Shown here: positions 1 through 64,000 of the stretch, one piece after another
Layout: the number at the start of each line of letters is the position of its first letter
Position numbering within the stretch: position 1 is the first letter of the stretch
Assembly: GCA_973895155.1 (NCBI GenBank)
Contig: OZ316892.1
Coordinates: 4,610,510-4,674,509 of the forward strand
Length of the DNA: 64,000 bases
Origin: Marsupella aquatica
Lineage: Eukaryota; Plantae; Marchantiophyta
Direction: 5' to 3'
Notes under the pieces: generated by a model
Told to the model about the DNA's origin: nothing
The model's input: only the letters and a program-made list of their open reading frames with translations
Databases searched by the model: none
Made by a program: the position numbers and the translations under genes

Positions 1-1948
1 AGGCGTCACGCAATGGAATCTCATTGCCTTGTCCCTACAAAAGACAATCAAATCCATACAGCTAGTCAACGTGTTGGATTTCGGAAATGGCATCAAAACT
101 TAAATCACTTGGAAGCTTTTAAAAAAGCCTAGATAAATCGTGCACTAATCAGAATTATATATGCTCATACTTGAAGTATGTTTTGTCTGATGAATGCCAT
201 AAGAGATGGACTTATGGATTCGTCTGCTCTCTATGTAAGGCCCGGAAGTACTGTAGTGCTAGCGCAGACTAAAATTAAGCTGTAGTCCCAATAAGTGTGA
301 GGCTGCCTCGATCAATCAGCATGCAACCATAATAGATGCTCAGCGATCGACTAGCTATTGCAAGAGCTAATTCACTGCCGACCCTGACTACGGGTGCATA
401 GACTGGTGGGATCGAGAAGTGAAAGTGAGGGACGAGAGAGAGGGATAGCTTCTTATATTCTAACTTCAACCGATTGAGAGTAAAAGTACTGACGAATGAC
501 TGATGGGACAAGCAATGCAGAGAAGAGAAAGTGAAAGTGAAAGTGGAGGACGAGAGATAGACGGATAGCTTATTACTCTAAACTCCAATAGCTTCAGAGT
601 AAAACTGACGAATGACTCGAGGAATGAGTGAACAAGGAATGCATTTCATATATGTCGCTCGTCAATACAATTCTGCAACTAATTGAAGCAAATACTAATC
701 ACTGACAGGAAGGACATGTAGCTAATTTCTCAACACGGCGTTGCAACCAATTAATTGAAACACAAGACTGACTGATCGATGACCAATCGAATGCTAGCTG
801 TACGTACGTATTGTGATCGATGGATCAACATCTTGTGCTTGTTTCCCTTCCCTGAAGTAGTTAGAGCTAGGTGATTTACTTAGCAATAAGATATTAAAAT
901 AAATTTAAGAGTAATGCAGGGATGCTTGCAGCGAGACGCTGGAGATCTGGTTTCTTGCGCTCACGAGCAAGCCTCTATCTTGCCAGCTGTTCACCGGGTC
1001 ACTTTCAATCGACTACTCAAATGCTGCCCTAATTAACTAGCGGGGTATGGTTGCTAGTCATTTCCTTCCTGTCATTGGTTAGTATATGCTTCAACTACCT
1101 GGTCCGTGGAAGGATGTCAGGAACGTACCTATGTTTTAAGTCATTGATCAGTTCCGATCAGCCACTGTGGATCCCCCCCACCCCGAAAACAGAGCATATA
1201 ACGAGGGCCTCGGGGCCTTATTCGTCATTCTCTCTCTTTCTAGATCCCACTTCTCTCTCTTGGCGACAGCCCACTCACCTAGAGTATCACGTTGTTGCGC
1301 ATCAACTTCTACCTATCAAGAGGTCTACTGTAAACGGGCGATGTAGTTCGTGCTTACCTCCTAGCTAGAATTAACCGATATATGCAGGAGAGGTTGGAGA
1401 GGAGTGCACAAGCAAAAGTGTAAGTTCTGACAGGATTAATTGGCCGGCGGACGACCAGCACCAATTTGGTTCGCCTCCAATTAAAGTCTCTTCAATTCAG
1501 GTGCAGTATCTAAGTTTACATGGTGATAAATATCTTCAAGTCTTTTCTATGACCTCTACGTACGCCTTTGTTCTCTTTTGTTTTCTATTCTAAAACACTC
1601 GAACTGCTTTCATTAGTAAGAGGCTAGCAACCCGGTTTGTTATTAATTCCCTTATCTTTCATTCTGGCCAATGCAAAGCTTGGACAGTTTCCGGTAGCAA
1701 CGCCAGGAATTTTGTTGTTTTTATTGCAGTGGTGCACTTAGTAGTTTCCTTTACATATACATAAACGTTTCTACTTCCTCTACTTTAGCAACAAAAGTAT
1801 TCTCCATGTAGTTTGGCATGCATTGCAACTATCATTCCTGCTTTAATTAAGGGCAACTAAATGAGACTGATTTGCAGCTAGGTACGTATGACATTTGAAA
1901 TATGTCTAATATAATGACATTATATCAATCTCTCCAATCTGATTTAAT

Positions 1949-3113
1949 GTGGTCATATTTTTCCATAGGTTTGCCGATTCAAAGACATTCTTCAATTCAC
2001 TGAAGTTTCAACAAATGCCTTCTTTCTTCGAAGAGCTTCTTCCAGGGACCCCAGACGACGTTACTTTGACACAAATTGCCACAAAGTTGCGTTGGACAGA
2101 TTTTCATGAACTGCATTCAGTGAGTCCCGATTGGCAAGAAGCAATTCAAAGCCGAGAGGTCTACAATGAGAGGTTTCGGTCCCATTCACGGGAAGAGTTT
2201 CTAGCTGTTAAGCACAGCAATGAGGTCAAATGTAACGATGTGCTACACCACGACTGCACATACAGGAATGCAATTTCTCTCTATTCAGTGAGAGAGAAAC
2301 AATTCTATGAACTTCCTCCAATCCCACATCTTCCTGGCGATAACGAAAGGTTTTGCCAGTTAATTGCATCCAGTGGTAACTTATATGTTTGTTCTCAAAA
2401 ACAGAAAAGTCCACAGAGCACAGAAAAGAAAAGCAACCACACAAGACAGATGTTTGACCAGGACGAGGAAAAGGTGTATGTCTTAGATCTGACCGGGCAG
2501 GGGCTGTGGAAAGAGTGCACAAAACATTCCAGGACAAGAAGGGGTGGACACGCGTTGCGTAATCAATTGCCATTTCCGAGCAGAAGGTAAGCCACATCAT
2601 GAATTTTGGCGGCAAGGATACGTCGACTGGTGCCCAGATCGTTTCAACACTTTCTGGAGCGTAGTTGATTCATGGAGACTAGAAGAGACTTCTGAGATTC
2701 TATCTTTGGACGAAGTCCCAGAATTGTGCTTCACAGGTGACCCAAGGAGGGTGAATAGTGAGCCCAAAAAGTATCTCATGACAAGCCCTACAAGCGGATA
2801 TCCTAAGATTTATCTCCAAGATACCAATACCAAATTATGGGCACAGCAGCATTCGGTTTCATGTGACGAAGTTGCTCGTGAACTTGGAGAGGATCCCCAT
2901 AATCACCTCATAATTGACCCCACTTTTGCGGTCCCTGTAAATAACGAGGTTCTCATAATAGCTCGTTTGGTGAGAGGTCGGCAGTCTGGCTACGAGCTTC
3001 TTCAAAGTATAGGGCTTGGAACGGATAGCAAAGAAATAGCATGGGAGAGAATACCACACTCTTTTCCCATTGAGCCAAGCCTGTTTTTTGGCATTTGTCC
3101 CATTTGGCTTTGA
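1949..3113 (+). pseudogene. F-box/kelch-repeat-like protein gene, frameshifted near 2544-2590
   Basis: ELLPGTPDDVTL...LHSVSPDWQEAIQSREVYNER resembles the plant F-box/kelch N-terminus (LLPGLPDD...VSRSW). LPPIP...LIASSGNLYV and WKEC look kelch-like. The C-terminal half continues in another frame (ORF 2544-3113). There is a candidate acceptor ttccatag at ~1969. Confidence 0.65.
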
Positions 3114-4187
3114 GCAATAGCAGCGCGCAGGTCCGGCCAAGAGCCCAGTGATGTAAGAGAACAAGAGGGCGTTGCATAGTAAACTTTCCAGTGGTTTATA
3201 TATCAGCTGTAGAATTATTTGTCAGTGTTCCGAGTAGCTTTAATTAAGGTAGCCCAATTAGGATTGTAACAGTCCCAGCACAGTATACCAAATTAAATAT
3301 AGTTCATTGTAAGTATAAGCCCGGTGTGCCCAGCTACCCTTTTATCCGGAAATTCATTTCAGAAAGTGGAATGTACTGCCAGAGAAGTGTAATTCATTTG
3401 TCAGTTCCATTCACAACTATTTGTACGTACCAGTAGATATGTGGTACTGTACATGTAGAATTCATTGGTCAGATTCCATTCCTAACTCTTTCTACGAATA
3501 GATGTTGTATGGTGCAGAATCGGTCAATTGTCAGTTTCCATTCCCAGCTCTTTCTACGGCCAATAGATGTGGAATGGTGAACCTTCTCCTATTTAAGCAT
3601 CCAGACGATCTATCAGGGGCACTGTACATGCACTATCCTGAACATTTTGAAGGCTTATATAATTGTTATCCTGAAATTAAGTTGGCGGAAGCCTTCTTGT
3701 GAATTCAATTTGCTTCGATCCACATACGTTTCATCCATCGAGAGAGCTTTCACTTTTGGTGCATTTCTGCAATAGAGTAGCAAGGACGGGAGCAAGGACT
3801 GCCTGATATATCTGACCGATCGAAGGTGGGGACGTGGGGATCGATATCAAGAAGGGAAGAGGATCTCATAAGGATATATATCGGAGGCCTGGAGCTGGTG
3901 CAACCAGATAGAAGTGGGGTGCAGAGAATACGTAGGTACCCGCGTAGATATTTGCAGACACGAGGCAAGAACCAAGGAAGGAACAGGAGATCGAAGGAAC
4001 CTGCAGTTCCTTAAACTATCTAAGGAGGTGAGATCCGCGGGGGGCAACAGGACGAGAGATTGGAGCTCAACTTTAGAGCATCGAAAACCACTAAAGGAGG
4101 AGAAACTCCCAAGAGATATATAGACAGCAGAGCCTCGATCTGTTTGATATTTGTGACATAGTTGCAGGTGAAAGGAAGGCTCTCGAA

Positions 4188-5590
4188 ATGGACGACTCAG
4201 ACTGGTCTGAGGAGGAGATAAATCAATGTTTGGGCCAATTTTCGGGACTCGACGTGTTACCAGAATTCGACGAATCACTACAAACTCATGAGAACATTGA
4301 GATTTCCAGTATGCACCGTACCATTTCCAGTCTGGAGGGCCAGATCGGGATATATACCGTACGTACAGGCCATATGGAAGAATCAAAGATGGTATGTGAA
4401 TGTAGGCCCTCAAGCTTCAAGTTTTCCAATGGATCATTCCGGATCAGAGCTAAGAGATGGTTGCGGGCAACGACGTCCTAACAATCCAGCACACCACGAT
4501 CAGAGATGAGGCAAGCTCTCTCCAGCTCACCGGTGGCTGGACCTGATCAAGGAGAAGCCCCAGAGTCATCCGCTGCAGCCGTATCCAACTTTGAAGGCAT
4601 GACGGAACGTCAAGCAGTCATCACTGAAGAAATGATTATGGAAGCCAGGCCATTAATTAGCTTCCAAACTGGTGGGAAAGGTCTTCTATGAAAAAATGGA
4701 GACGGCGCGCAGGATCGCCAATTCTTCCAGTCTTGAACCCTTCAGAAATTACAGGATTATAATGTTCCAGTCACAATGGAAATATTCACAAAGGAGGCTT
4801 GCAAATGGGTTTACAGATACATGAAAGGCCAGAAGGAGAGAAGAGTTGCAGCACATCAAGGATATACATAAAAACTGGCGGCTTCAGAACCCTGGCAGCT
4901 TTACCCCTCCTACAAAGAATATGGAGGCATAGGACTAGACAACAGAATGGAGGAGCGCGCCAGGTCTCAAGCCTTTTTGAAAATGAAAGGAAGAGGAATC
5001 TGAAGGAGAATCCTGAGCTCAAAGGAAAACTGAAATGGCACTTTCAAGTGCACATCACTAAGGCTCGATCTTACAGATTGGCAAGCTCAGAATCCAGGGT
5101 GTTCACACCCAAATAAAGACCATGCGCACCGATATTGCCATGATCATAGAGGGCCAGGAGGGGCCTCAGCACCTGATCAGTGGCAGTGTGATCATTGTGG
5201 AGCTCCTAGACACACCAAGGATAAATGTTTCCCACTCCATCCTGAGTTACGGAGAGAAGGACAACACACACATGATCAGGGAAGAGGAGGTAGAGGTGGT
5301 GGACGTGGCCGTGACATGCCACATCATGAAAGGAGACGGGGAGGTGATGCTGCCCTTGCCATAACCATAGATCCAAAGGATGCTAAGATTGCTCAATTGG
5401 AGCAACAACTAACTGCCATGGCTAGTTCCGAGGTGAGACCTTACTACTTCTCGTGATGGGGCATCTACATCCTATGGACCTTCCACATCCCATGGTCCTT
5501 CCACAGCTTATGGAGTTGATGGAGACCTTGCCACCATGGGATTCATGTGTGGCACTGCACACATTGATGTTGTTGCTCATAAGAACCACA
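4188..5590 (+). pseudogene. Degraded LTR-retrotransposon gag-like region with CCHC zinc knuckle
   Basis: A frame not in the ORF track reads WQCDHCGAPRHTKDKCFPLHPELR (CX2CX4HX4C) at ~5180-5250, followed by a GR-rich stretch and KIAQLEQQL. Upstream coding is broken by frameshifts. Confidence 0.6.
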
Positions 5591-5599
5591 TGTAGTTAA

Positions 5600-6460
5600 G
5601 TGTGTGGGGAAGGAATAGCTTTGGGATGAGTGACCTTTCACTTGTAGTTATGCACCAAATGGGCTACTCCAAATTCAGCACCTTGCAAACTACTCCTAAC
5701 GTACCAGCAAGCTGGCTTGCTAGCCCGCCCGCTCCTGCCCTGCCCTCACGTCCCTCGTCCCGAGTAACCATGAGTTGCCTCAAAGCCTCATACAATCTTA
5801 ACTTGGATCCACATACCAGCAATCCACTCAAGCAATACGATGCGCGATCCGAGATACCACAAACCGTCGCCAAACACAATCAAACTGAAAATTGAAGCTC
5901 CAAATGTCCAACAGTCAGTACGGCAACAAAGTTTGATCAATCTTTCAATGTAATCTCAATAGAATCCGAACCACGATCGACGCCAAAACGCACTCAATCC
6001 CGTCTGATCCGGTCACACACATATGTCGAGCCAACGCACCTTGCACTCAAGGAATCCACGCTACATAGAGAGAGCTCTCAGCTACCATAGCCACCACACA
6101 AGCTCCCCTCTCCAAGGCTCAACATTGAAAGATAACCTTTCAATGCCTCACAAGAGAGAACTACCCTCTCACACAAACCTAATGAAACCTTATCGGCTCA
6201 TATAATACACATACTAAACATACAGATCTAGATAGTACGGGCAATGATTGCCCCTCCAAGCCTCCAAATTCTTTTGCAAAAATACGCCCCTTGTCGAAGG
6301 GTCATGCGCTAGCCCTAGATCTCCTACATACTCCCACTAAAAACTGCATAGGGCTACGAGCTCTCCTGGCTGATCCCCTTAACCCCAATTTAAGGAAAAC
6401 CAAACTTTGGAAATTCTGAAAATCACTAAATATTATTATTTTAATAAAAAGGGGGCGACA
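5600..6460 (-). mobile_element. Possible solo LTR
   Basis: Begins tgtg at ~5600 and ends gggggcgaca at 6460 (TG...CA). It is non-coding and truncates the gag relic. No matching TSD is seen. Confidence 0.35.
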
Positions 6461-6648
6461 TGATGCGTGGCTGCGCGTGAAACCCTAAAAATGACTGCAA
6501 CGTCACATTTTAACCAATCCAACTTGACGGGACCAAGAGACATGCTCACGCGAATAATAATAATAGAGAAATAAATCTTTGAGATCCTTTATATTTGATA
6601 ACCAGTATATAAGGAGTTTACAAATGGTTTCTAGAACGACAATACAAA

Positions 6649-7378
6649 TTAATCTGATCTCATGCCGACTATTATTTTGGAAGCGTCCAAAATTGGGCGT
6701 CTGTTAAATTGCTCTACTAGATATCTATCTCCATGCCTCTGAATCACAGGGTCTTCCCATAGAGTATGATTATAATCATAATCTCTAAAAATAGATTTAA
6801 CTGACCAATCTGGATAATCTCTTCCATTGGCAATGACAAGCGGCTCACAAGAGTTTGCTAGCTTGCTAAGATACGGAATCAGCAAGTTAATCAGGAAACT
6901 GTCGTCGACCGACCCAAAATATTTGGGCGGAAATAATGATCCAACAACAGGATCTAAACAAGCATGAAATGCATCGGATTCGATAAGCATTATATTTTGC
7001 TGCAGATACGCCTTCATATAAATTTCAACCTTCTCAAAACACTTCAAAAATATCCGCTTATTTGATGTCACCCCATCGCATAAGTAACAATGAGACTGAT
7101 CCCAAATATACTTAAATGAGGCCATTTCCATCGTAGTAAAATAGATGCTAAAATCTGATCTAAAAGGTTCTTCCCAAGAGAGGACCAGATCCCTACATCG
7201 AAATTCTCAAAACAGAATCTCAAGAATTCGTGAAGATGAGGCCTTGGAAAAATGTATATATTCCCAATCCGAATTCCAGTTGAGACCGCCATCAGTCGGG
7301 AATGCGGTGCAATGTAACAGAGTAGATGCTCCACGTCTAAAACTACGAGCCCGTTTTCTCTGCTGCAATGAATCTCCT
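6649..7378 (-). pseudogene. NIF/FCP1-like HAD phosphatase domain, copy 3 (frameshifted)
   Basis: LVVLDVEHLL...PRPHLHEFLRFCFENFDVGIWSS, then a frameshift into FKYIWDQSHC...NIMLIE. Acceptor ctctacag at ~7379. Confidence 0.75.
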
Positions 7379-7462
7379 GTAGAGAAACACAAGAAGATGC
7401 ATGAGCCCGTATGGATGTAGTCACGCGAATGGTCGCGTCACATATTACAGAGAAAACATCCT

Positions 7463-8170
7463 CTACACTCTGGCCATTGATAAGTGACGTCTGTTGAAGT
7501 GCTTGATAAGAACTTGATCCGCATGTCTTTGCACGTACAGATGCTCCCATATATCCTCGTTCAGATCCCAATCTCGATGTATATTTCTAATCGACCAGAT
7601 GGGATAATCGAACTTGTTAGCGAACGCAAGACAAAGCCCTAAATTTGATAGCTTTCGTAAATATGGAATGAGGTCATCCCTCAAAAAGACATCATCCAAC
7701 GATCCTTGAAACGACTTAGCGAACAATAATCCGCATACAGCTGTCTAGCATGTATGGGAAGGACAGGCATCAATCTGGATTATATTCTCTGGTCGATAAT
7801 CTTGAAACATATCACGTAGTCTCTCGATAGATTTGAAGACAATAGTCTTATAATTTTTCTTCACATAACCAAGATTCCAGCAATGATCCCGCGTGAACAC
7901 ATATATCAGCTGCGACAGGTCGGTGCTCGACAACACTTCTGAAAGTATTTGATAAACCAGTTTATCGTCAAGAATAGACCAGACCATCACATCAAAATGA
8001 TCATAACAGAATTTTATAAGATCATGAAGATGCGGCCTCGGAACGACACATAGAGATCCGATACGAATTCCAGGTGCCGACTTGAGCTGAGGAGTATATT
8101 TTGAAACAGAGCATAGGAAGTTTTCCAGTCCTAAAACTAGAAGTTGACGCGACCTGCTCCACTTAGACAC
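7463..8170 (-). pseudogene. NIF/FCP1-like HAD phosphatase domain, copy 2 (one in-frame stop at 7745-7747)
   Basis: LLVLGLENFL...PRPHLHDLIKFCYDHFDVMVWS...ENIIQIDACP. ORF 7463-7726 continues in the same frame. Acceptor tttacag at 8171. Confidence 0.75.
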
Positions 8171-8295
8171 CTGTAAATGAACAATTCGATTCTCATATTA
8201 TGCAATTGCAAACAACCACGTGACCGGGCGCGTCACTCCCAAAAGTTCAATTTCAATCAATTTATAAATAATAATTGATAATAAACAATAAACGT

Positions 8296-9066
8296 TTACT
8301 TATTGGACTTATCCCGGGCTTCTATAGCACGGTCTTTTTCGGCAAATAAGTATTTCATAAATTCGTCAAACTTTTCTAAATGGTCTTTATTCCCCTGATT
8401 ACGAATGATCACGTTTCTCCTCCAAAGATTCGTCTTATCAATATAATCTTTCTCAAGATTTTCTTGAGAGAACGTTGGAATCCCATATCCACTAAGGAGC
8501 TCGCGGAATGTCAACTTGTCAATTGACATGTCGCATAGATATGGATATAGTTTCTTTCTAAAAAATAGGTCATCATCGAGCCCAGAATATGCATCGGGAT
8601 ACAGCGATGAATAGAAGTCATTAAGGCTCGTCTTATATGCAGCGTCATCGATAAGAATGACATTCTCGATGTTGTAATCTTTAATATCAGCGGCAATGTC
8701 CGAGAGATATTTGACAAATAAAGGGATGTCATTATTATTCTTCCCAATAAGTCGAGTTGATTCTTGTCCCCATATAAATTTAATACGTTTCAAAACTTCG
8801 GGTCGAAATATCAGCCTTACACAAGATAGAATATTCTGTTTGAGCATGCACGACCAGATCGCAATGTCGTATAGATCTGCCACCTTCTCAAGAAATTCCA
8901 TTAAATCAGGCCTTGGATAGATAACCTTGTGCATCTGTCTCACACCCCTTGACCGAATGGGCATCCCAGGGCTGATCTTCTCTGACCAGATAAGTACCCG
9001 ATTCAGATCAAAAATTACAAGTCTCTTCTGAACCGGTGACTTCTTTGCCGATGGATTAGGCGCCAT
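8296..9066 (-). CDS. NIF/FCP1-like HAD phosphatase domain, copy 1
   Basis: KRLVIFDLNRVL...RPDLMEFL...YDIAIWS...FIWGQE...KYLS...ENVILIDDAAYK matches the NIF family motif order. Confidence 0.85.
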   Translation of the reverse strand: MAPNPSAKKSPVQKRLVIFDLNRVLIWSEKISPGMPIRSRGVRQMHKVIYPRPDLMEFLEKVADLYDIAIWSCMLKQNILSCVRLIFRPEVLKRIKFIWGQESTRLIGKNNNDIPLFVKYLSDIAADIKDYNIENVILIDDAAYKTSLNDFYSSLYPDAYSGLDDDLFFRKKLYPYLCDMSIDKLTFRELLSGYGIPTFSQENLEKDYIDKTNLWRRNVIIRNQGNKDHLEKFDEFMKYLFAEKDRAIEARDKSNK

Positions 9067-9230
9067 CTGTACCTGTGATTTTTGTGCCGCAGGGTTTGGA
9101 GAACGTACTAGAACGGTCTATTTGTTTCCCGCCTCCGGACGATCACCGGACTTCCGGACTGGTGCCTTCGATACTCGATCAGGGGGTTTCGGGATAGGCT
9201 TCTGTAAAACATTAAGAAATGAAAATAAGT

Positions 9231-9785
9231 TCATAATGCGAACGGTCCCGTGACTACAAAGAGAGACACTGAAATGAAGTGTATTACCTGTACAAGACAG
9301 TCGTTCAGTGCTGGAATTCCGCCGGAAATGTCAATCATAGCAGCACGGATCCCGGTAACTAGGTTACTTGCGGACGTCGGCTTGCGGAAGTCCACGTCAA
9401 ATAATGACAAGACTATCTCCCTACGGAATTTCTCAATTTGATTCGCGGCAAAATTAATTCCGTTTCCTTGACACAAGCACTTGGCGTATCTCAAGATAAA
9501 CACACCACAACTGTGGCCGTCACTCTGGTGAGGAATATCATTCCGATATATCCGTTCCCAACCTGAGAGATCCAAGTTGACACCAGTTCTCCAGCCAATT
9601 TCATCGGCGTAGTACTTCCCAACAATATCTAGCACCCCAGGATTTTGTCGATTATGAACTAGAGAATCTAGGTACTCCAGCCGTTTCTCCTTCGGATACA
9701 AGACTACCAATGACCAATGTTCTTTCACAGCATTGTGTACTGGAAAGACCAGTTTCTCGTGTGAGTATTGGGTAATACCGAAAAC
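9231..9785 (-). CDS. Ulp1/SENP (peptidase C48) catalytic exon
   Basis: LVFPVHNAVKEHWSLVV...YLDSL...PHQSDGHSCGVFIL has the His-Asp-Cys triad and the oxyanion Gln. Acceptor tttcag at ~9786, donor gtaata at ~9288. Confidence 0.9.
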   Translation of the reverse strand, partial: VFGITQYSHEKLVFPVHNAVKEHWSLVVLYPKEKRLEYLDSLVHNRQNPGVLDIVGKYYADEIGWRTGVNLDLSGWERIYRNDIPHQSDGHSCGVFILRYAKCLCQGNGINFAANQIEKFRREIVLSLFDVDFRKPTSASNLVTGIRAAMIDISGGIPALNDCLVQVIHFISVSLFVVTGPFAL

Positions 9786-9978
9786 CTGAAATTACTGAAA
9801 AATTTAAACTTTTTACAGTATTTAAGCCTGCTATTGCTGTTAAAATGCCAAGTGTAAACTACGGGTATACTTTATAACGGGATTACGCATTTACGCGTAA
9901 GAACATTACAGGTTTACGGGTTTACGGGTTTATGGGTTTACGCTGTTACGAGTTTACGCCAATACGGGATTACGGCTT

Positions 9979-12612
9979 ATGCCTTACGCATTTAAGGAAA
10001 GTTCACGTTACGGCGCTACGGCTAACTTTGCAACGGGACTTAGAAACAGATTGGGGACTTCATACCTTGATAGGAATCAAGCACAGAGTTCAGGCGCTCA
10101 CTCCTGTATTTTCACCACCCCTATTCACTTGCTCTTTCTCTTCGAAAGCAACCTTCGCAGCACGCAAATCACCGTTGCAGCTATGGCGAACCTGGGTGCT
10201 GAGGAACAGTATCAAATTGAAGCTCTAGCAGTCTCAAAAGTAGTGGCAGCTCGTATACCACGAGCGCCTGATAGTCTTTCTAATTTACAAGACTCTTTAC
10301 AGCACTTAGGATTGGAGCGCTTGCTCAGGATCCCCTGGAATGTCGAGCTCGACTCCTACTTGCAGGATTTTGTGAAGGGGACTATCATCCCGATTGAATT
10401 CAGGCAAACGATTCGAGCTCACCCCAGCCTGTGGACTGTTGAGAAAATTGCTTACACCTTTGGATGCCCTTCAGAAGGAGAGGCGTTATATTCCAAGAAG
10501 CAGGACTTATCTGCTCCATACTTCTCAGGAACTCGAAATGCCAAGAATGGTTGGAACTTGTCCCAGTGTACTTATCCTGAATTGAGAGTGCTCATGGAAT
10601 TTCTGGTACCCATTCTTCATCCGAAAAAGCCAACTCTCTGTCCTGTGGCCTTGGCTAACACCATTGTAGCTGCTCATAGTGGAGCTATAAAAGTAAATTG
10701 GGCCCTACTTTTGTTTAATGTAATGAAGGATCAAGTAAGGAGCTTGGAAGCAGGGAGGACCACTTGTTTACAGAATTATCTCTCTCAACTCTATTATACT
10801 CATGACTGTTTATATCTGGAGGAAGAGACAGAGAGGGGGTTACTCCTGATTGACTTGGGTATTGAAGAAGAAATTCATATGGAGGACATTGTACATGTCA
10901 CCCCATTGAATTTGAATGATCAGAACGTTGAGGAGAATGCTGATGTTCCTATGGAGGATACTTCATTAGAAATCCCTACACATTCTCCTATGCATAGCAG
11001 GGAAGTTGTTTGCCAATCAATAAGTAATGAGAATTTCCCTAGCCGAACTATGGATGCAGATGCACTAGAAGCTGAAGAAGTAAGGAGCATTCATCAACAA
11101 GACGATGTTGCTACACCAACTGATGCTACTCCTCATGAGACCGCCAGGTCCACTCCTTCGAAGGCAGAGTCGAATCAGCAGCTTATTGATAAGTTGATAT
11201 CTCTCCTCAGTTGCAGTGATGATGGACTATATGATGCTGTTAATAATTTGAGAATGGAGGCTGTTAGTTTGGGATCACCATTTCATGATCAGCTAAGCCC
11301 TGTCAGAATAACCTCTCCCCCAAGAGAACCAGCACCAATGGAGTTTGTGATCTGTACTCCTGTCACTGTACAGCCCCCTCCCCTAGAAACAAGTGAGCCT
11401 ATTCCAGTAACAGATAGTATCAACTGTGTGGCCACTGTGGATGACTTGTTAGAACTACTACAGTGTGAACCTCGACAGATAGCATCTGTGGTCCGCAACT
11501 TGATCCAACAATGTCCAACTGCTAGTCCCACTCCTAGCCTAGGTTTGCAACCCTACAACCCTGATTCCAACTACGAACCCACAGAAAGACCCACCTACAA
11601 TCGGACACAATATGAACACCCTTACGTCAGAGAGGATATACCTGAAGACTCCGATCCACCCTCAGATGGTGAAACTTATAGATCTTATGATAATTCTCTT
11701 GAGTCATCCCCAAGGCAGGGATTTGAAGATGTTGATACTGCCTTAAGATCCCATCCAAACTTAGTAGCAGTTGTCACCTCATCTACTCAAACACCTCGGA
11801 ATGCCACCATCGAGAGTAGATACCCGAGACATCCAGAGTCCCAAGTGCACAGGTATGTGGAGACCTGTAAGATTATGCAGGCCAACAGACCACCGGTTGG
11901 AGAATTTTGGAAATACTACTATCTCAAGAAGACAGAGGCCAGTTATATCTTCGACCTTAGGTGTTTTGGAACTTCCAGAGTGGAGATGGCACAATTCGAC
12001 GAGTTCTGGACTGACTCTCTCTACTTCCGACCCATTCTTGCTGTAATGCTACTTCAGGGTGATGTAGAAGTGGAGGATCCAGATTTAGCCCTAGCATATT
12101 TTGGAAATTTAGCAGCTTATGCCCTAGATTTTGTGATTTCTTTTCTCATGTAGAGTAAGAAATCTACTTCTCCCCAGAACGCTTACCTTCCTCGAGAGCC
12201 CAAGGTTACCCTTGTTTCAACCAGTTCATTAGCTGAGAAACAGAGAATTTGGAACAATGTCACCTCTCAAACTCTAGCCAACTTCAACCGGTATTTCAGA
12301 GATGTCAAATGGAGGCTTCACCCTTTCTATTCCAGGATGCTGAACTCTGATGAATTTCTATACCATTATCCCCAAGTATATGCTGCTACTTGCAATAATT
12401 ATGACGTGATTGGGATATATAGAGAAGCTCTTCGAATAGACATATGTTATCTAAGGAGAAGAATGCCCCTGATGTATCCTGAAAGGCAATTGAGATGCCT
12501 ACCCTACTCTCGAGGATCCTCACGCCAGGCTGAGCTGATGGAAGTTACTCAAGCTCGGACTGTTACCCTCGTGGAGCTACTCGAACCACACGACATCCGA
12601 CAACAAGCTTGA
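9979..12612 (+). pseudogene. Intronless ~877-codon ORF with one in-frame TAG (12151-12153), nested antisense in the Ulp1 intron; resembles retroelement-associated accessory proteins
   Basis: The 724-aa ORF is in frame with ORF 12337-12612. The N-terminal globular region reads LGLERLLRIPW...NGWNLSQC...EFLVPILHPKKPT...NTIVAA...VNWA. I recall this pattern from bryophyte repeat-associated hypothetical proteins but have not verified it. Confidence 0.55.
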
Positions 12613-13803
12613 GGCAGAATCTAAGTCTTTTTAGTTAAGTTTTAAGAATAGTGCATCTTTCCCTATTTTTCAAAATATGTTCTAGAGCTTTAAAAGCTAT
12701 GAAACTCCTTTAGTACATAATCTATACGTAGAGAAACTCACTGGCAAAATTTCAGAATTTTCCGAGCCAGGAGTAGAAAGTTAAAAATAGTTGAATTCGG
12801 TAAGTCTTTAAGTCTACCGCATTCACCAGATTACGCCTTTACGTTTTTACGCTTTTACGCGATTACGTCTTTACGCTTTTACGCTTTTACGGGTTCTTAC
12901 TTAGCCATTTCTCGGCTTTTCACTTACTGAATCACTGTTTTGACTTTTTGAGGAGTATGAAGAGGCATGTCTCTTCGACTCTATGACCTCTTACCTTGTA
13001 GGATTTTACTATAAGACCCCTCCACCACTAGTCTAGTTTATGGTTAAGTTATGCATTTTTGCCTTTTCCTTGTGTTAAACTAGTTGATCATGAATCTATG
13101 AAGTTCGAGATCAGGTTTAACATTTGGAGAGACTTACCTCCTTCTTGTGTTTTTACCTATGATTATAAACACAGGAAGTAAAATTCCTTTTGTGCAAATC
13201 TTTTGAGTTGTAATGATAGATTCCTTATTGGTGACTCATTACAAGCTCTTGAGTTCTTGAAGTTAACTCATTGAGTTTAAGTCTCATTGAAATTGATGGA
13301 TTTTCTTTCATGTTGCTTAGTACCATCTAAATGTTGAAGTAGCTACCTTTTAGATCTTATCTGAGTACCACTTAGAAAGAAAGGATAAGACATGTTGACG
13401 GCATTTTAAAAGGTACTCTAGTAAACAGTTTAGATCTGAAAAGCAATATGGATTTGAATCCTTAAGTCTTTTCATTTTGACTTATGTCTAAGGAGTAACC
13501 TTGGTCTATTCCAAACTCCCTTAGTGTACTTTGAGATTATTTTCTCTTGTGTTTTGTTAATCATTCCTTTTTCATTAATTTATGGTTACCTGATGCTGAG
13601 TTATCATTGAAAACTACTCACCGCTGTGGAGCGATCTTCAAAATACCTTATTAAAGTAATCAATTCTGATTACTATGTGTTAAAGAGAGTTCTTAAACTC
13701 TCATTTGTGTTTTTATGTATCAAACCAACCCCATCTTGTTCTTTGCGGGAACGAATACCGAGTTTGAAGACCTATAAATGTGTTTTTGGTTCTTCATAGC
13801 AAA

Positions 13804-14134
13804 CTACATCTCGTATTCACTGATTTTTAGTGGAAACTCCTTTGTCCAAGCTGCTCTCTCCTCGTCGAAAATGGTAGGATCCATGGAGAGAAGCTCAAAA
13901 TGGTGTGTTTGGAAGAATTTGACAAGGTCTGACTTTCCAACTCTATCGAGAATCAGTTCGAGAAAACTCAAATAAGCGTTAATTATATCATCGGTGAGCA
14001 ACTCGCGCGGTCTCAGACATATCATATGTTTCCTCTTGATCGAGTGTTGTAAGAACTTGGTCAATAGCTCTTCCATATCCTTAGAAGGATCAAGGCATTG
14101 ATCTATTCGACTAGCCAAATTTTCAAAAAACTGC
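13804..14134 (-). CDS. Ulp1 N-terminal exon
   Basis: CLRPRELLTDDIINAYL...FFQTHHFELL...AAWTK matches the Ulp1 pattern L.P..WL.D.IIN.Y...F.T.F....WTK. Acceptor ttttgcag at 14135. Confidence 0.8.
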
Positions 14135-14264
14135 AAAAAACAGAGATTTCAGAACGCCTTCAAATAACGTACTGAGGTTGTAGCCTAAGGGTTGTAGCCT
14201 CAGAAAATAGAAACAATAACAGATCAATAATAAAATAATGATGTCTATAATAGAAACTTTAAGC

Positions 14265-16049
14265 TTATAGCTTGCGAATGACCTTTGGATTGGGTGGATC
14301 CGGCCTTTTCGCAGCTGATCTCTTGGGTGCCTCAATCGCAACAACATCCTTCAGCCCTCCTCGAGACCGCAGTGATCGCTCCACCGGACCAGTTTGCGAA
14401 GGTTGGAGCGATGAGGCGGGAAGACCTTCAAATGGTTGTGGCATTTGATTCAAATATTCCACAATCTGGGAATCCGATTCCAAAATATCCGGTGCCACAA
14501 TTTCTGCGCGAGTCACCTCTGCAATATATCGGGGTCGAGACCACGAACCCGGTCGCATCAAGTCAGCTGTTAGTCTCTTAACGACTTGAGCCGAGTCTGG
14601 TGCCAAAAACGTTCCCAGGTCTTGCACTCGATTCTCGGAAAAACGCACATTATTGATGATTGTCTCCATTCTGGATGCAGTGGCAGTCTTCTCCTCGGTA
14701 ATCAAAAGACCCTTCCAATATTGCAAAGCAAGGACTGCCTGGACTCGGAGCTGCTCCGGTGAATATTTATTCCAATCATCCAACGAGACCGTACTTAAGG
14801 GTGGATCATTAAATTCAAACTCCGGGCGAAGAAAATAGTCTAATATTTTCTTCTTAACTGCAACTGAGGGTGAAGAAGGCTTCTTCAAATTCAGCCTTAT
14901 TTTTGGTAGACGTTGTGCCTCAGGAATAAGCGAAAGATCCTTGGCCCTCTCGGCCTCCTTCCTTGCTGCCTCCAGTCTTGCGGCTTCTTCTCTCTCCAGT
15001 CTTGCGGAATCCACCTTTTTCGCCTCCAACTTCTCCGCCTCCACCCTCTCCGGTCTTGCGGTCTCGTCCGCCATCCTCTCGGCCATAAGCCTCTCAGCCG
15101 CCTCACTCTCCGCCTTGGCCCTATTTTCCTCTATCACTAAAAGGACTCTCGCAGCCTCCACTTTCTTAGCCTGGGCTTTCTCCGCCTGGGCTTTCTCAGC
15201 CTGGGCTTTCTCAGCCTGGGCTTTCTCCGCCTGGGCTTTCTCCGCATGGGCTTTCTCAGCCTGGGCTTTCTCGGCCTCCGCTTTCTCGGCCTCCGCTTTC
15301 TCAGCCTGGGCTTTCTCGGCCTCCGCTTTCTCAGCCTGGGCTTTCTCGGCATCCGCTTTCTCCGCCTGGGCTTTCTCGGCCTCCGCTTTCTCAGCCTCGG
15401 CTTTCTCCTTCTTCTTCGCAACAGTTGCTTTTCTAGCTGCTGCCTTTTTCTTCTTAACCTCGTTCTTTTGAAGCTGCTCTTGCCGGGCCGCCTCTTGTCG
15501 GGCCGCCTCCTCTTGTCGGGCCGCCTCCTCCTGCCGGGCCGCCTCCTTCTTTTGAAGCTCCTCTTGCCGGGCCGCCTCCTGCCGGGCCTCCTCCAGCCTG
15601 GCCACCTCGTGCCGGGCCTCCTCCTGCCGGGCCTCCTCTTGCCGGGCCTCCTCCTGCCGGGCCGCCTCCTCCTGCCGGGCCTCCTCCTGCCGGGCCGCCT
15701 CCTCTCTGGCCTCCTCCTTCCGGGCCGCCTCCTCTTGGTCCACCTCATGTTGAGGCTCCTGTGTGGCCTCTTCATCAGAGTCCTCAGCGTCCTCGGAACC
15801 CTCCATCTCCTCGTCCTCTTCATCAGCGTATTCAGCGTCCTTCATCTCCTCTCTATCACTCTCTTCATCTCCTCTATTGTCAGAATCTTCGACGTTGTTC
15901 TGCGTATCGGTCATCCACTCTGGATCTTGGTCATTGACATCCCCATCCACGTCACCTTCCGCGTCACCTTCCGCGTCACCTTCCCCCTCACCATCCGCAT
16001 CACCATTGCTCCTTGCATCCTCAACATTGAAGCCGCAGTCGACTTGATC
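14265..16049 (-). CDS. Acidic and charged repeat (coiled-coil/SAH-like) exon of the multidomain gene
   Basis: A D/E-rich stretch, then (RQEEA)n and (AEKAQ)n. It is spliced in frame from the upstream exon (caag|gtaagt ~16166 to ttcag|at ~16050). Confidence 0.75.
   Translation of the reverse strand, partial: DQVDCGFNVEDARSNGDADGEGEGDAEGDAEGDVDGDVNDQDPEWMTDTQNNVEDSDNRGDEESDREEMKDAEYADEEDEEMEGSEDAEDSDEEATQEPQHEVDQEEAARKEEAREEAARQEEARQEEAARQEEARQEEARQEEARHEVARLEEARQEAARQEELQKKEAARQEEAARQEEAARQEAARQEQLQKNEVKKKKAAARKATVAKKKEKAEAEKAEAEKAQAEKADAEKAQAEKAEAEKAQAEKAEAEKAEAEKAQAEKAHAEKAQAEKAQAEKAQAEKAQAEKAQAKKVEAARVLLVIEENRAKAESEAAERLMAERMADETARPERVEAEKLEAKKVDSARLEREEAARLEAARKEAERAKDLSLIPEAQRLPKIRLNLKKPSSPSVAVKKKILDYFLRPEFEFNDPPLSTVSLDDWNKYSPEQLRVQAVLALQYWKGLLITEEKTATASRMETIINNVRFSENRVQDLGTFLAPDSAQVVKRLTADLMRPGSWSRPRYIAEVTRAEIVAPDILESDSQIVEYLNQMPQPFEGLPASSLQPSQTGPVERSLRSRGGLKDVVAIEAPKRSAAKRPDPPNPKVIRKL
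15160..15740. repeat. Coding minisatellites of 15-18 bp
   Basis: Arrays of (gcctgggctttctca)n and (cctcctgccggg..)n. Confidence 0.9.
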
Positions 16050-16166
16050 TGAATAAAATCAGATCATTTGATAAGAATGACTCACGTGTGAAAAGAAATG
16101 TTATGAATGTCCATGCGCATGTTCGCGTGACGCAATAAAAAGTAGGAGGTTTCAAAAGTAACTTAC

Positions 16167-19100
16167 CTTGGATTGGCCCACTAGGGTACTCCGTTGGTCG
16201 AATGTACAATCGATCGGAATCTTTAGAGAGTGCATACTCTTGCAATAATTGATTACAAATATTATCAGGGATATGTTGTTCGTGGAGGACATCCAAAACA
16301 TCAGCCCTGAGAGTAGTTACGGATGGACGGTACTTCAATAATTTATCTATACATTTTTCTATACTAGCCCGTACTGGGTCAATCAATGACAGCGTTGTAT
16401 CAATTGTCGCCGTGGTGTGTTGCAAGAAACAAGACAACTCCCTATGCGTTGCCACAGGGCAGTAATATTTTACATTGGATCCAGCATCCTGTAAAAAAAG
16501 CCGAAAATTAGTTCACAATATTAATTGAGAATATAATAATCTAAATAATCTTAAAATCGAAACCCCAAAATATAAATCTCAAAACTTACCATTAAGCACT
16601 GGATCAAGTTCGTTCCCTCACCGAAGTATATAGCCCATTCCCCACATTGGATGAATTGACTAACAATACTTTCAAAGAATGGAAGTATCTTTTCTGGGGA
16701 AGGTGTCGTGAACTCGTCGCTCTCTTCAAAATTGGATATTTTTTCAATCTGATATTTGGAGACCAATTGGAACTTGAGGGCTTGTGGATCGCCCATTGTG
16801 CTGAAGGCCAAGTTGTGAAAAGTGTAGGTTACAATAAGCTTCTTCTCCTTCGGCCTCTTCTGAATATAATGGCTATCGACAACAACGTAGTGTGTGTACT
16901 TCCCTAATTCCCGTTTGATTAAGTAAGACTCAACGGGAGAGGCTACAATAATAACCACATGGTGTGGTTTTGCCCCTATCTCGCTAGTAGCACGAAATAA
17001 CCCCTCATAGAATGAGCAATTTGGCGGACGCAAATCTCACATTGATGAGGGATCAAAATAAATCAAGCTCGCAAGGTTCTTGTCTTCACGTATGATACAG
17101 TCTGCAAACCCAGCATTTTGTATATCCTGCAGGGATCGCAATTTCAGCCTCTCACCGACCGGCCGCACTAGTTGGTTTCCTTGACTATCAACTGATTTCT
17201 GTATTCCTTCCACCAACCTGTAGAATATAGGGTCGATCTCCTTCAACAAATTATCATTACTAATATTTACATTTAAGCACTTCTTCAGATAACCACTCAA
17301 CGCATCTCTCAACTGCTTCAGCACCATCTTGTCGAGCTTAAAGCGATCAATCATTCCTTTGACCCGCAATTTCCGAGCTGAATCTGTCAGACTTTTCAGC
17401 TCCGTCCAGGTGGATGTTTCCCCGTTGAGTTTACTCAATAATAAAATCTCAAACTCAACTTTCGTCTTCTTCTTTATACAGAATTGCTCCAAACTCATGC
17501 TGGTCGTTGACAACACTGGAGCCTCAGAGGACTTCCTCGCCTTCCCAGATTTCACTTTGATGCTTCGATTTTTGAGTATAGACAGTCTTCCACTCAACAT
17601 ATATTCCGCTGCCTTTCGAAGAACCGAGTCTGAGCACCCTTGACAAGAACGGAACGTCTTCTTCAGAAGATGATAAGCACACGGATTATCCACAATTTTG
17701 ACGGCATCCCTCTGTAAAATTCCATTATAAATTACAAGCTCTCCTGTCCTTGATCGTTCGTAGACCTCCATCCACTTCTTGAATGTTTCGTCCTCCATTG
17801 TAAAGAGAAACGGAGCCAATTCTCCAAATTTCATCATTTCGTTCTTCCCCATTTGAGCCCATGGGCAGACAAAACTCGTAGCTCTCATAAATACCTGAAA
17901 AACAATGGAAACATGACAATTCTAAGCTTGACGCGACCGTTCGTGTGACAAAAGTTTATACGATAATGTGATCGAAGAGGGTTATTTATATACCTTCCAA
18001 TTCGGATGACGATAATGTGATCCAGGCCGCCCAAATGAGTTCCAGATATTACGACACTGTCGTACAATGGTGAGAAACTATCCTTCTTCCATTGATGTTT
18101 GATGACAGTGGTTCAGAGCTTTCGATAATCCCATCAAATGAACATTATTGTCGTTGTTGAGCGTTGCCCAAAACATTACAGCTTCTATAGTACCGCAAGC
18201 GTCTCGTACAACTTGGCTGACTTTGTCGTCCTCTCTCAGCAATTTGTACGCCATTATTGTGTGCTGGCCTCCGAGTATCCAGAAATGACTGGTCATAATG
18301 TCCTCCTCCTTTGGCGATGAATCGTAGGGCGTCCCATTGTAGTCGGGATCTCTGTCGGCCTCCGACTGAACCCACTTCATAGGGACTAAAAAGCAGCATC
18401 GCTTCTCGAACTTTATAGCCGAATGAGAGAGGAGTGAATTCTTTAGCCTATCTGTGTAATCCTGATTCCACTCTCGGCACTTGATGTGGTCCGGTGCAAG
18501 ATGACAACGTGATGTCTCAACAAAAAAAGACTTGCTGTTAAATATATTCACAGCACTATATTCTTTGAGGAAAGAATCGAACAGAGCCCCGACATTTGCT
18601 GAGGTAATTACTTTCGGAAGATTCTTCGCCGAGTATACTTCAACCTTGCTCACTGGCGGGGCCTTTCCCAAGCAAAATCCCTGGTTGAAAGGAACTCTCT
18701 GGAACTCAAGTACGTCAATAATGTATTGACAAATCAAATCTCCCGTTGATGCCTCTGGATCGGAAGGATATCCCATACTAGTAATCTTTTCCAAGGCGTG
18801 CCTTGCACCTAGAAGATCATCGATTCTGGGCTGATTGAAGGTTACATATTGCGTTCGATCCAAACAAATGCTTATTTTGTCTTCCTGCTGGTCGTCGCTG
18901 ACTAGTAGAACCAATCCCTCTGTACACTCTTTAACTTTCATGTACTTCTCAAAGAAACACCCGAGAATTTTTGATCTCTCCAAAACTGTAGCTTTATCAT
19001 TTCTTGCCACCATAAGACGGACAGCCCCATTGCGAACGACTATTCCAAAATTGGATATCTCAGTCAATTCAAAGAGATGGATACTCTTTGTCTCCGTTGT

Positions 19101-19232
19101 TCTCTCTCTGATTGACTTTCCTCGATATGCAAGTATGGATGTCTCCGCGGGAGTCATTTTTGTCTTGGATTTCTTTCGAGAAGCAGCTTTAGACGAGTCT
19201 CTTTTCCGCTTTGAGGTTCCGGTAGGATCCAT
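16167..19232 (-). pseudogene. ParB/Srx-like domain, helical linker and degenerate beta-class amino-methyltransferase (spliced, two nonsense codons)
   Basis: KCREWNQDYTDRLK...FWILGGQHTIMAYK...LSKALN is ParB-like and parallels ORF 59742-61580. LIYFDP (motif IV-like) and PEKILPFFESIVSQFIQCGEWAIYFGEGT (motif X/I-like) follow. In-frame stops occur at 18078 and 17037. Phase-0 GT-AG introns lie at ~17895-17993 and 16489-16590. Confidence 0.65.
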
Positions 19233-20659
19233 TCTGAAACAGACAAATATTGAAAGTTAAACATTTATTATAAAATACTAACATGCGCATGGTCGCGTCG
19301 TGCCGAATTACATTTTAGGAACATTTATCCTGACCCAATCTTCTCGCTCATCTTCATCTAACCAAAACCAAAGGTTCCTAAACGTGTCAAGTTCAGATCC
19401 TTCAAATCCACCCAGAATGTCCAGCGGCGGGAGAGTTCTGATGGATTCTGTAAATCTTAATGCTACACTCCGTGAAGTCAAATGCCTTCAAAGCGATTCA
19501 TATCCTGGTCTATCAGTGAAGTCGTAAGCTACCAAGGTGACCGTTGTCTGGGGGAAAAATGTGGTTCTTGAGGAAGCACCGGGCCTATGGCTGCTAGTGT
19601 CAAGAGAGAACTTAAGTTAAGATCATGATTACTATTCTAGACTGGGTAGCAGACACCACAAGGAACGGTTCCGTGGATGAAAGCACAACATCATAACCCT
19701 TTTCTCCATACCTACAGACTATTGCCTCCTTGGCAGCTACCTTGGGTCGAGTTACAAAACGAATATCTCCCAACGAGAAAGAAACGGGAGGCTCATCGGA
19801 GGGAGGTTTGTTGAGATCCATCTCAATACAAGATAAAAATTGTGCAAGCCCAATCCTGCACGTAAACTACATAAGGGTATACAATTGGCTCTATTGAATT
19901 TAATACCGCAGTTGCAAATGCTTCTCCAAAGTGAAAAGTCATATGCTGGCGCATTATCTCTTTTTGGAGTACATGAATTCTAATAAGGAAAGGATTAGGA
20001 AGAGGAAGAATAGGTACTGGTCTGGGCATTATCGTACTATCAAATATTCCATCCAACTAATTTTCATTCTAATGACAAGAGATAGAATCATTCAATAAAA
20101 AGATCATCCATTTCAAACAAATATCATGCATTGAGTTAACTCTAAGTATATACATGCAGATATTTATCTTAATAGGTTGATCTTCTTTTGAATGAAAATA
20201 CTATCTGAAGGTCCAACTCATACAAAATACCTCTGGCCGAGCTGAAGCTCTAAGCAAGAGTGCATGAGTGGGTCTACTTCATAAGGATTTCACCCAAAAG
20301 GGAGCATATGATGTCAAGGCATTGTTGAGCACTTTTCAACTCTTTAGAACTTAATAACCATCTCCTATCAAATGACAACACTTTCTGAAGGTCCGACTCA
20401 TACAAAATATCCCTGGCCGAGCCGAAGCTCTAAGCAAGAGTGCATGAGTGGGCCTACTTCATAAGGGTTATATTCATAGAAGAGATCATCAAGTCCAATG
20501 GATTTTTAAGACTTCACAACTTAGTTGATGAAAAATGGGGAGTGAGGGGAGAGAGCCCCTCTCCTCTTTATTTATAGTGCTCACACCTCAAGCACACGGA
20601 TCAAGCATGGCACACGGATGGAAGTCATGTGTCACACATCCAAGGCAAGTAAGTGTGCT

Positions 20660-20950
20660 AGTACTGTAGTTACGTGAGTGGAGCAACTGTAGACAGTACA
20701 CTATAGTATGCACATTGTAGATCGTACACTATAGCATGCATACTGTAGATCGTACACTGTAACATGCACACTGTAGATCGTACACTGTAGCATATACACT
20801 GTAGCATGCACACTGTAGATCGTACACTGTAGGTCTTGCACTGTAGCATGCACACTGTAGATCGAACAATATAGCATGAATACTGTAGACCGTGTACTGT
20901 AGCATGCACACTGTAGGTTGTGCACTGTAGCATGCACACTATAGACTGCA
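20660..20950. repeat. 14/28-bp tandem repeat inside the LTR
   Basis: (cactgtagcatgcacactgtagatcgta)n. Confidence 0.9.
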
Positions 20951-21030
20951 TATGCGAGAATTTAAACTACTATCCTATACTACTAAGCTATACTTAGGAG
21001 GAACTTACTAAACAAAGAATCCCCACGACA

Positions 21031-21245
21031 TATCACCCCTACTAAACCTGTGCAGCCTCCGGTCTGCACCACACTTTAATAGTCACCCCTACTAATTTTG
21101 TGCATCTTGTAGTCTGCACCACACTTAATAGTCACCCCTACTAATTTTGTGCATCTTGTAGTCTGCACCACACTTAATAGTCACCTCTACTAATCTTGTG
21201 CATCTTGTAGTCTGCACCACACTTAATAGTCACCCCTACTAATCT
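21031..21245. repeat. 49-bp tandem repeat containing the PPT, about 4.5 copies
   Basis: The unit agtcacccctactaattttgtgcatcttgtagtctgcaccacacttaat starts at 21081, 21130, 21179 and partially at 21228. A diverged copy starts at ~21032. Confidence 0.9.
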
Positions 21246-21251
21246 CTTACT

Positions 21252-23730
21252 TTACTCAATGAATATTTCTTCCTCTTGCTTTTCAGGTTCTTCATCTTCT
21301 TCTTCTTCTTCCTCTTCTTGGTCTGAATCGATGGGATCTTCCTCTAAAAAACGTGTTCGCCTTTTGAATATTTTCACTCTTTTTCCTGCATAAGGCACAT
21401 GATGAATTGCTCCATCCAATTCATGGAGAGTGTAAGTGGAATTTGGGTGAGTAGTAACTACTACAAATGGGCCCCTCCAACGTTGTGCAAATTTCTTGAT
21501 CGAGGAGTGATCTTGTCCGAGTCCGCCTTCAGAAACTAAGACCCAATCCTCTTCTTGGATTGTCTTGGGTCTCAATCGATGGGTCTTGTCAAAGCGGGAT
21601 TTGTTAGCCATTCTCTTTTGCTTCAATTGTTTAATGGCGCCTTGGATCTTTGTAGGAGTGTGATCAAACTGCTCTATGCGACGAAGAATCAAATCCTCTT
21701 GAGATACACCATCCTCCCACTCTATTGCCCTCCAACTATTAATGTCTTCTTCTATTGGCATAAGTGGAAGTTGACCATTGATCAACTCTGAAGGTGCATA
21801 TCCTGTTACCGATGTGCAAGTTGTTCTGTGTGCCATGAGTGCTAGGGGAAGGAAATTTGGCCAAAGTGAGGTTCTTCCCTTGCATGCCTTAATCAAGGCA
21901 TTCACAATTGGTTGGTGTCCCATCTCACTCTTGCCATTACCTTCAGGATTGTAAGCAGTTGTCAATTTGAGATTCACCCTAAACTTCCTGAAAAATGCAA
22001 CCGCTTCCTCTGCATTGAGCTCCCCTCTATCTGCCCTCATGCGATCAAAGCATCCATACCTTGCAATGATGTCCTCCAATACAAATTTGCATATTGCCTC
22101 GGTCTTATTTGTTGTCAAGGCTCTACCTTCAATGTAAGAGGAGAGGTCCTCAATAGCCAAGACAAGGTACTTGGCTCCTCTTACTCCTCTCGGCATGTGT
22201 ACCACATCTACAGCCTATTGGTAGTGTAGGGAAAGAGGGTACGTGAGTTTTAGTCCATCTCTATGCTTCACCTTCGAGTAGAGTTGACACACTTTGCAAG
22301 TTTCCACATACTTGCTTACATCTACATACATTCCTGACCACCAATATAGTCTTCGAATCCTTTCATAAGTAGCTTCTCGCCCCTTATGTCCTGCCACGTC
22401 GGAATCATGTAAGTCATGTAAAATTTTGTGTTTCTCTTCATCTCTACCAATGACCCTTAGAAGTATGTGCCCCTTCTTCTTTGGATGCTTCCAAAGGGAT
22501 CCACCTCTTACTATGAATTGGTAAGACTTCTTCCGAATTTTGTTGAAGTCTTGCTTACTCCATGTTGAATCTTTCTGCAACGTGGCAAGGTAACGTCCTA
22601 TCTGTAACAATTCCCCAGAATAAGCTTCCTCTTCAAACCTCAATTCCCCTTCATCTTCTCCATATGTACTATGAAGGCACATTCCTTGGTCTTCCTCGTC
22701 CCTATAGCGAGCTCGGGAAAGCATATCAGCTACTGGATTATCTCTCCCAGCAATGTGCTTTAACTCAGGATTAAACATTCTGATGAATGCTATCCATCGA
22801 AGCATTGCAATATCTGGAGTATCACAATTGGCTATCATTCCCAACAAGGGTAGGCAATCTGTCTCCAATATTACATTTGCTCCTATCAAATAGTCTCTTT
22901 CTTGGCGAAGTGCTACCTTTGCACCCCACAACTCTCGTTTTACTTGAGGATAATGCCTCTGTCTTTCTGTAAATATTTTTGCCCCAAACCGTGCGGCAAA
23001 CCTTTGTCCTTCCTCATCTTGCCCAACTGCCCATCCAGATGCGTGAGGACTTGAGTCAATGGTCACAATTATTGGGTCAATACCATTGTACTTCAGAGGT
23101 CGTAATACCGGTGAGCTAGTCAAAGCTTCTTTCAATTGTTGCATAGCCTTTGTATGGCCTGCACTCCATACAAACCTCACATTCTTCCTTAGAAGATCAT
23201 AGAGAGGTTCTGCAATGTGAGCAAAATGTGGTATCCATATTCTGTAGAAGATGTAGGCCCCAAGAAATCTCCTTACCTCTGAGGTAGTTATGCAGTTCTC
23301 CATATCCTTGATGGCATCCACTTTTGCTTCACATGGTCTTCTTCCATAAGGGCCACAAACTTGCCCTACTACCATGATCTCTTGTAACCCAAAAGCTGAC
23401 TTCTCTCCAGATAGAGTTACTCCTACTTCCTTGAGTCTTTGTAGAATAGCTCCCATATCTTGTAAGTGCTCCCACACAAACTGTCTTAGACCATCTCCTC
23501 TAAGTGTTTGATCCCTCTCCTTGTACAAACACCCTTTTATGGGGATGTCATCAAGAAAAGGTCTAGTCTTCTCTGGAACAAACGGTTGCAAAATCCTATT
23601 CATGGCATTTTGTATATGGGCCACTGAGTTAGTTGCACCTTGAGGAATGGTGCACATTCTCAACAACCCTAGTGGCGTTCTCATAGCAGTAATGTCTCTG
23701 CTATCTTGGGCAAGCTGAAACTGATCATAC
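21252..23730 (-). pseudogene. pol: Gypsy pol: RT C-terminus, RNase H and integrase; one nonsense codon at 22215-22217
   Basis: PQGATNS, FLDDIPIKG, IDSS, ETDCLPL, NPVADMLSR, H-H-C-C zinc finger, DRGEL, YNPEGNGKSE and WRGPF. The two ORFs are in frame across HYQ*AVDVVHMP. Confidence 0.95.
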
Positions 23731-23890
23731 ATAGCATGAATACAATAGACCGTGTACTGTAGCATGCACACTGTAGGTTGTGCACTGTAGCATGCACACT
23801 ATAGACTGCATATGCAAGAATTTAAACTACTATCATATACTACTAAGCTATACTTAGGAGGAACTTACTAAACAAAGAATCCCCACGACA

Positions 23891-24745
23891 GCGCTCAGTA
23901 AATCTATCCAGTTTCCTTCTCACACGCGACTGGTCGCGTCAACTGGTCCTAAAAGGAACCCTTCCTCCTCTAACAGAACCAGTCAATGAGAGAGCTACCT
24001 CAGACGCGACTGGTCGCGTCAACTGATCCTAAACAACTATATCCATTGAACCTTCTGTGGAGATTTGGATATGGTACGCGCTCAGTAAATCTATCCAGTT
24101 TCCTTCTCACACGTGACTGGTCGCGTCAACTGGTCCTAAAAGGAACCCTACCTCCTCTAACAGAACCAGTCAATGAGAGAGCTACTCAGACACGACTGGT
24201 TGCGTCAACTGAACCTAAACAACTATATCCATTGAACCTTCTGTGGAGATTTGGATATGGTACGCGCTTAGTAAATCTATCCAGTTTCCTTCTCACACGT
24301 GACTGGTCGCGTCAACTGGTCCTAAAAGGAACCCTACCTCCTCTAACAGAACCAGTCAATGAGAGAGCTACCTCAGACGCGACTGGTCGTGTCAACTGAA
24401 CCTAAACAACTATATCCACTGAACCTTCCTTGTGGAGATTTGGATATGGTACGCGCTCAGTAAATCTATCCAGTTTCCTTCTCACATGCGACTGGTCGCG
24501 TCAACTGGTCCTAAAAGGAACCTTACCTCCTCTAACAGAACCAGTCAATGAGAGAGCAACCTCAGACGGGACTGGTCGCGTCAACTGAACCTAAACAACT
24601 ATATCCACTGAACCTTCTGTGGAGATTTGGATATGGTACGCGCTCAGTAAATCTATCCAGTTTCCTTCTCACACGCGACTGGTCGCGTCAACTGGTCCTA
24701 AAAGGAACCTCACAGTATTTTCACGCGACTGGTCGCGTCAACAGT
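23891..24745. repeat. ~187-bp tandem repeat, about 4.5 copies, two ACGCGACTGGTCGCGT palindromes per unit
   Basis: gcgctcagtaaatctatcc recurs at 23891, 24078, 24264, 24453 and 24640. Confidence 0.95.
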
Positions 24746-25821
24746 TGAAACAACTTTTGGACAATAGGATAATACAGTGATACAACTGTGATTACTGACC
24801 CGTACAGACAAGGAAATCCGAGGAAGCATAATGATTCATTTGTATTCATTCATGAACTTTACAATAATTCAGATGTTTGAGCTCTGTCATTGTGAAGCTA
24901 TTATATATTAGAAGTTTAGAGAATGATCCAGCTAAGATGATTCAATTTAGCAGTCTACTGGTTGTATTCGTCAATTAAAGAATTCAGTGTAATGAGATTC
25001 ACATAACATGAGAGTTTATATGATTAAATTCACAGCGTGCAAGTTTGTAATGACTTACTTAAGATGATTCAGGTTGTATTTTAATTAGTGAGTTTGTATG
25101 ATTCACACATATTTGAGTTTACAAACAAACCGCATTATGAAAATTGTGCTTAGCAATCAAAGAAATTTTAGCAAACCACAATCAACACCAGCAGAAAATG
25201 TAGAAATTACACCTGAATTCTGAAAAATTGATGTAATCGTCTGAGAGATTGACGTCCAAGCACTTGAACACCTTGCTGCGGCATTCTAGAAAGTAAATAT
25301 AAGATTGAAGATATTAATATGCTAAGCAACAACAACACAGCTTCTATACTTCTATACATAGAGCTTCGCTGCCACCAATTGAATAACATGTGCTTAATGC
25401 TAAGGAGCTCATTATGTCGAGTTAAAAAGACTCTTTCAGAAGTACAATCAAAGCTGTGGATAGGCAAACTGAGCATGAATAAAAGCGCTCTAAACCTGAA
25501 GATTCAAAGAGGTGAAACAAACCTGAATGCTGAATGGAAGGAGCTAAAACAAGCTGCCAAAAAGTAGTTCGAGCTGCTGAAACACGTTGATCGAGCTGAT
25601 ATGAGCTTAAAATTGGCTGACACGAGCTGATACAAGCACTCCCAAAAAGCTAGCTACAACGAACTAGCAAACTAGAAGTGAATACGAGCTGTAAATGCGA
25701 GCTGCAATGCGCCAACGAGCTCCTGGTCGAAACGATGGACAACTACTAAGAGCTGCAATGCGCCGACAAGCACCTGACCACAACGAACGAGCTGCAATGA
25801 CAAAAATGAAATCCAGGGCAG

Positions 25822-25938
25822 GAGCGAGAGCAACGAGAGCGAGAGCGACGAGAGCGAGAGCGACGAGAGCGAGAGCGACGAGAGCGAGAGCGACGAGAGC
25901 GAGAGCGACGAGAGCGAGAGCGAGAGCGACGAGAGCAG
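25822..25938. repeat. 15-bp GA-rich minisatellite
   Basis: (gagagcgagagcgac)n. Confidence 0.9.
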
Positions 25939-27419
25939 GCGTGCAAAAGTCTAGGGAGCAAGAAACAACAACAATGAACAATGAACTCGAGACCGTGGGC
26001 GCCGACACTAAGGAAGGACTAATTAGGGTATTGTTTTAGCATAACCCTAATAACAGCCTAACGACAGGAAGGTTCCAGATGATCTCCGTACACTCCACCA
26101 TCGACTGAACAAACTATGCAATCGTGAAAAAAAGATTACCGGATTCCTTTTGATTTTCCGTACTAAAGGAGATTTCTATTTGATGGCCAATTTGAAATTT
26201 AAACCGGTAATTATGCAACTGCGAAAGATTGTTAGTGGGGACCCCCGGATCCGGATCCGGATCCATATCTTCACTATATCTGCCAATTCAAATCCAAAAT
26301 GTGAACAAACGACAACTTTCTCACGATCGTTCCATCACGTAGTGGAGGCAAACTTCAAAATCATTCCATTTTGGTAGTGGAGACCGTCGGATCCGGATCC
26401 GTACTCCACTCTCTATCTTGCCAATTCAAACCCTTACTCTAAACAATGTAAAACGATTCTCACGGTCGGGGAGGACCGATATTCAAAATCAATCCTGTAC
26501 AATGATTCTCACGACTGGAGACTCAACCAATTTTCAAAATCAAAATCGAGTCCAGATGAACACATCCTCCATGGAGTCAATAGACTGATCTCATTGCTCA
26601 CGGATCATTCTTCATTTTCAGTTTCTCCTTACCAGGATACTAGCTGGGCTCTCAGCGGAGGCTGATCCAAGGCACATTTGAGGTGGAGCAGATTGGATCA
26701 TTCGACTATTCCAGTCGGAGGCGGAGCTCATTCAAGCAATGCTGGCGCAGTTCTTGTTGTATCACCTTCAATCTTGGGGAGAGCACATCCGATCAAGCGG
26801 GAGAGTTGCGACGAAGCGAGACGACAAACATTTAGAACCTCCATAGTCTGCCTCATTCATCGAAGCATTCTAGCGGACCAACAAAGAGCGGCTATTCTGA
26901 AATCACAGTCTGGTCGAGGATTTTGATCTTGATACGATCAACAAGTTGTCATTCTCTGGTGGTGGGATTCGATCATGATACTCAAGGAAATTGGAGTTTG
27001 AAGGAGGAGGCTTAGTTGGCTGGGACGAGGAGGGTACGCTGGAAGGAAGAGGCTTGGCTGGGAGGAGGGTTTCCGCCAACATCGGAGGGTTGCCGCCAAC
27101 ATTGCTGAGACCACACGCAACTGAATAACTTGTAAGTATCAATCAGCATTAATTCCACAATAAATGAGGAGAGTAGTTGCCTTAAATCACGCATTCAATG
27201 CATGAATTGAGTCAATGAAGTTATGGTCCAATTTCTCACTCCGAGTTTGATCAATCCGTGTTTCAAGTCCAATACAGAAGCAATGTATCAGAAGTACTAG
27301 TAGAGGATCCGAATGAATTCTCTAGTCTATAATTGTATGGCGTACGCGTATAGTTGTCCGTACATTTTGCTATTGTTTATTGTAGTCGATGGCCTAGCAA
27401 AACGTAACGTAATCAAGGT

Positions 27420-28320
27420 CCATTTCTCAGATCTTCCTGATCTCAACTTGTTAGTAGGATGACCTGTTTTTTGGTTACACATGCAGTTCATCACGTGCAC
27501 AGTCGCGTGAACCAATTTATCTCGTGTCTTTTGATATTGTTTATTGTAGTCGACAGCCTAGCAAATTGGCCAGAAATCTATTTTAAAACCAACGTCTTCG
27601 TTTCATCACGCGCACGGTCGCATTAATGTTTTAGAGGTCAGCGAAAGTTCTGCACTCTTAGATGTAATCGCCCTTTATTTCAGAGATCTTCCTGATCTCA
27701 ACTTGTTAGTAGGATGACCTGTTTTTTGGTTACACATGTAGTTCGTCACGCGCACAATCGCGTGAACCAATTTATCTCGTGTCTTTTGATAATGTTTATT
27801 GTAGTCGAAAGCCTAGAGAATTGGCCAGAAATCTATTTTGAAACCGAGTTCTGATTCACGCGACCGGTCGCGTTAATGTTTTAGAGGTCAGCGAAAGCTC
27901 TGCACTCTTAGACGTAATCGCCCTTTATTTCTCAGATCTTTCTGATCTCAACTTGTTAGTAGGATGACCTGTTTTTTGGGTTACACATGTAGTTCGTCAC
28001 GCGCACAATCGCGTGAACCAATTTATCTTGATATTGTTTATTGTAGTCGACTACCTAGCGAATTGGCCAGAAATATATTTTAAAACCGAGGTCTTCGTTT
28101 CATCACGCGCCCGGTCGCGTTAATGTTTTAGAGGTCAGCGAAAGCTCTGCACTCTTAGATGTAATCGCCCTTTATTTCTCAGATCTGCCTGATCTCAACT
28201 TGTTAGTAGGATGACCTGTTTTTGGTTACACATGTAGTTCATCACGCGCACAGTCACGTGAACCAATTTATCTCAGGTCTTTTTGATATTGTTTATTGTA
28301 GTCGACAGCCTAGCGAATTG
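27420..28320. repeat. ~250-bp tandem repeat, about 3.5 copies, two palindrome variants per unit
   Basis: agatcttcctgatctcaacttgttagtaggatgacc recurs at ~27430, 27685, 27935 and 28180. Confidence 0.9.
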
Positions 28321-28522
28321 TCAGTCACAGGAATCTCGATTTTTCCTTGATTGCAAAAATGGTTACATCGATCCCGAAGGACTTCGGATGTGGAATCCAT
28401 ATCCACTAGCACTATCCAGGAATTTAAGCTACACAGTATCTATAACAAGTTCTAACTTGAACTACTCTTGAATCTGTAGTTCTAATCTTCGACTACTCAA
28501 AATATTGTTGACTTCGATCGAG

Positions 28523-29065
28523 TCAGTCATTCCAAGATGAAGCCATCCACTCATCGGTGTCTGGTGTGGATTCCCTTGAATCCAGAAATTCTTCCTTTGC
28601 CCAAGTCCTAACGTCCATAGATTTTCTCGGCTTGCTCTTTCTGTAATACAAATTAGAATCTTTGTTCATCTCTAATTGCCTTTTCTTCGGTGCGTCCACT
28701 TTCTTGGCCTCCTTCTTGATTGTCTTAGCGTCTGCTGCTGCTTCCCCCGAAATGGATTCGATGCATGCTCTGGCCTTCAACTTCTCCCCGCTCGAAACGG
28801 ATTCCACGAGGGCTTTGCCCTTTAACTTCTCCCCTGATGCCATCTTTGTAGTCATCTCTGTCGGATTGGTCTCCATCTGATCTTCCATCGACAAATGTGG
28901 CGAACAATGTCGTCTCTCACAAAACATTTGACCCGATTTAGTCACCGTAAACATTATATTACATCGCTGACACATTCTGTAAGGAGTACCACGAATTCGA
29001 TACGTCAAACCTTCTAAATCGTCCGTCGAAACATCCTCATTCTTTGAGCTCAGCGGAGTAGTCAT
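28523..29065 (-). CDS. Hypothetical 180-aa protein with a possible Cys zinc ribbon
   Basis: Uninterrupted ATG-started ORF with CQRC...CERRHC and a basic C-terminus. No family recognised. Confidence 0.45.
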   Translation of the reverse strand: MTTPLSSKNEDVSTDDLEGLTYRIRGTPYRMCQRCNIMFTVTKSGQMFCERRHCSPHLSMEDQMETNPTEMTTKMASGEKLKGKALVESVSSGEKLKARACIESISGEAAADAKTIKKEAKKVDAPKKRQLEMNKDSNLYYRKSKPRKSMDVRTWAKEEFLDSRESTPDTDEWMASSWND

Positions 29066-29542
29066 CGTCCTTCAAACAAGAGATGCTGACCGAGACTAAG
29101 AATTGGAAATGAGAGAGCTGATGTGCGAATAGATTATCCAGTAGCCAGAAAGTGGAATGCGTGGGGGAATGAGCAATAGAGATCATCTCAATGCTTTATA
29201 CTGTTTAGTCTCCACTAGTCATTGTACATAGTGGTTTCTAGAAGAGGGTGCGCGTTTGACTGGTGCGTATTAGAATTGGCGGGAATTTCAGTTGTCCTCT
29301 AATTATGACTGTAATTTCATGTTTGGCGACCGCCCCGGGAATACTGATTGCTAGTGAAGTACTGAGATTTCTTATGAAGGTCAATAGTTACTGACTGTCC
29401 GGTGTCCACTCATTGGTAAACTGGTACTGTCCACTCATTTTTCCTGAGTGGAGTTGAAATGATTGTTCGTAATCGATTGTAGTCCTTCTCATTCACTTGA
29501 AATGACTGACGGACCATGCATTATCTTTATCGGTATGTGTGA

Positions 29543-29995
29543 TGCCTTTAGATCCGTAATTTATCTTCCTGTCTCGCGCGTAATCGTATCTTACTTATGA
29601 AGTACCAATTACGAGCTAGAGTTTGGGCCTAGCCTTCTAGCTTCTACGTCGTAGACCCTGTACCCTCTGACTAAGGTCACGCGACATGCCTTTAGATCCG
29701 TAATTGTATCTTCCTGTCTCACGCGCAATCGTATCTTACTTATGAAGTACCAATTACGAGCTAGAGTTTGGGCCTAGCCTTCTAGCTTCTACGTCGTAGA
29801 CCCTGTACCCTCTGACTAAGGTCACGCGACATGCCTTTAGATCCGTAATTGTATCTTCCTGTCTCACGCGCAATCGTATCTTACTTATGAAGTACCAAGT
29901 ACGAGCTAGAGTTTGGGCCTAGCCTTCTAGCTTCTACGTCGTAGACCCTGTTATCCCTACACCCTCTGACTAAGGTCACGCGACTAGTCGCGTGT
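29543..29995. repeat. ~145-bp tandem repeat, 3 copies
   Basis: tgcctttagatccgtaatt recurs at ~29543, 29687 and 29832. Units end in ggtcacgcgac. Confidence 0.9.
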
Positions 29996-30369
29996 AGGGC
30001 AGTGCATTGACTACATTCTGCCTACTTATTGACGGTTGTGACAAGACAATGCAGTTCACGGATGTTTTACTGGCGCTTATTAGCACTACTGTCCTCAGTA
30101 GTTACTGACTGTCCACTCATTTGTTCTGAGTGGATGTGAAATGATTGATCGTAATCGATTGTGGTCATTCTCATTCATTTGACATGACTGACGGACCATG
30201 CATAGTCTGTTGCCGGTATGTGTGGTACCTCTAGGGTCACGCGACCAGTCGCGTGCAGCGCAGTGCATTGACTACATTCTGCTTATTGACCGACGTGACA
30301 GGACAGTGCAGTGAAATTGACGGACGTGACAGGACTATACGCTTACAGTGATATTCTCTGATGTGCAGG

Positions 30370-33300
30370 ATCATAATTAGTATGGTGACATCGACAGTCT
30401 GGATCAGGGAAGGCGGCCAAGTAATTATAGGCATACATGAGAAACAGGTTGGAAAAGGTCGCGTGATAAGTCTTGATCCTTCCAGGGTTTGTCACAATGT
30501 TCCTCTTGGGGCGGATAAAGTTCTTCTTCTATTGGAGGAAGTTTTTGACGAGACCATTCTATGCAAAGATGGCAAACTTTTGAAGGACATGATTGGGGGT
30601 TACCTTGTATGGGAAAGGAATCAGCTTTTTCGAGCTCCCATGGAATCGGAGGATGTGTTTGGCACTGTTGGTGATGATCAAGATCCAGTCAATCAAAATT
30701 CTGATGGGAACAACCATAATGAGAGTCGGTCTGGTGTGGAAGTAGTTTTACCAAAGGCCTTGTGGATGGGCATGCCTGTAAAGGTGGTGGATGAGAACAA
30801 GTTGATATTTGCAGTGGCAACTATACATGTTCTAGATCCTATAGTCAAGCTTGGGGATGTCACCCTTGGGAATACACATGTGGGAATTCTGATCAACGAT
30901 TTTGTCGAGGGAGCTACCATAGATCATCTGAAGCATAGAGATTGCTTAAAAGCTTGGTCGATGGACCAACTCATTGCCAAGGATGGCAACTTGTTGTCTT
31001 TCCACAACATCAGGCAAGCTGTGGGAGGGAACACATCTCCAACAAGTGGCAAGCGGTCCTACGTCCATAAAAGTAGGAAAAGAAAGAGTCCATCTTCCCA
31101 GACATCTAGAAGAGACACATCTTTGGCACGTCAAGATGTGTTGTTGATAAACACTAAGGACTGTTGTAGTGAACATTGTTGCCAATATTTGGACCACAAC
31201 TTGGCTATGGCAATTAGGCAAAAGTGGTGGTCAAAATCTTTTGCGGAGCGCAAGGAGGAGGAAATCAAGGCTATTAAAAATACAATACACTTGGGTACTG
31301 GAGAAAGGATTCTAGCAGTGGAGGGCAAAGTATTGTGCTTGGAGGCATGGAGAATCATTCATTCAAGAGGAAAGACTCAATTTTATGCCTTGAAGAAGAC
31401 TGTGATGGCTGGAATGAACATAGGTACCCATGGTAATGCTGGAAAAAGGCGTATGTCCGAGAAAGTATCTCAAGCATTCATGTCAATGAAAGAGATTATT
31501 GAGGAGGCAGCTGATCATCATCCAGCCAAGTTGAGAACCATGGCAGATAATACAAGGATGGTTTTGAGGGAATTGCCAACAAATCTTACTTGGGAGAATA
31601 TTAGAAACAGGGTTAATGTTGTCAACCAGGAGGCTGGTCTTCCTCCAATTTCCCAACCCACCTTGAGTCATCTACATCAGATGTATTTCAGGGAGTTCTC
31701 ACGTCACAAAAAGGGCAACAACTTTTCAAAGTGTACAACTTGTAGTGAGTTGCTTCAATGGAAAGCAAACCTTACAGGAGCTAAGGAAGAGTTAGAGGGC
31801 CTAAGGCGTGACGAGGAGGAACATCACCAAGACCACACACAACAAAGAATGTGCTATCATACCTGGAGATATGAGTCCATCCATCGTCCAAAGGAAGTGT
31901 TATGCCTTATTCATGATAAGATGGATCATTCAAAGACAGCTCTCCCAAGAATGCCATTCAATCCTAAGCATGTGGATGGTGCCCAAAAGTTCCCAATTAC
32001 TGTCACTGGTATCCTTACTCATGGTCATGGTCCCAAGGCCATAGCCCAATATCATGTTGGAGTGTCAATTGATTCAATACTAAGGATGTTGGAAAACCCA
32101 AATCCAATGATCAAATCACTTGTGGAGGGGCCAGACTCGACAAGTCTTTTTAAAGACCTCCTTTTTGGGAGAGCAGATATCTTGGAGGCAAGTGTCCTTA
32201 GAGCATTTGAGGATGACATTGCCTACATCTCAAGCCTAGGTACTTTACTCACAATCCTTCAATTTATTATTATTTAATAATATAAGCTCACACACACTGA
32301 CACTCTACTTTGTGTAGTTGTTGCTCCTCCTAGCCAAGGTTTCATTAATAGGGTTTAAACCCTAAACCCTAAATTGGGGTTTAGGGTCTGACTAGGGTTT
32401 TGTTTAAAAGCATTCTGAGATTGTTACATTGTGATGCAGCACCTGAGGCACCAAAGTTCAGGCCCCTTCCACGAGTATTGAAGCTACAACTGGATAATTG
32501 TGCCTCAGACAACAAGAACAGATATATGATGGCTTATTTGTCATTGTTGACGGCAAGGGAGGTGTTTGAAGAGGTTCATCTTGGTTTAATGGTGGTTGGG
32601 CATACTCATGAGGACGTTGACGGTATGTTTGGGCATTTTTCAGAGTCTATGATGCATAACCCCACATACTCATTGCCTGAGTTAATGTCCTTGTTCATGA
32701 GAGCAAGGACACCCAATGTAGTCCCACATTTTCTACAGGAGGTCCCAGATTTCAAAAACTACTTAGCTCCATTCATGTTGAAGGGCCTTGAGGCATTGGT
32801 GGGGCATTTAAAACCCAGGCTGTTTAGGTTCTATGTTCGTCATGATAGTATGCCATGCTTCCAATACAAAATGAAGTCAACTGATCAGGGATGGTTACCC
32901 AAGGAAGGTATTGAAATGTGGTCATGGAAAGATGACAAAAGTCCTCACATCCCAATTGGGGTGCCCAAACGGCTACCAATGATGGAGTTGAAAATGCTTC
33001 CTGAAGTGCTGACAGGGTTGAAGAAGCATGTGTCATTCTTTGAGTTTATTCTAAAGCAAACAAAAGAGGAAGAACCAAGCGACGTTGGACAACTCTCATC
33101 AATTATTGGAATGACATTGTAGATACTCTACAGGGTGAGCAGGTGCAATATGAACCTGAAGGTGCACACAACTTGGAATACGGGTTTTGGCCTTTATCAA
33201 TATGGAGAGAGCACGTTCCACCAGAATATCAAAATGTGGCATGTGAGTTGGAGGCAACAGTGGATTATGTGGGACCAGCAAAAGATAAACCTCCTGAGAG

Positions 33301-33727
33301 TTTTAACCCTAGGGTTGATGTTGTGAAGGGCTGTTATGTGTTGGTACGGGCGGATGACTCAGACCTGGATGTTTATCCCGTCCATATGGGGTTAGTTGTT
33401 ACAGATGTGGTAGAAGGACCAATGAATGAACAAAACCTTCTTACTCATGTATGTGGCGTTGAGTGGTTTAGACCATTTATGGCAAAGAAGCAACGTGGTC
33501 AATCAGACTGGCAGCCAAGAGAGCGGTGGGCAGATTCTTGGGATAAGAAATGGGAACGTGATCCATCTCCAATATACAAGGAAGCTGAGACAATAGATGT
33601 TTCCTCTGCCTTGTGGTGTTTCAAAGCACGCAAAGGACCAATGACAGGGCTGGTAGGAATTCCAAAGAATGTTGCTGTCAAGGCAAGAGACTATCTCTTG
33701 ACATGCATAGCAAGTGACAAATCCTAG
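30370..33727 (+). pseudogene. Sola1-like DDD transposase, spliced, with a frameshift near 33110-33140
   Basis: CC..HCC, LCLEAW, HGNAG, FSKCTTC, IHDKMDHSKTALP, LQLDNCASDNKN and LMVVGHTHEDVDGMFG give three catalytic-type Asp positions. An acceptor gtgcag lies at ~30369, with intron(s) at ~32240-32440. Confidence 0.8.
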
Positions 33728-34299
33728 ACAGTAATGAAGCATGTAGTTTAGCATACAATTTAAAAGGCAACTCAGAATAGTAGTAGCCAGAGAACTCAAG
33801 TTTAGACAAGTCTTATCGTCTACGTTAGTTAGTTGGTTAGTTTATTTAAGATATAATATTAGTTAGTGGGGCCTTAGTTTGGTGATATTAAGGCATGATA
33901 TTATTGACATTCAAATGAATGTCCAGTAGACATTGTAATATACAACAATCCTATTAATTGTTGTAAAGAAACTAATTAATTAAAGGGTGGTACTTACTAT
34001 GATTGTAGGTCACGCACCCTGGTGCGTGTCAATCTTTTTTGTATTCAACCCTATAATAATTAAATAGACAATTGAAACAATGAATGATAGTTTAATTAAG
34101 GATTTGTGCATGGATCAAGAGGTACTTCATGTCATTTAGTGATGCATTGTTATAAAGATCTTGCAACAAAACAGTTGAAGTTTTTGACTATCCCACCAAA
34201 TGTTAAAGAGGTTGATCATTCATTAACTAATAATATTTAGATAAAATTGGAATTAATCTAATACTTCAGTATTCCTTAAATTGGGGTTCCTTGCCAACA

Positions 34300-35950
34300 A
34301 TTAAAAATACCAAGTATAGGGTGCACATCCTTGTATTTATAGTCCCCTCTTAAATGCCTTGGGCCTCATACCAGGTCTCCTCACACTTGGGACTAGCAAT
34401 ATATTATGGCTCCCCCAAACAAATGGGATGTGTACCTAGTAAAACTTTCCTCCCTTCAAAAACCACGTAAGGCTTTTGCTCCCTTGTACTTATAAATGCT
34501 CACCCTACTCTGTACTTGATGGTACAGAATGTACCTGAAACTCTTCACCTTCTCCTCTTAAGTGCCTCTTACCTTCTTGTGTAATACAGCACTCGTACTG
34601 GGATTAGAGTTGTACCTCCCACTCACACCAAACCAAGTCATATTAGTATACGATGATTCACCGTACATATTGTATAGTGCATTCGGCCGCACCGCCGTAA
34701 AAGATTGCGCAGCAACTCCTGAATAACAATTGAGGGAAGCAGAAAATACAACTTCGAGCGAACACTCTCTACAAGGTTTATTGAGAGAAACGGGACCCCA
34801 CAGGCCCCTCAAGGAATACCGATACACAAAATACACCATAGCCACGAGCTTAGAGCTCTAATCAGCAAAAATGCAAATTGATATTGCTCCACACTCGCCA
34901 AATGAAAATATGTGAGACTTTCACCGAGATGTAGTGTCCGCCAATGCGCACAATAAATTGTCAAACTGTCCTCCCGAAAGTACTCGTTGGAAATACTATG
35001 ACACGTCCAATACTTCAACAAAGTTTCAATTGGGAACCGTCACCACTTCCAACCACAAAACGATCAACGCAAAACGGCTAGTGAAATGATCATGCAATCG
35101 TTAATGACGATTCAATCTTCCACCACGATCCAACACCCAAATGCTCTCACCGCTGCCTAGGCCACCGAACCATGAACATGAAGCTCTAATACCACTTGTA
35201 AGAAACCGTCGGCTCCAGACTAGACAACAATGCAAAAACATGAGAGAGACTCAATCAGATGTTACACCAACGAGAGTCCACCCCGAGTAGAGAAACTCCT
35301 GAAAGCTCCATAGCAAATGAGAGTACATGTGAATAATGACTTGGAGAGAGTGCTCTCCCTGGGTATGCAACTCTTGTATAATAAGCAGGGGTCTATATTT
35401 TTATATGGACTAAAAAGTTGGCTATAATTAAGAAAAATTAAAATTTAAAAACCTTGGGTTTTCCACTTTTAAAATGTTTGAAGTCATAGAAAAGGTTTGG
35501 TTTTCTTATTTTTCCACATAAAATTAAAATAATTTCCTAAATTGCTGTATTTTTTATTAAAATATTTTTAGAATTTTAATAAAAATCCCCAAAAGCTGGC
35601 TAGTTTGGTTGTAGACCCCTGTATTAAAAGCCATATAATTTGGTTTTGATTAAATTTTTTCATATCAAAACAAGCTTGAGCAATGTTTTTTTAAAGATAC
35701 ACCTTTGGATTCCTTGAGTTGAGAGGTACAAGATTTGAGTAAACTAAAATGAAACTTCATATGGTCAATGGGATATAAAGTCATTATAAGGAATTATAAA
35801 CTTGCCTTATAAAAAGGGGAGTTGCATACCCGGGGTGCTCTCCCTCCAGCCTATATCCCCCAAGGGGGCCAAGATGAGTGGGCCTAAACTAAGCAGATCT
35901 GATCCTAATGTAAGCCAGGGTTAACTAACCCTAGTAAGGCCAAACTAACT
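34300..35950 (-). mobile_element. LTR retroelement relic (copia-like): 5' LTR ~35197-35950, Met-tRNA PBS and degraded internal region
   Basis: The minus strand reads ...tcttaca-ag-tggtattagagc (canonical tggtatcagagc) at 35183-35194. No intact pol is present. Confidence 0.6.
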
Positions 35951-36961
35951 AATTTGGGAACTAGAGTCAATTCCTAACATACAGGCCATGACCCCTGCTT
36001 GTAAAATTGTACCAGCAGCCCTGGTAGCCCTATTATGAGCAAAGTCTTGAGGCCCATTGCTATTTATTCTCGTATTCTCATCCTCAACAGGACTAGGAGG
36101 CCAATCACATATATCTTGCTCAGTCCACTCATCACATTGTCCCAAGACATAGTTGTGCAACAGAGCACATACTCTAATCCAACAGCACATCCAACATTGT
36201 CCTTCTTCTCATTCAATTATGTTCGGATCTCTTTTAATGAAAACCAACGTGATTTTAAAACCCCAATGCAATGTTCATTCACATACCTAGTCTTGGCAAT
36301 GCAGGTGTTGAAGTCCTCGTTTTCCTTTGTGACCAAAAGTGTTCTTGTGTGATGCAACCGTATGGGGAGCATTCACATATCTTGAATTCCCAAGAACATA
36401 CTGTCCTTCATCAAAAGCTGAGTTGCACCATGTATCTTGTCCCAAAGAATGCATCTCTCAAGTGAGGCAGGTGAGATCGGAACATGACCCTGACATTCCT
36501 ATATAAAAACACAGTCATAAATCAGGACATTGCAATGCATATTTTGTTGGTACATGGACATGAGATGATACATACTAGACAAGTGACAAAATATAAAGTA
36601 ACACTACTCACCAGCATTTACAAAAATAATCTTCCTCCTATGGTCGCATACAACCTGGGCGTTGATGGAATAGCGGGACTTTTGGTCAAAGTAGCATTCC
36701 CCATGGTTCTTGGGATGCTGTGTCAATGGAATTGTGGTCTCATCGATCAACCCAATGCAGCCATCAAAGCCACGCTTGGCCAATTCCTGAGAAATCCCCA
36801 TTCTCTATTCTCTGTTTGGCCATGCCACTAAATCACCAATAATAGATTCTAGGGCAGTGACACATCTTGTGGTGTAATTCACACATGATCCAATGCTCAC
36901 ACCCCATAGCAACAGAGTTTGTTTCAAACAGACTCCCTTCCTTGTGTGGCCCAACGTACCT
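35945..36961 (-). pseudogene. PIF/Harbinger transposase (DDE_Tnp_4), C-terminal part
   Basis: GFDGCIGLIDETTIPL...YFDQKSRYSINAQVVCD...FVNAG, an intron, then HCIGVLKSRWFSL...WIRVCALLHNY. Confidence 0.85.
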
Positions 36962-37574
36962 GTCTAAGCCTCGGGGGTCTCACTATATGGAGGACCCCCC
37001 CATCACTTGCGACGTTTTCATGTCTAGACCCCCATACTTATTAAGTTAATTTTTTTTTCTCCCCCTTTCTTTCTTCTAATAGTCAAAAATCCAATTTGTT
37101 TTGCCCCTAAAATTTGTTAAGTAAAGTGCCACATATCAATAAAAAATGCCTTGAAAGAAAAGTTAAGTTTATGCCTCCGTACCTTGTGAAGTCGTATATC
37201 AGACATGGCACACACTACAACAGTTCTTCCACCTAAGTTCTGGACCTAGCCTCAAACTTTGATCATTTCAATGCATCATTTATATTGTGTACCTAAAGGT
37301 CATCCCAATATACACCTTGCATATATAGGTGGGATGGCCTTTAAGGTCACAACATGAATAATCCATTCCATCAACAATGAATTTGATACTCCATCCATAC
37401 TCCATTGCAAACTTCTTTTGAGAGACATAACATGTGACGGACAGGAATTGAACCCCTAATTGAGAAAAGATCTCAAGTTGCCAATCCGTCACCCCCTATC
37501 CTATCCCACTACACCCACTAATATAAACATAACAAAACATATACACTCTCAAAAACTAAACAATAGCATGATAT

Positions 37575-40500
37575 TCATACCATTGTTTGAAGATATTGAT
37601 CCAATGCACGTCTATCTATTGGATTCAACACATAAATACGATCCATAACCCCTTCTTTCATGGTTAAGCTAACACTAGTAATGACCATTTCAATATCCAT
37701 CCATTTCAAATAAGTGGTATCATATCTGAATTCACTTTTGCTCTTACCAATAGGACTATACCAATTTAACAACAGTTCACAGATGCTACCTGATTGCCCT
37801 ATGAGTGGAGTTGGCCTATCCATCAAATCAATAGGTGAGCGACAATTACCCCACCTACTACCATACTGCTGTCTCATTTGGACAATACGACCCAACCAAA
37901 AATATTTCTTACCTGCTGAGATTGCCTCCACAATAGCCTTATTCTTTCCTTTCCCTCCCTTTCCTTTTCCAGATCTAGTACTTGGAGTAGGATTATCATC
38001 ACACTCAAATGCAATTGCACAACCAGTGCCAACATCAACAAACCATGAGTTAGGATTGGCTTCTTGCACTTTTCTCTTGCCAGTACTATAGTATAGCACT
38101 TGTTTCACCCTTGTCAGCCTATCTTTTGACAAATGAGGATTGCCTACCAGCTGGCTTACTAGAGTGGACTTGTAAATCACCTTGCCTTCATAAGTACAGT
38201 CGGCACTACCTTGGTACGATTCTGCACATTAGTTACAGCATGGACAACTGATCCGAACACATGCCAAACTTCGTGGCCTAATATCTCAAGCTCATCTGAG
38301 GGGTCTACATCAAACTATAAGTCATCTCTGTGTTCATCATCTGAATGCATCTCAAGAACAACAATGGGATCTGATTTTGTTAACCATGCATCTATTCTAT
38401 TCAGATCATCCTCAGGATCTTCCAATTCATGAAAGTCTCCAGTTGGGCGAGGACCTATGTCTGGTGGTTGGTGCTCTACTTGCTCCTCAGAATCATTGCA
38501 AACAACTGCTTCCTTCAAAACCACCTCTAGTGGCCATGTCTCACCTTCCACAACCCAAGGACATGTCCACCATCTCTTTCTAGCTGCTGGTAAGGAACTT
38601 TGTGGACACATGATCTGCAACTGATGCATAAAATCTTTAGCAGCAAAAAACCTCCGTTAAGGGCTGCAACCACTAATTCATTGGTTTCAATGCTCAAGAG
38701 AATAGTCAAGTAGATTTGGTGTTGGATCCCCTTCCCCTACAGGATGAATCTCCCCCCATACAATATCTTGCTTCTTATGTGAGCGACCTATCTTCAAGCC
38801 TTCTGGTCCATATTCCAGAGCAGCGAGCCGGTTCAATCCAACAGTACTATCCAACAAAGAGCCAAAATCATAATTTTTCTCATGGCCATTCATGCCTCCT
38901 ACCTTGCTGAAAAAAATCTCACAACAGTCCGAACCTAGCAAGTGGAAGGGAACACTTAGATGTGGGTCCAACTTATCTCGAAAGGCACAAATTAACAGCA
39001 CAATGAAATGACATGACATGTTAACATCATGAAAGGCCTGAATAGACATCATGTCTTTCTCAGTGTGTGCTGCAAAGTTCCCACCCACTGAATGGTCACC
39101 AAACCTCAACCACAATCTCCACAAACGTAGAAAGAATGAGACCTTGGATGCTAACACATTACGGGACCTCAAGTCATGAATTGGAGAAAAGAAAATGTCT
39201 AAGTAATCTGCACAGATCTCCAAGTACAACTGAGTTCCTAAACTTTGTTCATGTCGTACATCTCTCCTCTCATACAAATCTTTCAGACATTGCTGCACTC
39301 TTCTTGCTGCTATTCGTTGTGGACCTGCCCAATTCTGTCGGCCAGTCCTATTCACATCATCCCAAGCCATGCCATGTTCATGAATTGGATAATGATTGTA
39401 GACATTAACTACATAAGATAAAGATGCATGTTGATCTCCTAGCACCAGTAAAGAAGACACTCTGTCTAAGGGGTTTATCATCTTTTTGCCATTGTGAGGT
39501 TGGTCTTGGTCACCAAAGCCATACAAATCCCCATTTGGTAGAATTGAAACAGAGCATGCGGCCCACCCTTCCCACCCAACTCCATACCTTGGGTATGATC
39601 CATTATGCCCTCTGTAATCTTCCAGCATCAACTTTCAGCGACGTGCATCACCATCACTAGCATGTCCAAGCAAAGGGCCTACCATAGCTCTACAATATTC
39701 ATCCCAAAAAGCCTTTAACTGGACCCAATGCTCTCGTACCCAAGAAGCTGTGAACTTATTACAAGTTGGAAACTGTGCACACACAGCCAGTTTAGGTAAG
39801 GACTCATGCAGAGGATTCACAATCACAACTTGGGCATACATGCACTTGGGGCATTGTTCAAATGTACTTACAATTTTATCATGAATACCCCTCATCACCT
39901 TCACCAACAAGAATTTCCAAACCATAGGAGCATACATGCTGCTCTGAAGGTCCGCAAAAACCAATGAGAGTATCATACTTTGCCTCCCACCTGAGACACA
40001 GACATGCAATTTTTCAATATCACACCAATTCAAGCCAAGTGCTATTTTTAAAGTCACTAAAACAACAATTGGAGAAAATAATGTAGGGTTCCAATTACCT
40101 AGGGCGTTCCTTGATCCTTGTTTCATCCTCAGCAAAGATAACAGGCACATCCCCCTCAATGCCCAATGAGTGCTTTGCAGCAGACAAGACTCTAGCAATC
40201 TCCTTAAAGGTTTCCTAGTCCGTAACCCGGTTCGAAAAGGCGTGAGTTTTGCTCTATCACATTTTAGGGTCACAAGGCTAGGGGCTGTCAAGTTTCGTGG
40301 AAAACAATGAGCAACTTGATAGCCCCCAAATTGGAACATAGCCTGCTCTAGTCCTGTTACTGTAATGATTACCTTTTGGCTTCCTGCCTAAATTGCGAGC
40401 TACATCCTTCAAGAAATCCCACAAACCCTCCTTACCACCAAATGCACCATTCCTTTGTCCATTCAAAATACTCCTAAGAAACAATCTCAAATCCTTCCTG

Positions 40501-42185
40501 TCTGCTACAACTCCTAACAACTCCTCTAGTTTTCTTTTCCTGGTGCATGCTCAAGGCACATACTTTTTGAGCCTGCGAAGCTAACAACCAATGCTCTTTT
40601 CGTCGCACAGAGTTCAGCTTGTGCACTTGATCTCTTAACTCTGGGTTGGTCAAATAATCCAATCGTATACCACCAGCAGTGGTTTGGCTCCCTCTGTGGA
40701 CTATTGCTTCCGCTTCCCTGTGCACCCATCCGCGAAAATCATCTTCTAGTGTTATACAATCACATTCACTACAAGTTAGGTTTTCAAATCCTCCTCCATT
40801 CTGTGATAACCTGAAGCAACCCTTGTGTCTAAAATAGTCTGCTATACTCACAACACAGTCTCTACTTGGATGGAAAACATCCAAGCAACAACTTGGCTCA
40901 CAATGCCATGTAATACCCCCAGACTGATCATCCAAAATGCTGGAAATATCATAAGATATACCCTTCCATAACACTCGAGGCTCACCTCTCTCTACCCATA
41001 ATCCCCAGCAAAGCAAACTCAGACCAAGATCAACAGATTCACACACACCTGAACCTGAACTGCTGCCTGTTCGGGACCCATCATCTTTAAAGAACTTCAA
41101 AATCCCGCTTTGACCAGGATATAGGTCCCTAGAATCAGTCCTCTTTGGCCTGCCCCTCTTCCCAGACCTCAAGGCAAGCATTCTTGTGTCATGCCTAGTC
41201 TCCAATGCATCCAAGTGATCTCGACTCACTAAGTGTGTCCTCAAATTGGGCTCCAAGGTAAACTTCTTGGGGGACAAGTCAGTGTGAAGCATTCCACAGA
41301 CATTACAACAAACCTTAAACAGGAAAGACCTGTTTGCATACTCAGGAGTACTGGGATCAGGAACAATAGAGAATAGTTTGCCATCATCCCCAAGCTCCGC
41401 ATTCAATCGCTGAACTATCGAGTCAACACCTACTTTGATGGCATCTGCATGATCATATTCTGGCTTCTCAGAAATGTCTGCTGCCTGAACCAAAGTAGAA
41501 GGAATGCCCCTTCTTCGACAATAGTTATCCTTGTGCTTATTCCATGTGACCAAGTGTTTGGTCTTAAAATTACTAAAGCAATTGGAGATGGATTTAGGGT
41601 TCTGAGAGTTGTCTGCATTGCCATAAGTTTCCCTACATTCAAGACACTAGCTCCAGATGCCCTCGAACATCTGTCCCCTCATCCCAGGTACGAATTCTCC
41701 AATTGTGATCACTATAACCCTTCTTATGTACCCATTTCTCTAACCTCATCCACTCATCTTTCCATAGCTTTGATGGGACATCTCCCATCAATTGTGACTC
41801 AAAAGAAGCCTTTACAGGGGAGGGTGCTGGTGCTGTTGGCCCCAGTTGTGGTGTCCCAACGTTTGGACCCAATGATGCTGGAGTGCAAGGATGACAGGGC
41901 AGTGGTGGGATCCTCCCACCATCTCCCAAGTTCTTGTTGTATAACAATAACTCTTCCATCTAGCTCAGACAGATCAATTAATTTCTCATGTACAAGTTTC
42001 ACTCGACCAGGAAGTCTCTCATCCCAAAAATCAAAGTCAAAGTCTAGAGTAGAGCCAATACGAGCCCTAAAATCATGTAATGTGTGTTTTTCTTTGAAGG
42101 ACAAAACACAGAATGGTAAATCAGCCTTGTCATCCCCAAGTTTGCGTATTAATTTATCAGAGTTAGGTTTAGGGGCAGCTGCCAT
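37575..42185 (-). pseudogene. P-element-like transposase, multiply frameshifted
   Basis: GHASDGDARR, QDQPHNGKKMINPL (DxxH), RQNW, GTQLYL and LLGSDCCEIFFSKVGG follow the P/THAP9 core motif order. An N-terminal CNVCG...HLVSRDH zinc finger is present. Confidence 0.7.
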
Positions 42186-42685
42186 TGCAATACAAAGCTA
42201 GAACATGCATAGCACCATTGCTTTTGGAGTCAATAAGAAAAAGACCTGCACTGTAAATACATTTGGAATGATTAGACACAATGCAAACCCATTAGGATGT
42301 TTACAAGATACTGAGAGCATACACATTCTCATGTACTAGACAATGCTAGCATACATTGAACAAGGGAAGTGCAATATAGGTCAAAACACTTTATAATGAT
42401 TGCCTTTATACATCCAAAATGTCTTAAGTGATAATCATGGTATACCGTACCAAATGTTGCACAAATGATCTTTCGACAAAAATATAGTTTGCTTCTCCTT
42501 TCCTAAGAATTCCTGATGTTTAGTGCTTCTGCTGATCAAAATGCAGCACTATTAGTGACCATAATTATAGCAAAATGTCAGCACTAATAAAAGTGGGTAC
42601 TACCATGATGCAGCTGAAGTAGTTTCCTCAAGTACTGATACCCCACTAAGACTTCTAAACCAGAGGTTCAAGTTCATTATTGAGA

Positions 42686-43411
42686 TCACTGGATCCATGA
42701 AATGTGGTATCTAATTGGAGTGTTGAGGTGTGGATCAATAGGATGACGGGGGCAGTAAAACATTTGTCGTTGTTGTCCATGTGCTTCATGGTCCCAGATC
42801 TCCCTATCATAAGCAAACCCTTTGCTTTTGATCATGGAGAGACAATCTGTATGCCAGGCTTTAGGACATCGTAGACATTGTACCATGTCTTGACCATCTC
42901 ACCCTCAAGACTCTAATAACACATGTGTCACACATGTGTGTAGTGGGCAGGACTTTGCATCAACTACCAAACACCGAAAGCAATAAAATCGAACACAAAA
43001 ATGATCAGGGCATTTCCACACAATTTCAGGTGATGGCCCCACAATCCCGCCCACAATGCGGCACCCATACCACATGGCTTGATCCTTGTTACAATTTGGG
43101 CAAAACCATGGCTTCCCTCCATGATGTACAGGAAGGACTACACAAGGGCAGGAATCGTCGGGGGCTTCATCGCCAAACACATAATGAAATTGCCTGTGAC
43201 ATGGTCCATCGCAGATTACCAGCTTCCCACCATGCTCACAAATTGCACAAACATGAGGTCTGGTTTGTAGAATCTCTTGCTCAGAGAATAACGGAATACG
43301 CAATACCTCTTCTGAAGAGGCTCCTCCATCCACGGACTGTGTTGCTTTCTTTATGTTTGAAGTCCTTGTCGGCATGGTTGTAATAACTGTACTGATCACA
43401 AAGCACATCAC
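42686..43411 (-). pseudogene. Tandem PHD-finger protein (EDM2/NSD-like), frameshifted near 42890-42910
   Basis: CAICEHGGKLVICDGPCHRQFH...WFCPNC...CPLHTC...QCLRCPKAWH...FYCPRH. Confidence 0.8.
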
Positions 43412-46129
43412 ATGTTAGAGTGACCTATATGATAGTGGGCAATCCATAGACAAAGAAAAGGTTAATCATAGTCCTGAGTTGGAGAAATTGACAATTGAAG
43501 TAGTTACAAACCTACCTCCAATGCTCTGCAAACCTCCCTCCCAACCAATATTCACTAAGAATGAATAGATGAAGTCAACTAAATAGTGCAACCTGGACAC
43601 CCACCAACCAAGAAATACATAAATCAATGCAAGCTTGGCAATTTTTGCCACATAATGGGAACACAAATTGTTTTCATATATCATGGATGGTACAGTTGTA
43701 GCCTTGCAAACAAAGGCCTAGTGATGAACAATGCATCCATTGCCTATACCTCAGCTTTATCTGGAAAACTATGTGGGACTACAATTATATCAAGCTCAGT
43801 TATATCTGGAATACTATCAGGGACTACAATATCAAGTGTATCCGGGATGACAATCTTGCGTAAAAGACATTCATTTTGAGGCCAAATGGTTGGCCTTATA
43901 CAAGAGCACTTCCAGCGGTGTGTGACAACTTTGCCGTTCTTTGCCATGTATGTCCTAGTAACAAGTCTTCCACGCATTTTCAAGCAAAAGCAATGGAACC
44001 ATTCAAAATTGCCATTGCCAACCCTGCACTTGACACAGGATTCACACTAGCAGCATTCGTCTGGATGCTGCAAAAGGAGCTTCTCACAATTCTCCTCTAG
44101 GGTAATCTTCAATATAGCCATGACACTATTTTTTGTAAATGATGAATGTAACAATGTCTACGGTCAGTAACAATGTCTACAAGTAATCAGAATGGGGCAA
44201 CACCTCAACTGCCTCTGCGCTCGACAGACCTAAAGAATCTCACAACATCTCCAGGCACCACACTTCAAAAAGAGTTTGATCCGCCCAACAGCTCAACATC
44301 AACTCTAGTGTTCAATAGAAGAAATATTGCCCACATGTCAAAATTAACTTCATGGACTACATTAGAATTCCCCTACTACATTTGAAGCTAAATAAACTTC
44401 TGCTCGAGACTAGAAATGGTTGAAGTCATGGATGGAAATGACATACCTGAAATTCAATACCACCACAGGTCCCGTACTATACCTCAACTCAACATTAGGT
44501 TGCAGCAGCATAAAGATAGGTGCTCCTCAACAGCCCCTTGCTTTGCCTGTACCCCTGCAACTACCTAAGGGTGAACTGAATCATTCAATAAGAACTATCC
44601 AGCAGCAAGTTCTAGTCAAAATTTCCCAACATGAACACACTTTTGCACAGAGATGTGTGACCTAGTCCTTACAAAATTGATAGCTAAGCAAAACAAGTTT
44701 TGATGTAGTGTCCAGAGCCTGGTCCAGACTAGTAAGCATGCAATTAATGTTGCAAACATGTTCGAGTCCCCTAAGTCATACTTGATTTCACTTTGAGGTG
44801 TAAAAAATGAGACACTTTTATTAGCCCTCAGCAACTCAACAGCAGTCCAACAGCCATAGGAGCCTGAAAACAAAGCAAGTTTTGGTTTTAGCCTCGGTTC
44901 CAATAAGCAATGAATAAAAAATGAATCACTCAGTTTGCAATGATGCCCCATAGTAGAACAAGAGTTGTCAATCCTATTCCACTATGAGCTAGAACTATTG
45001 CTCACTTGAAGACTAAGCTCCGGAGCGAGTTCTAAAAATGAGCGTACCTGAACGTAGTTGAAATCTCCCTGGAAATTGTCTCAGCTGATTTTCTGATTTC
45101 CAGAGGCAGCCCAATGTTTCTCCCTACAGCGCAGCCCACCTCTCAACCTCATCGTAGCCCAACAACTGAAAACGCAACTGAAAGCACAACGTCAATCAAT
45201 GGCATCTAGCTACAGCACAACATTGATCAACAACAACATTGTTGTGAGAGCTCACTAGAGCTTGATCATAACTCCTTTACAATAAGCCGGTTCATAGCAC
45301 TTCATCTTGATCAGCACACAGCGAGTAGCACAAACAAAGCAAGCAACTTCCTCTCAACTAAGCCTGCAATTTTGGGACACAGTTGCCATAGAAACCTGCA
45401 TAGAAAGCACAATATATTGTCAAAGCAAGCAATGCAGCTTAGCGCAGCTCAGCTCTAGCTTGGATTGCAGCCCAGCTCAACCAGATTGCAGCACAACTCT
45501 GAACTCGACCGCAACCCACCTCGTAGCGCAAAGTACCAGGTCAAGTAATGTAGCTCAACGTAGCAACATAGCTCAACAAGGGAAGCTCAGTCTCTCACCA
45601 ATAGCTCTAAATCGTAGCAGTTCAGCAGCAGCCTCAATCGCAGCACTAGCCTCAATTGCAGCAACAGTCCAACAACAGCCTCAATCGCAACAGCAGTCCA
45701 ACAACACTTGATTGCAGCAGCAGCGTACGTAGCTCAGCTCTCAACCGGATTGCAGGCAATGCAACTCACGGATTGCAACACAATGCAGCCCAGCTCAGGT
45801 CACAGCCTAGTAACCAGATTGCAGCCCAACTCCCAACCTGATCGCAGCCCACCTTGTAGCCCACCTTGCAGCCCAACTTCAACTGATCGAAAGCACTTCA
45901 TCTCAATCAGCAAAAAGTGAGAAGCACAAACAAAGCAAGCAACTTACTTCCTCTTGACTAAGCCTACAATTTGGAACATGACTTCAATCCATAGAAAGCC
46001 TGATTGTCAAAGCAAGAAATGAAGAGCACTCGGGCCATACCAGAGTTGATAGAGCAACACTCCGTTTGAGCAAGCAGCGCAACACTTGCAACCCTCACAG
46101 AAGAGCACTCTGACCCTAGCTTGCCTCCC

Positions 46130-46360
46130 TCACAGCGCAACACTCACCTCCTTTGCAGCGCAACACTTCCCTTGATCATAGTGCAGCACTCACCTCCGTC
46201 GCCTCCCTTGTAGCGCCTCCCTCGTAACGCCTCCCTCGCCTCCCTCACAACACAACTTTTGCCTCCCTTGTAGCGCCTCCCTTACAGCACAACTTTCGCC
46301 TCCCTCGTAGCGCCTTCCTCGCCTCCCTCACAACACAACTTTCACCTCCCTCGCAATCCT
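46130..46360. repeat. Degenerate cgcctccctc short repeats near the P-like right end
   Basis: Multiple gcctccct(c/t) units. Confidence 0.7.
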
Positions 46361-46723
46361 CACAAAGCAATAGCTCCCGGCAATAGTGCAGGAGTGGAAC
46401 ACTCAGCACTCACCATCATCGGCTCCACTCATGTATATATATACCCCATCCAAAATTCTTGCCACCTCAAATATGTGGACTACCCAATTGAGTAGCCCCT
46501 AATTTGAAATGAGTGCCACATGGCCCAATCCCATAGTGACACGTGTATACTCTTTTTTCTTGTAGCATATTACCCTATCTTTCCTCAACCCATTCCATGG
46601 ACATGGACCCCCCCCAAAAAAAATCCTATCATTCTTTAAAGTGTGTTTATGAATAAATTGGACCCTATACTTTCTTGCACGTGATGTGCTATTTTCGCCA
46701 AGTGAGACCCCCGAGGTCTAAGC

Positions 46724-46900
46724 AAGTTGCTAATTGATGGGAAACATGGGCCTGTCAATTCATGACATGAATTATTGAAAAATATAGGACGCAATTCAAT
46801 GAGGTGAAGCAGGGCAAAGAATGCTTCCTTTTCCATCCTGCAAATTTGCCTAAAGTTGCCAGCACAAGGAGGATATGCATGGTCGAGGAGTTGGGGATTT
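46724..46900 (-). pseudogene. PIF/Harbinger transposase, N-terminal part
   Basis: NFRQICRMEKEAFFALLHLIELRPIFFNNS. With frameshifts it continues across the TSD as HQLATCLDR/LGH...WGVSIGSCVNYTTRCVTAL. Confidence 0.8.
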
Positions 46901-47209
46901 CCCCACCTGACTTGGTGAATCAGTGTACCATAACAAAGAAGTGGGGATTCCGGACATCTTAGGGAATTTGGTTGAAAATACCCATGCTTTCCCATACATA
47001 ACGAGGGATTTGATACTTCTAGCAGTTCGACATTTCCCTGGGGTAATTTGCCTATGTGTCCCACAGGCGTGACATTTGGGGCGTTTCCCATAATATACCC
47101 AACTACAGAAGGGTTTAGCGCCTCCGCATTTCCCCACATTTGCGTGTTTATTTGTATAAGCCGGAGGCAGTTGGCATAATCCAGGTCCTTGGATGGTTGC
47201 GCTCTCCGC

Positions 47210-48200
47210 AACATCCGTGTGCATATTACCCGCATACCGTGGGGTATCACTGGGGTATTTGGGATGTCAGCGTCCAATTGCCGCTCTCCAAGTGGCTTCG
47301 CTGAGGTGTGCAGGATGATAGTCATCTCCACCATCTAATTTTGCTGTGGTAAAGTGGGGATTCCGTGTGCATATTACCCGCATACCCGTGGGGTATCTCT
47401 GGGGTATTTGGGATGTCAGCGTCCAATTGCCACTCTCCAAGTGGCTTCGTTGAGGTGTGCAGGATGATATTCATCTCCACCATCCAATTTTGCTGTGGTA
47501 AAGTGGGGATTCCGTGTGCATATTACCCGCATACCGTGGGGTATCTCTGGGGTATTTGGGTTGTCAGCGTCCAATTGCCGCTCTCCAAGTGGCTTCGCTG
47601 GCAGCCCGGCCTGGAGGTGCGCAGGATGATATGCATCTCCACCATCCAATTTTGCTGTGGCTAAGTGGGGATTCCGTGTGCATATTACCCGCATACATTA
47701 GTGTATCTCTGGGGTATTTGGGTTGTCAGCGTCCAATGGCCGCTCTCCAGGTGGCCTCGCTGGCAGCCCTGGAGGTGTGCAGGATGATATGCATCTCCAC
47801 CATCCAAATTTCCTTTTGTAAAGTGGGGGTTCTGTGTGCACATTACCCGCATACCCTGGGGTATCGATGGGGTATTTGGTATGCCACTTCCAATTGCCAC
47901 TCTCCAGGTGGCTTCGCTAACAGCCCTGGAGGTTTGCAGGATGATATGCATCTTCACCGTCTAGATTTCCTATGTCGAAGCGGGGATTACTTGTGCATTT
48001 TACCTGCATACCGTGGGGTATTTGTAGGGTATTTTTGATTCCAGGCTTCTTGCTGCGTCAAATTGCATCCGCATCGTCAAATTCCAGGATAATGTGCATC
48101 CGCATCGTCCAAATTGCCTACGATGAAGTGGGGATTCACGATGTAACGCCTATGTATTGTGGGGTATTGGGGGATCCTCACGTATTACCAATGGGGTATT
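47210..48200. repeat. ~148-162 bp tandem repeat, about 6 copies, decaying rightwards
   Basis: gtgtgcatattacccgcataccgtggggtatc recurs at ~47217, 47365, 47514, 47676, 47833 and 47990. Confidence 0.9.
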
Positions 48201-48632
48201 AAAAATGTCTGGCGTCCCAAGATGAATTGCATCGAAAACCATCCAGTCATATTGCCAATGAATACCATGAAATGTCGATGGGTATCGTGAATGTAAGGTT
48301 CTTTATTGGGCCCAGCTTACGCAAATCAAATTTCTAATATGGTTTTGAATCATTTCCTCATAGCGTTGTAAATAAGATCATAGTGAGTTAAGTAGCATTC
48401 ATTTGTACATTAGAAACTAAGTACGTTAGCAACTCCCATCTCTCTCTCTCTCTCTATATATATGTATATATATATATATGTGAAACACGAAGCAAGTAGT
48501 GGTGGCCCTTGGTCAATATATAATGCAATCATATTCATAACCTGTCTAGCTTGTGCCGTTCATAGAGCGATGCAGGTATGCTATCTATGTAGTGAGTACT
48601 ATACCTCTTCCCCGGCTTTCTTCATAGCATTT

Positions 48633-51600
48633 TCAGGGAAGATCCTTTGCTGGCCATTGGCATTTAAAGCCGGAAGATGTGTAACGATCACTACATTCTA
48701 CTCTACAATCCACCTGGCCACCATGTCCAATAACTCTGATGCATTCTTCTGAGCGTGTTTGGTGAATGGCTTGGCGGTAGTCTTTGACTGCTTGTTTGTA
48801 TCTGCTACAAACGTGCGCAATTTGGCCTCCACTTTGCAGGTCTTCATCAAACCCATGGCTCTCATGCACAATACTAGTTTGGCGTCTTTGGTGAGCTTTT
48901 CAAAATTCTGCAAAAGTTACAGTCTTTGGTGAGCTTTTTAAAATATGGTAGTACACCAATGACAAGCTATAAATGATTATTTACAAAATCGTGCAAAACT
49001 TCTCAGTATATGCTTACTATATTGGAGTCTCCAGAAGCCTGGGACTTGTTACTTCTCGTCGACCGGGTTCCTTGAGCACACAAAACTTCTTCCTGGTTTG
49101 CCTGTACATATATAATGACCACATAATGAGACCACAAGAGTACGTTCCACACATACAATTTCTGTCTACACATTGTACACAATGATCGCTGCAACCTAAT
49201 AAAGACTGCTGGCTTACAATGGATGGAAATAAGAAATCATACCATGTTTTTACCGGTCAACAACCGTTCCCTTGCATCCTCTTGTACCTTTGTTGAAATA
49301 GCTCTAAATGAAGGTACGTTTTCTTTGCCTGGGTTCGGACCCTTGCCTCTTCGTGCTCTACTCAATGGTTGATTTAGGTCCCGAATGCTTGCAAGGACTC
49401 CACCTTGTTCCTTCTCGGTCTTAACCTGCCATGCATATGTGGATGTGCAAATCATTGTATATATTGGTGAACCTAGGCTCAAAGTAGAATGAATTGCAAA
49501 GTCATATACATCACTTACAATAGAACTTTTAGGCCATTATAATAATTGCAATATACAAAACTTATACATACAATGATATATGATATATACCTTGGACAGT
49601 AGCGGGTTGTTTCCCCCTACAGGACTGCTCTCAATCTTTTGTCTTTTTACCTGAAAAATAAGTATAAAGAAAACTCGGTGTCTTAATTATAATTACGTAC
49701 GTATGATATATAAGAACGCAACTAGGATGACAAAATACTCGTACCTCCGGTTCCGGTTGATCGTTAGGCCTTATATTAGTGTCTTCATCATCCTCGTCAG
49801 ATTCAATGTAAAGTTGGGTGGATGTAGTGAAGCAATCAACTTGCAAGTTGATAGTTGATGTTGACGATGTTTTCTCCTGGCTGCATGTAGTGGTATCCAG
49901 TACTTCAGTATCCTCGCTTGGCTCTCCATCGCTGGACCTGACCGCATCATCTGCTTTGCTTTCCTCTCTATGCTCTACTTCCGCCCCTCCCTCTGCATCT
50001 TCTTCATGGCCAGCTAATGCCAACACTCGCTTCTTCGGTTTTGAAAGAGGGTTTTCCTCAACGTCAGGCATCTCCGGTAACCCCGCTCCATTGGAGGCCT
50101 TTCCTGAGACAGCAGAACCCTCAGGAGAGGGACCTATCTCCGGTAACCCCGCTCTCTTGGAGGTCTTTCCTGAAACAACAGAACCCTGAGGAGAGGGACC
50201 TGAATACGATTGGCATACTTTATGAGCCAGATTGGGACTCGTGGAACAATATGCTCTCCGAACAAAAATGGACATGTCCTGCAATATGTACATGCACATC
50301 AATAGTGACGGTGCATGAGTGCCAGGGAATCTTGCAATATAAATATATTGTAGAAAACCAGATTCATTCAACATCTCTACCTCTCGATACATATCGATTG
50401 GGCAACATGAAAAAACCTGTAGAACCCGGAGAAGCAGATTCATTCCGATGCAATGAACCTAGGGTTGGTAAATGCATATATTTATATATGTATATGGCAC
50501 CATACTTACTGGTTTTAAGTGCCCAAACTGTACCATCTGCAGACCCTTTGAAGGTGTCATTGCTGGCACCCAGTAAGGCGCCAGCAATGACGGATTACCA
50601 TCAGACAAGGCCTTCATGAACTTAATCTTCCACCATCTCACTTTCTTAATAACATGGACGCTCTCTGGTATTCCATGACCAACGACCTCTCCACTGTACT
50701 GCCCCCTATACCTTACAGACTTATCGGCGTCTCTCATTTGCAGTTCTACCAAGGTCACCTTGAATGCATACGCACGAAGTTCCACAAAAATCTCTGGGTA
50801 TGATTGTCCATGTCCAATGGCAATCGCTTCATCTGCATCTGGTTCTACCTTCATATCTGCAAAATCAGTCGGCTCCTTTTTTTGGGCCGTAGGGATGGCA
50901 CCTGCAATGAAATTCAGTGCAAGTACTTGAGGTTAATTCCAGGGTATTTCCAGGTTATTTCCAAGTTGCGAAAGATAGAACACAGTTCATTGCCAAAATC
51001 AATGGCACTGCGCTAACTAATGAATGGGAATCTGTCAGTACGTACCTTTCTTGATTTTTGCATTTGCTTTCCTCCATTCATGCTTTCTGTTCTTGACGAC
51101 CTCAAATAGGAAGCTTTCTGGCCAAGGCATCTCATGTTTAGATCTGGTTTCTGGACACTCAAATTTGAGAGGTGAAAGTTTGTGCATTCTACTCTGAACA
51201 TACAATCGACAATTCTCTTTTGTCTTTGTGTCAGACTTGAAATCTGCACTGAGGTATTCGTATATCTCCTTGTCGGCGGCGAAATTCGCAAACCAATTCC
51301 TCACCGTTATGTAATTTGCCTTGTGAGCTTGGTGCGCTTCTACATGCTTAGAAGCCAGAATGGATCGTCCTCCAGATTTGTTGGTCACATTGAAGATGTC
51401 CTCTGCCGAAGGATAGAACTGTGCACAGCAGCGTCGAAACACACATCAGCGTGTATTCAATGAAACAAAAAAACTACCATTGAGCACTACATTAGATGCC
51501 TTCGCGTGATTATCAGAAGAGGTCCTTGCCGTGGTCGCAATGGATTTCAATAGGCTAATTTAATGTCACGGGAGACAAACAACTTACTTGATGATGCTTG

Positions 51601-52028
51601 GTAGAACCAATCATAGACGTCTCTCTCTCCGGCGCATCAGGAGTGCGGGTATTTTCAGCAGGCCTAATAGACTTGTGCTCTTCTTCACCAGAGCTCTCCT
51701 TTCAATTTGTATCACGTTCAGATAGTGTCTTCATTGGCGGCAACGGTGATGGCTGCAGCGGTGATGGCTGTAGTTGTGATGGTTGTGTGACTCCGGTATT
51801 GCTGCTCCCATTGCATTCATTCACCCATCTCCTCAACTTCTTCCTGTGCACCCATGTCTTCATCCCCACACTATCAAAGAAAAGTTGCCAATCATCCCCA
51901 TCCATACAGAAGAAGCTTTCCCCAGTAAAATCCAACTCCTCAATTTTGGAAGTGTACATTGTCGATTCTAAACATCGATCAATGTTTTCACACAATTCCT
52001 TACACGTAAGCCTGCTCCATTCATGCAT
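48633..52028 (-). pseudogene. Multi-exon gene with an N-terminal SAM-like domain and acidic low-complexity region, probably TE-associated
   Basis: WSRLTCKELC...YTSKIEELDFTGESFFCMDGDD...GMKTWVHRKKL fits the SAM pattern. Several GT-AG-bounded exon-like ORFs follow downstream. Confidence 0.45.
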
Positions 52029-55000
52029 TGCAACTCTGTTTCAATCAACATCGATCAAGTGTAGGAAACTCTGAAGATCGACTTCACTCCAGGCGTACGC
52101 GTAGCAGAAATAGTGAAATACAGAGGGGGACTTAAAACGAAAAGGGAGTATTACACCAAGCGCACTCACTGCCTCTCTCGTTCATCGTTCGTTTGAATCG
52201 CCCGCCCGCGTGTGTTGAAGGTAAAGGCTACGGGTTCATAGTCCGTTTGAATCGCCCGCCCGCGCGTGTTCGAGGTAAAGGCTGCAAGGCAAGTAGTGCA
52301 TGCGTTGCCCGCCTCAAAGCTGGTCCTCGTTAGTTTTGAACTGACCGCCCTGGTCCAAATTAATAATGTCACTCTTCAAAATGAGATATATCCGCAGTCC
52401 ATTGCGTCAACCGCATCGCTGATTTTGTTTCTATCCAGCCGATTTAGGCCGGGGATTTAGGAGTTGTGGTCATGATTATACAGCTGGGAAATTTTCCCTC
52501 ACTCTACTATTCTAGGCCTAACTCAAAAGTCCACGCAGTTTGGATTACTATGACAAGTTAGGACAAGATACAAACTATTCCCATGGAGACTAGCGCAGCC
52601 TGCGCTTCGGGAAAGTAAAGCCGCCAGCTGCGATGACCTTCTGATCAATCAGAAGCCTATGTGGCAAATACCCTACATAGGATACCAAGAAGATAAGGCT
52701 GGCCTCAGTTTCCCTCCAGTTTCAGAGGGATCATTTCCGTGGGAACGATTCCAAAGGTACTAAAGAGTGGAGGTCATTGACCGTAGCTCACACCTCCCAC
52801 TCTAAGTGTTCGATCCTCCTCTGTGCGAGCTCAGACAACTTCAGAATAAGTTTTACACGTTCGCGCCCGATAACATCATCCAAAACGTGGAAGTCCACAG
52901 GCCACCTGCGGATCTTCGTACTACATGGGAGAATTCTCTGTCAAATCCCATGCCACCTTGTGCGATATCCTGTAATGTGTTTTGGATTTGGTAGAAATTA
53001 TTGGCAGCACTCGGAGTCAATTCTTTTGATTGCAATAGTTTTTGCTTATGATTTTAGTTTGAAATGTGCTCGCAGGTCAAATACAGGGTTCTCGTATACT
53101 TCAAAGCGAAAGCAGATCTTACCTTACCCTTTACCACCCACTTCTTCCTTAGCCCGGGCTTACTAGTAAATATCCTACAATACCATTTACGCATCCTTGA
53201 AACTCGTCATCGATTTCACCGATCCCAAGGCTGGCCAGCCACCCCCTGTACACCGATCCTTAGAAACCAACTAAACCATATATCTTCTTCGTGTCCGGTG
53301 CGCTCTGATCGATGGAACAGGTATGAATCTGGATGTTCAATGATACAGACTCCGCGATCTATTTTCATGCAACATGCATCATTAATTATATATGGTATGT
53401 GGAATGTTTTGCAGGCTACGCAGGTCATATGAAACAGGTAGAGCATTAATATCAGAGGAAGTGAAGAATGAATGAACTCGGATATTTAGAACATACCACA
53501 CTTTTTGAGTCTTTGAGATTACAGTTGAAGCAATATACATCATGAGCGCCATGTTGACAAAGGTGTTGTGGCATCGTCCGAGGCCGATGCCTGTTTTGTG
53601 GCAACCGCCCGGGTTGCCTTGTCAGGTAACCGGGTTGCCAGTATGCTGTCCACCCCCCCTTGCCAACCGGTATGCAGTGGTAAGTTGTCGCAAAAGATAA
53701 TTTTATGACCTATTTTACGCATATGGAAGTTGTCGTCTATTTTTTCATGATTACTTACTTCTTCATTGAGTTGCAGGCGTTGCCCCGGCCTTCAAAGTGC
53801 GAACTCCATTATTCAATTACACATATTACCCATCAATTCTCCATAAATATAATGAACACCTACTGGAACAAGAACACATCTGCCATAAATGTATTGTTTG
53901 GGGTCACGTTGTTTTTACGGTTGTCTGTATGCTTGTGTTTTTTTTCCCTTCCTGGTCGTTGGGATCGATGGAGCCGCGGATCCGCCCAATGAGTTTCAGG
54001 TGTTTCTCTGTTTTTTTGGTCTGTTGATGTCCGGAGATTGGGGAGGGGCCCTTACCCAATTCTCCGTGAACTATGATGACCCACTACATGATGTCGCTGC
54101 GATCCGCAAAAGCGCTATAGTGGCTGAGTTCTACTTGCTGTCCTGTATCAGAGTTTGAAGTTGGAAGTTTTCCTTGAGAAATTGCGCACAAATTGCAAAA
54201 TGAAAAATTGCCGAGACCCATTCATCGATTAAACACTAGCCGACCCATTCATCGATTAAACACCAGCCGATTAACACCCAATTACTTTCTGGTACGTTTT
54301 AACAAACGCATCGTGGACATCACAACCTTCATTTAACAGATGCAGGTCCGAGCCCCCCTTTATTGCACATTGAAAATAAGTCGACCATTCACATACATAC
54401 ATTCTGGTCCCACTTGCCCCACAAACCAAGCATACACGTTATGCCATATCAAACCAAAATGGCAGGTCATTGCATGGCCTGTAGGAACCTTACAAACTAA
54501 AAGACTCCTGCCCAAAATGCCAAACCGTCGTACATTGTGCTTGCATCTGGTCACATCAGATATGAGTTGCATCCAAACTATCAAGCAGGTCCTGCAATCT
54601 ACATCTAACAGAACTAAGCTGCGACGCCATGGCCGGGTCTGAAGCATTAATAGATGATCTTGAAGATTCTGCTATATGCCTCCCTCGTGCAGTATGATAA
54701 CTTGAAGGTACACTGTCCGTCTTCAACTTCGTCTTCCGTGGAGTGACAGAAGTAGGCACCACAGAATGCAACTGGTATAGAAACTTCCGCGGAAAATCAA
54801 TTGGAGCATCAAAATTGACCACAAAAACCCTCATCGATGGGAAGGTCCTCGTTTCTCCAGCATTGCAGCAGCCAACGACATCTTTAAGTGTGGCCATGTC
54901 TCTGAAAAGAGCCGCCCAGCAGAAATCCAAACAATAGTGGCGAAGGGCAGGCACTCAGCCGGGCGCAAGCACTACTCAGGAAGGGACGAATACCGATCTG

Positions 55001-55881
55001 CAATGGTTGCGAATCAAATGACAAGCCGGACTGCAGAACACTCGACAAATTGTGCAGAGGGGTCACTAGATAAGTAAATTATCGTGGGGCGCAAAGTGAA
55101 TGCAAGTAGAGGATCCAGAAGGGAGACCCGGAGTTTAGGGCCAAGTTTTGGGAGACGTTGATTTTACGGGGACGTTGACTCTACGGAAGCGGAGCTTTGG
55201 GAGACGTTCATTTTAGAGAGACGCGGAGTTTTTCTCTTGGGAGACATGCGGACACTTTGTGTACTTGGGCACATTTTAATGGAGTAAATATGCGGCAAAA
55301 TAAATCAAATAAAAAAAGACTTTGTCTCCTTCCGGTCTAAATTTCTCACCCTTCCCCTAACATAAATCTGAGTTTTCATTTTCTGAAGGCATTGGCTGAA
55401 CTTGTGGGAGCTTTCCTTACATACATTGAATCTTATAGAGGTTGCTATATGGCTGAACTTGTGATGAGGGGCCTAAAACAGGGCCCATATATAATAATGT
55501 CTACAATACTTTGTCAGTGCCATGTGCCACATGTTTCAAATGTTGGATCTAGGCCCTTATATTGCCAGTTATATGGACCATTGGCACACTTTATGTCACA
55601 TCATGATGACTTACAAGGGGAGAGTTTTTAACACATTTTCCTGCTTTTAAGGTGAAGTTATAAGGGTTTTTGAAGAGGAGGGACACAAAAGCATTGGGTG
55701 AGGCAGGGGTCATTTTGCTTTTTAAAACTCTATTTTGTTTTCTTTAGGGGGGGGGGGTCATCACGCACTTAGTATATATTATTACATAAATATGAGAAAC
55801 ATAAAAATAAGATTGGAAATGATTATCATTTCCTTGCCAAGTCCTGTGAAATGCGACCAAACATACAGCTAGGCAGGCGTA

Positions 55882-56155
55882 TTAATTAATTTAAGGATGA
55901 AACATGGAGGTAGCTCAGGGTGGGTGGGGGTGGGGGTCACTTCCACCCATTAAATGTTCACATCATGTGCAAATGATCGAAGTAAGGGGCCTTTTATGCA
56001 TTACCCTAACCCTAAACCGTAAGACTTGCGCACGTACATATATGCATGCATGCATATGTGGAAGGTTAATTAATTTAAGGATGAAGTATGGAGGTAGCTC
56101 AGGGTGGGTGGGGGTGCGGGTCACTTCCACAAATTAAATGTTCACATCATGTGCA
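55882..56155. repeat. Direct duplication of ~90 bp, 184 bp apart
   Basis: ttaattaatttaaggatgaa...ggaggtagctcagggtgggtgggg...gttcacatcatgtgca occurs twice. Confidence 0.85.
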
Positions 56156-58532
56156 CCAAAGTATGGGGCGTTTCAGTCATTATTAATTTGTAAGGAAGTG
56201 CTTAGAAGTAGGGATGAAGTAAGGGGGTAACAATTCAAAAAGTCCCACTTTTCATCACACAATTCATTGGTTGCCACATGTCAATAAATGATTGGTGGGT
56301 TTTGTGACCTTCCTATTCCTTTTTGAGAGAGTGATTAAATCAAACATGCATGTTCGCAGATGCATGTATAACAAGTTCCGTGATCCTAAGGTGAACTTGG
56401 GAGGTAGCTAGGTAGGTACCAATTGTCTCAGTCCCTTAACAATAGAACTTATAAAGCGCCAACTACAAGGTAGATCATGTGGATGAGAAAACTCATGACC
56501 AGTATGTCAAATAATAAGCATGTATGCCATTTGTCATGATTTATAGGTACTATCCTCTATTCATGTTTGTGCAAAGAACAGGTAATGAAGGCTAGCTAGT
56601 ATGATATGTCAATGGAAGGGTAATTTAAGGATTAATAATCCGTAATCTAAGGATTTTGAAGGTTGACCATCATTAACAAGTGTGACACTATATAAGAAGT
56701 GATCGAGAGTAAATACATGCCATTCTATATTCAAGTAAGTTAGATTACTTTTGGTGACAAGCAGATAGACTCTGAATTGATGTGTGTAACTTAACATTTT
56801 ACAAATGAAGCTCAATTACATTTCAAACTTTATTAAAGTTTGACGAATTGAAAAGCGGATTATGTACGTATTTATAAAATCAAAATCAAAGTAGAATCCC
56901 TCGGCCCTCCCTCTTTTGCTACATTAAGTGAACCCCCCTGAGAACAAACCCCCCCCCCCCCATGTATATCGTTTGATGCATTAAAAATGCCTTGTTATGC
57001 ATGTAAAAACATTACTTATCCTATCACATTAGATCCTTTTGTAAATTAGTACTAGAAAATTATTGTTCTTCCTGTGTTAATTTGTCTAAAACTCTGGTAG
57101 CTTATAGACTTCATGAAGGTAAACAAACTAGTACTAAAATGAATTAACAAAGGGAATATTAGGCTACACTATATCCCTAGAGGAATATTCCATAGTCTAC
57201 ATTACTTATTTAAACTTCAATATATTGCGCCATTACTCTATCTTCATTTAAGAAGCTAGGGGGTATCAACCAATGACCTATTTTCAAATGGTACATTGGG
57301 GGTCCTTAACCCCAAAACAAATTGACATGAGCACGTAAGATTGAGGCAGCAGGGTATTTCAGGGTCACACAATAATTAGTATGTGTGACACTAATCTTGT
57401 GACATTTGAGATGGCTGATGTCGTGGCCAGCCCCTATAACCAGCTGGTATGCATTTGGTGAACTGGAATGCCATTAAAAAGCTTGGATGACAATTCTATT
57501 TACATAGACCATATTGTAAGAAAGGATGGGTCGGATACAAAATAAATAAAGACCTAGACAGGGCCCAACAACAATTTCAATGTCCCAACAATAATAAAAA
57601 ACATGCACTTTGAACCAAAAATGTCAATAAACTCCCGGAGTAAGCTGCCCAAGAAAGAAAACCATACACATGAACTTCAAATTTGAATAGCATAAGCATG
57701 AATTCAACATGGTGAGTGACTGCCTTAGAGGGATTAGAGGCAGTGGCCCCGGGCTTGCAGGGTCAACGATAAGGTTTCCCACCTACTGTAGCACATTCGC
57801 TCACATGCAACAAGGACGTTTGAATGCTTTCCCGGAGTCATGAATGCCGTGGGCCCCACCTAATTATGCACAGTATTCAACATAATAATGAACTTCTCCA
57901 ATCATCCTTCCGACAATCCCACCGCGCACATCCACCTCCTGAGGAATTCTGAATCAACTTCGTTGCAATATTTTGTACACAGGAACGGCAGTGTGCACCA
58001 TGACGCCAGAACCGAAGGAACGATGCACCTGTCAGTACAAATGTTCGCGCTTACGGGATGGGTATGATTTTGTGAGCCCAAGGAATCGAAGACGACATGC
58101 AAACTATGACAAGACAGGCAGGGTCATTCCTGCAAAGTTTTTAGTGGACCGTGGGCATCTGGATGGCCATGGCCTATCGCATCAAGACGGTCATTCTGCC
58201 AACTTCTTAGGTAACAAGAAGCCTTAAAGGATGGGTCTAAGGCCTTAATTCCTTTTTCCAAAAAATTATGATTTGTAGAAATGTAGTCCTAAAACAGGCA
58301 ATAAAAGAAGCATATTTTTTTGACATTCACCCTTTGCATTTTAAACTAGAGTTTGCACCAATATTTGAGACAAAACATATTCAAAACCTGATTTTCATAA
58401 AATTGACCTCTCAAAACAAGTATAAATATCATAGTCTAGGCTCAAAGGCCATTGACATCTCAAAACTTGCAAGTAAAGTCTAGTTCTTTGTAGTTAAAAC
58501 AACCCTAAAAAGTCTTACAAAAATATCCTCAT

Positions 58533-59670
58533 CTAAGCATCTCTTGTTTCCTCAACACTTCCAACAACTCCTGAAGAGTCAAGTCCAATGATTTCCTCCT
58601 CTCCAACTCCTATCTCTAGTATTGGTAGAATGGTCTCTTGAACATCAACATCTGAATCCACCATGCCCTTGCCATCATCTTCCTCAATATTGTCCACCAG
58701 GTTTAGAATTCTCCCTTTCAAGACATTGCTCTGGCGCTCATCAATCTCTACAGCAACGCAATGTCTTCCTTGTGCCAAAGAGGAAGCAAATCCTGTGCCT
58801 GACCCTGAACAAATATCTAGCACCCAGTCTCCAACCTGGCTAAAATGAGTAACTTCCCAATCCAATAACATTCTTGGCTTTTGGTAGAAGTTCACCATCT
58901 TATTGTCCCCATTATGTTTCAACTTATTGGTCACAGCTGGACACACAACCACATTATTTCGAGACTCATTAGTCTCAAAATTGAAATGCTCCAAAGATCG
59001 TTTCCCATCCTGACTGTGAAAGCCAATGGTAAAACACTCCAAATTGCTGTTAAGCCTTGCACCTCCTGCATTCTTAACATTGTCTTTCACCCTGCAAAAT
59101 CCAAAACTTGCATTAAGGATTTGTTTAAAAATCCAACATCATGAAATCATGAACACCAAAAAAACTTATTCATCTTTTAAAAATTTTCTTACCAAATACA
59201 ATTCTGGAAACCGCCATTACACTCAGCTTTCAAGATAGTCTTGACAGCATCATACTGGTCAATACTATGATGAATGATAACTCGCCAAAGATTTGCCTTG
59301 GTGACAACCTTGAAACACTGAACCATCTTGGTAACCTCTTCCACACCCCATCCAACATTGTCTTCGTGAAGACAAGCAGTCATTCCAAACCCATATGGAA
59401 TATCTGCCAAAGCCAATGTGTAAGCTCGTGATGGGACTACCTCATGCAATTTCTGAGCATCGTGTGTGAAGATATCATAGTACACATCCCCAAACTGTGG
59501 ATGCTAAAAAGCATTAGGGTGGAGTTCACTTCCCTGGATCTCTCTGCAAGATGTCTTCATTGCCCACCAGTTCTGTGCTTGTGCAATATGCGCATTGAAC
59601 TTATCTGGGAAGGACTTCAACTCTTTGCCTTCTTCACTCTCTCCCTTCTTTTTCCGGGAGCTGCTATCTT
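58533..59670 (-). CDS. Beta-class N4-cytosine/N6-adenine DNA methyltransferase domain (two exons, one in-frame TAG at 59504-59506)
   Basis: LALADIPYG (motif IV), NCIW|VKDN...RLNSNLE, YQKPRMLL (motif X) and GDWVLDICSGSGTG...GRHCVAVEID (motif I/II). The intron tg|gtaaga...ttgcag|g at ~59094-59194 keeps the frame. Confidence 0.9.
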
Positions 59671-59741
59671 TCTGAAAAAAACATTTTCCGGGATGAGATT
59701 CCTACATACTTAAGAATAAATTTTGTAAAACAAATGCATAA

Positions 59742-61591
59742 TCAATCTCTGTCAAATAAACTTACCCAAGTCTGGAAGATAGGAACAAAATTCTTCAACA
59801 CATTATCAGTGCAGTGTTCTGGGTACTTGGTTTTGCAATTCTTCCAACTCTCTTCGTGAAGACAAGTAAGAAATGCTTTTTGCACTTGCATTTGGAATTT
59901 GTGCCGTTGAAATTCCTGTCCCATCTCTTGAAGAGATAGTTCCTTTGCCAAAACCCTTTGTAGCAGTGGACAGATCATGTCTGGATCTTTCAATGCCTGC
60001 ATGTGTCTCCACTCAGTCAACTTCATATCCTCACATAGCATTCTAGCATCTCCAGACTTGGACATCTTTTTCTTGGTCTTATCTCCTTTCTGTCCTTTTA
60101 TTTCACAATTCTCCCATCTATCAAAGATCTGTCGTATGAAAGACCAAACAATATCCTTTCGAAATGCCAACTGAAATAAATTATCATTGGCATTCAGAAC
60201 CTCAGAATCTTTACGTACACCCCAGTCCTTCAGATTGATTTCAGTGGCACACTCCTTCTTGAAATCAACATTTGATGATGATCCATTCTCTACAAATCGC
60301 ATGTGAATGTAATTCACTCTTTGGATGGTGCTCATCTGTTGACGAAATTCAGAGTCTATATTATGACTCCAAGCTAAGTTCCTTGCTTCCTGGATAGACA
60401 AGCCTGCAAAGATCCAAGACTGCACTCTCCTGTATGACTTGTTGTTGGGAAATTGTAATGCCAGGTCTGCCTTTGCACAAGCAGAATGATTTCCCCCAAT
60501 CACGTAATAGTGGTAATCATTCTTTTTTGAGAAATCAAAATCACCCCGAGTTGGGCACTCCTTGGGATCAACCAAGAGAACAAAAGGTGCTGCCAATGGA
60601 CTAGCTCCAGTTGCTTTCATCCTTGTGGTCAACTGTGTAAGAAAGTAAGGCTGGATATGCCTTACTTGGTACACTGGCAACTCCAAAGATTTCTCCCGGA
60701 CCGGTGGGTGAAGTTGTCCAATGTCAATTGTGATTGTCTCCTCTTGAACTCCACACCTCATCAAAATCCCTTCCTGGTAGACCACCCTAGCATCCATTGA
60801 CATAGATTGAGCCTTCTGCTCCAAATGAGTGGGGACTTTTTCCAACGTCTGCTTCTTGGATTTTGGTGAACTTGGTCCTGCACCTTGAGAACCCTCTGGT
60901 CCACGTTTCTTTGATGAAGTCCGAGTACCAACAGTGCCCTGTGCTGATCCTCCCGTCACGATTGTCCCCTCTTGCGATCTTGCAATCTGTGAACCACCAC
61001 CAGATATTGGAGATGTAACAACCATCTTTCTCGCCGGAACAGAACTCGGACGAGATCCAGAAGGAGCAAAAGAAGGACCAGACTTTGGTGGACGGGCATT
61101 GGCACTCTTCTCTGCTGCTTTTCGAAGAATCTCCCGAGACTTTCGAATTGCACTCTCTAATGTGCTGGCATGATGGTCAAACACATAACCAGCAATGAGC
61201 TGTGCAATATCATTGTAGCTTTCTTCTGCCGATAGATTCTTCACCTTCTCAATAATCATCTCAATATCATCAGCCAAGTAACAATGTGCAGCTCTTCCAG
61301 AAAATCTCTCAACGTCAACTGCAATCAGCGTAGACGTCTCCTTTGTTGTGATAAGCATATTGAGTACATCGCCTCCTCGTCGAAAGACATCAATCCGGCC
61401 ATAATTCACCCAACCAAGACCTCCAGAAGGCAAGGTCTCGTAGATGCACAACATCAAAAAAGGCTTCTTCCATGATTCTGTACCCAATGATATGGTCCAA
61501 GAAGAGTTTCCGAAATCTGTCAAAGGATGCTCAACAAAAATCGCGTCTAACACCTTCTCCTGTGATTTTGGTTCAACCATTTTGACTTCCT
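59742..61591 (-). CDS. ParB/Srx-like domain exon, spliced to the methyltransferase exons
   Basis: YQVRHIQ...PFVLLVDP...YYVIGGNHSACAK...IFAGLSIQEARNLAWSHN...MSTIQR. The donor tgg|gtaagt at ~59766 joins ttttcag|aaa at ~59671 in phase 0. Confidence 0.75.
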
Positions 61592-61999
61592 GAACTCAAG
61601 TCCAACATGATTGCAAAGTTAGTTGTGTTTCATTTTCAAGTTTAGTTGTCGAATTCAGGTTCATGATTTTATGAAGCAAGGTTCTTACCTTGACAGTGGA
61701 GTCAAAAGTTGAATTTGCAACACCCAAGCCTAGACGGCAATTCTCGCTCAGAACTGTGTCATTGGTATTTTTCTCCCGTATTTTGTCTTAATTAGCTTCT
61801 CCGCCACCTCCCTGGCCGATGCCCGAGCTGATCGATCCCTCCCAACTTAATGTCGTTCGTTCCTCTCTTGGTCCCGGCCCCAAAGGCCTCCCGATCATCT
61901 TTCCCCTTTAATTCTCATTTCTATTAAGTCCCCGTTCGGACTTAACTCTGTGCGCCTCCCGATTCGGACCTCTTCTTCCATCGAGGATGCTTGCTCCTC

Positions 62000-62360
62000 C
62001 CCCGACCTTCGACTACTGCTCCCCCCTGGCCCTTCGACACTTTCTCCTCCCCCAGCCTTCCACTATTTCTCCATCTCCCCCGGCCCACTATTTCTCTCCC
62101 CCAGCCTTCGACTATGTCTCTCCCCCAACCTTCGATAGTTGCTTCTCCCCGGGCCCTTCGACAATTTCTCCCCCCCGGCCTTCGACAATTTTCCGTCCCT
62201 CCCCTGGCCTTCGATGATTTCTCCTCCCTCTCTTGGCCTTTGTTGATTTCTCCTCCCTCCCCCGGCCTTTGACAATTTCACCTCCTTCCCCCGGCCTTCA
62301 ACAATTTTTGCTCCCTCCCCTGGCCTTCGCCAATTGCTTCCCCCCAGGCCGTTGACAATC
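62000..62360. repeat. Degenerate ~30-bp C-rich tandem repeat
   Basis: ccccggccttcgacaatttctcc variants, about 11 copies. Confidence 0.8.
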
Positions 62361-63492
62361 CCTCCCCAAAATTAATTGCCTGCTGCGCTCTTAACACTCT
62401 CCCGGGCGCAAACTCGCGAGCCAATTTTTGATCTTGCTGCCAAACTCCTAACCAAATTTCTTCCTCTGCCTTTCACGATTGATACTCCCTTCCACAAATT
62501 GATCTGCGCCTCAACAGTCAGGCTCTTCCATTCCACTCCGAGCTTCCATTCCATTGCGAGATTAGATAGTTGCACCAGATGTTGGTCTGCCCCCGATTCA
62601 GTGTGAAAATTTAGGGATTCAAACCAAGACTCAATTCAACTCCTGTTCAGACCACACCAATCACTAGGGGAAGAGCTTTCCACAGCACCAAGCCTCAGCC
62701 CACCATAGCTCTTTGCCGTGCCTCCTTTCCCTTCGCACTTTGCAGATGCACGCCCAGACTCCAAGCAGCTGACAGTCCAATTTTTCTGAAACTTAGCAAT
62801 TTCCAATTTTTGGGTTCATGAATTCATGAACCTTTCGCCACCTCCACTTCGGGAATTCCTGAAGGTGGGAACCCTTCATGAATTCATGAATGGGAATCAA
62901 GTATCATTTTGAAAGAATCTAGATAAAAGTCAAAATTTGTACCCAAAATAACCAATACAATGGGGAAAAGAAATACAAGTAAAAACCAAGAAAAGGCCTA
63001 AAATAGGGGTCATCTAAGACATTTTTGGTTCCAATTGAATAGTCTGCAAAAACTGGAAAGAAAACATGAAGTAAATTTGACCAATCCATTACTGATACAC
63101 TATCTTAAGATTTTGGCACCAAAACATATGCTTTAAGTAAAAATAATAATTTTGACACCTTTGCTCACAAAATTTCAGGAGAAGACTTCAGGAATGAATA
63201 ACGCAAGTCTCCAAGAACTCTAATGAGTATTAGAAACCTGAAAACATAAGTAAACCTGTGAGATTTGGAGAAATAATAAACTACTTTCTCATGAAAGATT
63301 TCTTTCCTTGTCACTAATTCCTAATGAATGGCGTGGCACATTTCTTAATTTTTTTGCTAATTAATTTTTTGAGTTCTTTCCAAAACCTATAAAAGGGGCT
63401 TCTTATTCATGACTCTATCTCATTTCAATTTTTCAGTTTGAGTCAATTTGGTATTTTGGGTGTTCCCTTGTGATTTTGGTTCAATTTTTGAA

Positions 63493-64000
63493 ATGGCAGC
63501 CTGTTATGAGTCGGACGATTATTCGGATGGTATTTCGGATGATGTTTCCTTCCCGGATTGTCCTTGTACTGTTACTTCCCCAGATGCCCCTAGCAAAACC
63601 ACTATTTTGGAGATGCCTCCCCCAACTCCAATGAGTAAGTTGAAAGTCAAGGCTCTTAGTGTACCAAATAGTAAGCAAAAATTATTTGGTCCTAGTGTGA
63701 GTGAGCACTCTGAGTCTTCGGACTCATCTGAGAGTACAAGTCCCCCTGGCCGTCAAGTATTATCAAATCCTTCTCAAACTCGAGGTAAATTTGGTGTGCG
63801 TCCTGTTGGCCCTCAACATAGTGGAGAGCTGAAAAAAAGGACTCATGAATTCATGAAGGCCAGATCTGGAGATGTGCCAAAAAGGCCCAGTCAAAGCCCA
63901 AAAGTGGATTTTTGTGCACTGCGGGAAAGTCGTGGTGTGCAACATGCACCAATGAAAGAGAGTGAGTATTCTCGTCCTACATCTTTCAGATTTCAAGAAG
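63493..64000 (+). CDS. ORF running off the window edge, divergent from the ParB-MTase gene
   Basis: ATG at 63493 (MAACYESDDYSDGISDD...) is open for 169 codons to 64000. It is S/P-rich with no domain visible yet. Confidence 0.5.
   Translation, partial: MAACYESDDYSDGISDDVSFPDCPCTVTSPDAPSKTTILEMPPPTPMSKLKVKALSVPNSKQKLFGPSVSEHSESSDSSESTSPPGRQVLSNPSQTRGKFGVRPVGPQHSGELKKRTHEFMKARSGDVPKRPSQSPKVDFCALRESRGVQHAPMKESEYSRPTSFRFQE

Follow-up and report, generated by a model that had tools for sequence, protein, structure and literature searches.

The window, i.e. the whole stretch of 64,000 nucleotides that was analysed, contains a dead copy of a giant Sola-type transposon, in which a transposase gene and an opposite-strand cargo gene of more than 2,100 codons form one element bounded by terminal inverted repeats (TIRs) and target site duplications (TSDs). 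An 18-bp palindrome recurs in its non-coding parts, and its CpG content changes in a step close to the transposase. The anti-silencing role initially proposed for the cargo is plausible, backed by the motif placement and the CpG footprint. Our preferred reading is a VANC-like, ParB-guided self-protection: the cargo protein is predicted to recognise palindromes within its own element and would keep the motif-bearing part CG-unmethylated, a reading to which we give an even chance. All features are compiled in Table 1.

Table 1. Features of the Sola-type element in window coordinates.
Feature	Position	Strand	Remarks
Left TSD	6377..6380	.	CCTT, 4 bp
Sola-type DNA transposon, whole	6381..34288	.	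27,908 bp; 19,508 bp minus two retro-insertions
Left TIR	6381..6397	+	17 bp perfect, AACCC start; imperfect repeat out to ~64 bp
Palindromes SACGCG-N6-CGCGTS, 18 bp	6462..34028	.	26 non-coding sites; five cargo introns, both subterminal regions
NIF domain 3	6649..7376	-	Frameshift near 7137; other copies without frameshift
NIF domain 2	7469..8170	-	First Asp lost; TAG at 7747-45
NIF/FCP1-like domain 1	8299..9201	-	DLNRV in place of DxDx(T/V); TAG at 9120-18
Ulp1 exon, C-terminal half	9288..9754	-	His-Asp-(Gln)-Cys
TG..CA insert, high-copy, solo-LTR-like	9760..13808	-	4,049 bp; 5-bp TSD; 750-codon opposite-strand ORF
Ulp1 exon, N-terminal half	13809..14130	-	
Cargo exon 4	14283..16048	-	Acidic stretch; charged repeats of 15-bp units
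Cargo exon 3	16167..16488	-	
Cargo exon 2	16590..17894	-	Helical region; probable dead beta-class methyltransferase-like domain
Cargo exon 1	17994..19232	-	Basic N-terminus, uncharacterised domain, ParB/sulfiredoxin-fold domain
Intron 5' of start codon	19233..19311	-	One palindrome inside
Deleted Gypsy remnant	19545..23890	-	Truncated 5' LTR, RT-RH-IN, 3' LTR 21030-19545
187-bp tandem array	23891..24742	.	10 palindromes
255-bp tandem array	27422..28320	.	7 palindromes
Small 180-aa ORF	28523..29065	-	Cys/His cluster; CpG-retaining
145-bp repeats and two perfect palindromes	29542..30258	.	Upstream of transposase
Sola-type transposase gene	30361..33727	+	Introns 32240-32317, 32339-32439; CpG-depleted
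Right TIR	34272..34288	-	17-bp pair of left TIR; GGGTT end
Right TSD	34289..34292	.	CCTT, 4 bp

The initial annotation had proposed a single Sola-like element of about 28 kb, or about 20 kb without insertions. Both sizes were borne out, and the TIRs and 4-bp TSDs expected of Sola are present, while the boundaries at 6461 and 34300 had to be moved to the actual ends. Contigs from public sequencing runs, short ones being the source for all other copies, reveal a multi-copy element: six contigs carry varied flanks at the right end, and the depth falls past 34288. The window copy is inactivated: its genes hold frameshifts and four in-frame stops, the transposase has suffered a deletion, and two LTR-type insertions interrupt the element. 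No matching TSD was found at the flanks of the Gypsy remnant.

It is extremely improbable that the transposase and the multidomain gene are separate, nested elements. Such an arrangement would agree with the CpG contrast and with the Gypsy remnant at 19.5-23.9 kb, which hides the original join, and none of the short contigs spans both genes, their co-occurrence in other copies being read from coverage and not from a spanning record. However, the sole TIR and TSD pair of the interval encloses both genes, with no separate boundaries between them, the contigs of other copies cover 24.9-34.3 kb without a break, no major joint or loose end lies at the transposase start among the best-supported joints listed, and one palindrome family extends from end to end.

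The plus-strand transposase, correctly described as Sola-like, matches DUF7869 (Pfam, E 1.7e-36) and has four homologues at 30-38% identity. We take the Asp residues of HDKMD, QLDNC and HEDVD, all common to homologue P0002, to be the Sola catalytic residues (DDD-type). No MULE match was obtained in Pfam, DUF7869 being the only hit, so a Mutator-type transposase is not indicated. Compared with other copies, the window copy has lost 30 nt at 32063 and is frameshifted at 33076. The ParB gene of the cargo had been placed divergent to the transposase; the direct divergent neighbour is instead the small 180-aa ORF, for which Pfam gave no match.

The predicted junctions of the cargo gene are GT-AG and in frame. 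Junction 1 is backed by two homologues aligning across it, the other splice sites are predicted, and the phase-0 GT-AG junction between NIF2 and NIF3 was read by hand. The frame-preserving chain traced earlier from 19232 to 14265 holds in this respect, but it passes two unmentioned stops, a premature TAG at 18080-78 in exon 1 (Gln in nine of ten homologues) and a premature TGA at 17039-37 in exon 2, and exon 4 splices at 14283 instead of 14265. Splicing out the 18080 stop within a 22-nt intron was ruled out, as homologues carry Gln there. The Ulp1 halves were likewise ruled out as separate exons; they are one exon interrupted by the 4,049-bp insert, which other copies do not have, the empty form occurring in three of four runs. 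Of the junctions left open earlier, those of exon 4-Ulp1, between the Ulp1 halves and NIF2-NIF3 are thereby assigned. The passage from Ulp1 into NIF1 through one stop (9120-18) and the charged repeats, located in exon 4, were found as described.

Cargo homologues of 38-51% identity stop at the same splice positions, and the cargo gene is therefore old in spliced genomes. None of the matches found is long enough for the whole architecture. A comparison of the ParB exon with proteins of 673-2000 aa gave no match, the full product being longer than this range. P0025 and P0032 were left out as probable chance matches, and a metagenome locus scan returned two loci, one of them (L001) bacterial with a spurious match.

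The ParB-like domain of exon 1 was confirmed as a ParB N-terminal/sulfiredoxin fold at the level of the predicted structure (pLDDT 83). The eight best VIA matches belong to the ParB/sulfiredoxin family (Z 8.1-5.6), led by PadC with a Z of 8.1 close to the stated background of 7-8 (rmsd 3.0, 97 aligned) and KorB with 7.8. The best Foldseek match reached an E of 2.5e-3 (prob 1.00), with none at E<=0.001. Canonical ParB proteins exhibit an arginine patch GxRR in the nucleotide site; the family described here reads GGQHT, and this patch of the CTPase clamps was not found. With regard to a parS-reading helix-turn-helix, palindromes are present in the element, and the single-sequence model of exon 2 has a pLDDT of 35. 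Profile alignment of the ParB part with the second ParB-methylase gene of the window gave an E of 2.6e-5, the pairwise comparison of the whole modules a z of 0.5.

The exon-2 domain had been annotated as a degenerate methyltransferase (LIYFDP; GEWAIYFGEGT). Its catalytic motifs are indeed degenerate: (D/N/S)PP(Y/F/W) is absent, with YFDPSS in the window, YLDCS in homologue P0058 and FLDST in P0059, as is the SAM-binding glycine motif, with YFGEGT in the window and CFSEGK in P0058. The second ParB-methylase gene of the window reads DICSGSGT, the Asp and glycines of which the cargo motif lacks. The homology itself was not statistically established; a methyltransferase is suggested by the position of the domain, which aligns collinearly to beta-class methylases. 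With eight phage methylases, hhalign gave an E of 0.17, a score reached by 15 of 100 shuffles; after addition of the window's second methylase it gave 0.045, reached by one of 100, and the pairwise comparison had a z of 2.4 (26/1000). No methylase match to the domain was obtained in Pfam, PHROGs, PDB or Atlas, and an Atlas search with P0058 reached 0.81 at best, the chance level.

The catalytic motifs are missing here and in two homologues, and methylase activity was rejected as the starting assumption. We consider it highly improbable that the palindromes receive 4mC or 6mA from an active methyltransferase, as proposed for the Ectocarpus element Sola1-1_Ec32, and that this mark blocks 5mC. 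The gene layout does match that element as described (PMC12477816), the collinear alignment is in accordance with this view, and 4mC on CG is mentioned in the literature for a liverwort. Yet the window copy and P0058 have neither motif, P0059 is without the first, and the four databases gave no methylase match.

Ulp1 was recovered with a Pfam E of 1e-14 and a SENP2 match of 2.5e-13. As annotated, its triad is intact: His, Asp, Gln and Cys all align to SENP2, which gives the C48 triad and the oxyanion Gln. All three NIF domains were matched by Pfam (E 1e-11, 3.5e-8 and 2.5e-8). FCP1/NIF CTD phosphatases share the catalytic motif DxDx(T/V), in place of which copies 1-3 read DLNRV, GLENF and DVEHL. 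The term chromatin toolkit was hence overstated: ParB, Ulp1 and NIF domains are present, but the full catalytic set is kept by Ulp1 only.

The palindrome matches 27 times in the 19.5-kb core (26 non-coding) and once in the other 44.5 kb, compared to 0.54 expected in shuffles; since the pattern was derived from the same data this enrichment is partly circular, and the three tandem arrays account for most matches. With at most one mismatch it occurs in five of eight cargo introns and in neither transposase intron. One palindrome lies 80 bp from the left end and a decayed one 260 bp from the right end. Excluding motif bases, the CpG o/e drops from 0.87 on the left side of the transposase to 0.27 over the transposase and beyond, with a change point at 30462-30977, just beyond the last upstream palindrome. 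The same contrast is seen for codon-junction CpG (0.77 and 1.10 versus 0.26 and 0.23; 0.10-0.41 in four other coding regions). The second ParB-methylase gene is CpG-depleted as well (0.37). On the left, including a CpG-rich TIR arm, values of 0.76-1.02 persist out to 2 kb from a motif with no fall with distance; within the transposase, values are down to 0.36-0.47 at only 100-500 bp from a motif. CG and CHG transitions were found in cargo and spacer of the window copy, which was therefore not protected.

In the self-protection reading, the ParB-fold region and the adjacent helical/dead-methylase region would recognise SACGCG-N6-CGCGTS as a dimer, and a ParB-type protein would cover the kilobases between palindromes. 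The methyltransferase-like domain would no longer write a mark, Ulp1 would strip SUMO off local silencing factors, and the NIF copies might serve in binding or have weak phosphatase activity. With its motif-free introns, the transposase gene would have stayed methylated in the lineage and thus lost its CpGs; the window copy would have been silenced and then decayed after insertion. Parallels speak for this, namely VANC motifs in introns and arrays and ParB accessory genes by inverted-repeat arrays or, in another element, opposite a Sola1 transposase. Against it stand the missing distance decay on the left, the low CpG of transposase sequence close to motifs, the partly circular motif enrichment, GGQHT and a near-background Z in the ParB-fold domain, the CpG-depleted second ParB-methylase gene, the unprotected window copy, and a module capture giving an equal step.

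This capture is the main rival, though somewhat unlikely: cargo gene, spacer and palindromes would have been acquired together, either from another element or from a source with little methylation, and placed next to a Sola transposase poor in CpG. The join would be visible as the CpG step, and the ParB protein could serve e.g. autoregulation or end pairing. The abruptness of the step is in line with this, and red-algal ParB accessory genes are described as moving between transposon superfamilies (bioRxiv 10.1101/2025.02.11.637652). Further, the depth of transposase records is about 1.5 times that of the cargo, hence some transposase copies lack near-identical cargo; the depths in one run (transposase 1100-1450, spacer 585-850, cargo 660-950, right flank 41) are rough and do not equal copy number. 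In contrast, the CpG-rich left TIR arm, the palindromes close to both ends, the shared splice positions of the homologues and the palindromes within cargo introns, which imply long co-evolution, disagree with a capture.

Alternatively, the transposase or a host transcription factor might read the palindromes and keep the region open, with the multidomain gene as passenger and the SUMO protease alone active. The location of motifs close to both ends and 5' of the transposase, the single complete catalytic set in Ulp1 and a 2026 preprint according to which transposases can activate cognate copies would fit. This remains improbable, as one motif per intron follows the cargo gene and none is found in the transposase introns, while Plavaka elements, whose transposase is unrelated, likewise combine ParB genes with inverted-repeat arrays (bioRxiv 10.1101/2025.02.11.637652).

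The initial annotation knew of no description of this combination. The core design is, however, already published in algae. Sola1-1_Ec32 of Ectocarpus, a 21.5 kb Sola, carries a ParB-like and amino-methylase gene opposite the transposase, and binding to the element itself, along with its modification, has been suggested for the product (PMC12477816). Giant size, 4-bp TSD, similar termini (AACCG..CGGTT there, AACCC..GGGTT here) and the opposite-strand accessory gene with a ParB-like domain are shared, a likeness set by description and not by sequence alignment. According to the same source, its TIR has 282 bp (17-64 bp here) and its accessory protein 1,104 aa. Our element adds Ulp1 and three NIF domains, its methylase-like part is without catalytic motifs, and its host shows CG and CHG decay. 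Plavaka PAG3 of Bostrychia likewise has a ParB-like accessory protein by tandem inverted-repeat arrays, with self-binding proposed (bioRxiv 10.1101/2025.02.11.637652). It differs in the EnSpm/Plavaka transposase, the fusion of ParB to a 2OG oxygenase and the methylase in a separate gene; its main text mentions no Ulp1 or phosphatase. As a lead only, given by the Atlas feature search without alignment or E-value, DUF3723 clusters were returned for the ParB-like part at 0.95-0.96. DUF3723 accessory proteins are conserved cargo of giant fungal Starships (bioRxiv 10.1101/2021.12.13.472469), which are tyrosine-recombinase elements.

What appears new, extending the algal design to a land plant, is the Ulp1/NIF fusion, the palindrome placement and the CpG retention step. 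Within the literature searched, mainly the main text of openly available papers and preprints, neither the fusion on a ParB transposon gene nor the CpG footprint was found, nor an 18-bp palindrome that recurs in introns of the cargo and in arrays of the spacer. Tentatively, and with more doubt than confidence, a land-plant Sola may, independently of VANC, have recruited a bacterial system of the ParB/parS type for sequence-specific anti-silencing. The protein would load on intron and promoter-array palindromes and spread over ~15 kb, SUMO removal and phospho-protein binding would replace methyl-writing, and the fossil CpG footprint would map the protected domain.

The closest functional parallel is found in Arabidopsis, where VANC recognises motifs located in introns and amplified in tandem arrays, its CG effect being local (PMC5735166). 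As in VANDAL/VANC and KAONASHI, a short element-specific motif occurs here in introns, intergenic and terminal regions and is amplified as tandem repeats; some VANC genes also carry Ulp1 and variable, repeat-rich protein regions (PMC5735166, PMC13317346). VANDAL differs in its Mutator transposase, a non-palindromic 9-bp motif and the lack of a ParB fold in these reports. VANC function is experimental (PMC5735166), whereas it is inferred here, CpG retention being a proxy for methylation. According to the 2025 preprint, no transposon other than VANDAL is known to bind its own sequence and modify it (bioRxiv 10.1101/2025.02.11.637652), the algal ParB-type accessory genes being proposals without functional evidence. 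With a host showing CG and CHG decay and a CpG step aligned with the motifs, self-protection becomes open to testing by existing methylome techniques and a single binding assay. The element would, if this is true, represent a second, independently evolved self-protection system next to VANC and a possible sequence-specific epigenome tool.

The feature is a real element, bounded by a perfect 17-bp pair of terminal inverted repeats (TIRs; 6381-6397 and 34272-34288) with CCTT on both flanks, the likeness of the repeats reaching about 64 bp and being imperfect beyond 17 bp. The window contains 178 exact inverted pairs of at least 12 bp, and two of these are accompanied by an adjoining duplication of at least 4 bp. 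By our estimate about one duplication is expected by chance, and an independent test of the ends therefore matters. At the right end, the flank record of the public run X4 has a depth of 40.6 and zero differences, compared with 1100-1450 on transposase records, the drop falling after 34288; six contigs from run X3 continue beyond this position into mutually unlike flanks. For the left end comparable support is absent among the public-run matches listed. The element measures 27,908 bp, or 19,508 bp without its two retro-insertions. This agrees with the size in the initial annotation (~28 kb; ~20 kb without insertions), its ends at 6461 and 34300 being replaced by the TIRs at 6381 and 34288; the TIRs and 4-bp target site duplication (TSD) it called for were both found.

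The transposase matches DUF7869 (Pfam, E 1.7e-36) and has four homologues of 30-38% identity; the alignment to one homologous protein, P0002, covers the core and extends into the C-terminal part. Both introns are GT-AG and keep the frame. Relative to other copies, the window copy has lost 30 nt at 32063 and is frameshifted at 33076. TSD and termini agree with those of Sola1-1_Ec32 and, together with motifs of that group, suggest the label Sola1. Intron 2 contains AAACCCT units like those of telomeres, along with a word resembling the TIR (32350-32390).

The joined exons of the cargo gene are predicted to encode 2,107 codons with stops at codons 385, 699 and 1835, the first being Gln in nine of ten homologues. 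Alignments of two homologues bridge the first junction. A TG..CA insert of 4,049 bp, flanked by a 5-bp duplication, interrupts the Ulp1 exon; the empty form of this site was seen in three of four runs. No fitting phase-0 donor was found for the NIF1-to-NIF2 junction; the gene may end after NIF1, take a later acceptor or have lost one base.

Exons of the cargo gene and further features of the window
Feature	Position	Strand	Remarks
Cargo exon	19232-17994	-	GT-AG in-frame joining
Cargo exon	17894-16590	-	GT-AG in-frame joining
Cargo exon	16488-16167	-	GT-AG in-frame joining
Cargo exon	16048-14283	-	GT-AG in-frame joining
Cargo Ulp1 exon, two halves	14130-13809 plus 9754-9288	-	GT-AG in-frame joining
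Cargo exon (NIF1)	9201-8300	-	GT-AG in-frame joining
Solo-LTR-like 4-kb insert	9760-13808		750- and 152-codon ORF pair (+), no Pfam match; high copy in runs
RATRA-coding 15-bp repeat in spacer	25695-26036
Small CpG-rich ORF	28523-29065	-	CxxC..C..HC cluster, internal repeat; divergent from transposase
Second DNA transposon	36969-46716		16-bp perfect TIR, 6-bp TSD (TCTAAG); strongly CpG-depleted
Its transposase-like ORFs	37578-41646	-	No Pfam match
Its PHD-finger ORF	42908-43414
149/162-bp array	47214-48034		Adjoins further ORFs at 46639-52040
Second ParB-like plus beta-class methylase gene	58536-61595	-	ADIPY, DICSGSGT intact-looking

The ParB-like domain model has a pLDDT of 83, and its eight best structural matches are all ParB/sulfiredoxin proteins; Foldseek agrees on this fold, E 0.001 not being reached. 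By Atlas features (0.95-0.96) this part resembles the DUF3723 accessory proteins of fungal Starships, a tentative link; the accessible part of the DUF3723 paper does not mention ParB (bioRxiv 10.1101/2021.12.13.472469). The intact Ulp1 triad initially described was retained in the alignment with SENP2, and the three NIF domains were recovered as Pfam matches, the full DxDx(T/V) occurring in none of the copies. Pfam, PHROGs, PDB and Atlas returned no methylase match for the cargo domain. With hhalign, E was 0.17 against eight phage methylases and 0.045 after adding the second methylase of the window, the alignment following the beta-class motif order. The methylase call is weak; a methylase origin is likely, given the collinear alignment and the Ectocarpus precedent. 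Since catalytic motifs are missing from the window copy and two homologues, this part is probably a dead domain.

The palindrome SACGCG-N6-CGCGTS, a pattern built from the same data, has 27 sites within the 19.5-kb core (26 non-coding) and one in the remaining 44.5 kb, compared with 0.54 in shuffled sequence. It is present in five of eight cargo introns at up to one mismatch and in a sixth at three, and in neither transposase intron; further sites lie in the tandem arrays and close to both element ends. With motif bases left out, CpG observed/expected is 0.87 left of the transposase and 0.27 over the transposase and the rest of the element to its right (change point 30462-30977). Codon-junction CpG is 0.77 and 1.10 in the cargo, 0.26 and 0.23 in the transposase, and 0.10-0.41 in four other coding regions. 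The chief rival explanation, a captured module that owes its CpG content to where it came from, appears unlikely to us. A simple local shield is opposed by CpG retention that is constant with distance on the left and already low near motifs on the right. The reading we favor, with the scales evenly balanced, is VANC-like: the accessory protein would attach to the palindromes, spread from them and deSUMOylate, and cargo and promoters of the active lineage would be shielded from CG methylation. Anti-silencing derived from ParB/parS in plants is a tentative, rather doubtful proposal. The small CpG-rich ORF may encode a second factor with an accessory or DNA-binding role.

Of six listed runs, four contain at least half of the sequence words sampled. 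X4 cargo records reach depths of 660-950 (diverged records 32-42) and show 1-5 differences in every 240-300 nt; spacer records reach 585-850. These depths would correspond to some 20-35 close copies, an approximate number because depth cannot be equated with copy number. Coverage is unbroken over 24.9-34.3 kb; none of the public-run records covers both cargo gene and transposase, and the original join of cargo gene and spacer is masked by the Gypsy remnant. Copies vary at 33958-34028, where 59 bp with a decayed right-end palindrome are missing from some copies in all four runs. The window copy diverges from the X4 family majority by ~0.8%, with C-to-T or G-to-A at 58 of 92 differing places. 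Context was assessed for 22 such sites (10 CG, 9 CHG, 3 CHH), drawing on 29 of 80 listed rows and omitting flanks, inserts, weak rows and, in one comparison, other change types. Among motif mismatches, 16 of 20 are CG deaminations. The decay points to a plant host with CG and CHG methylation, and shows that the window copy was methylated over cargo and spacer as well.

The second DNA transposon presumably carries P-element-like motifs. The second methylase gene matches N6_N4_Mtase (Pfam, E 1.1e-7) and phage methylases; its frame holds one stop codon and seems to be broken at one point, and its CpG observed/expected is 0.37. The 149/162-bp array and its adjoining ORFs may be part of another cargo-bearing element.

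The combination, at first considered undescribed, has a precedent for Sola1 with ParB-methylase: the accessible text of PMC12477816 reports a 21.5-kb Sola1 with such a gene on the opposite strand. A Ulp1/NIF fusion or CpG footprint for ParB-bearing transposons was not found in the literature search. No closer match appeared in the accessible parts of PMC4738411, PMC5751038, PMC6431247, PMC8885841 and further preprints. As far as the available portions go, ParB genes adjoin inverted-repeat arrays (bioRxiv 10.1101/2025.02.11.637652), Ulp1 cargo in MULEs has been reviewed (PMC13317346), and VANC in VANDAL elements has its motifs in introns and tandem repeats, with a local CG effect (PMC5735166).

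What the first reader, a model, noticed from the sequence alone, without database searches (positions are those of the whole stretch)
59138..63856. Second ParB-MTase element has its own different 16-bp palindrome, TTCATGAATTCATGAA
Seen: perfect copies lie at 62815-62830 (within the 20-bp GGTTCATGAATTCATGAACC) and 62875-62890, between the divergent genes. Copies matching 14/16 lie in two introns (59138-59153 and 61660-61675), and a 14-bp core lies at 63843-63856. The layout mirrors the first element but the sequence is unrelated. Inference: each subfamily pairs a cognate protein with its own palindrome, which would be a self-recognition code.
Basis: partly seen in the sequence, partly recalled or inferred. 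Interest (0 to 1): 0.82.

Follow-up and report, generated by a model that had tools for sequence, protein, structure and literature searches.

The report
Plant transposon's own palindromic landing sites
A many-copy jumping gene of an early land plant carries one mirror-image DNA word in its promoter, its introns and its second gene, and this word is likely the landing site of the element's own bacterial-style DNA-gripping methylase; this design has been proposed for seaweed transposons, and the protein binding is untested.

Summary
The palindromes are real and at the stated places. The motif is TCATG-N4-CATGA: 4 exact copies in 64 kb, all in 59139-63856, against 0.20 expected. Two diverged homologous loci carry it in matching places, with different centres: ATAT/ATTT in L001, CTAG in L002. 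Among sister copies, 0 of 32 motif bases vary against 15 of 84 flanking bases (Fisher p 0.005; shift control about 0.05). The minus-strand gene encodes a ParB-fold domain, a probable helix-turn-helix region and a beta-class amino-methyltransferase (DIPY); this copy has one premature stop. The divergent gene is probably a transposase. The neighbouring element confines an unrelated palindrome (24 of 24 copies) within its own ends. Best reading: landing sites for the element's own ParB-methylase, which would mark the element. Binding and methylation are untested, and the transposase is a live rival. The first element's methylase was not confirmed, and close relatives share half-sites, so the 'code' is shown only coarsely. 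The architecture and self-binding idea are in print for brown and red algae; this adds land plants and evidence of selection on the sites.

The parts
62815..62830 (.). Perfect palindrome, promoter site 1 (inside the 20-bp palindrome 62813-62832)
   Evidence: no variant listed inside it among sister copies, first variant at 62831
62848..62863 (.). Decayed middle promoter site; substitutions listed in most of the depth of runs X3 and X4 would make it a third perfect copy
   Evidence: 3 mismatches; rows 62851, 62852, 62859 (read from separate rows, phase inferred from equal depths)
62875..62890 (.). Perfect palindrome, promoter site 2
   Evidence: no variant listed inside it, first variant at 62891
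59138..59153 (.). Site in the last intron of the ParB-methylase gene; the orthologous intron holds the motif in L001 and L002
61660..61675 (.). Site with one half-site mismatch in the predicted 5' intron 61590-61688
63843..63856 (.). Site inside the divergent reading frame, read as H-E-F-M; homologues read H-D-I-M twice
59766..61580 (-). Main exon: N-terminal beta-rich domain, disordered linker, ParB-fold domain (GGNHS at 60483-60497), helical HTH-like region (candidate recognition helix 60159-60209)
59193..59671 (-). Exon with methylase motif IV (DIPY, 59393-59404) and one premature TAG at 59504-59506
   Evidence: sister copies differ at 59506
58533..59091 (-). Last exon with methylase motif I (DICSGSG, 58797-58817); Pfam N6_N4_Mtase
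   Evidence: (E 1e-7, 32.6 bits against cutoff 26.7)
63493..64000 (+). Start of the divergent gene, cut by the window end; probably the N-terminus of a DUF7869-type transposase
   Evidence: link to transposase weak
61991..62359 (.). Tandem array of 24-29-bp units upstream of the ParB-methylase gene; the unit resembles the flank of the L002 palindromes
6381..34288 (.). First element, for comparison: terminal inverted repeats starting AACCCC, CCTT on both flanks, DUF7869 transposase at 30361-33727, 24 copies of ACGCG-N6-CGCGT

Best explanation
The palindromes TCATG-N4-CATGA are conserved sites of a multi-copy element that is probably a cut-and-paste transposon, and they are likely bound by the element's own ParB-methylase protein, which would then adenine-methylate the element as a self-mark. 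Shown: the sites are enriched, confined to this element, positionally conserved in relatives and less variable than their flanks; the gene encodes a ParB-fold domain followed by a helical region and a beta-class amino-methyltransferase. Inferred: a dimer reads the two TCATG half-sites through a helix-turn-helix, as ParB and Noc read their 16-bp palindromes. Sites in the promoter, introns and transposase frame would load the protein along the element, and the methylase would write 6mA near them. The likely pay-off is keeping the element expressed or distinguishable from host DNA, as VANC does for VANDAL elements. This copy has a premature stop and would depend on intact copies in trans. My odds by step: binding by this protein about 0.7, active methylation given binding about 0.65; the anti-silencing outcome is least certain.
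For: Enrichment and confinement. An unbiased count of gapped palindromes ranks forms of this motif first in the window element, L001 and L002. Same last intron in 3 of 3 loci. 0 of 32 motif bases against 15 of 84 flanking bases vary among sister copies. H-D-I-M twice in each of 3 of 3 homologues of the divergent gene, against 0 such words in 75,159 other residues. All three L002 sites, 2.9 kb apart, share the centre CTAG, absent from the other two loci. Fold: Noc, ParB and KorB are the top Foldseek hits (best E 4e-5); PadC Z 9.1, rmsd 2.8 over 96 residues. The candidate recognition helix is nearly constant where half-sites are constant and differs in distant clades. Methylase motifs: D-x-P-(Y/H/C) in 30 of 34 listed relatives, none with S or N first; many rows are near-duplicates. 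Nearest solved sequence CcrM, E 0.0064. The same idea is proposed for algal elements (PMC12477816; bioRxiv 10.1101/2025.02.11.637652).
Against: No binding or methylation data. The helix-turn-helix assignment is weak: the KorB alignment covers 191 of 201 residues but at rmsd 13.8, and DNA-binding domains alone score Z 3.9-4.9. GGNHS lacks the arginines of the ParB CTP motif (motif recalled), so clamp sliding may not apply. The conservation test drops to about 0.05 when clustering of variants is kept (6 of 116 shifts), and contigs were laid by similarity, which favours conserved motifs. Only 2 homologous loci had DNA. The first element has many sites but no detectable family methylase, so methylation may not be what the sites are for.
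Confidence: 0.5

Rival explanations
1. The element's ParB protein binds the sites but works without methylating: as an autoregulator of the divergent promoter or as a scaffold that compacts the element for transposition.
For: The first element has 24 sites but only a degenerate methylase-like tail that the family profile does not detect. Three sites cluster between the divergent genes like operators. KorB, a repressor, is among the top fold matches.
Against: In this subfamily motifs IV and I are kept across liverwort, fern, Ginkgo and Chara relatives, which suggests a working enzyme.
Confidence: 0.2
2. The sites are bound by the transposase (or its cysteine-rich N-terminal half), like subterminal motifs of Spm/CACTA elements, and the ParB-methylase is a passenger.
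For: Every element examined also has a divergent transposase-like gene. A 2026 preprint reports sequence-specific activation by transposases (10.64898/2026.08.24.746577, abstract only).
Against: Sites are internal (introns, promoter, coding frame, arrays) and lie outside the terminal repeats of the first element. Perfect palindromes fit a two-fold symmetric reader such as ParB (established knowledge).
Confidence: 0.15
3. The sites recruit a host transcription factor (for example a bZIP reading TGA-NN-TCA) that drives element expression.
For: Promoter and intron positions suit enhancers; the core resembles a CRE-like palindrome (recalled).
Against: The centre changes in concert between relatives (CTAG in L002 removes TGA-NN-TCA). 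The neighbouring element uses an unrelated palindrome. The other 59 kb holds no exact copy. No canonical three-unit heat-shock element lies in 58001-64000.
Confidence: 0.1
4. The copies arose by local duplication or gene conversion and have no function.
For: The motif is two 8-bp palindromes in tandem, and the region holds other tandem repeats.
Against: The sites are kept in otherwise diverged introns and intergenic DNA, inside a coding frame, and are less variable than their flanks.
Confidence: 0.05

Closest known systems
Sola1-1_Ec32 accessory gene of Ectocarpus (PMC12477816; passages read; figures and supplements not seen)
   Same: ParB-like domain fused to an N4C/N6A methyltransferase, on the strand opposite the transposase, in a large DNA transposon; proposed to bind and modify its own element.
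   Different: Brown alga versus land plant. No binding motif appears in the passages seen ('palindrom' occurs 0 times in the main text). Homology between that protein and this one was not tested.
Plavaka accessory genes PAG2/PAG3 of red algae (bioRxiv 10.1101/2025.02.11.637652; section 8 and passages read)
   Same: Transposon-borne ParB-like protein beside inverted repeats, proposed to bind its own element; an N6-adenine methylase travels in the same cassette.
   Different: There ParB is fused to a 2OG oxygenase and the methylase to SET, in EnSpm-type elements, with tandem arrays. Here ParB and methylase are one protein and the sites are mostly single and dispersed.
VANC21/VANC6 of VANDAL transposons (PMC5735166; passages read)
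   Same: Element-encoded protein and family-specific short motifs in introns and upstream regions, evolving together.
   Different: VANC motifs are non-palindromic 8-9-mers, binding and hypomethylation were shown by experiment, and the passages seen give VANC no ParB or methylase domain.
Bacterial ParB/parS, Noc/NBS and KorB
   Same: ParB-N fold followed by a helical region; dispersed 16-bp palindromes.
   Different: No ParA among the 35 frames scanned; GGNHS instead of the arginine-rich CTP motif (recalled); fused methylase; intron-containing eukaryotic gene.

Membership tests
ParB/Noc/KorB CTP-clamp proteins | ParB N-terminal (ParB/Srx) fold | tested here: met
   Foldseek Noc E 4e-5, ParB 1.5e-4; PadC Z 9.1, rmsd 2.8, 96 aligned
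ParB/Noc/KorB CTP-clamp proteins | Helix-turn-helix DNA-binding domain after the ParB domain | tested here: inconclusive
   KorB aligned over 191 of 201 residues at rmsd 13.8; isolated DNA-binding domains Z 3.9-4.9
ParB/Noc/KorB CTP-clamp proteins | Arginine-rich CTP-binding motif (GxRR; recalled) | tested here: not met
   GGNHS in all 14 rows of alignment A1; GGNHS is the commonest form among the fetched relatives
ParB/Noc/KorB CTP-clamp proteins | Dimer that binds a palindromic site | not testable with these tools
   No DNA-binding tool; the complex predictor was not available
Beta-class amino-methyltransferases (PF01555) | Motif IV before motif I, Pfam score above cutoff | tested here: met
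   DIPY 59393-59404 precedes DICSGSG 58797-58817 on the minus strand; 32.6 bits against 26.7
Beta-class amino-methyltransferases (PF01555) | Intact reading frame in this copy | tested here: not met
   TAG at 59504-59506; sister copies differ at 59506 and L001 and L002 read through this place
Beta-class amino-methyltransferases (PF01555) | Methylation activity and target base | not testable with these tools
   6mA inferred from D-first motif IV and nearest relatives
Sola1-1_Ec32-type transposons with ParB-methylase cargo | ParB-methylase gene opposite a transposase gene | tested here: inconclusive
   Divergent gene conserved in L001. Homologues resemble the first element's DUF7869 transposase only weakly (BLASTP E 8e-4; hhalign probability 3.3; Atlas lead 0.81; no Pfam hit). 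Catalytic half not seen.
Sola1-1_Ec32-type transposons with ParB-methylase cargo | Many dispersed, diverged copies | tested here: met
   812, 1883, 211 and 266 contigs across all identity bands laid on 52000-64000 in 4 of 4 runs; that stretch also holds other repeats
Sola1-1_Ec32-type transposons with ParB-methylase cargo | Terminal inverted repeats and target duplication | tested here: inconclusive
   Second element: right end outside the window, left end not located. First element: repeats at 6381 and 34288 with CCTT on both flanks.
Sola superfamily | Transposase homology to curated Sola elements | not tested
   No Repbase set on hand; DUF7869 found in no paper; the DUF7869-Sola link is recalled and echoed by unchecked scan notes
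VANDAL/VANC anti-silencing systems | Family-specific motifs in non-coding parts of the element | tested here: met
   (works-like, not membership)
VANDAL/VANC anti-silencing systems | VANC homology and induced loss of 5mC | not tested
   No VANC comparison run; methylation not testable

The most novel reading that the evidence does not exclude
Land-plant transposons carry a bacterial partition-style ParB/parS pair rebuilt as a self-recognition system: each lineage's ParB-methylase loads at its own palindromes, spreads along the element and writes 6mA, with half-sites and spacer co-evolving with the recognition helix into an orthogonal address code shared with algal and animal elements.
Probability: 0.3. 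Interest if true: 0.85.

Novelty: new variant of a known kind. Interest (0 to 1): 0.57.

Why it matters
Transposon accessory proteins that bind and modify their own element are demonstrated only for VANDAL/VANC, according to the 2025 Bostrychia preprint; the ParB-type ones are hypotheses without a tested site. This locus supplies a defined candidate site under apparent selection, a natural spacer variant, a second element with an unrelated site in the same genome, and relatives in liverworts, a fern, Ginkgo, Chara and marine animals. That makes the hypothesis directly testable by gel shift and by native long-read methylation calls. If true, it gives a source of local 6mA in plant genomes and compact, orthogonal site-plus-writer pairs.

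Tried and rejected
No whole genome is held for the window. Loci: the metagenome scan confirmed 2 of 124 candidate stretches; viral 0 of 8; prokaryote genomes 0 of 21. A paired-motif scan of viral contigs gave 37 loci, none encoding a relative of these proteins; 22 frames from five of them gave ordinary phage or mobile-element families or no hit, so these are unrelated look-alikes. No RNA holder was listed. The single-sequence model of the first element's C-terminal part was unusable and was not searched. Profile comparison of the first element's ParB-like exon gave only a 16-column match. The profile of alignment A1 found no informative solved sequence. The second element's left end was not located: AACCCC at 57308 is crossed by a high-depth contig. 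The N-terminal domain gave only weak PH-like or RFTS-like matches and was not folded alone. Heat-shock-element reading rejected. The tree used 30 of 64 core rows, chosen by hand to drop near-duplicates. Paper searches that found no description in land plants; the library lacks most subscription papers, including Iyer 2011, cited as reference 50 in PMC12477816 and not seen.
Full report
Observation. The conserved unit is TCATG-N4-CATGA: 4 exact copies in 64 kb, all between 59139 and 63856, against 0.20 expected. A decayed third promoter copy lies at 62848-62863. The two introns are GT-AG predictions, 59092-59192 and 61590-61688.

The gene. The minus-strand gene runs from a probable start at 61580 to 58533. 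An AlphaFold model of the main exon (14-sequence alignment, mean pLDDT 73.8) matches Noc, ParB and KorB first (best E 4e-5). The ParB domain is solid (PadC Z 9.1, rmsd 2.8), and ParB-like phage proteins are common among the viral matches. The following helical region aligns with ParB-family DNA-binding domains only weakly (Z 3.9-4.9). The ParB motif reads GGNHS. The last two exons give a beta-class amino-methyltransferase, with DIPY before DICSGSG (Pfam E 1e-7). Its nearest solved sequence is the adenine methylase CcrM (E 0.0064), and a relative's methylase half matches 574 phage records, many of the top ones annotated adenine-specific. This copy has a premature TAG at 59504-59506, a place where sister copies differ. 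The family is large: 473 clusters at 50% identity, with named members in Calypogeia, Riccia, Adiantum, Ginkgo, Chara, hemichordates and a sea anemone. The nearest named relative in a 30-row tree is from Calypogeia fissa, with modest support of 85/87, so the source is likely a bryophyte. A language-model search placed the ParB region near fungal DUF3723 clusters (0.95), a lead only.

The element. Between 211 and 1883 diverged contigs per run lay on 52000-64000 in 4 of 4 runs, so this is repeated DNA. The divergent frame from 63493 is conserved in L001 and in two longer proteins whose cysteine-rich half weakly resembles the first element's DUF7869 transposase (no Pfam hit). I take it as a probable transposase. 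The ends of this element were not found. The first element has terminal repeats at 6381 and 34288 flanked by CCTT on both sides and a DUF7869 transposase (E 1.7e-36).

Are the sites functional? Four lines say yes. First, both homologous loci obtained (2 confirmed of 124 candidates; 70% and 66% protein identity) carry the motif: 6 matches at up to 1 mismatch in L001 against 0.36 expected and 3 in L002 against 0.17. A blind count of gapped palindromes ranks forms of this motif first in each. Second, the last intron holds it in 3 of 3 loci, and it gives the best local match between window and L001 intergenic DNA. Third, among sister copies in runs X2-X4 (X5 barely covered the stretch), 17 variant rows at 15 positions fall outside both perfect sites, two of them on the first base after a site: 0 of 32 against 15 of 84, Fisher p 0.005, range 0.0009-0.039 by the bounds chosen. 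A shift control that keeps clustering gives 6 of 116, about 0.05, and mapping by similarity favours conserved motifs, so this line is moderate. Three of the listed variants would turn the middle site into a third perfect copy. Fourth, the poorly conserved N-terminus of the divergent protein keeps H-E-F-M here and H-D-I-M twice in L001 and in 3 of 3 longer homologues, against 0 in 75,159 other residues; this is what an embedded DNA motif would leave, though the DNA of those three was not seen.

Is there a code? At the deep level, yes as a pattern: the first element holds 24 of 24 copies of ACGCG-N6-CGCGT inside its ends and no exact TCATG-N4-CATGA. But its protein is not confirmed as a ParB-methylase: E 0.008 to the ParB core profile, no hit to the family methylase profile, unusable model. 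At the shallow level the half-sites are shared. Centres are AATT/AAAT/ATTT in the window, ATAT/ATTT in L001, and CTAG at all three L002 sites. L001 and L002 are sisters (90/95), so the centre switched once, on the L002 line, at distant sites together. The candidate recognition helix differs slightly (DSEVLNANDN, DSEVLNAHDN, DTDVLNANDN). One event is suggestive, not co-evolution.

Mechanism. Most likely the element's own ParB-methylase binds the sites as a dimer and writes 6mA on the element (0.5). Binding, dimer, methylation and outcome are all inferred. Rivals: the same protein acting as a regulator or scaffold without methylation (0.2), transposase sites (0.15; abstract of 10.64898/2026.08.24.746577), host factor sites (0.1), neutral repeats (0.05).

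What is known. Unchecked notes from this scan led me to PMC12477816, whose passages describe an Ectocarpus Sola1 element with a ParB plus N4C/N6A methylase gene opposite the transposase and propose self-binding and self-modification. The Bostrychia preprint describes ParB-like PAG3 beside tandem inverted repeats and makes the same proposal (section 8 read). VANC is the demonstrated analogue (passages). PMC4738411 notes ParB-HTH methylase fusions of a different methylase group in chlorophytes and chytrids (passages and section 8). The Marchantia 4mC enzymes (passages) are beta-class too but act genome-wide in sperm; I did not compare sequences. Searches found no description in land plants. Figures and supplements of these papers were not seen and may show motifs. 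Similar designs in other scan notes are AI notes, not independent support.

Verdict. A real feature, probably functional. The architecture and the idea are in print for algae. The additions are land-plant members, a defined dispersed site with evidence of constraint, a spacer switch, and two elements with exclusive motifs in one window. New variant of a known kind; interest 0.57.

Noticed in passing
window 6381-34288: Complete first element of about 28 kb with terminal repeats and CCTT flanks. Cargo includes three NIF-like phosphatase frames (7071-9066), a Ulp1 protease frame (9234-9728) and a long repetitive coiled-coil frame (14268-15950). Its palindrome also forms tandem arrays at 23891-24742 and 27409-28283.
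   Followed up: partly
window 16554-19232: First element's ParB-like gene has GGQHT, an in-frame TGA at 17037-17039 and only a degenerate methylase-like tail (FDPSS, YFGEGT).
   Followed up: partly
window about 20650-23890: LTR retrotransposon remnant (RT, RNase H, integrase) nested in the first element, with 160-bp direct repeats at 20871-21030 and 23731-23890.
   Followed up: no
window 61991-62359; L002 316-375: The 24-29-bp tandem unit upstream of the gene matches the GAAGGCCGGGGGAGG flank of the L002 palindromes, and may be an amplified, decayed site-plus-flank unit.
   Followed up: partly
window 63289, 63407; L001 775, 878, 898: Single TCATGA half-sites cluster just upstream of the divergent gene's start in both loci.
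   Followed up: no
L001 1540-1555; L002 385-400: A 16-bp word GGTTGTGTGTATACAC is identical upstream of the gene in both loci, and was not seen in the window's intergenic comparison.
   Followed up: no
L004, L020, L031 (one 48-kb viral contig); L016, L022, L027, L035: Unrelated phage contigs carry repeated TCATG-N4-CATGA palindromes; one has GCTCATGAGCTCATGAGC at many places between structural genes.
   Followed up: partly
window 37578-41959: Further large decayed minus-strand frames without Pfam hits, and a PHD finger frame at 42908-43411; possibly another transposon.
   Followed up: no
window 47155-48137: Six copies of a 148-162-bp tandem repeat.
   Followed up: no
proteins P0122, P0145, P0107, P0144: Hemichordate and sea-anemone members of the same ParB family; P0122 has an altered methylase motif.
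   Followed up: no
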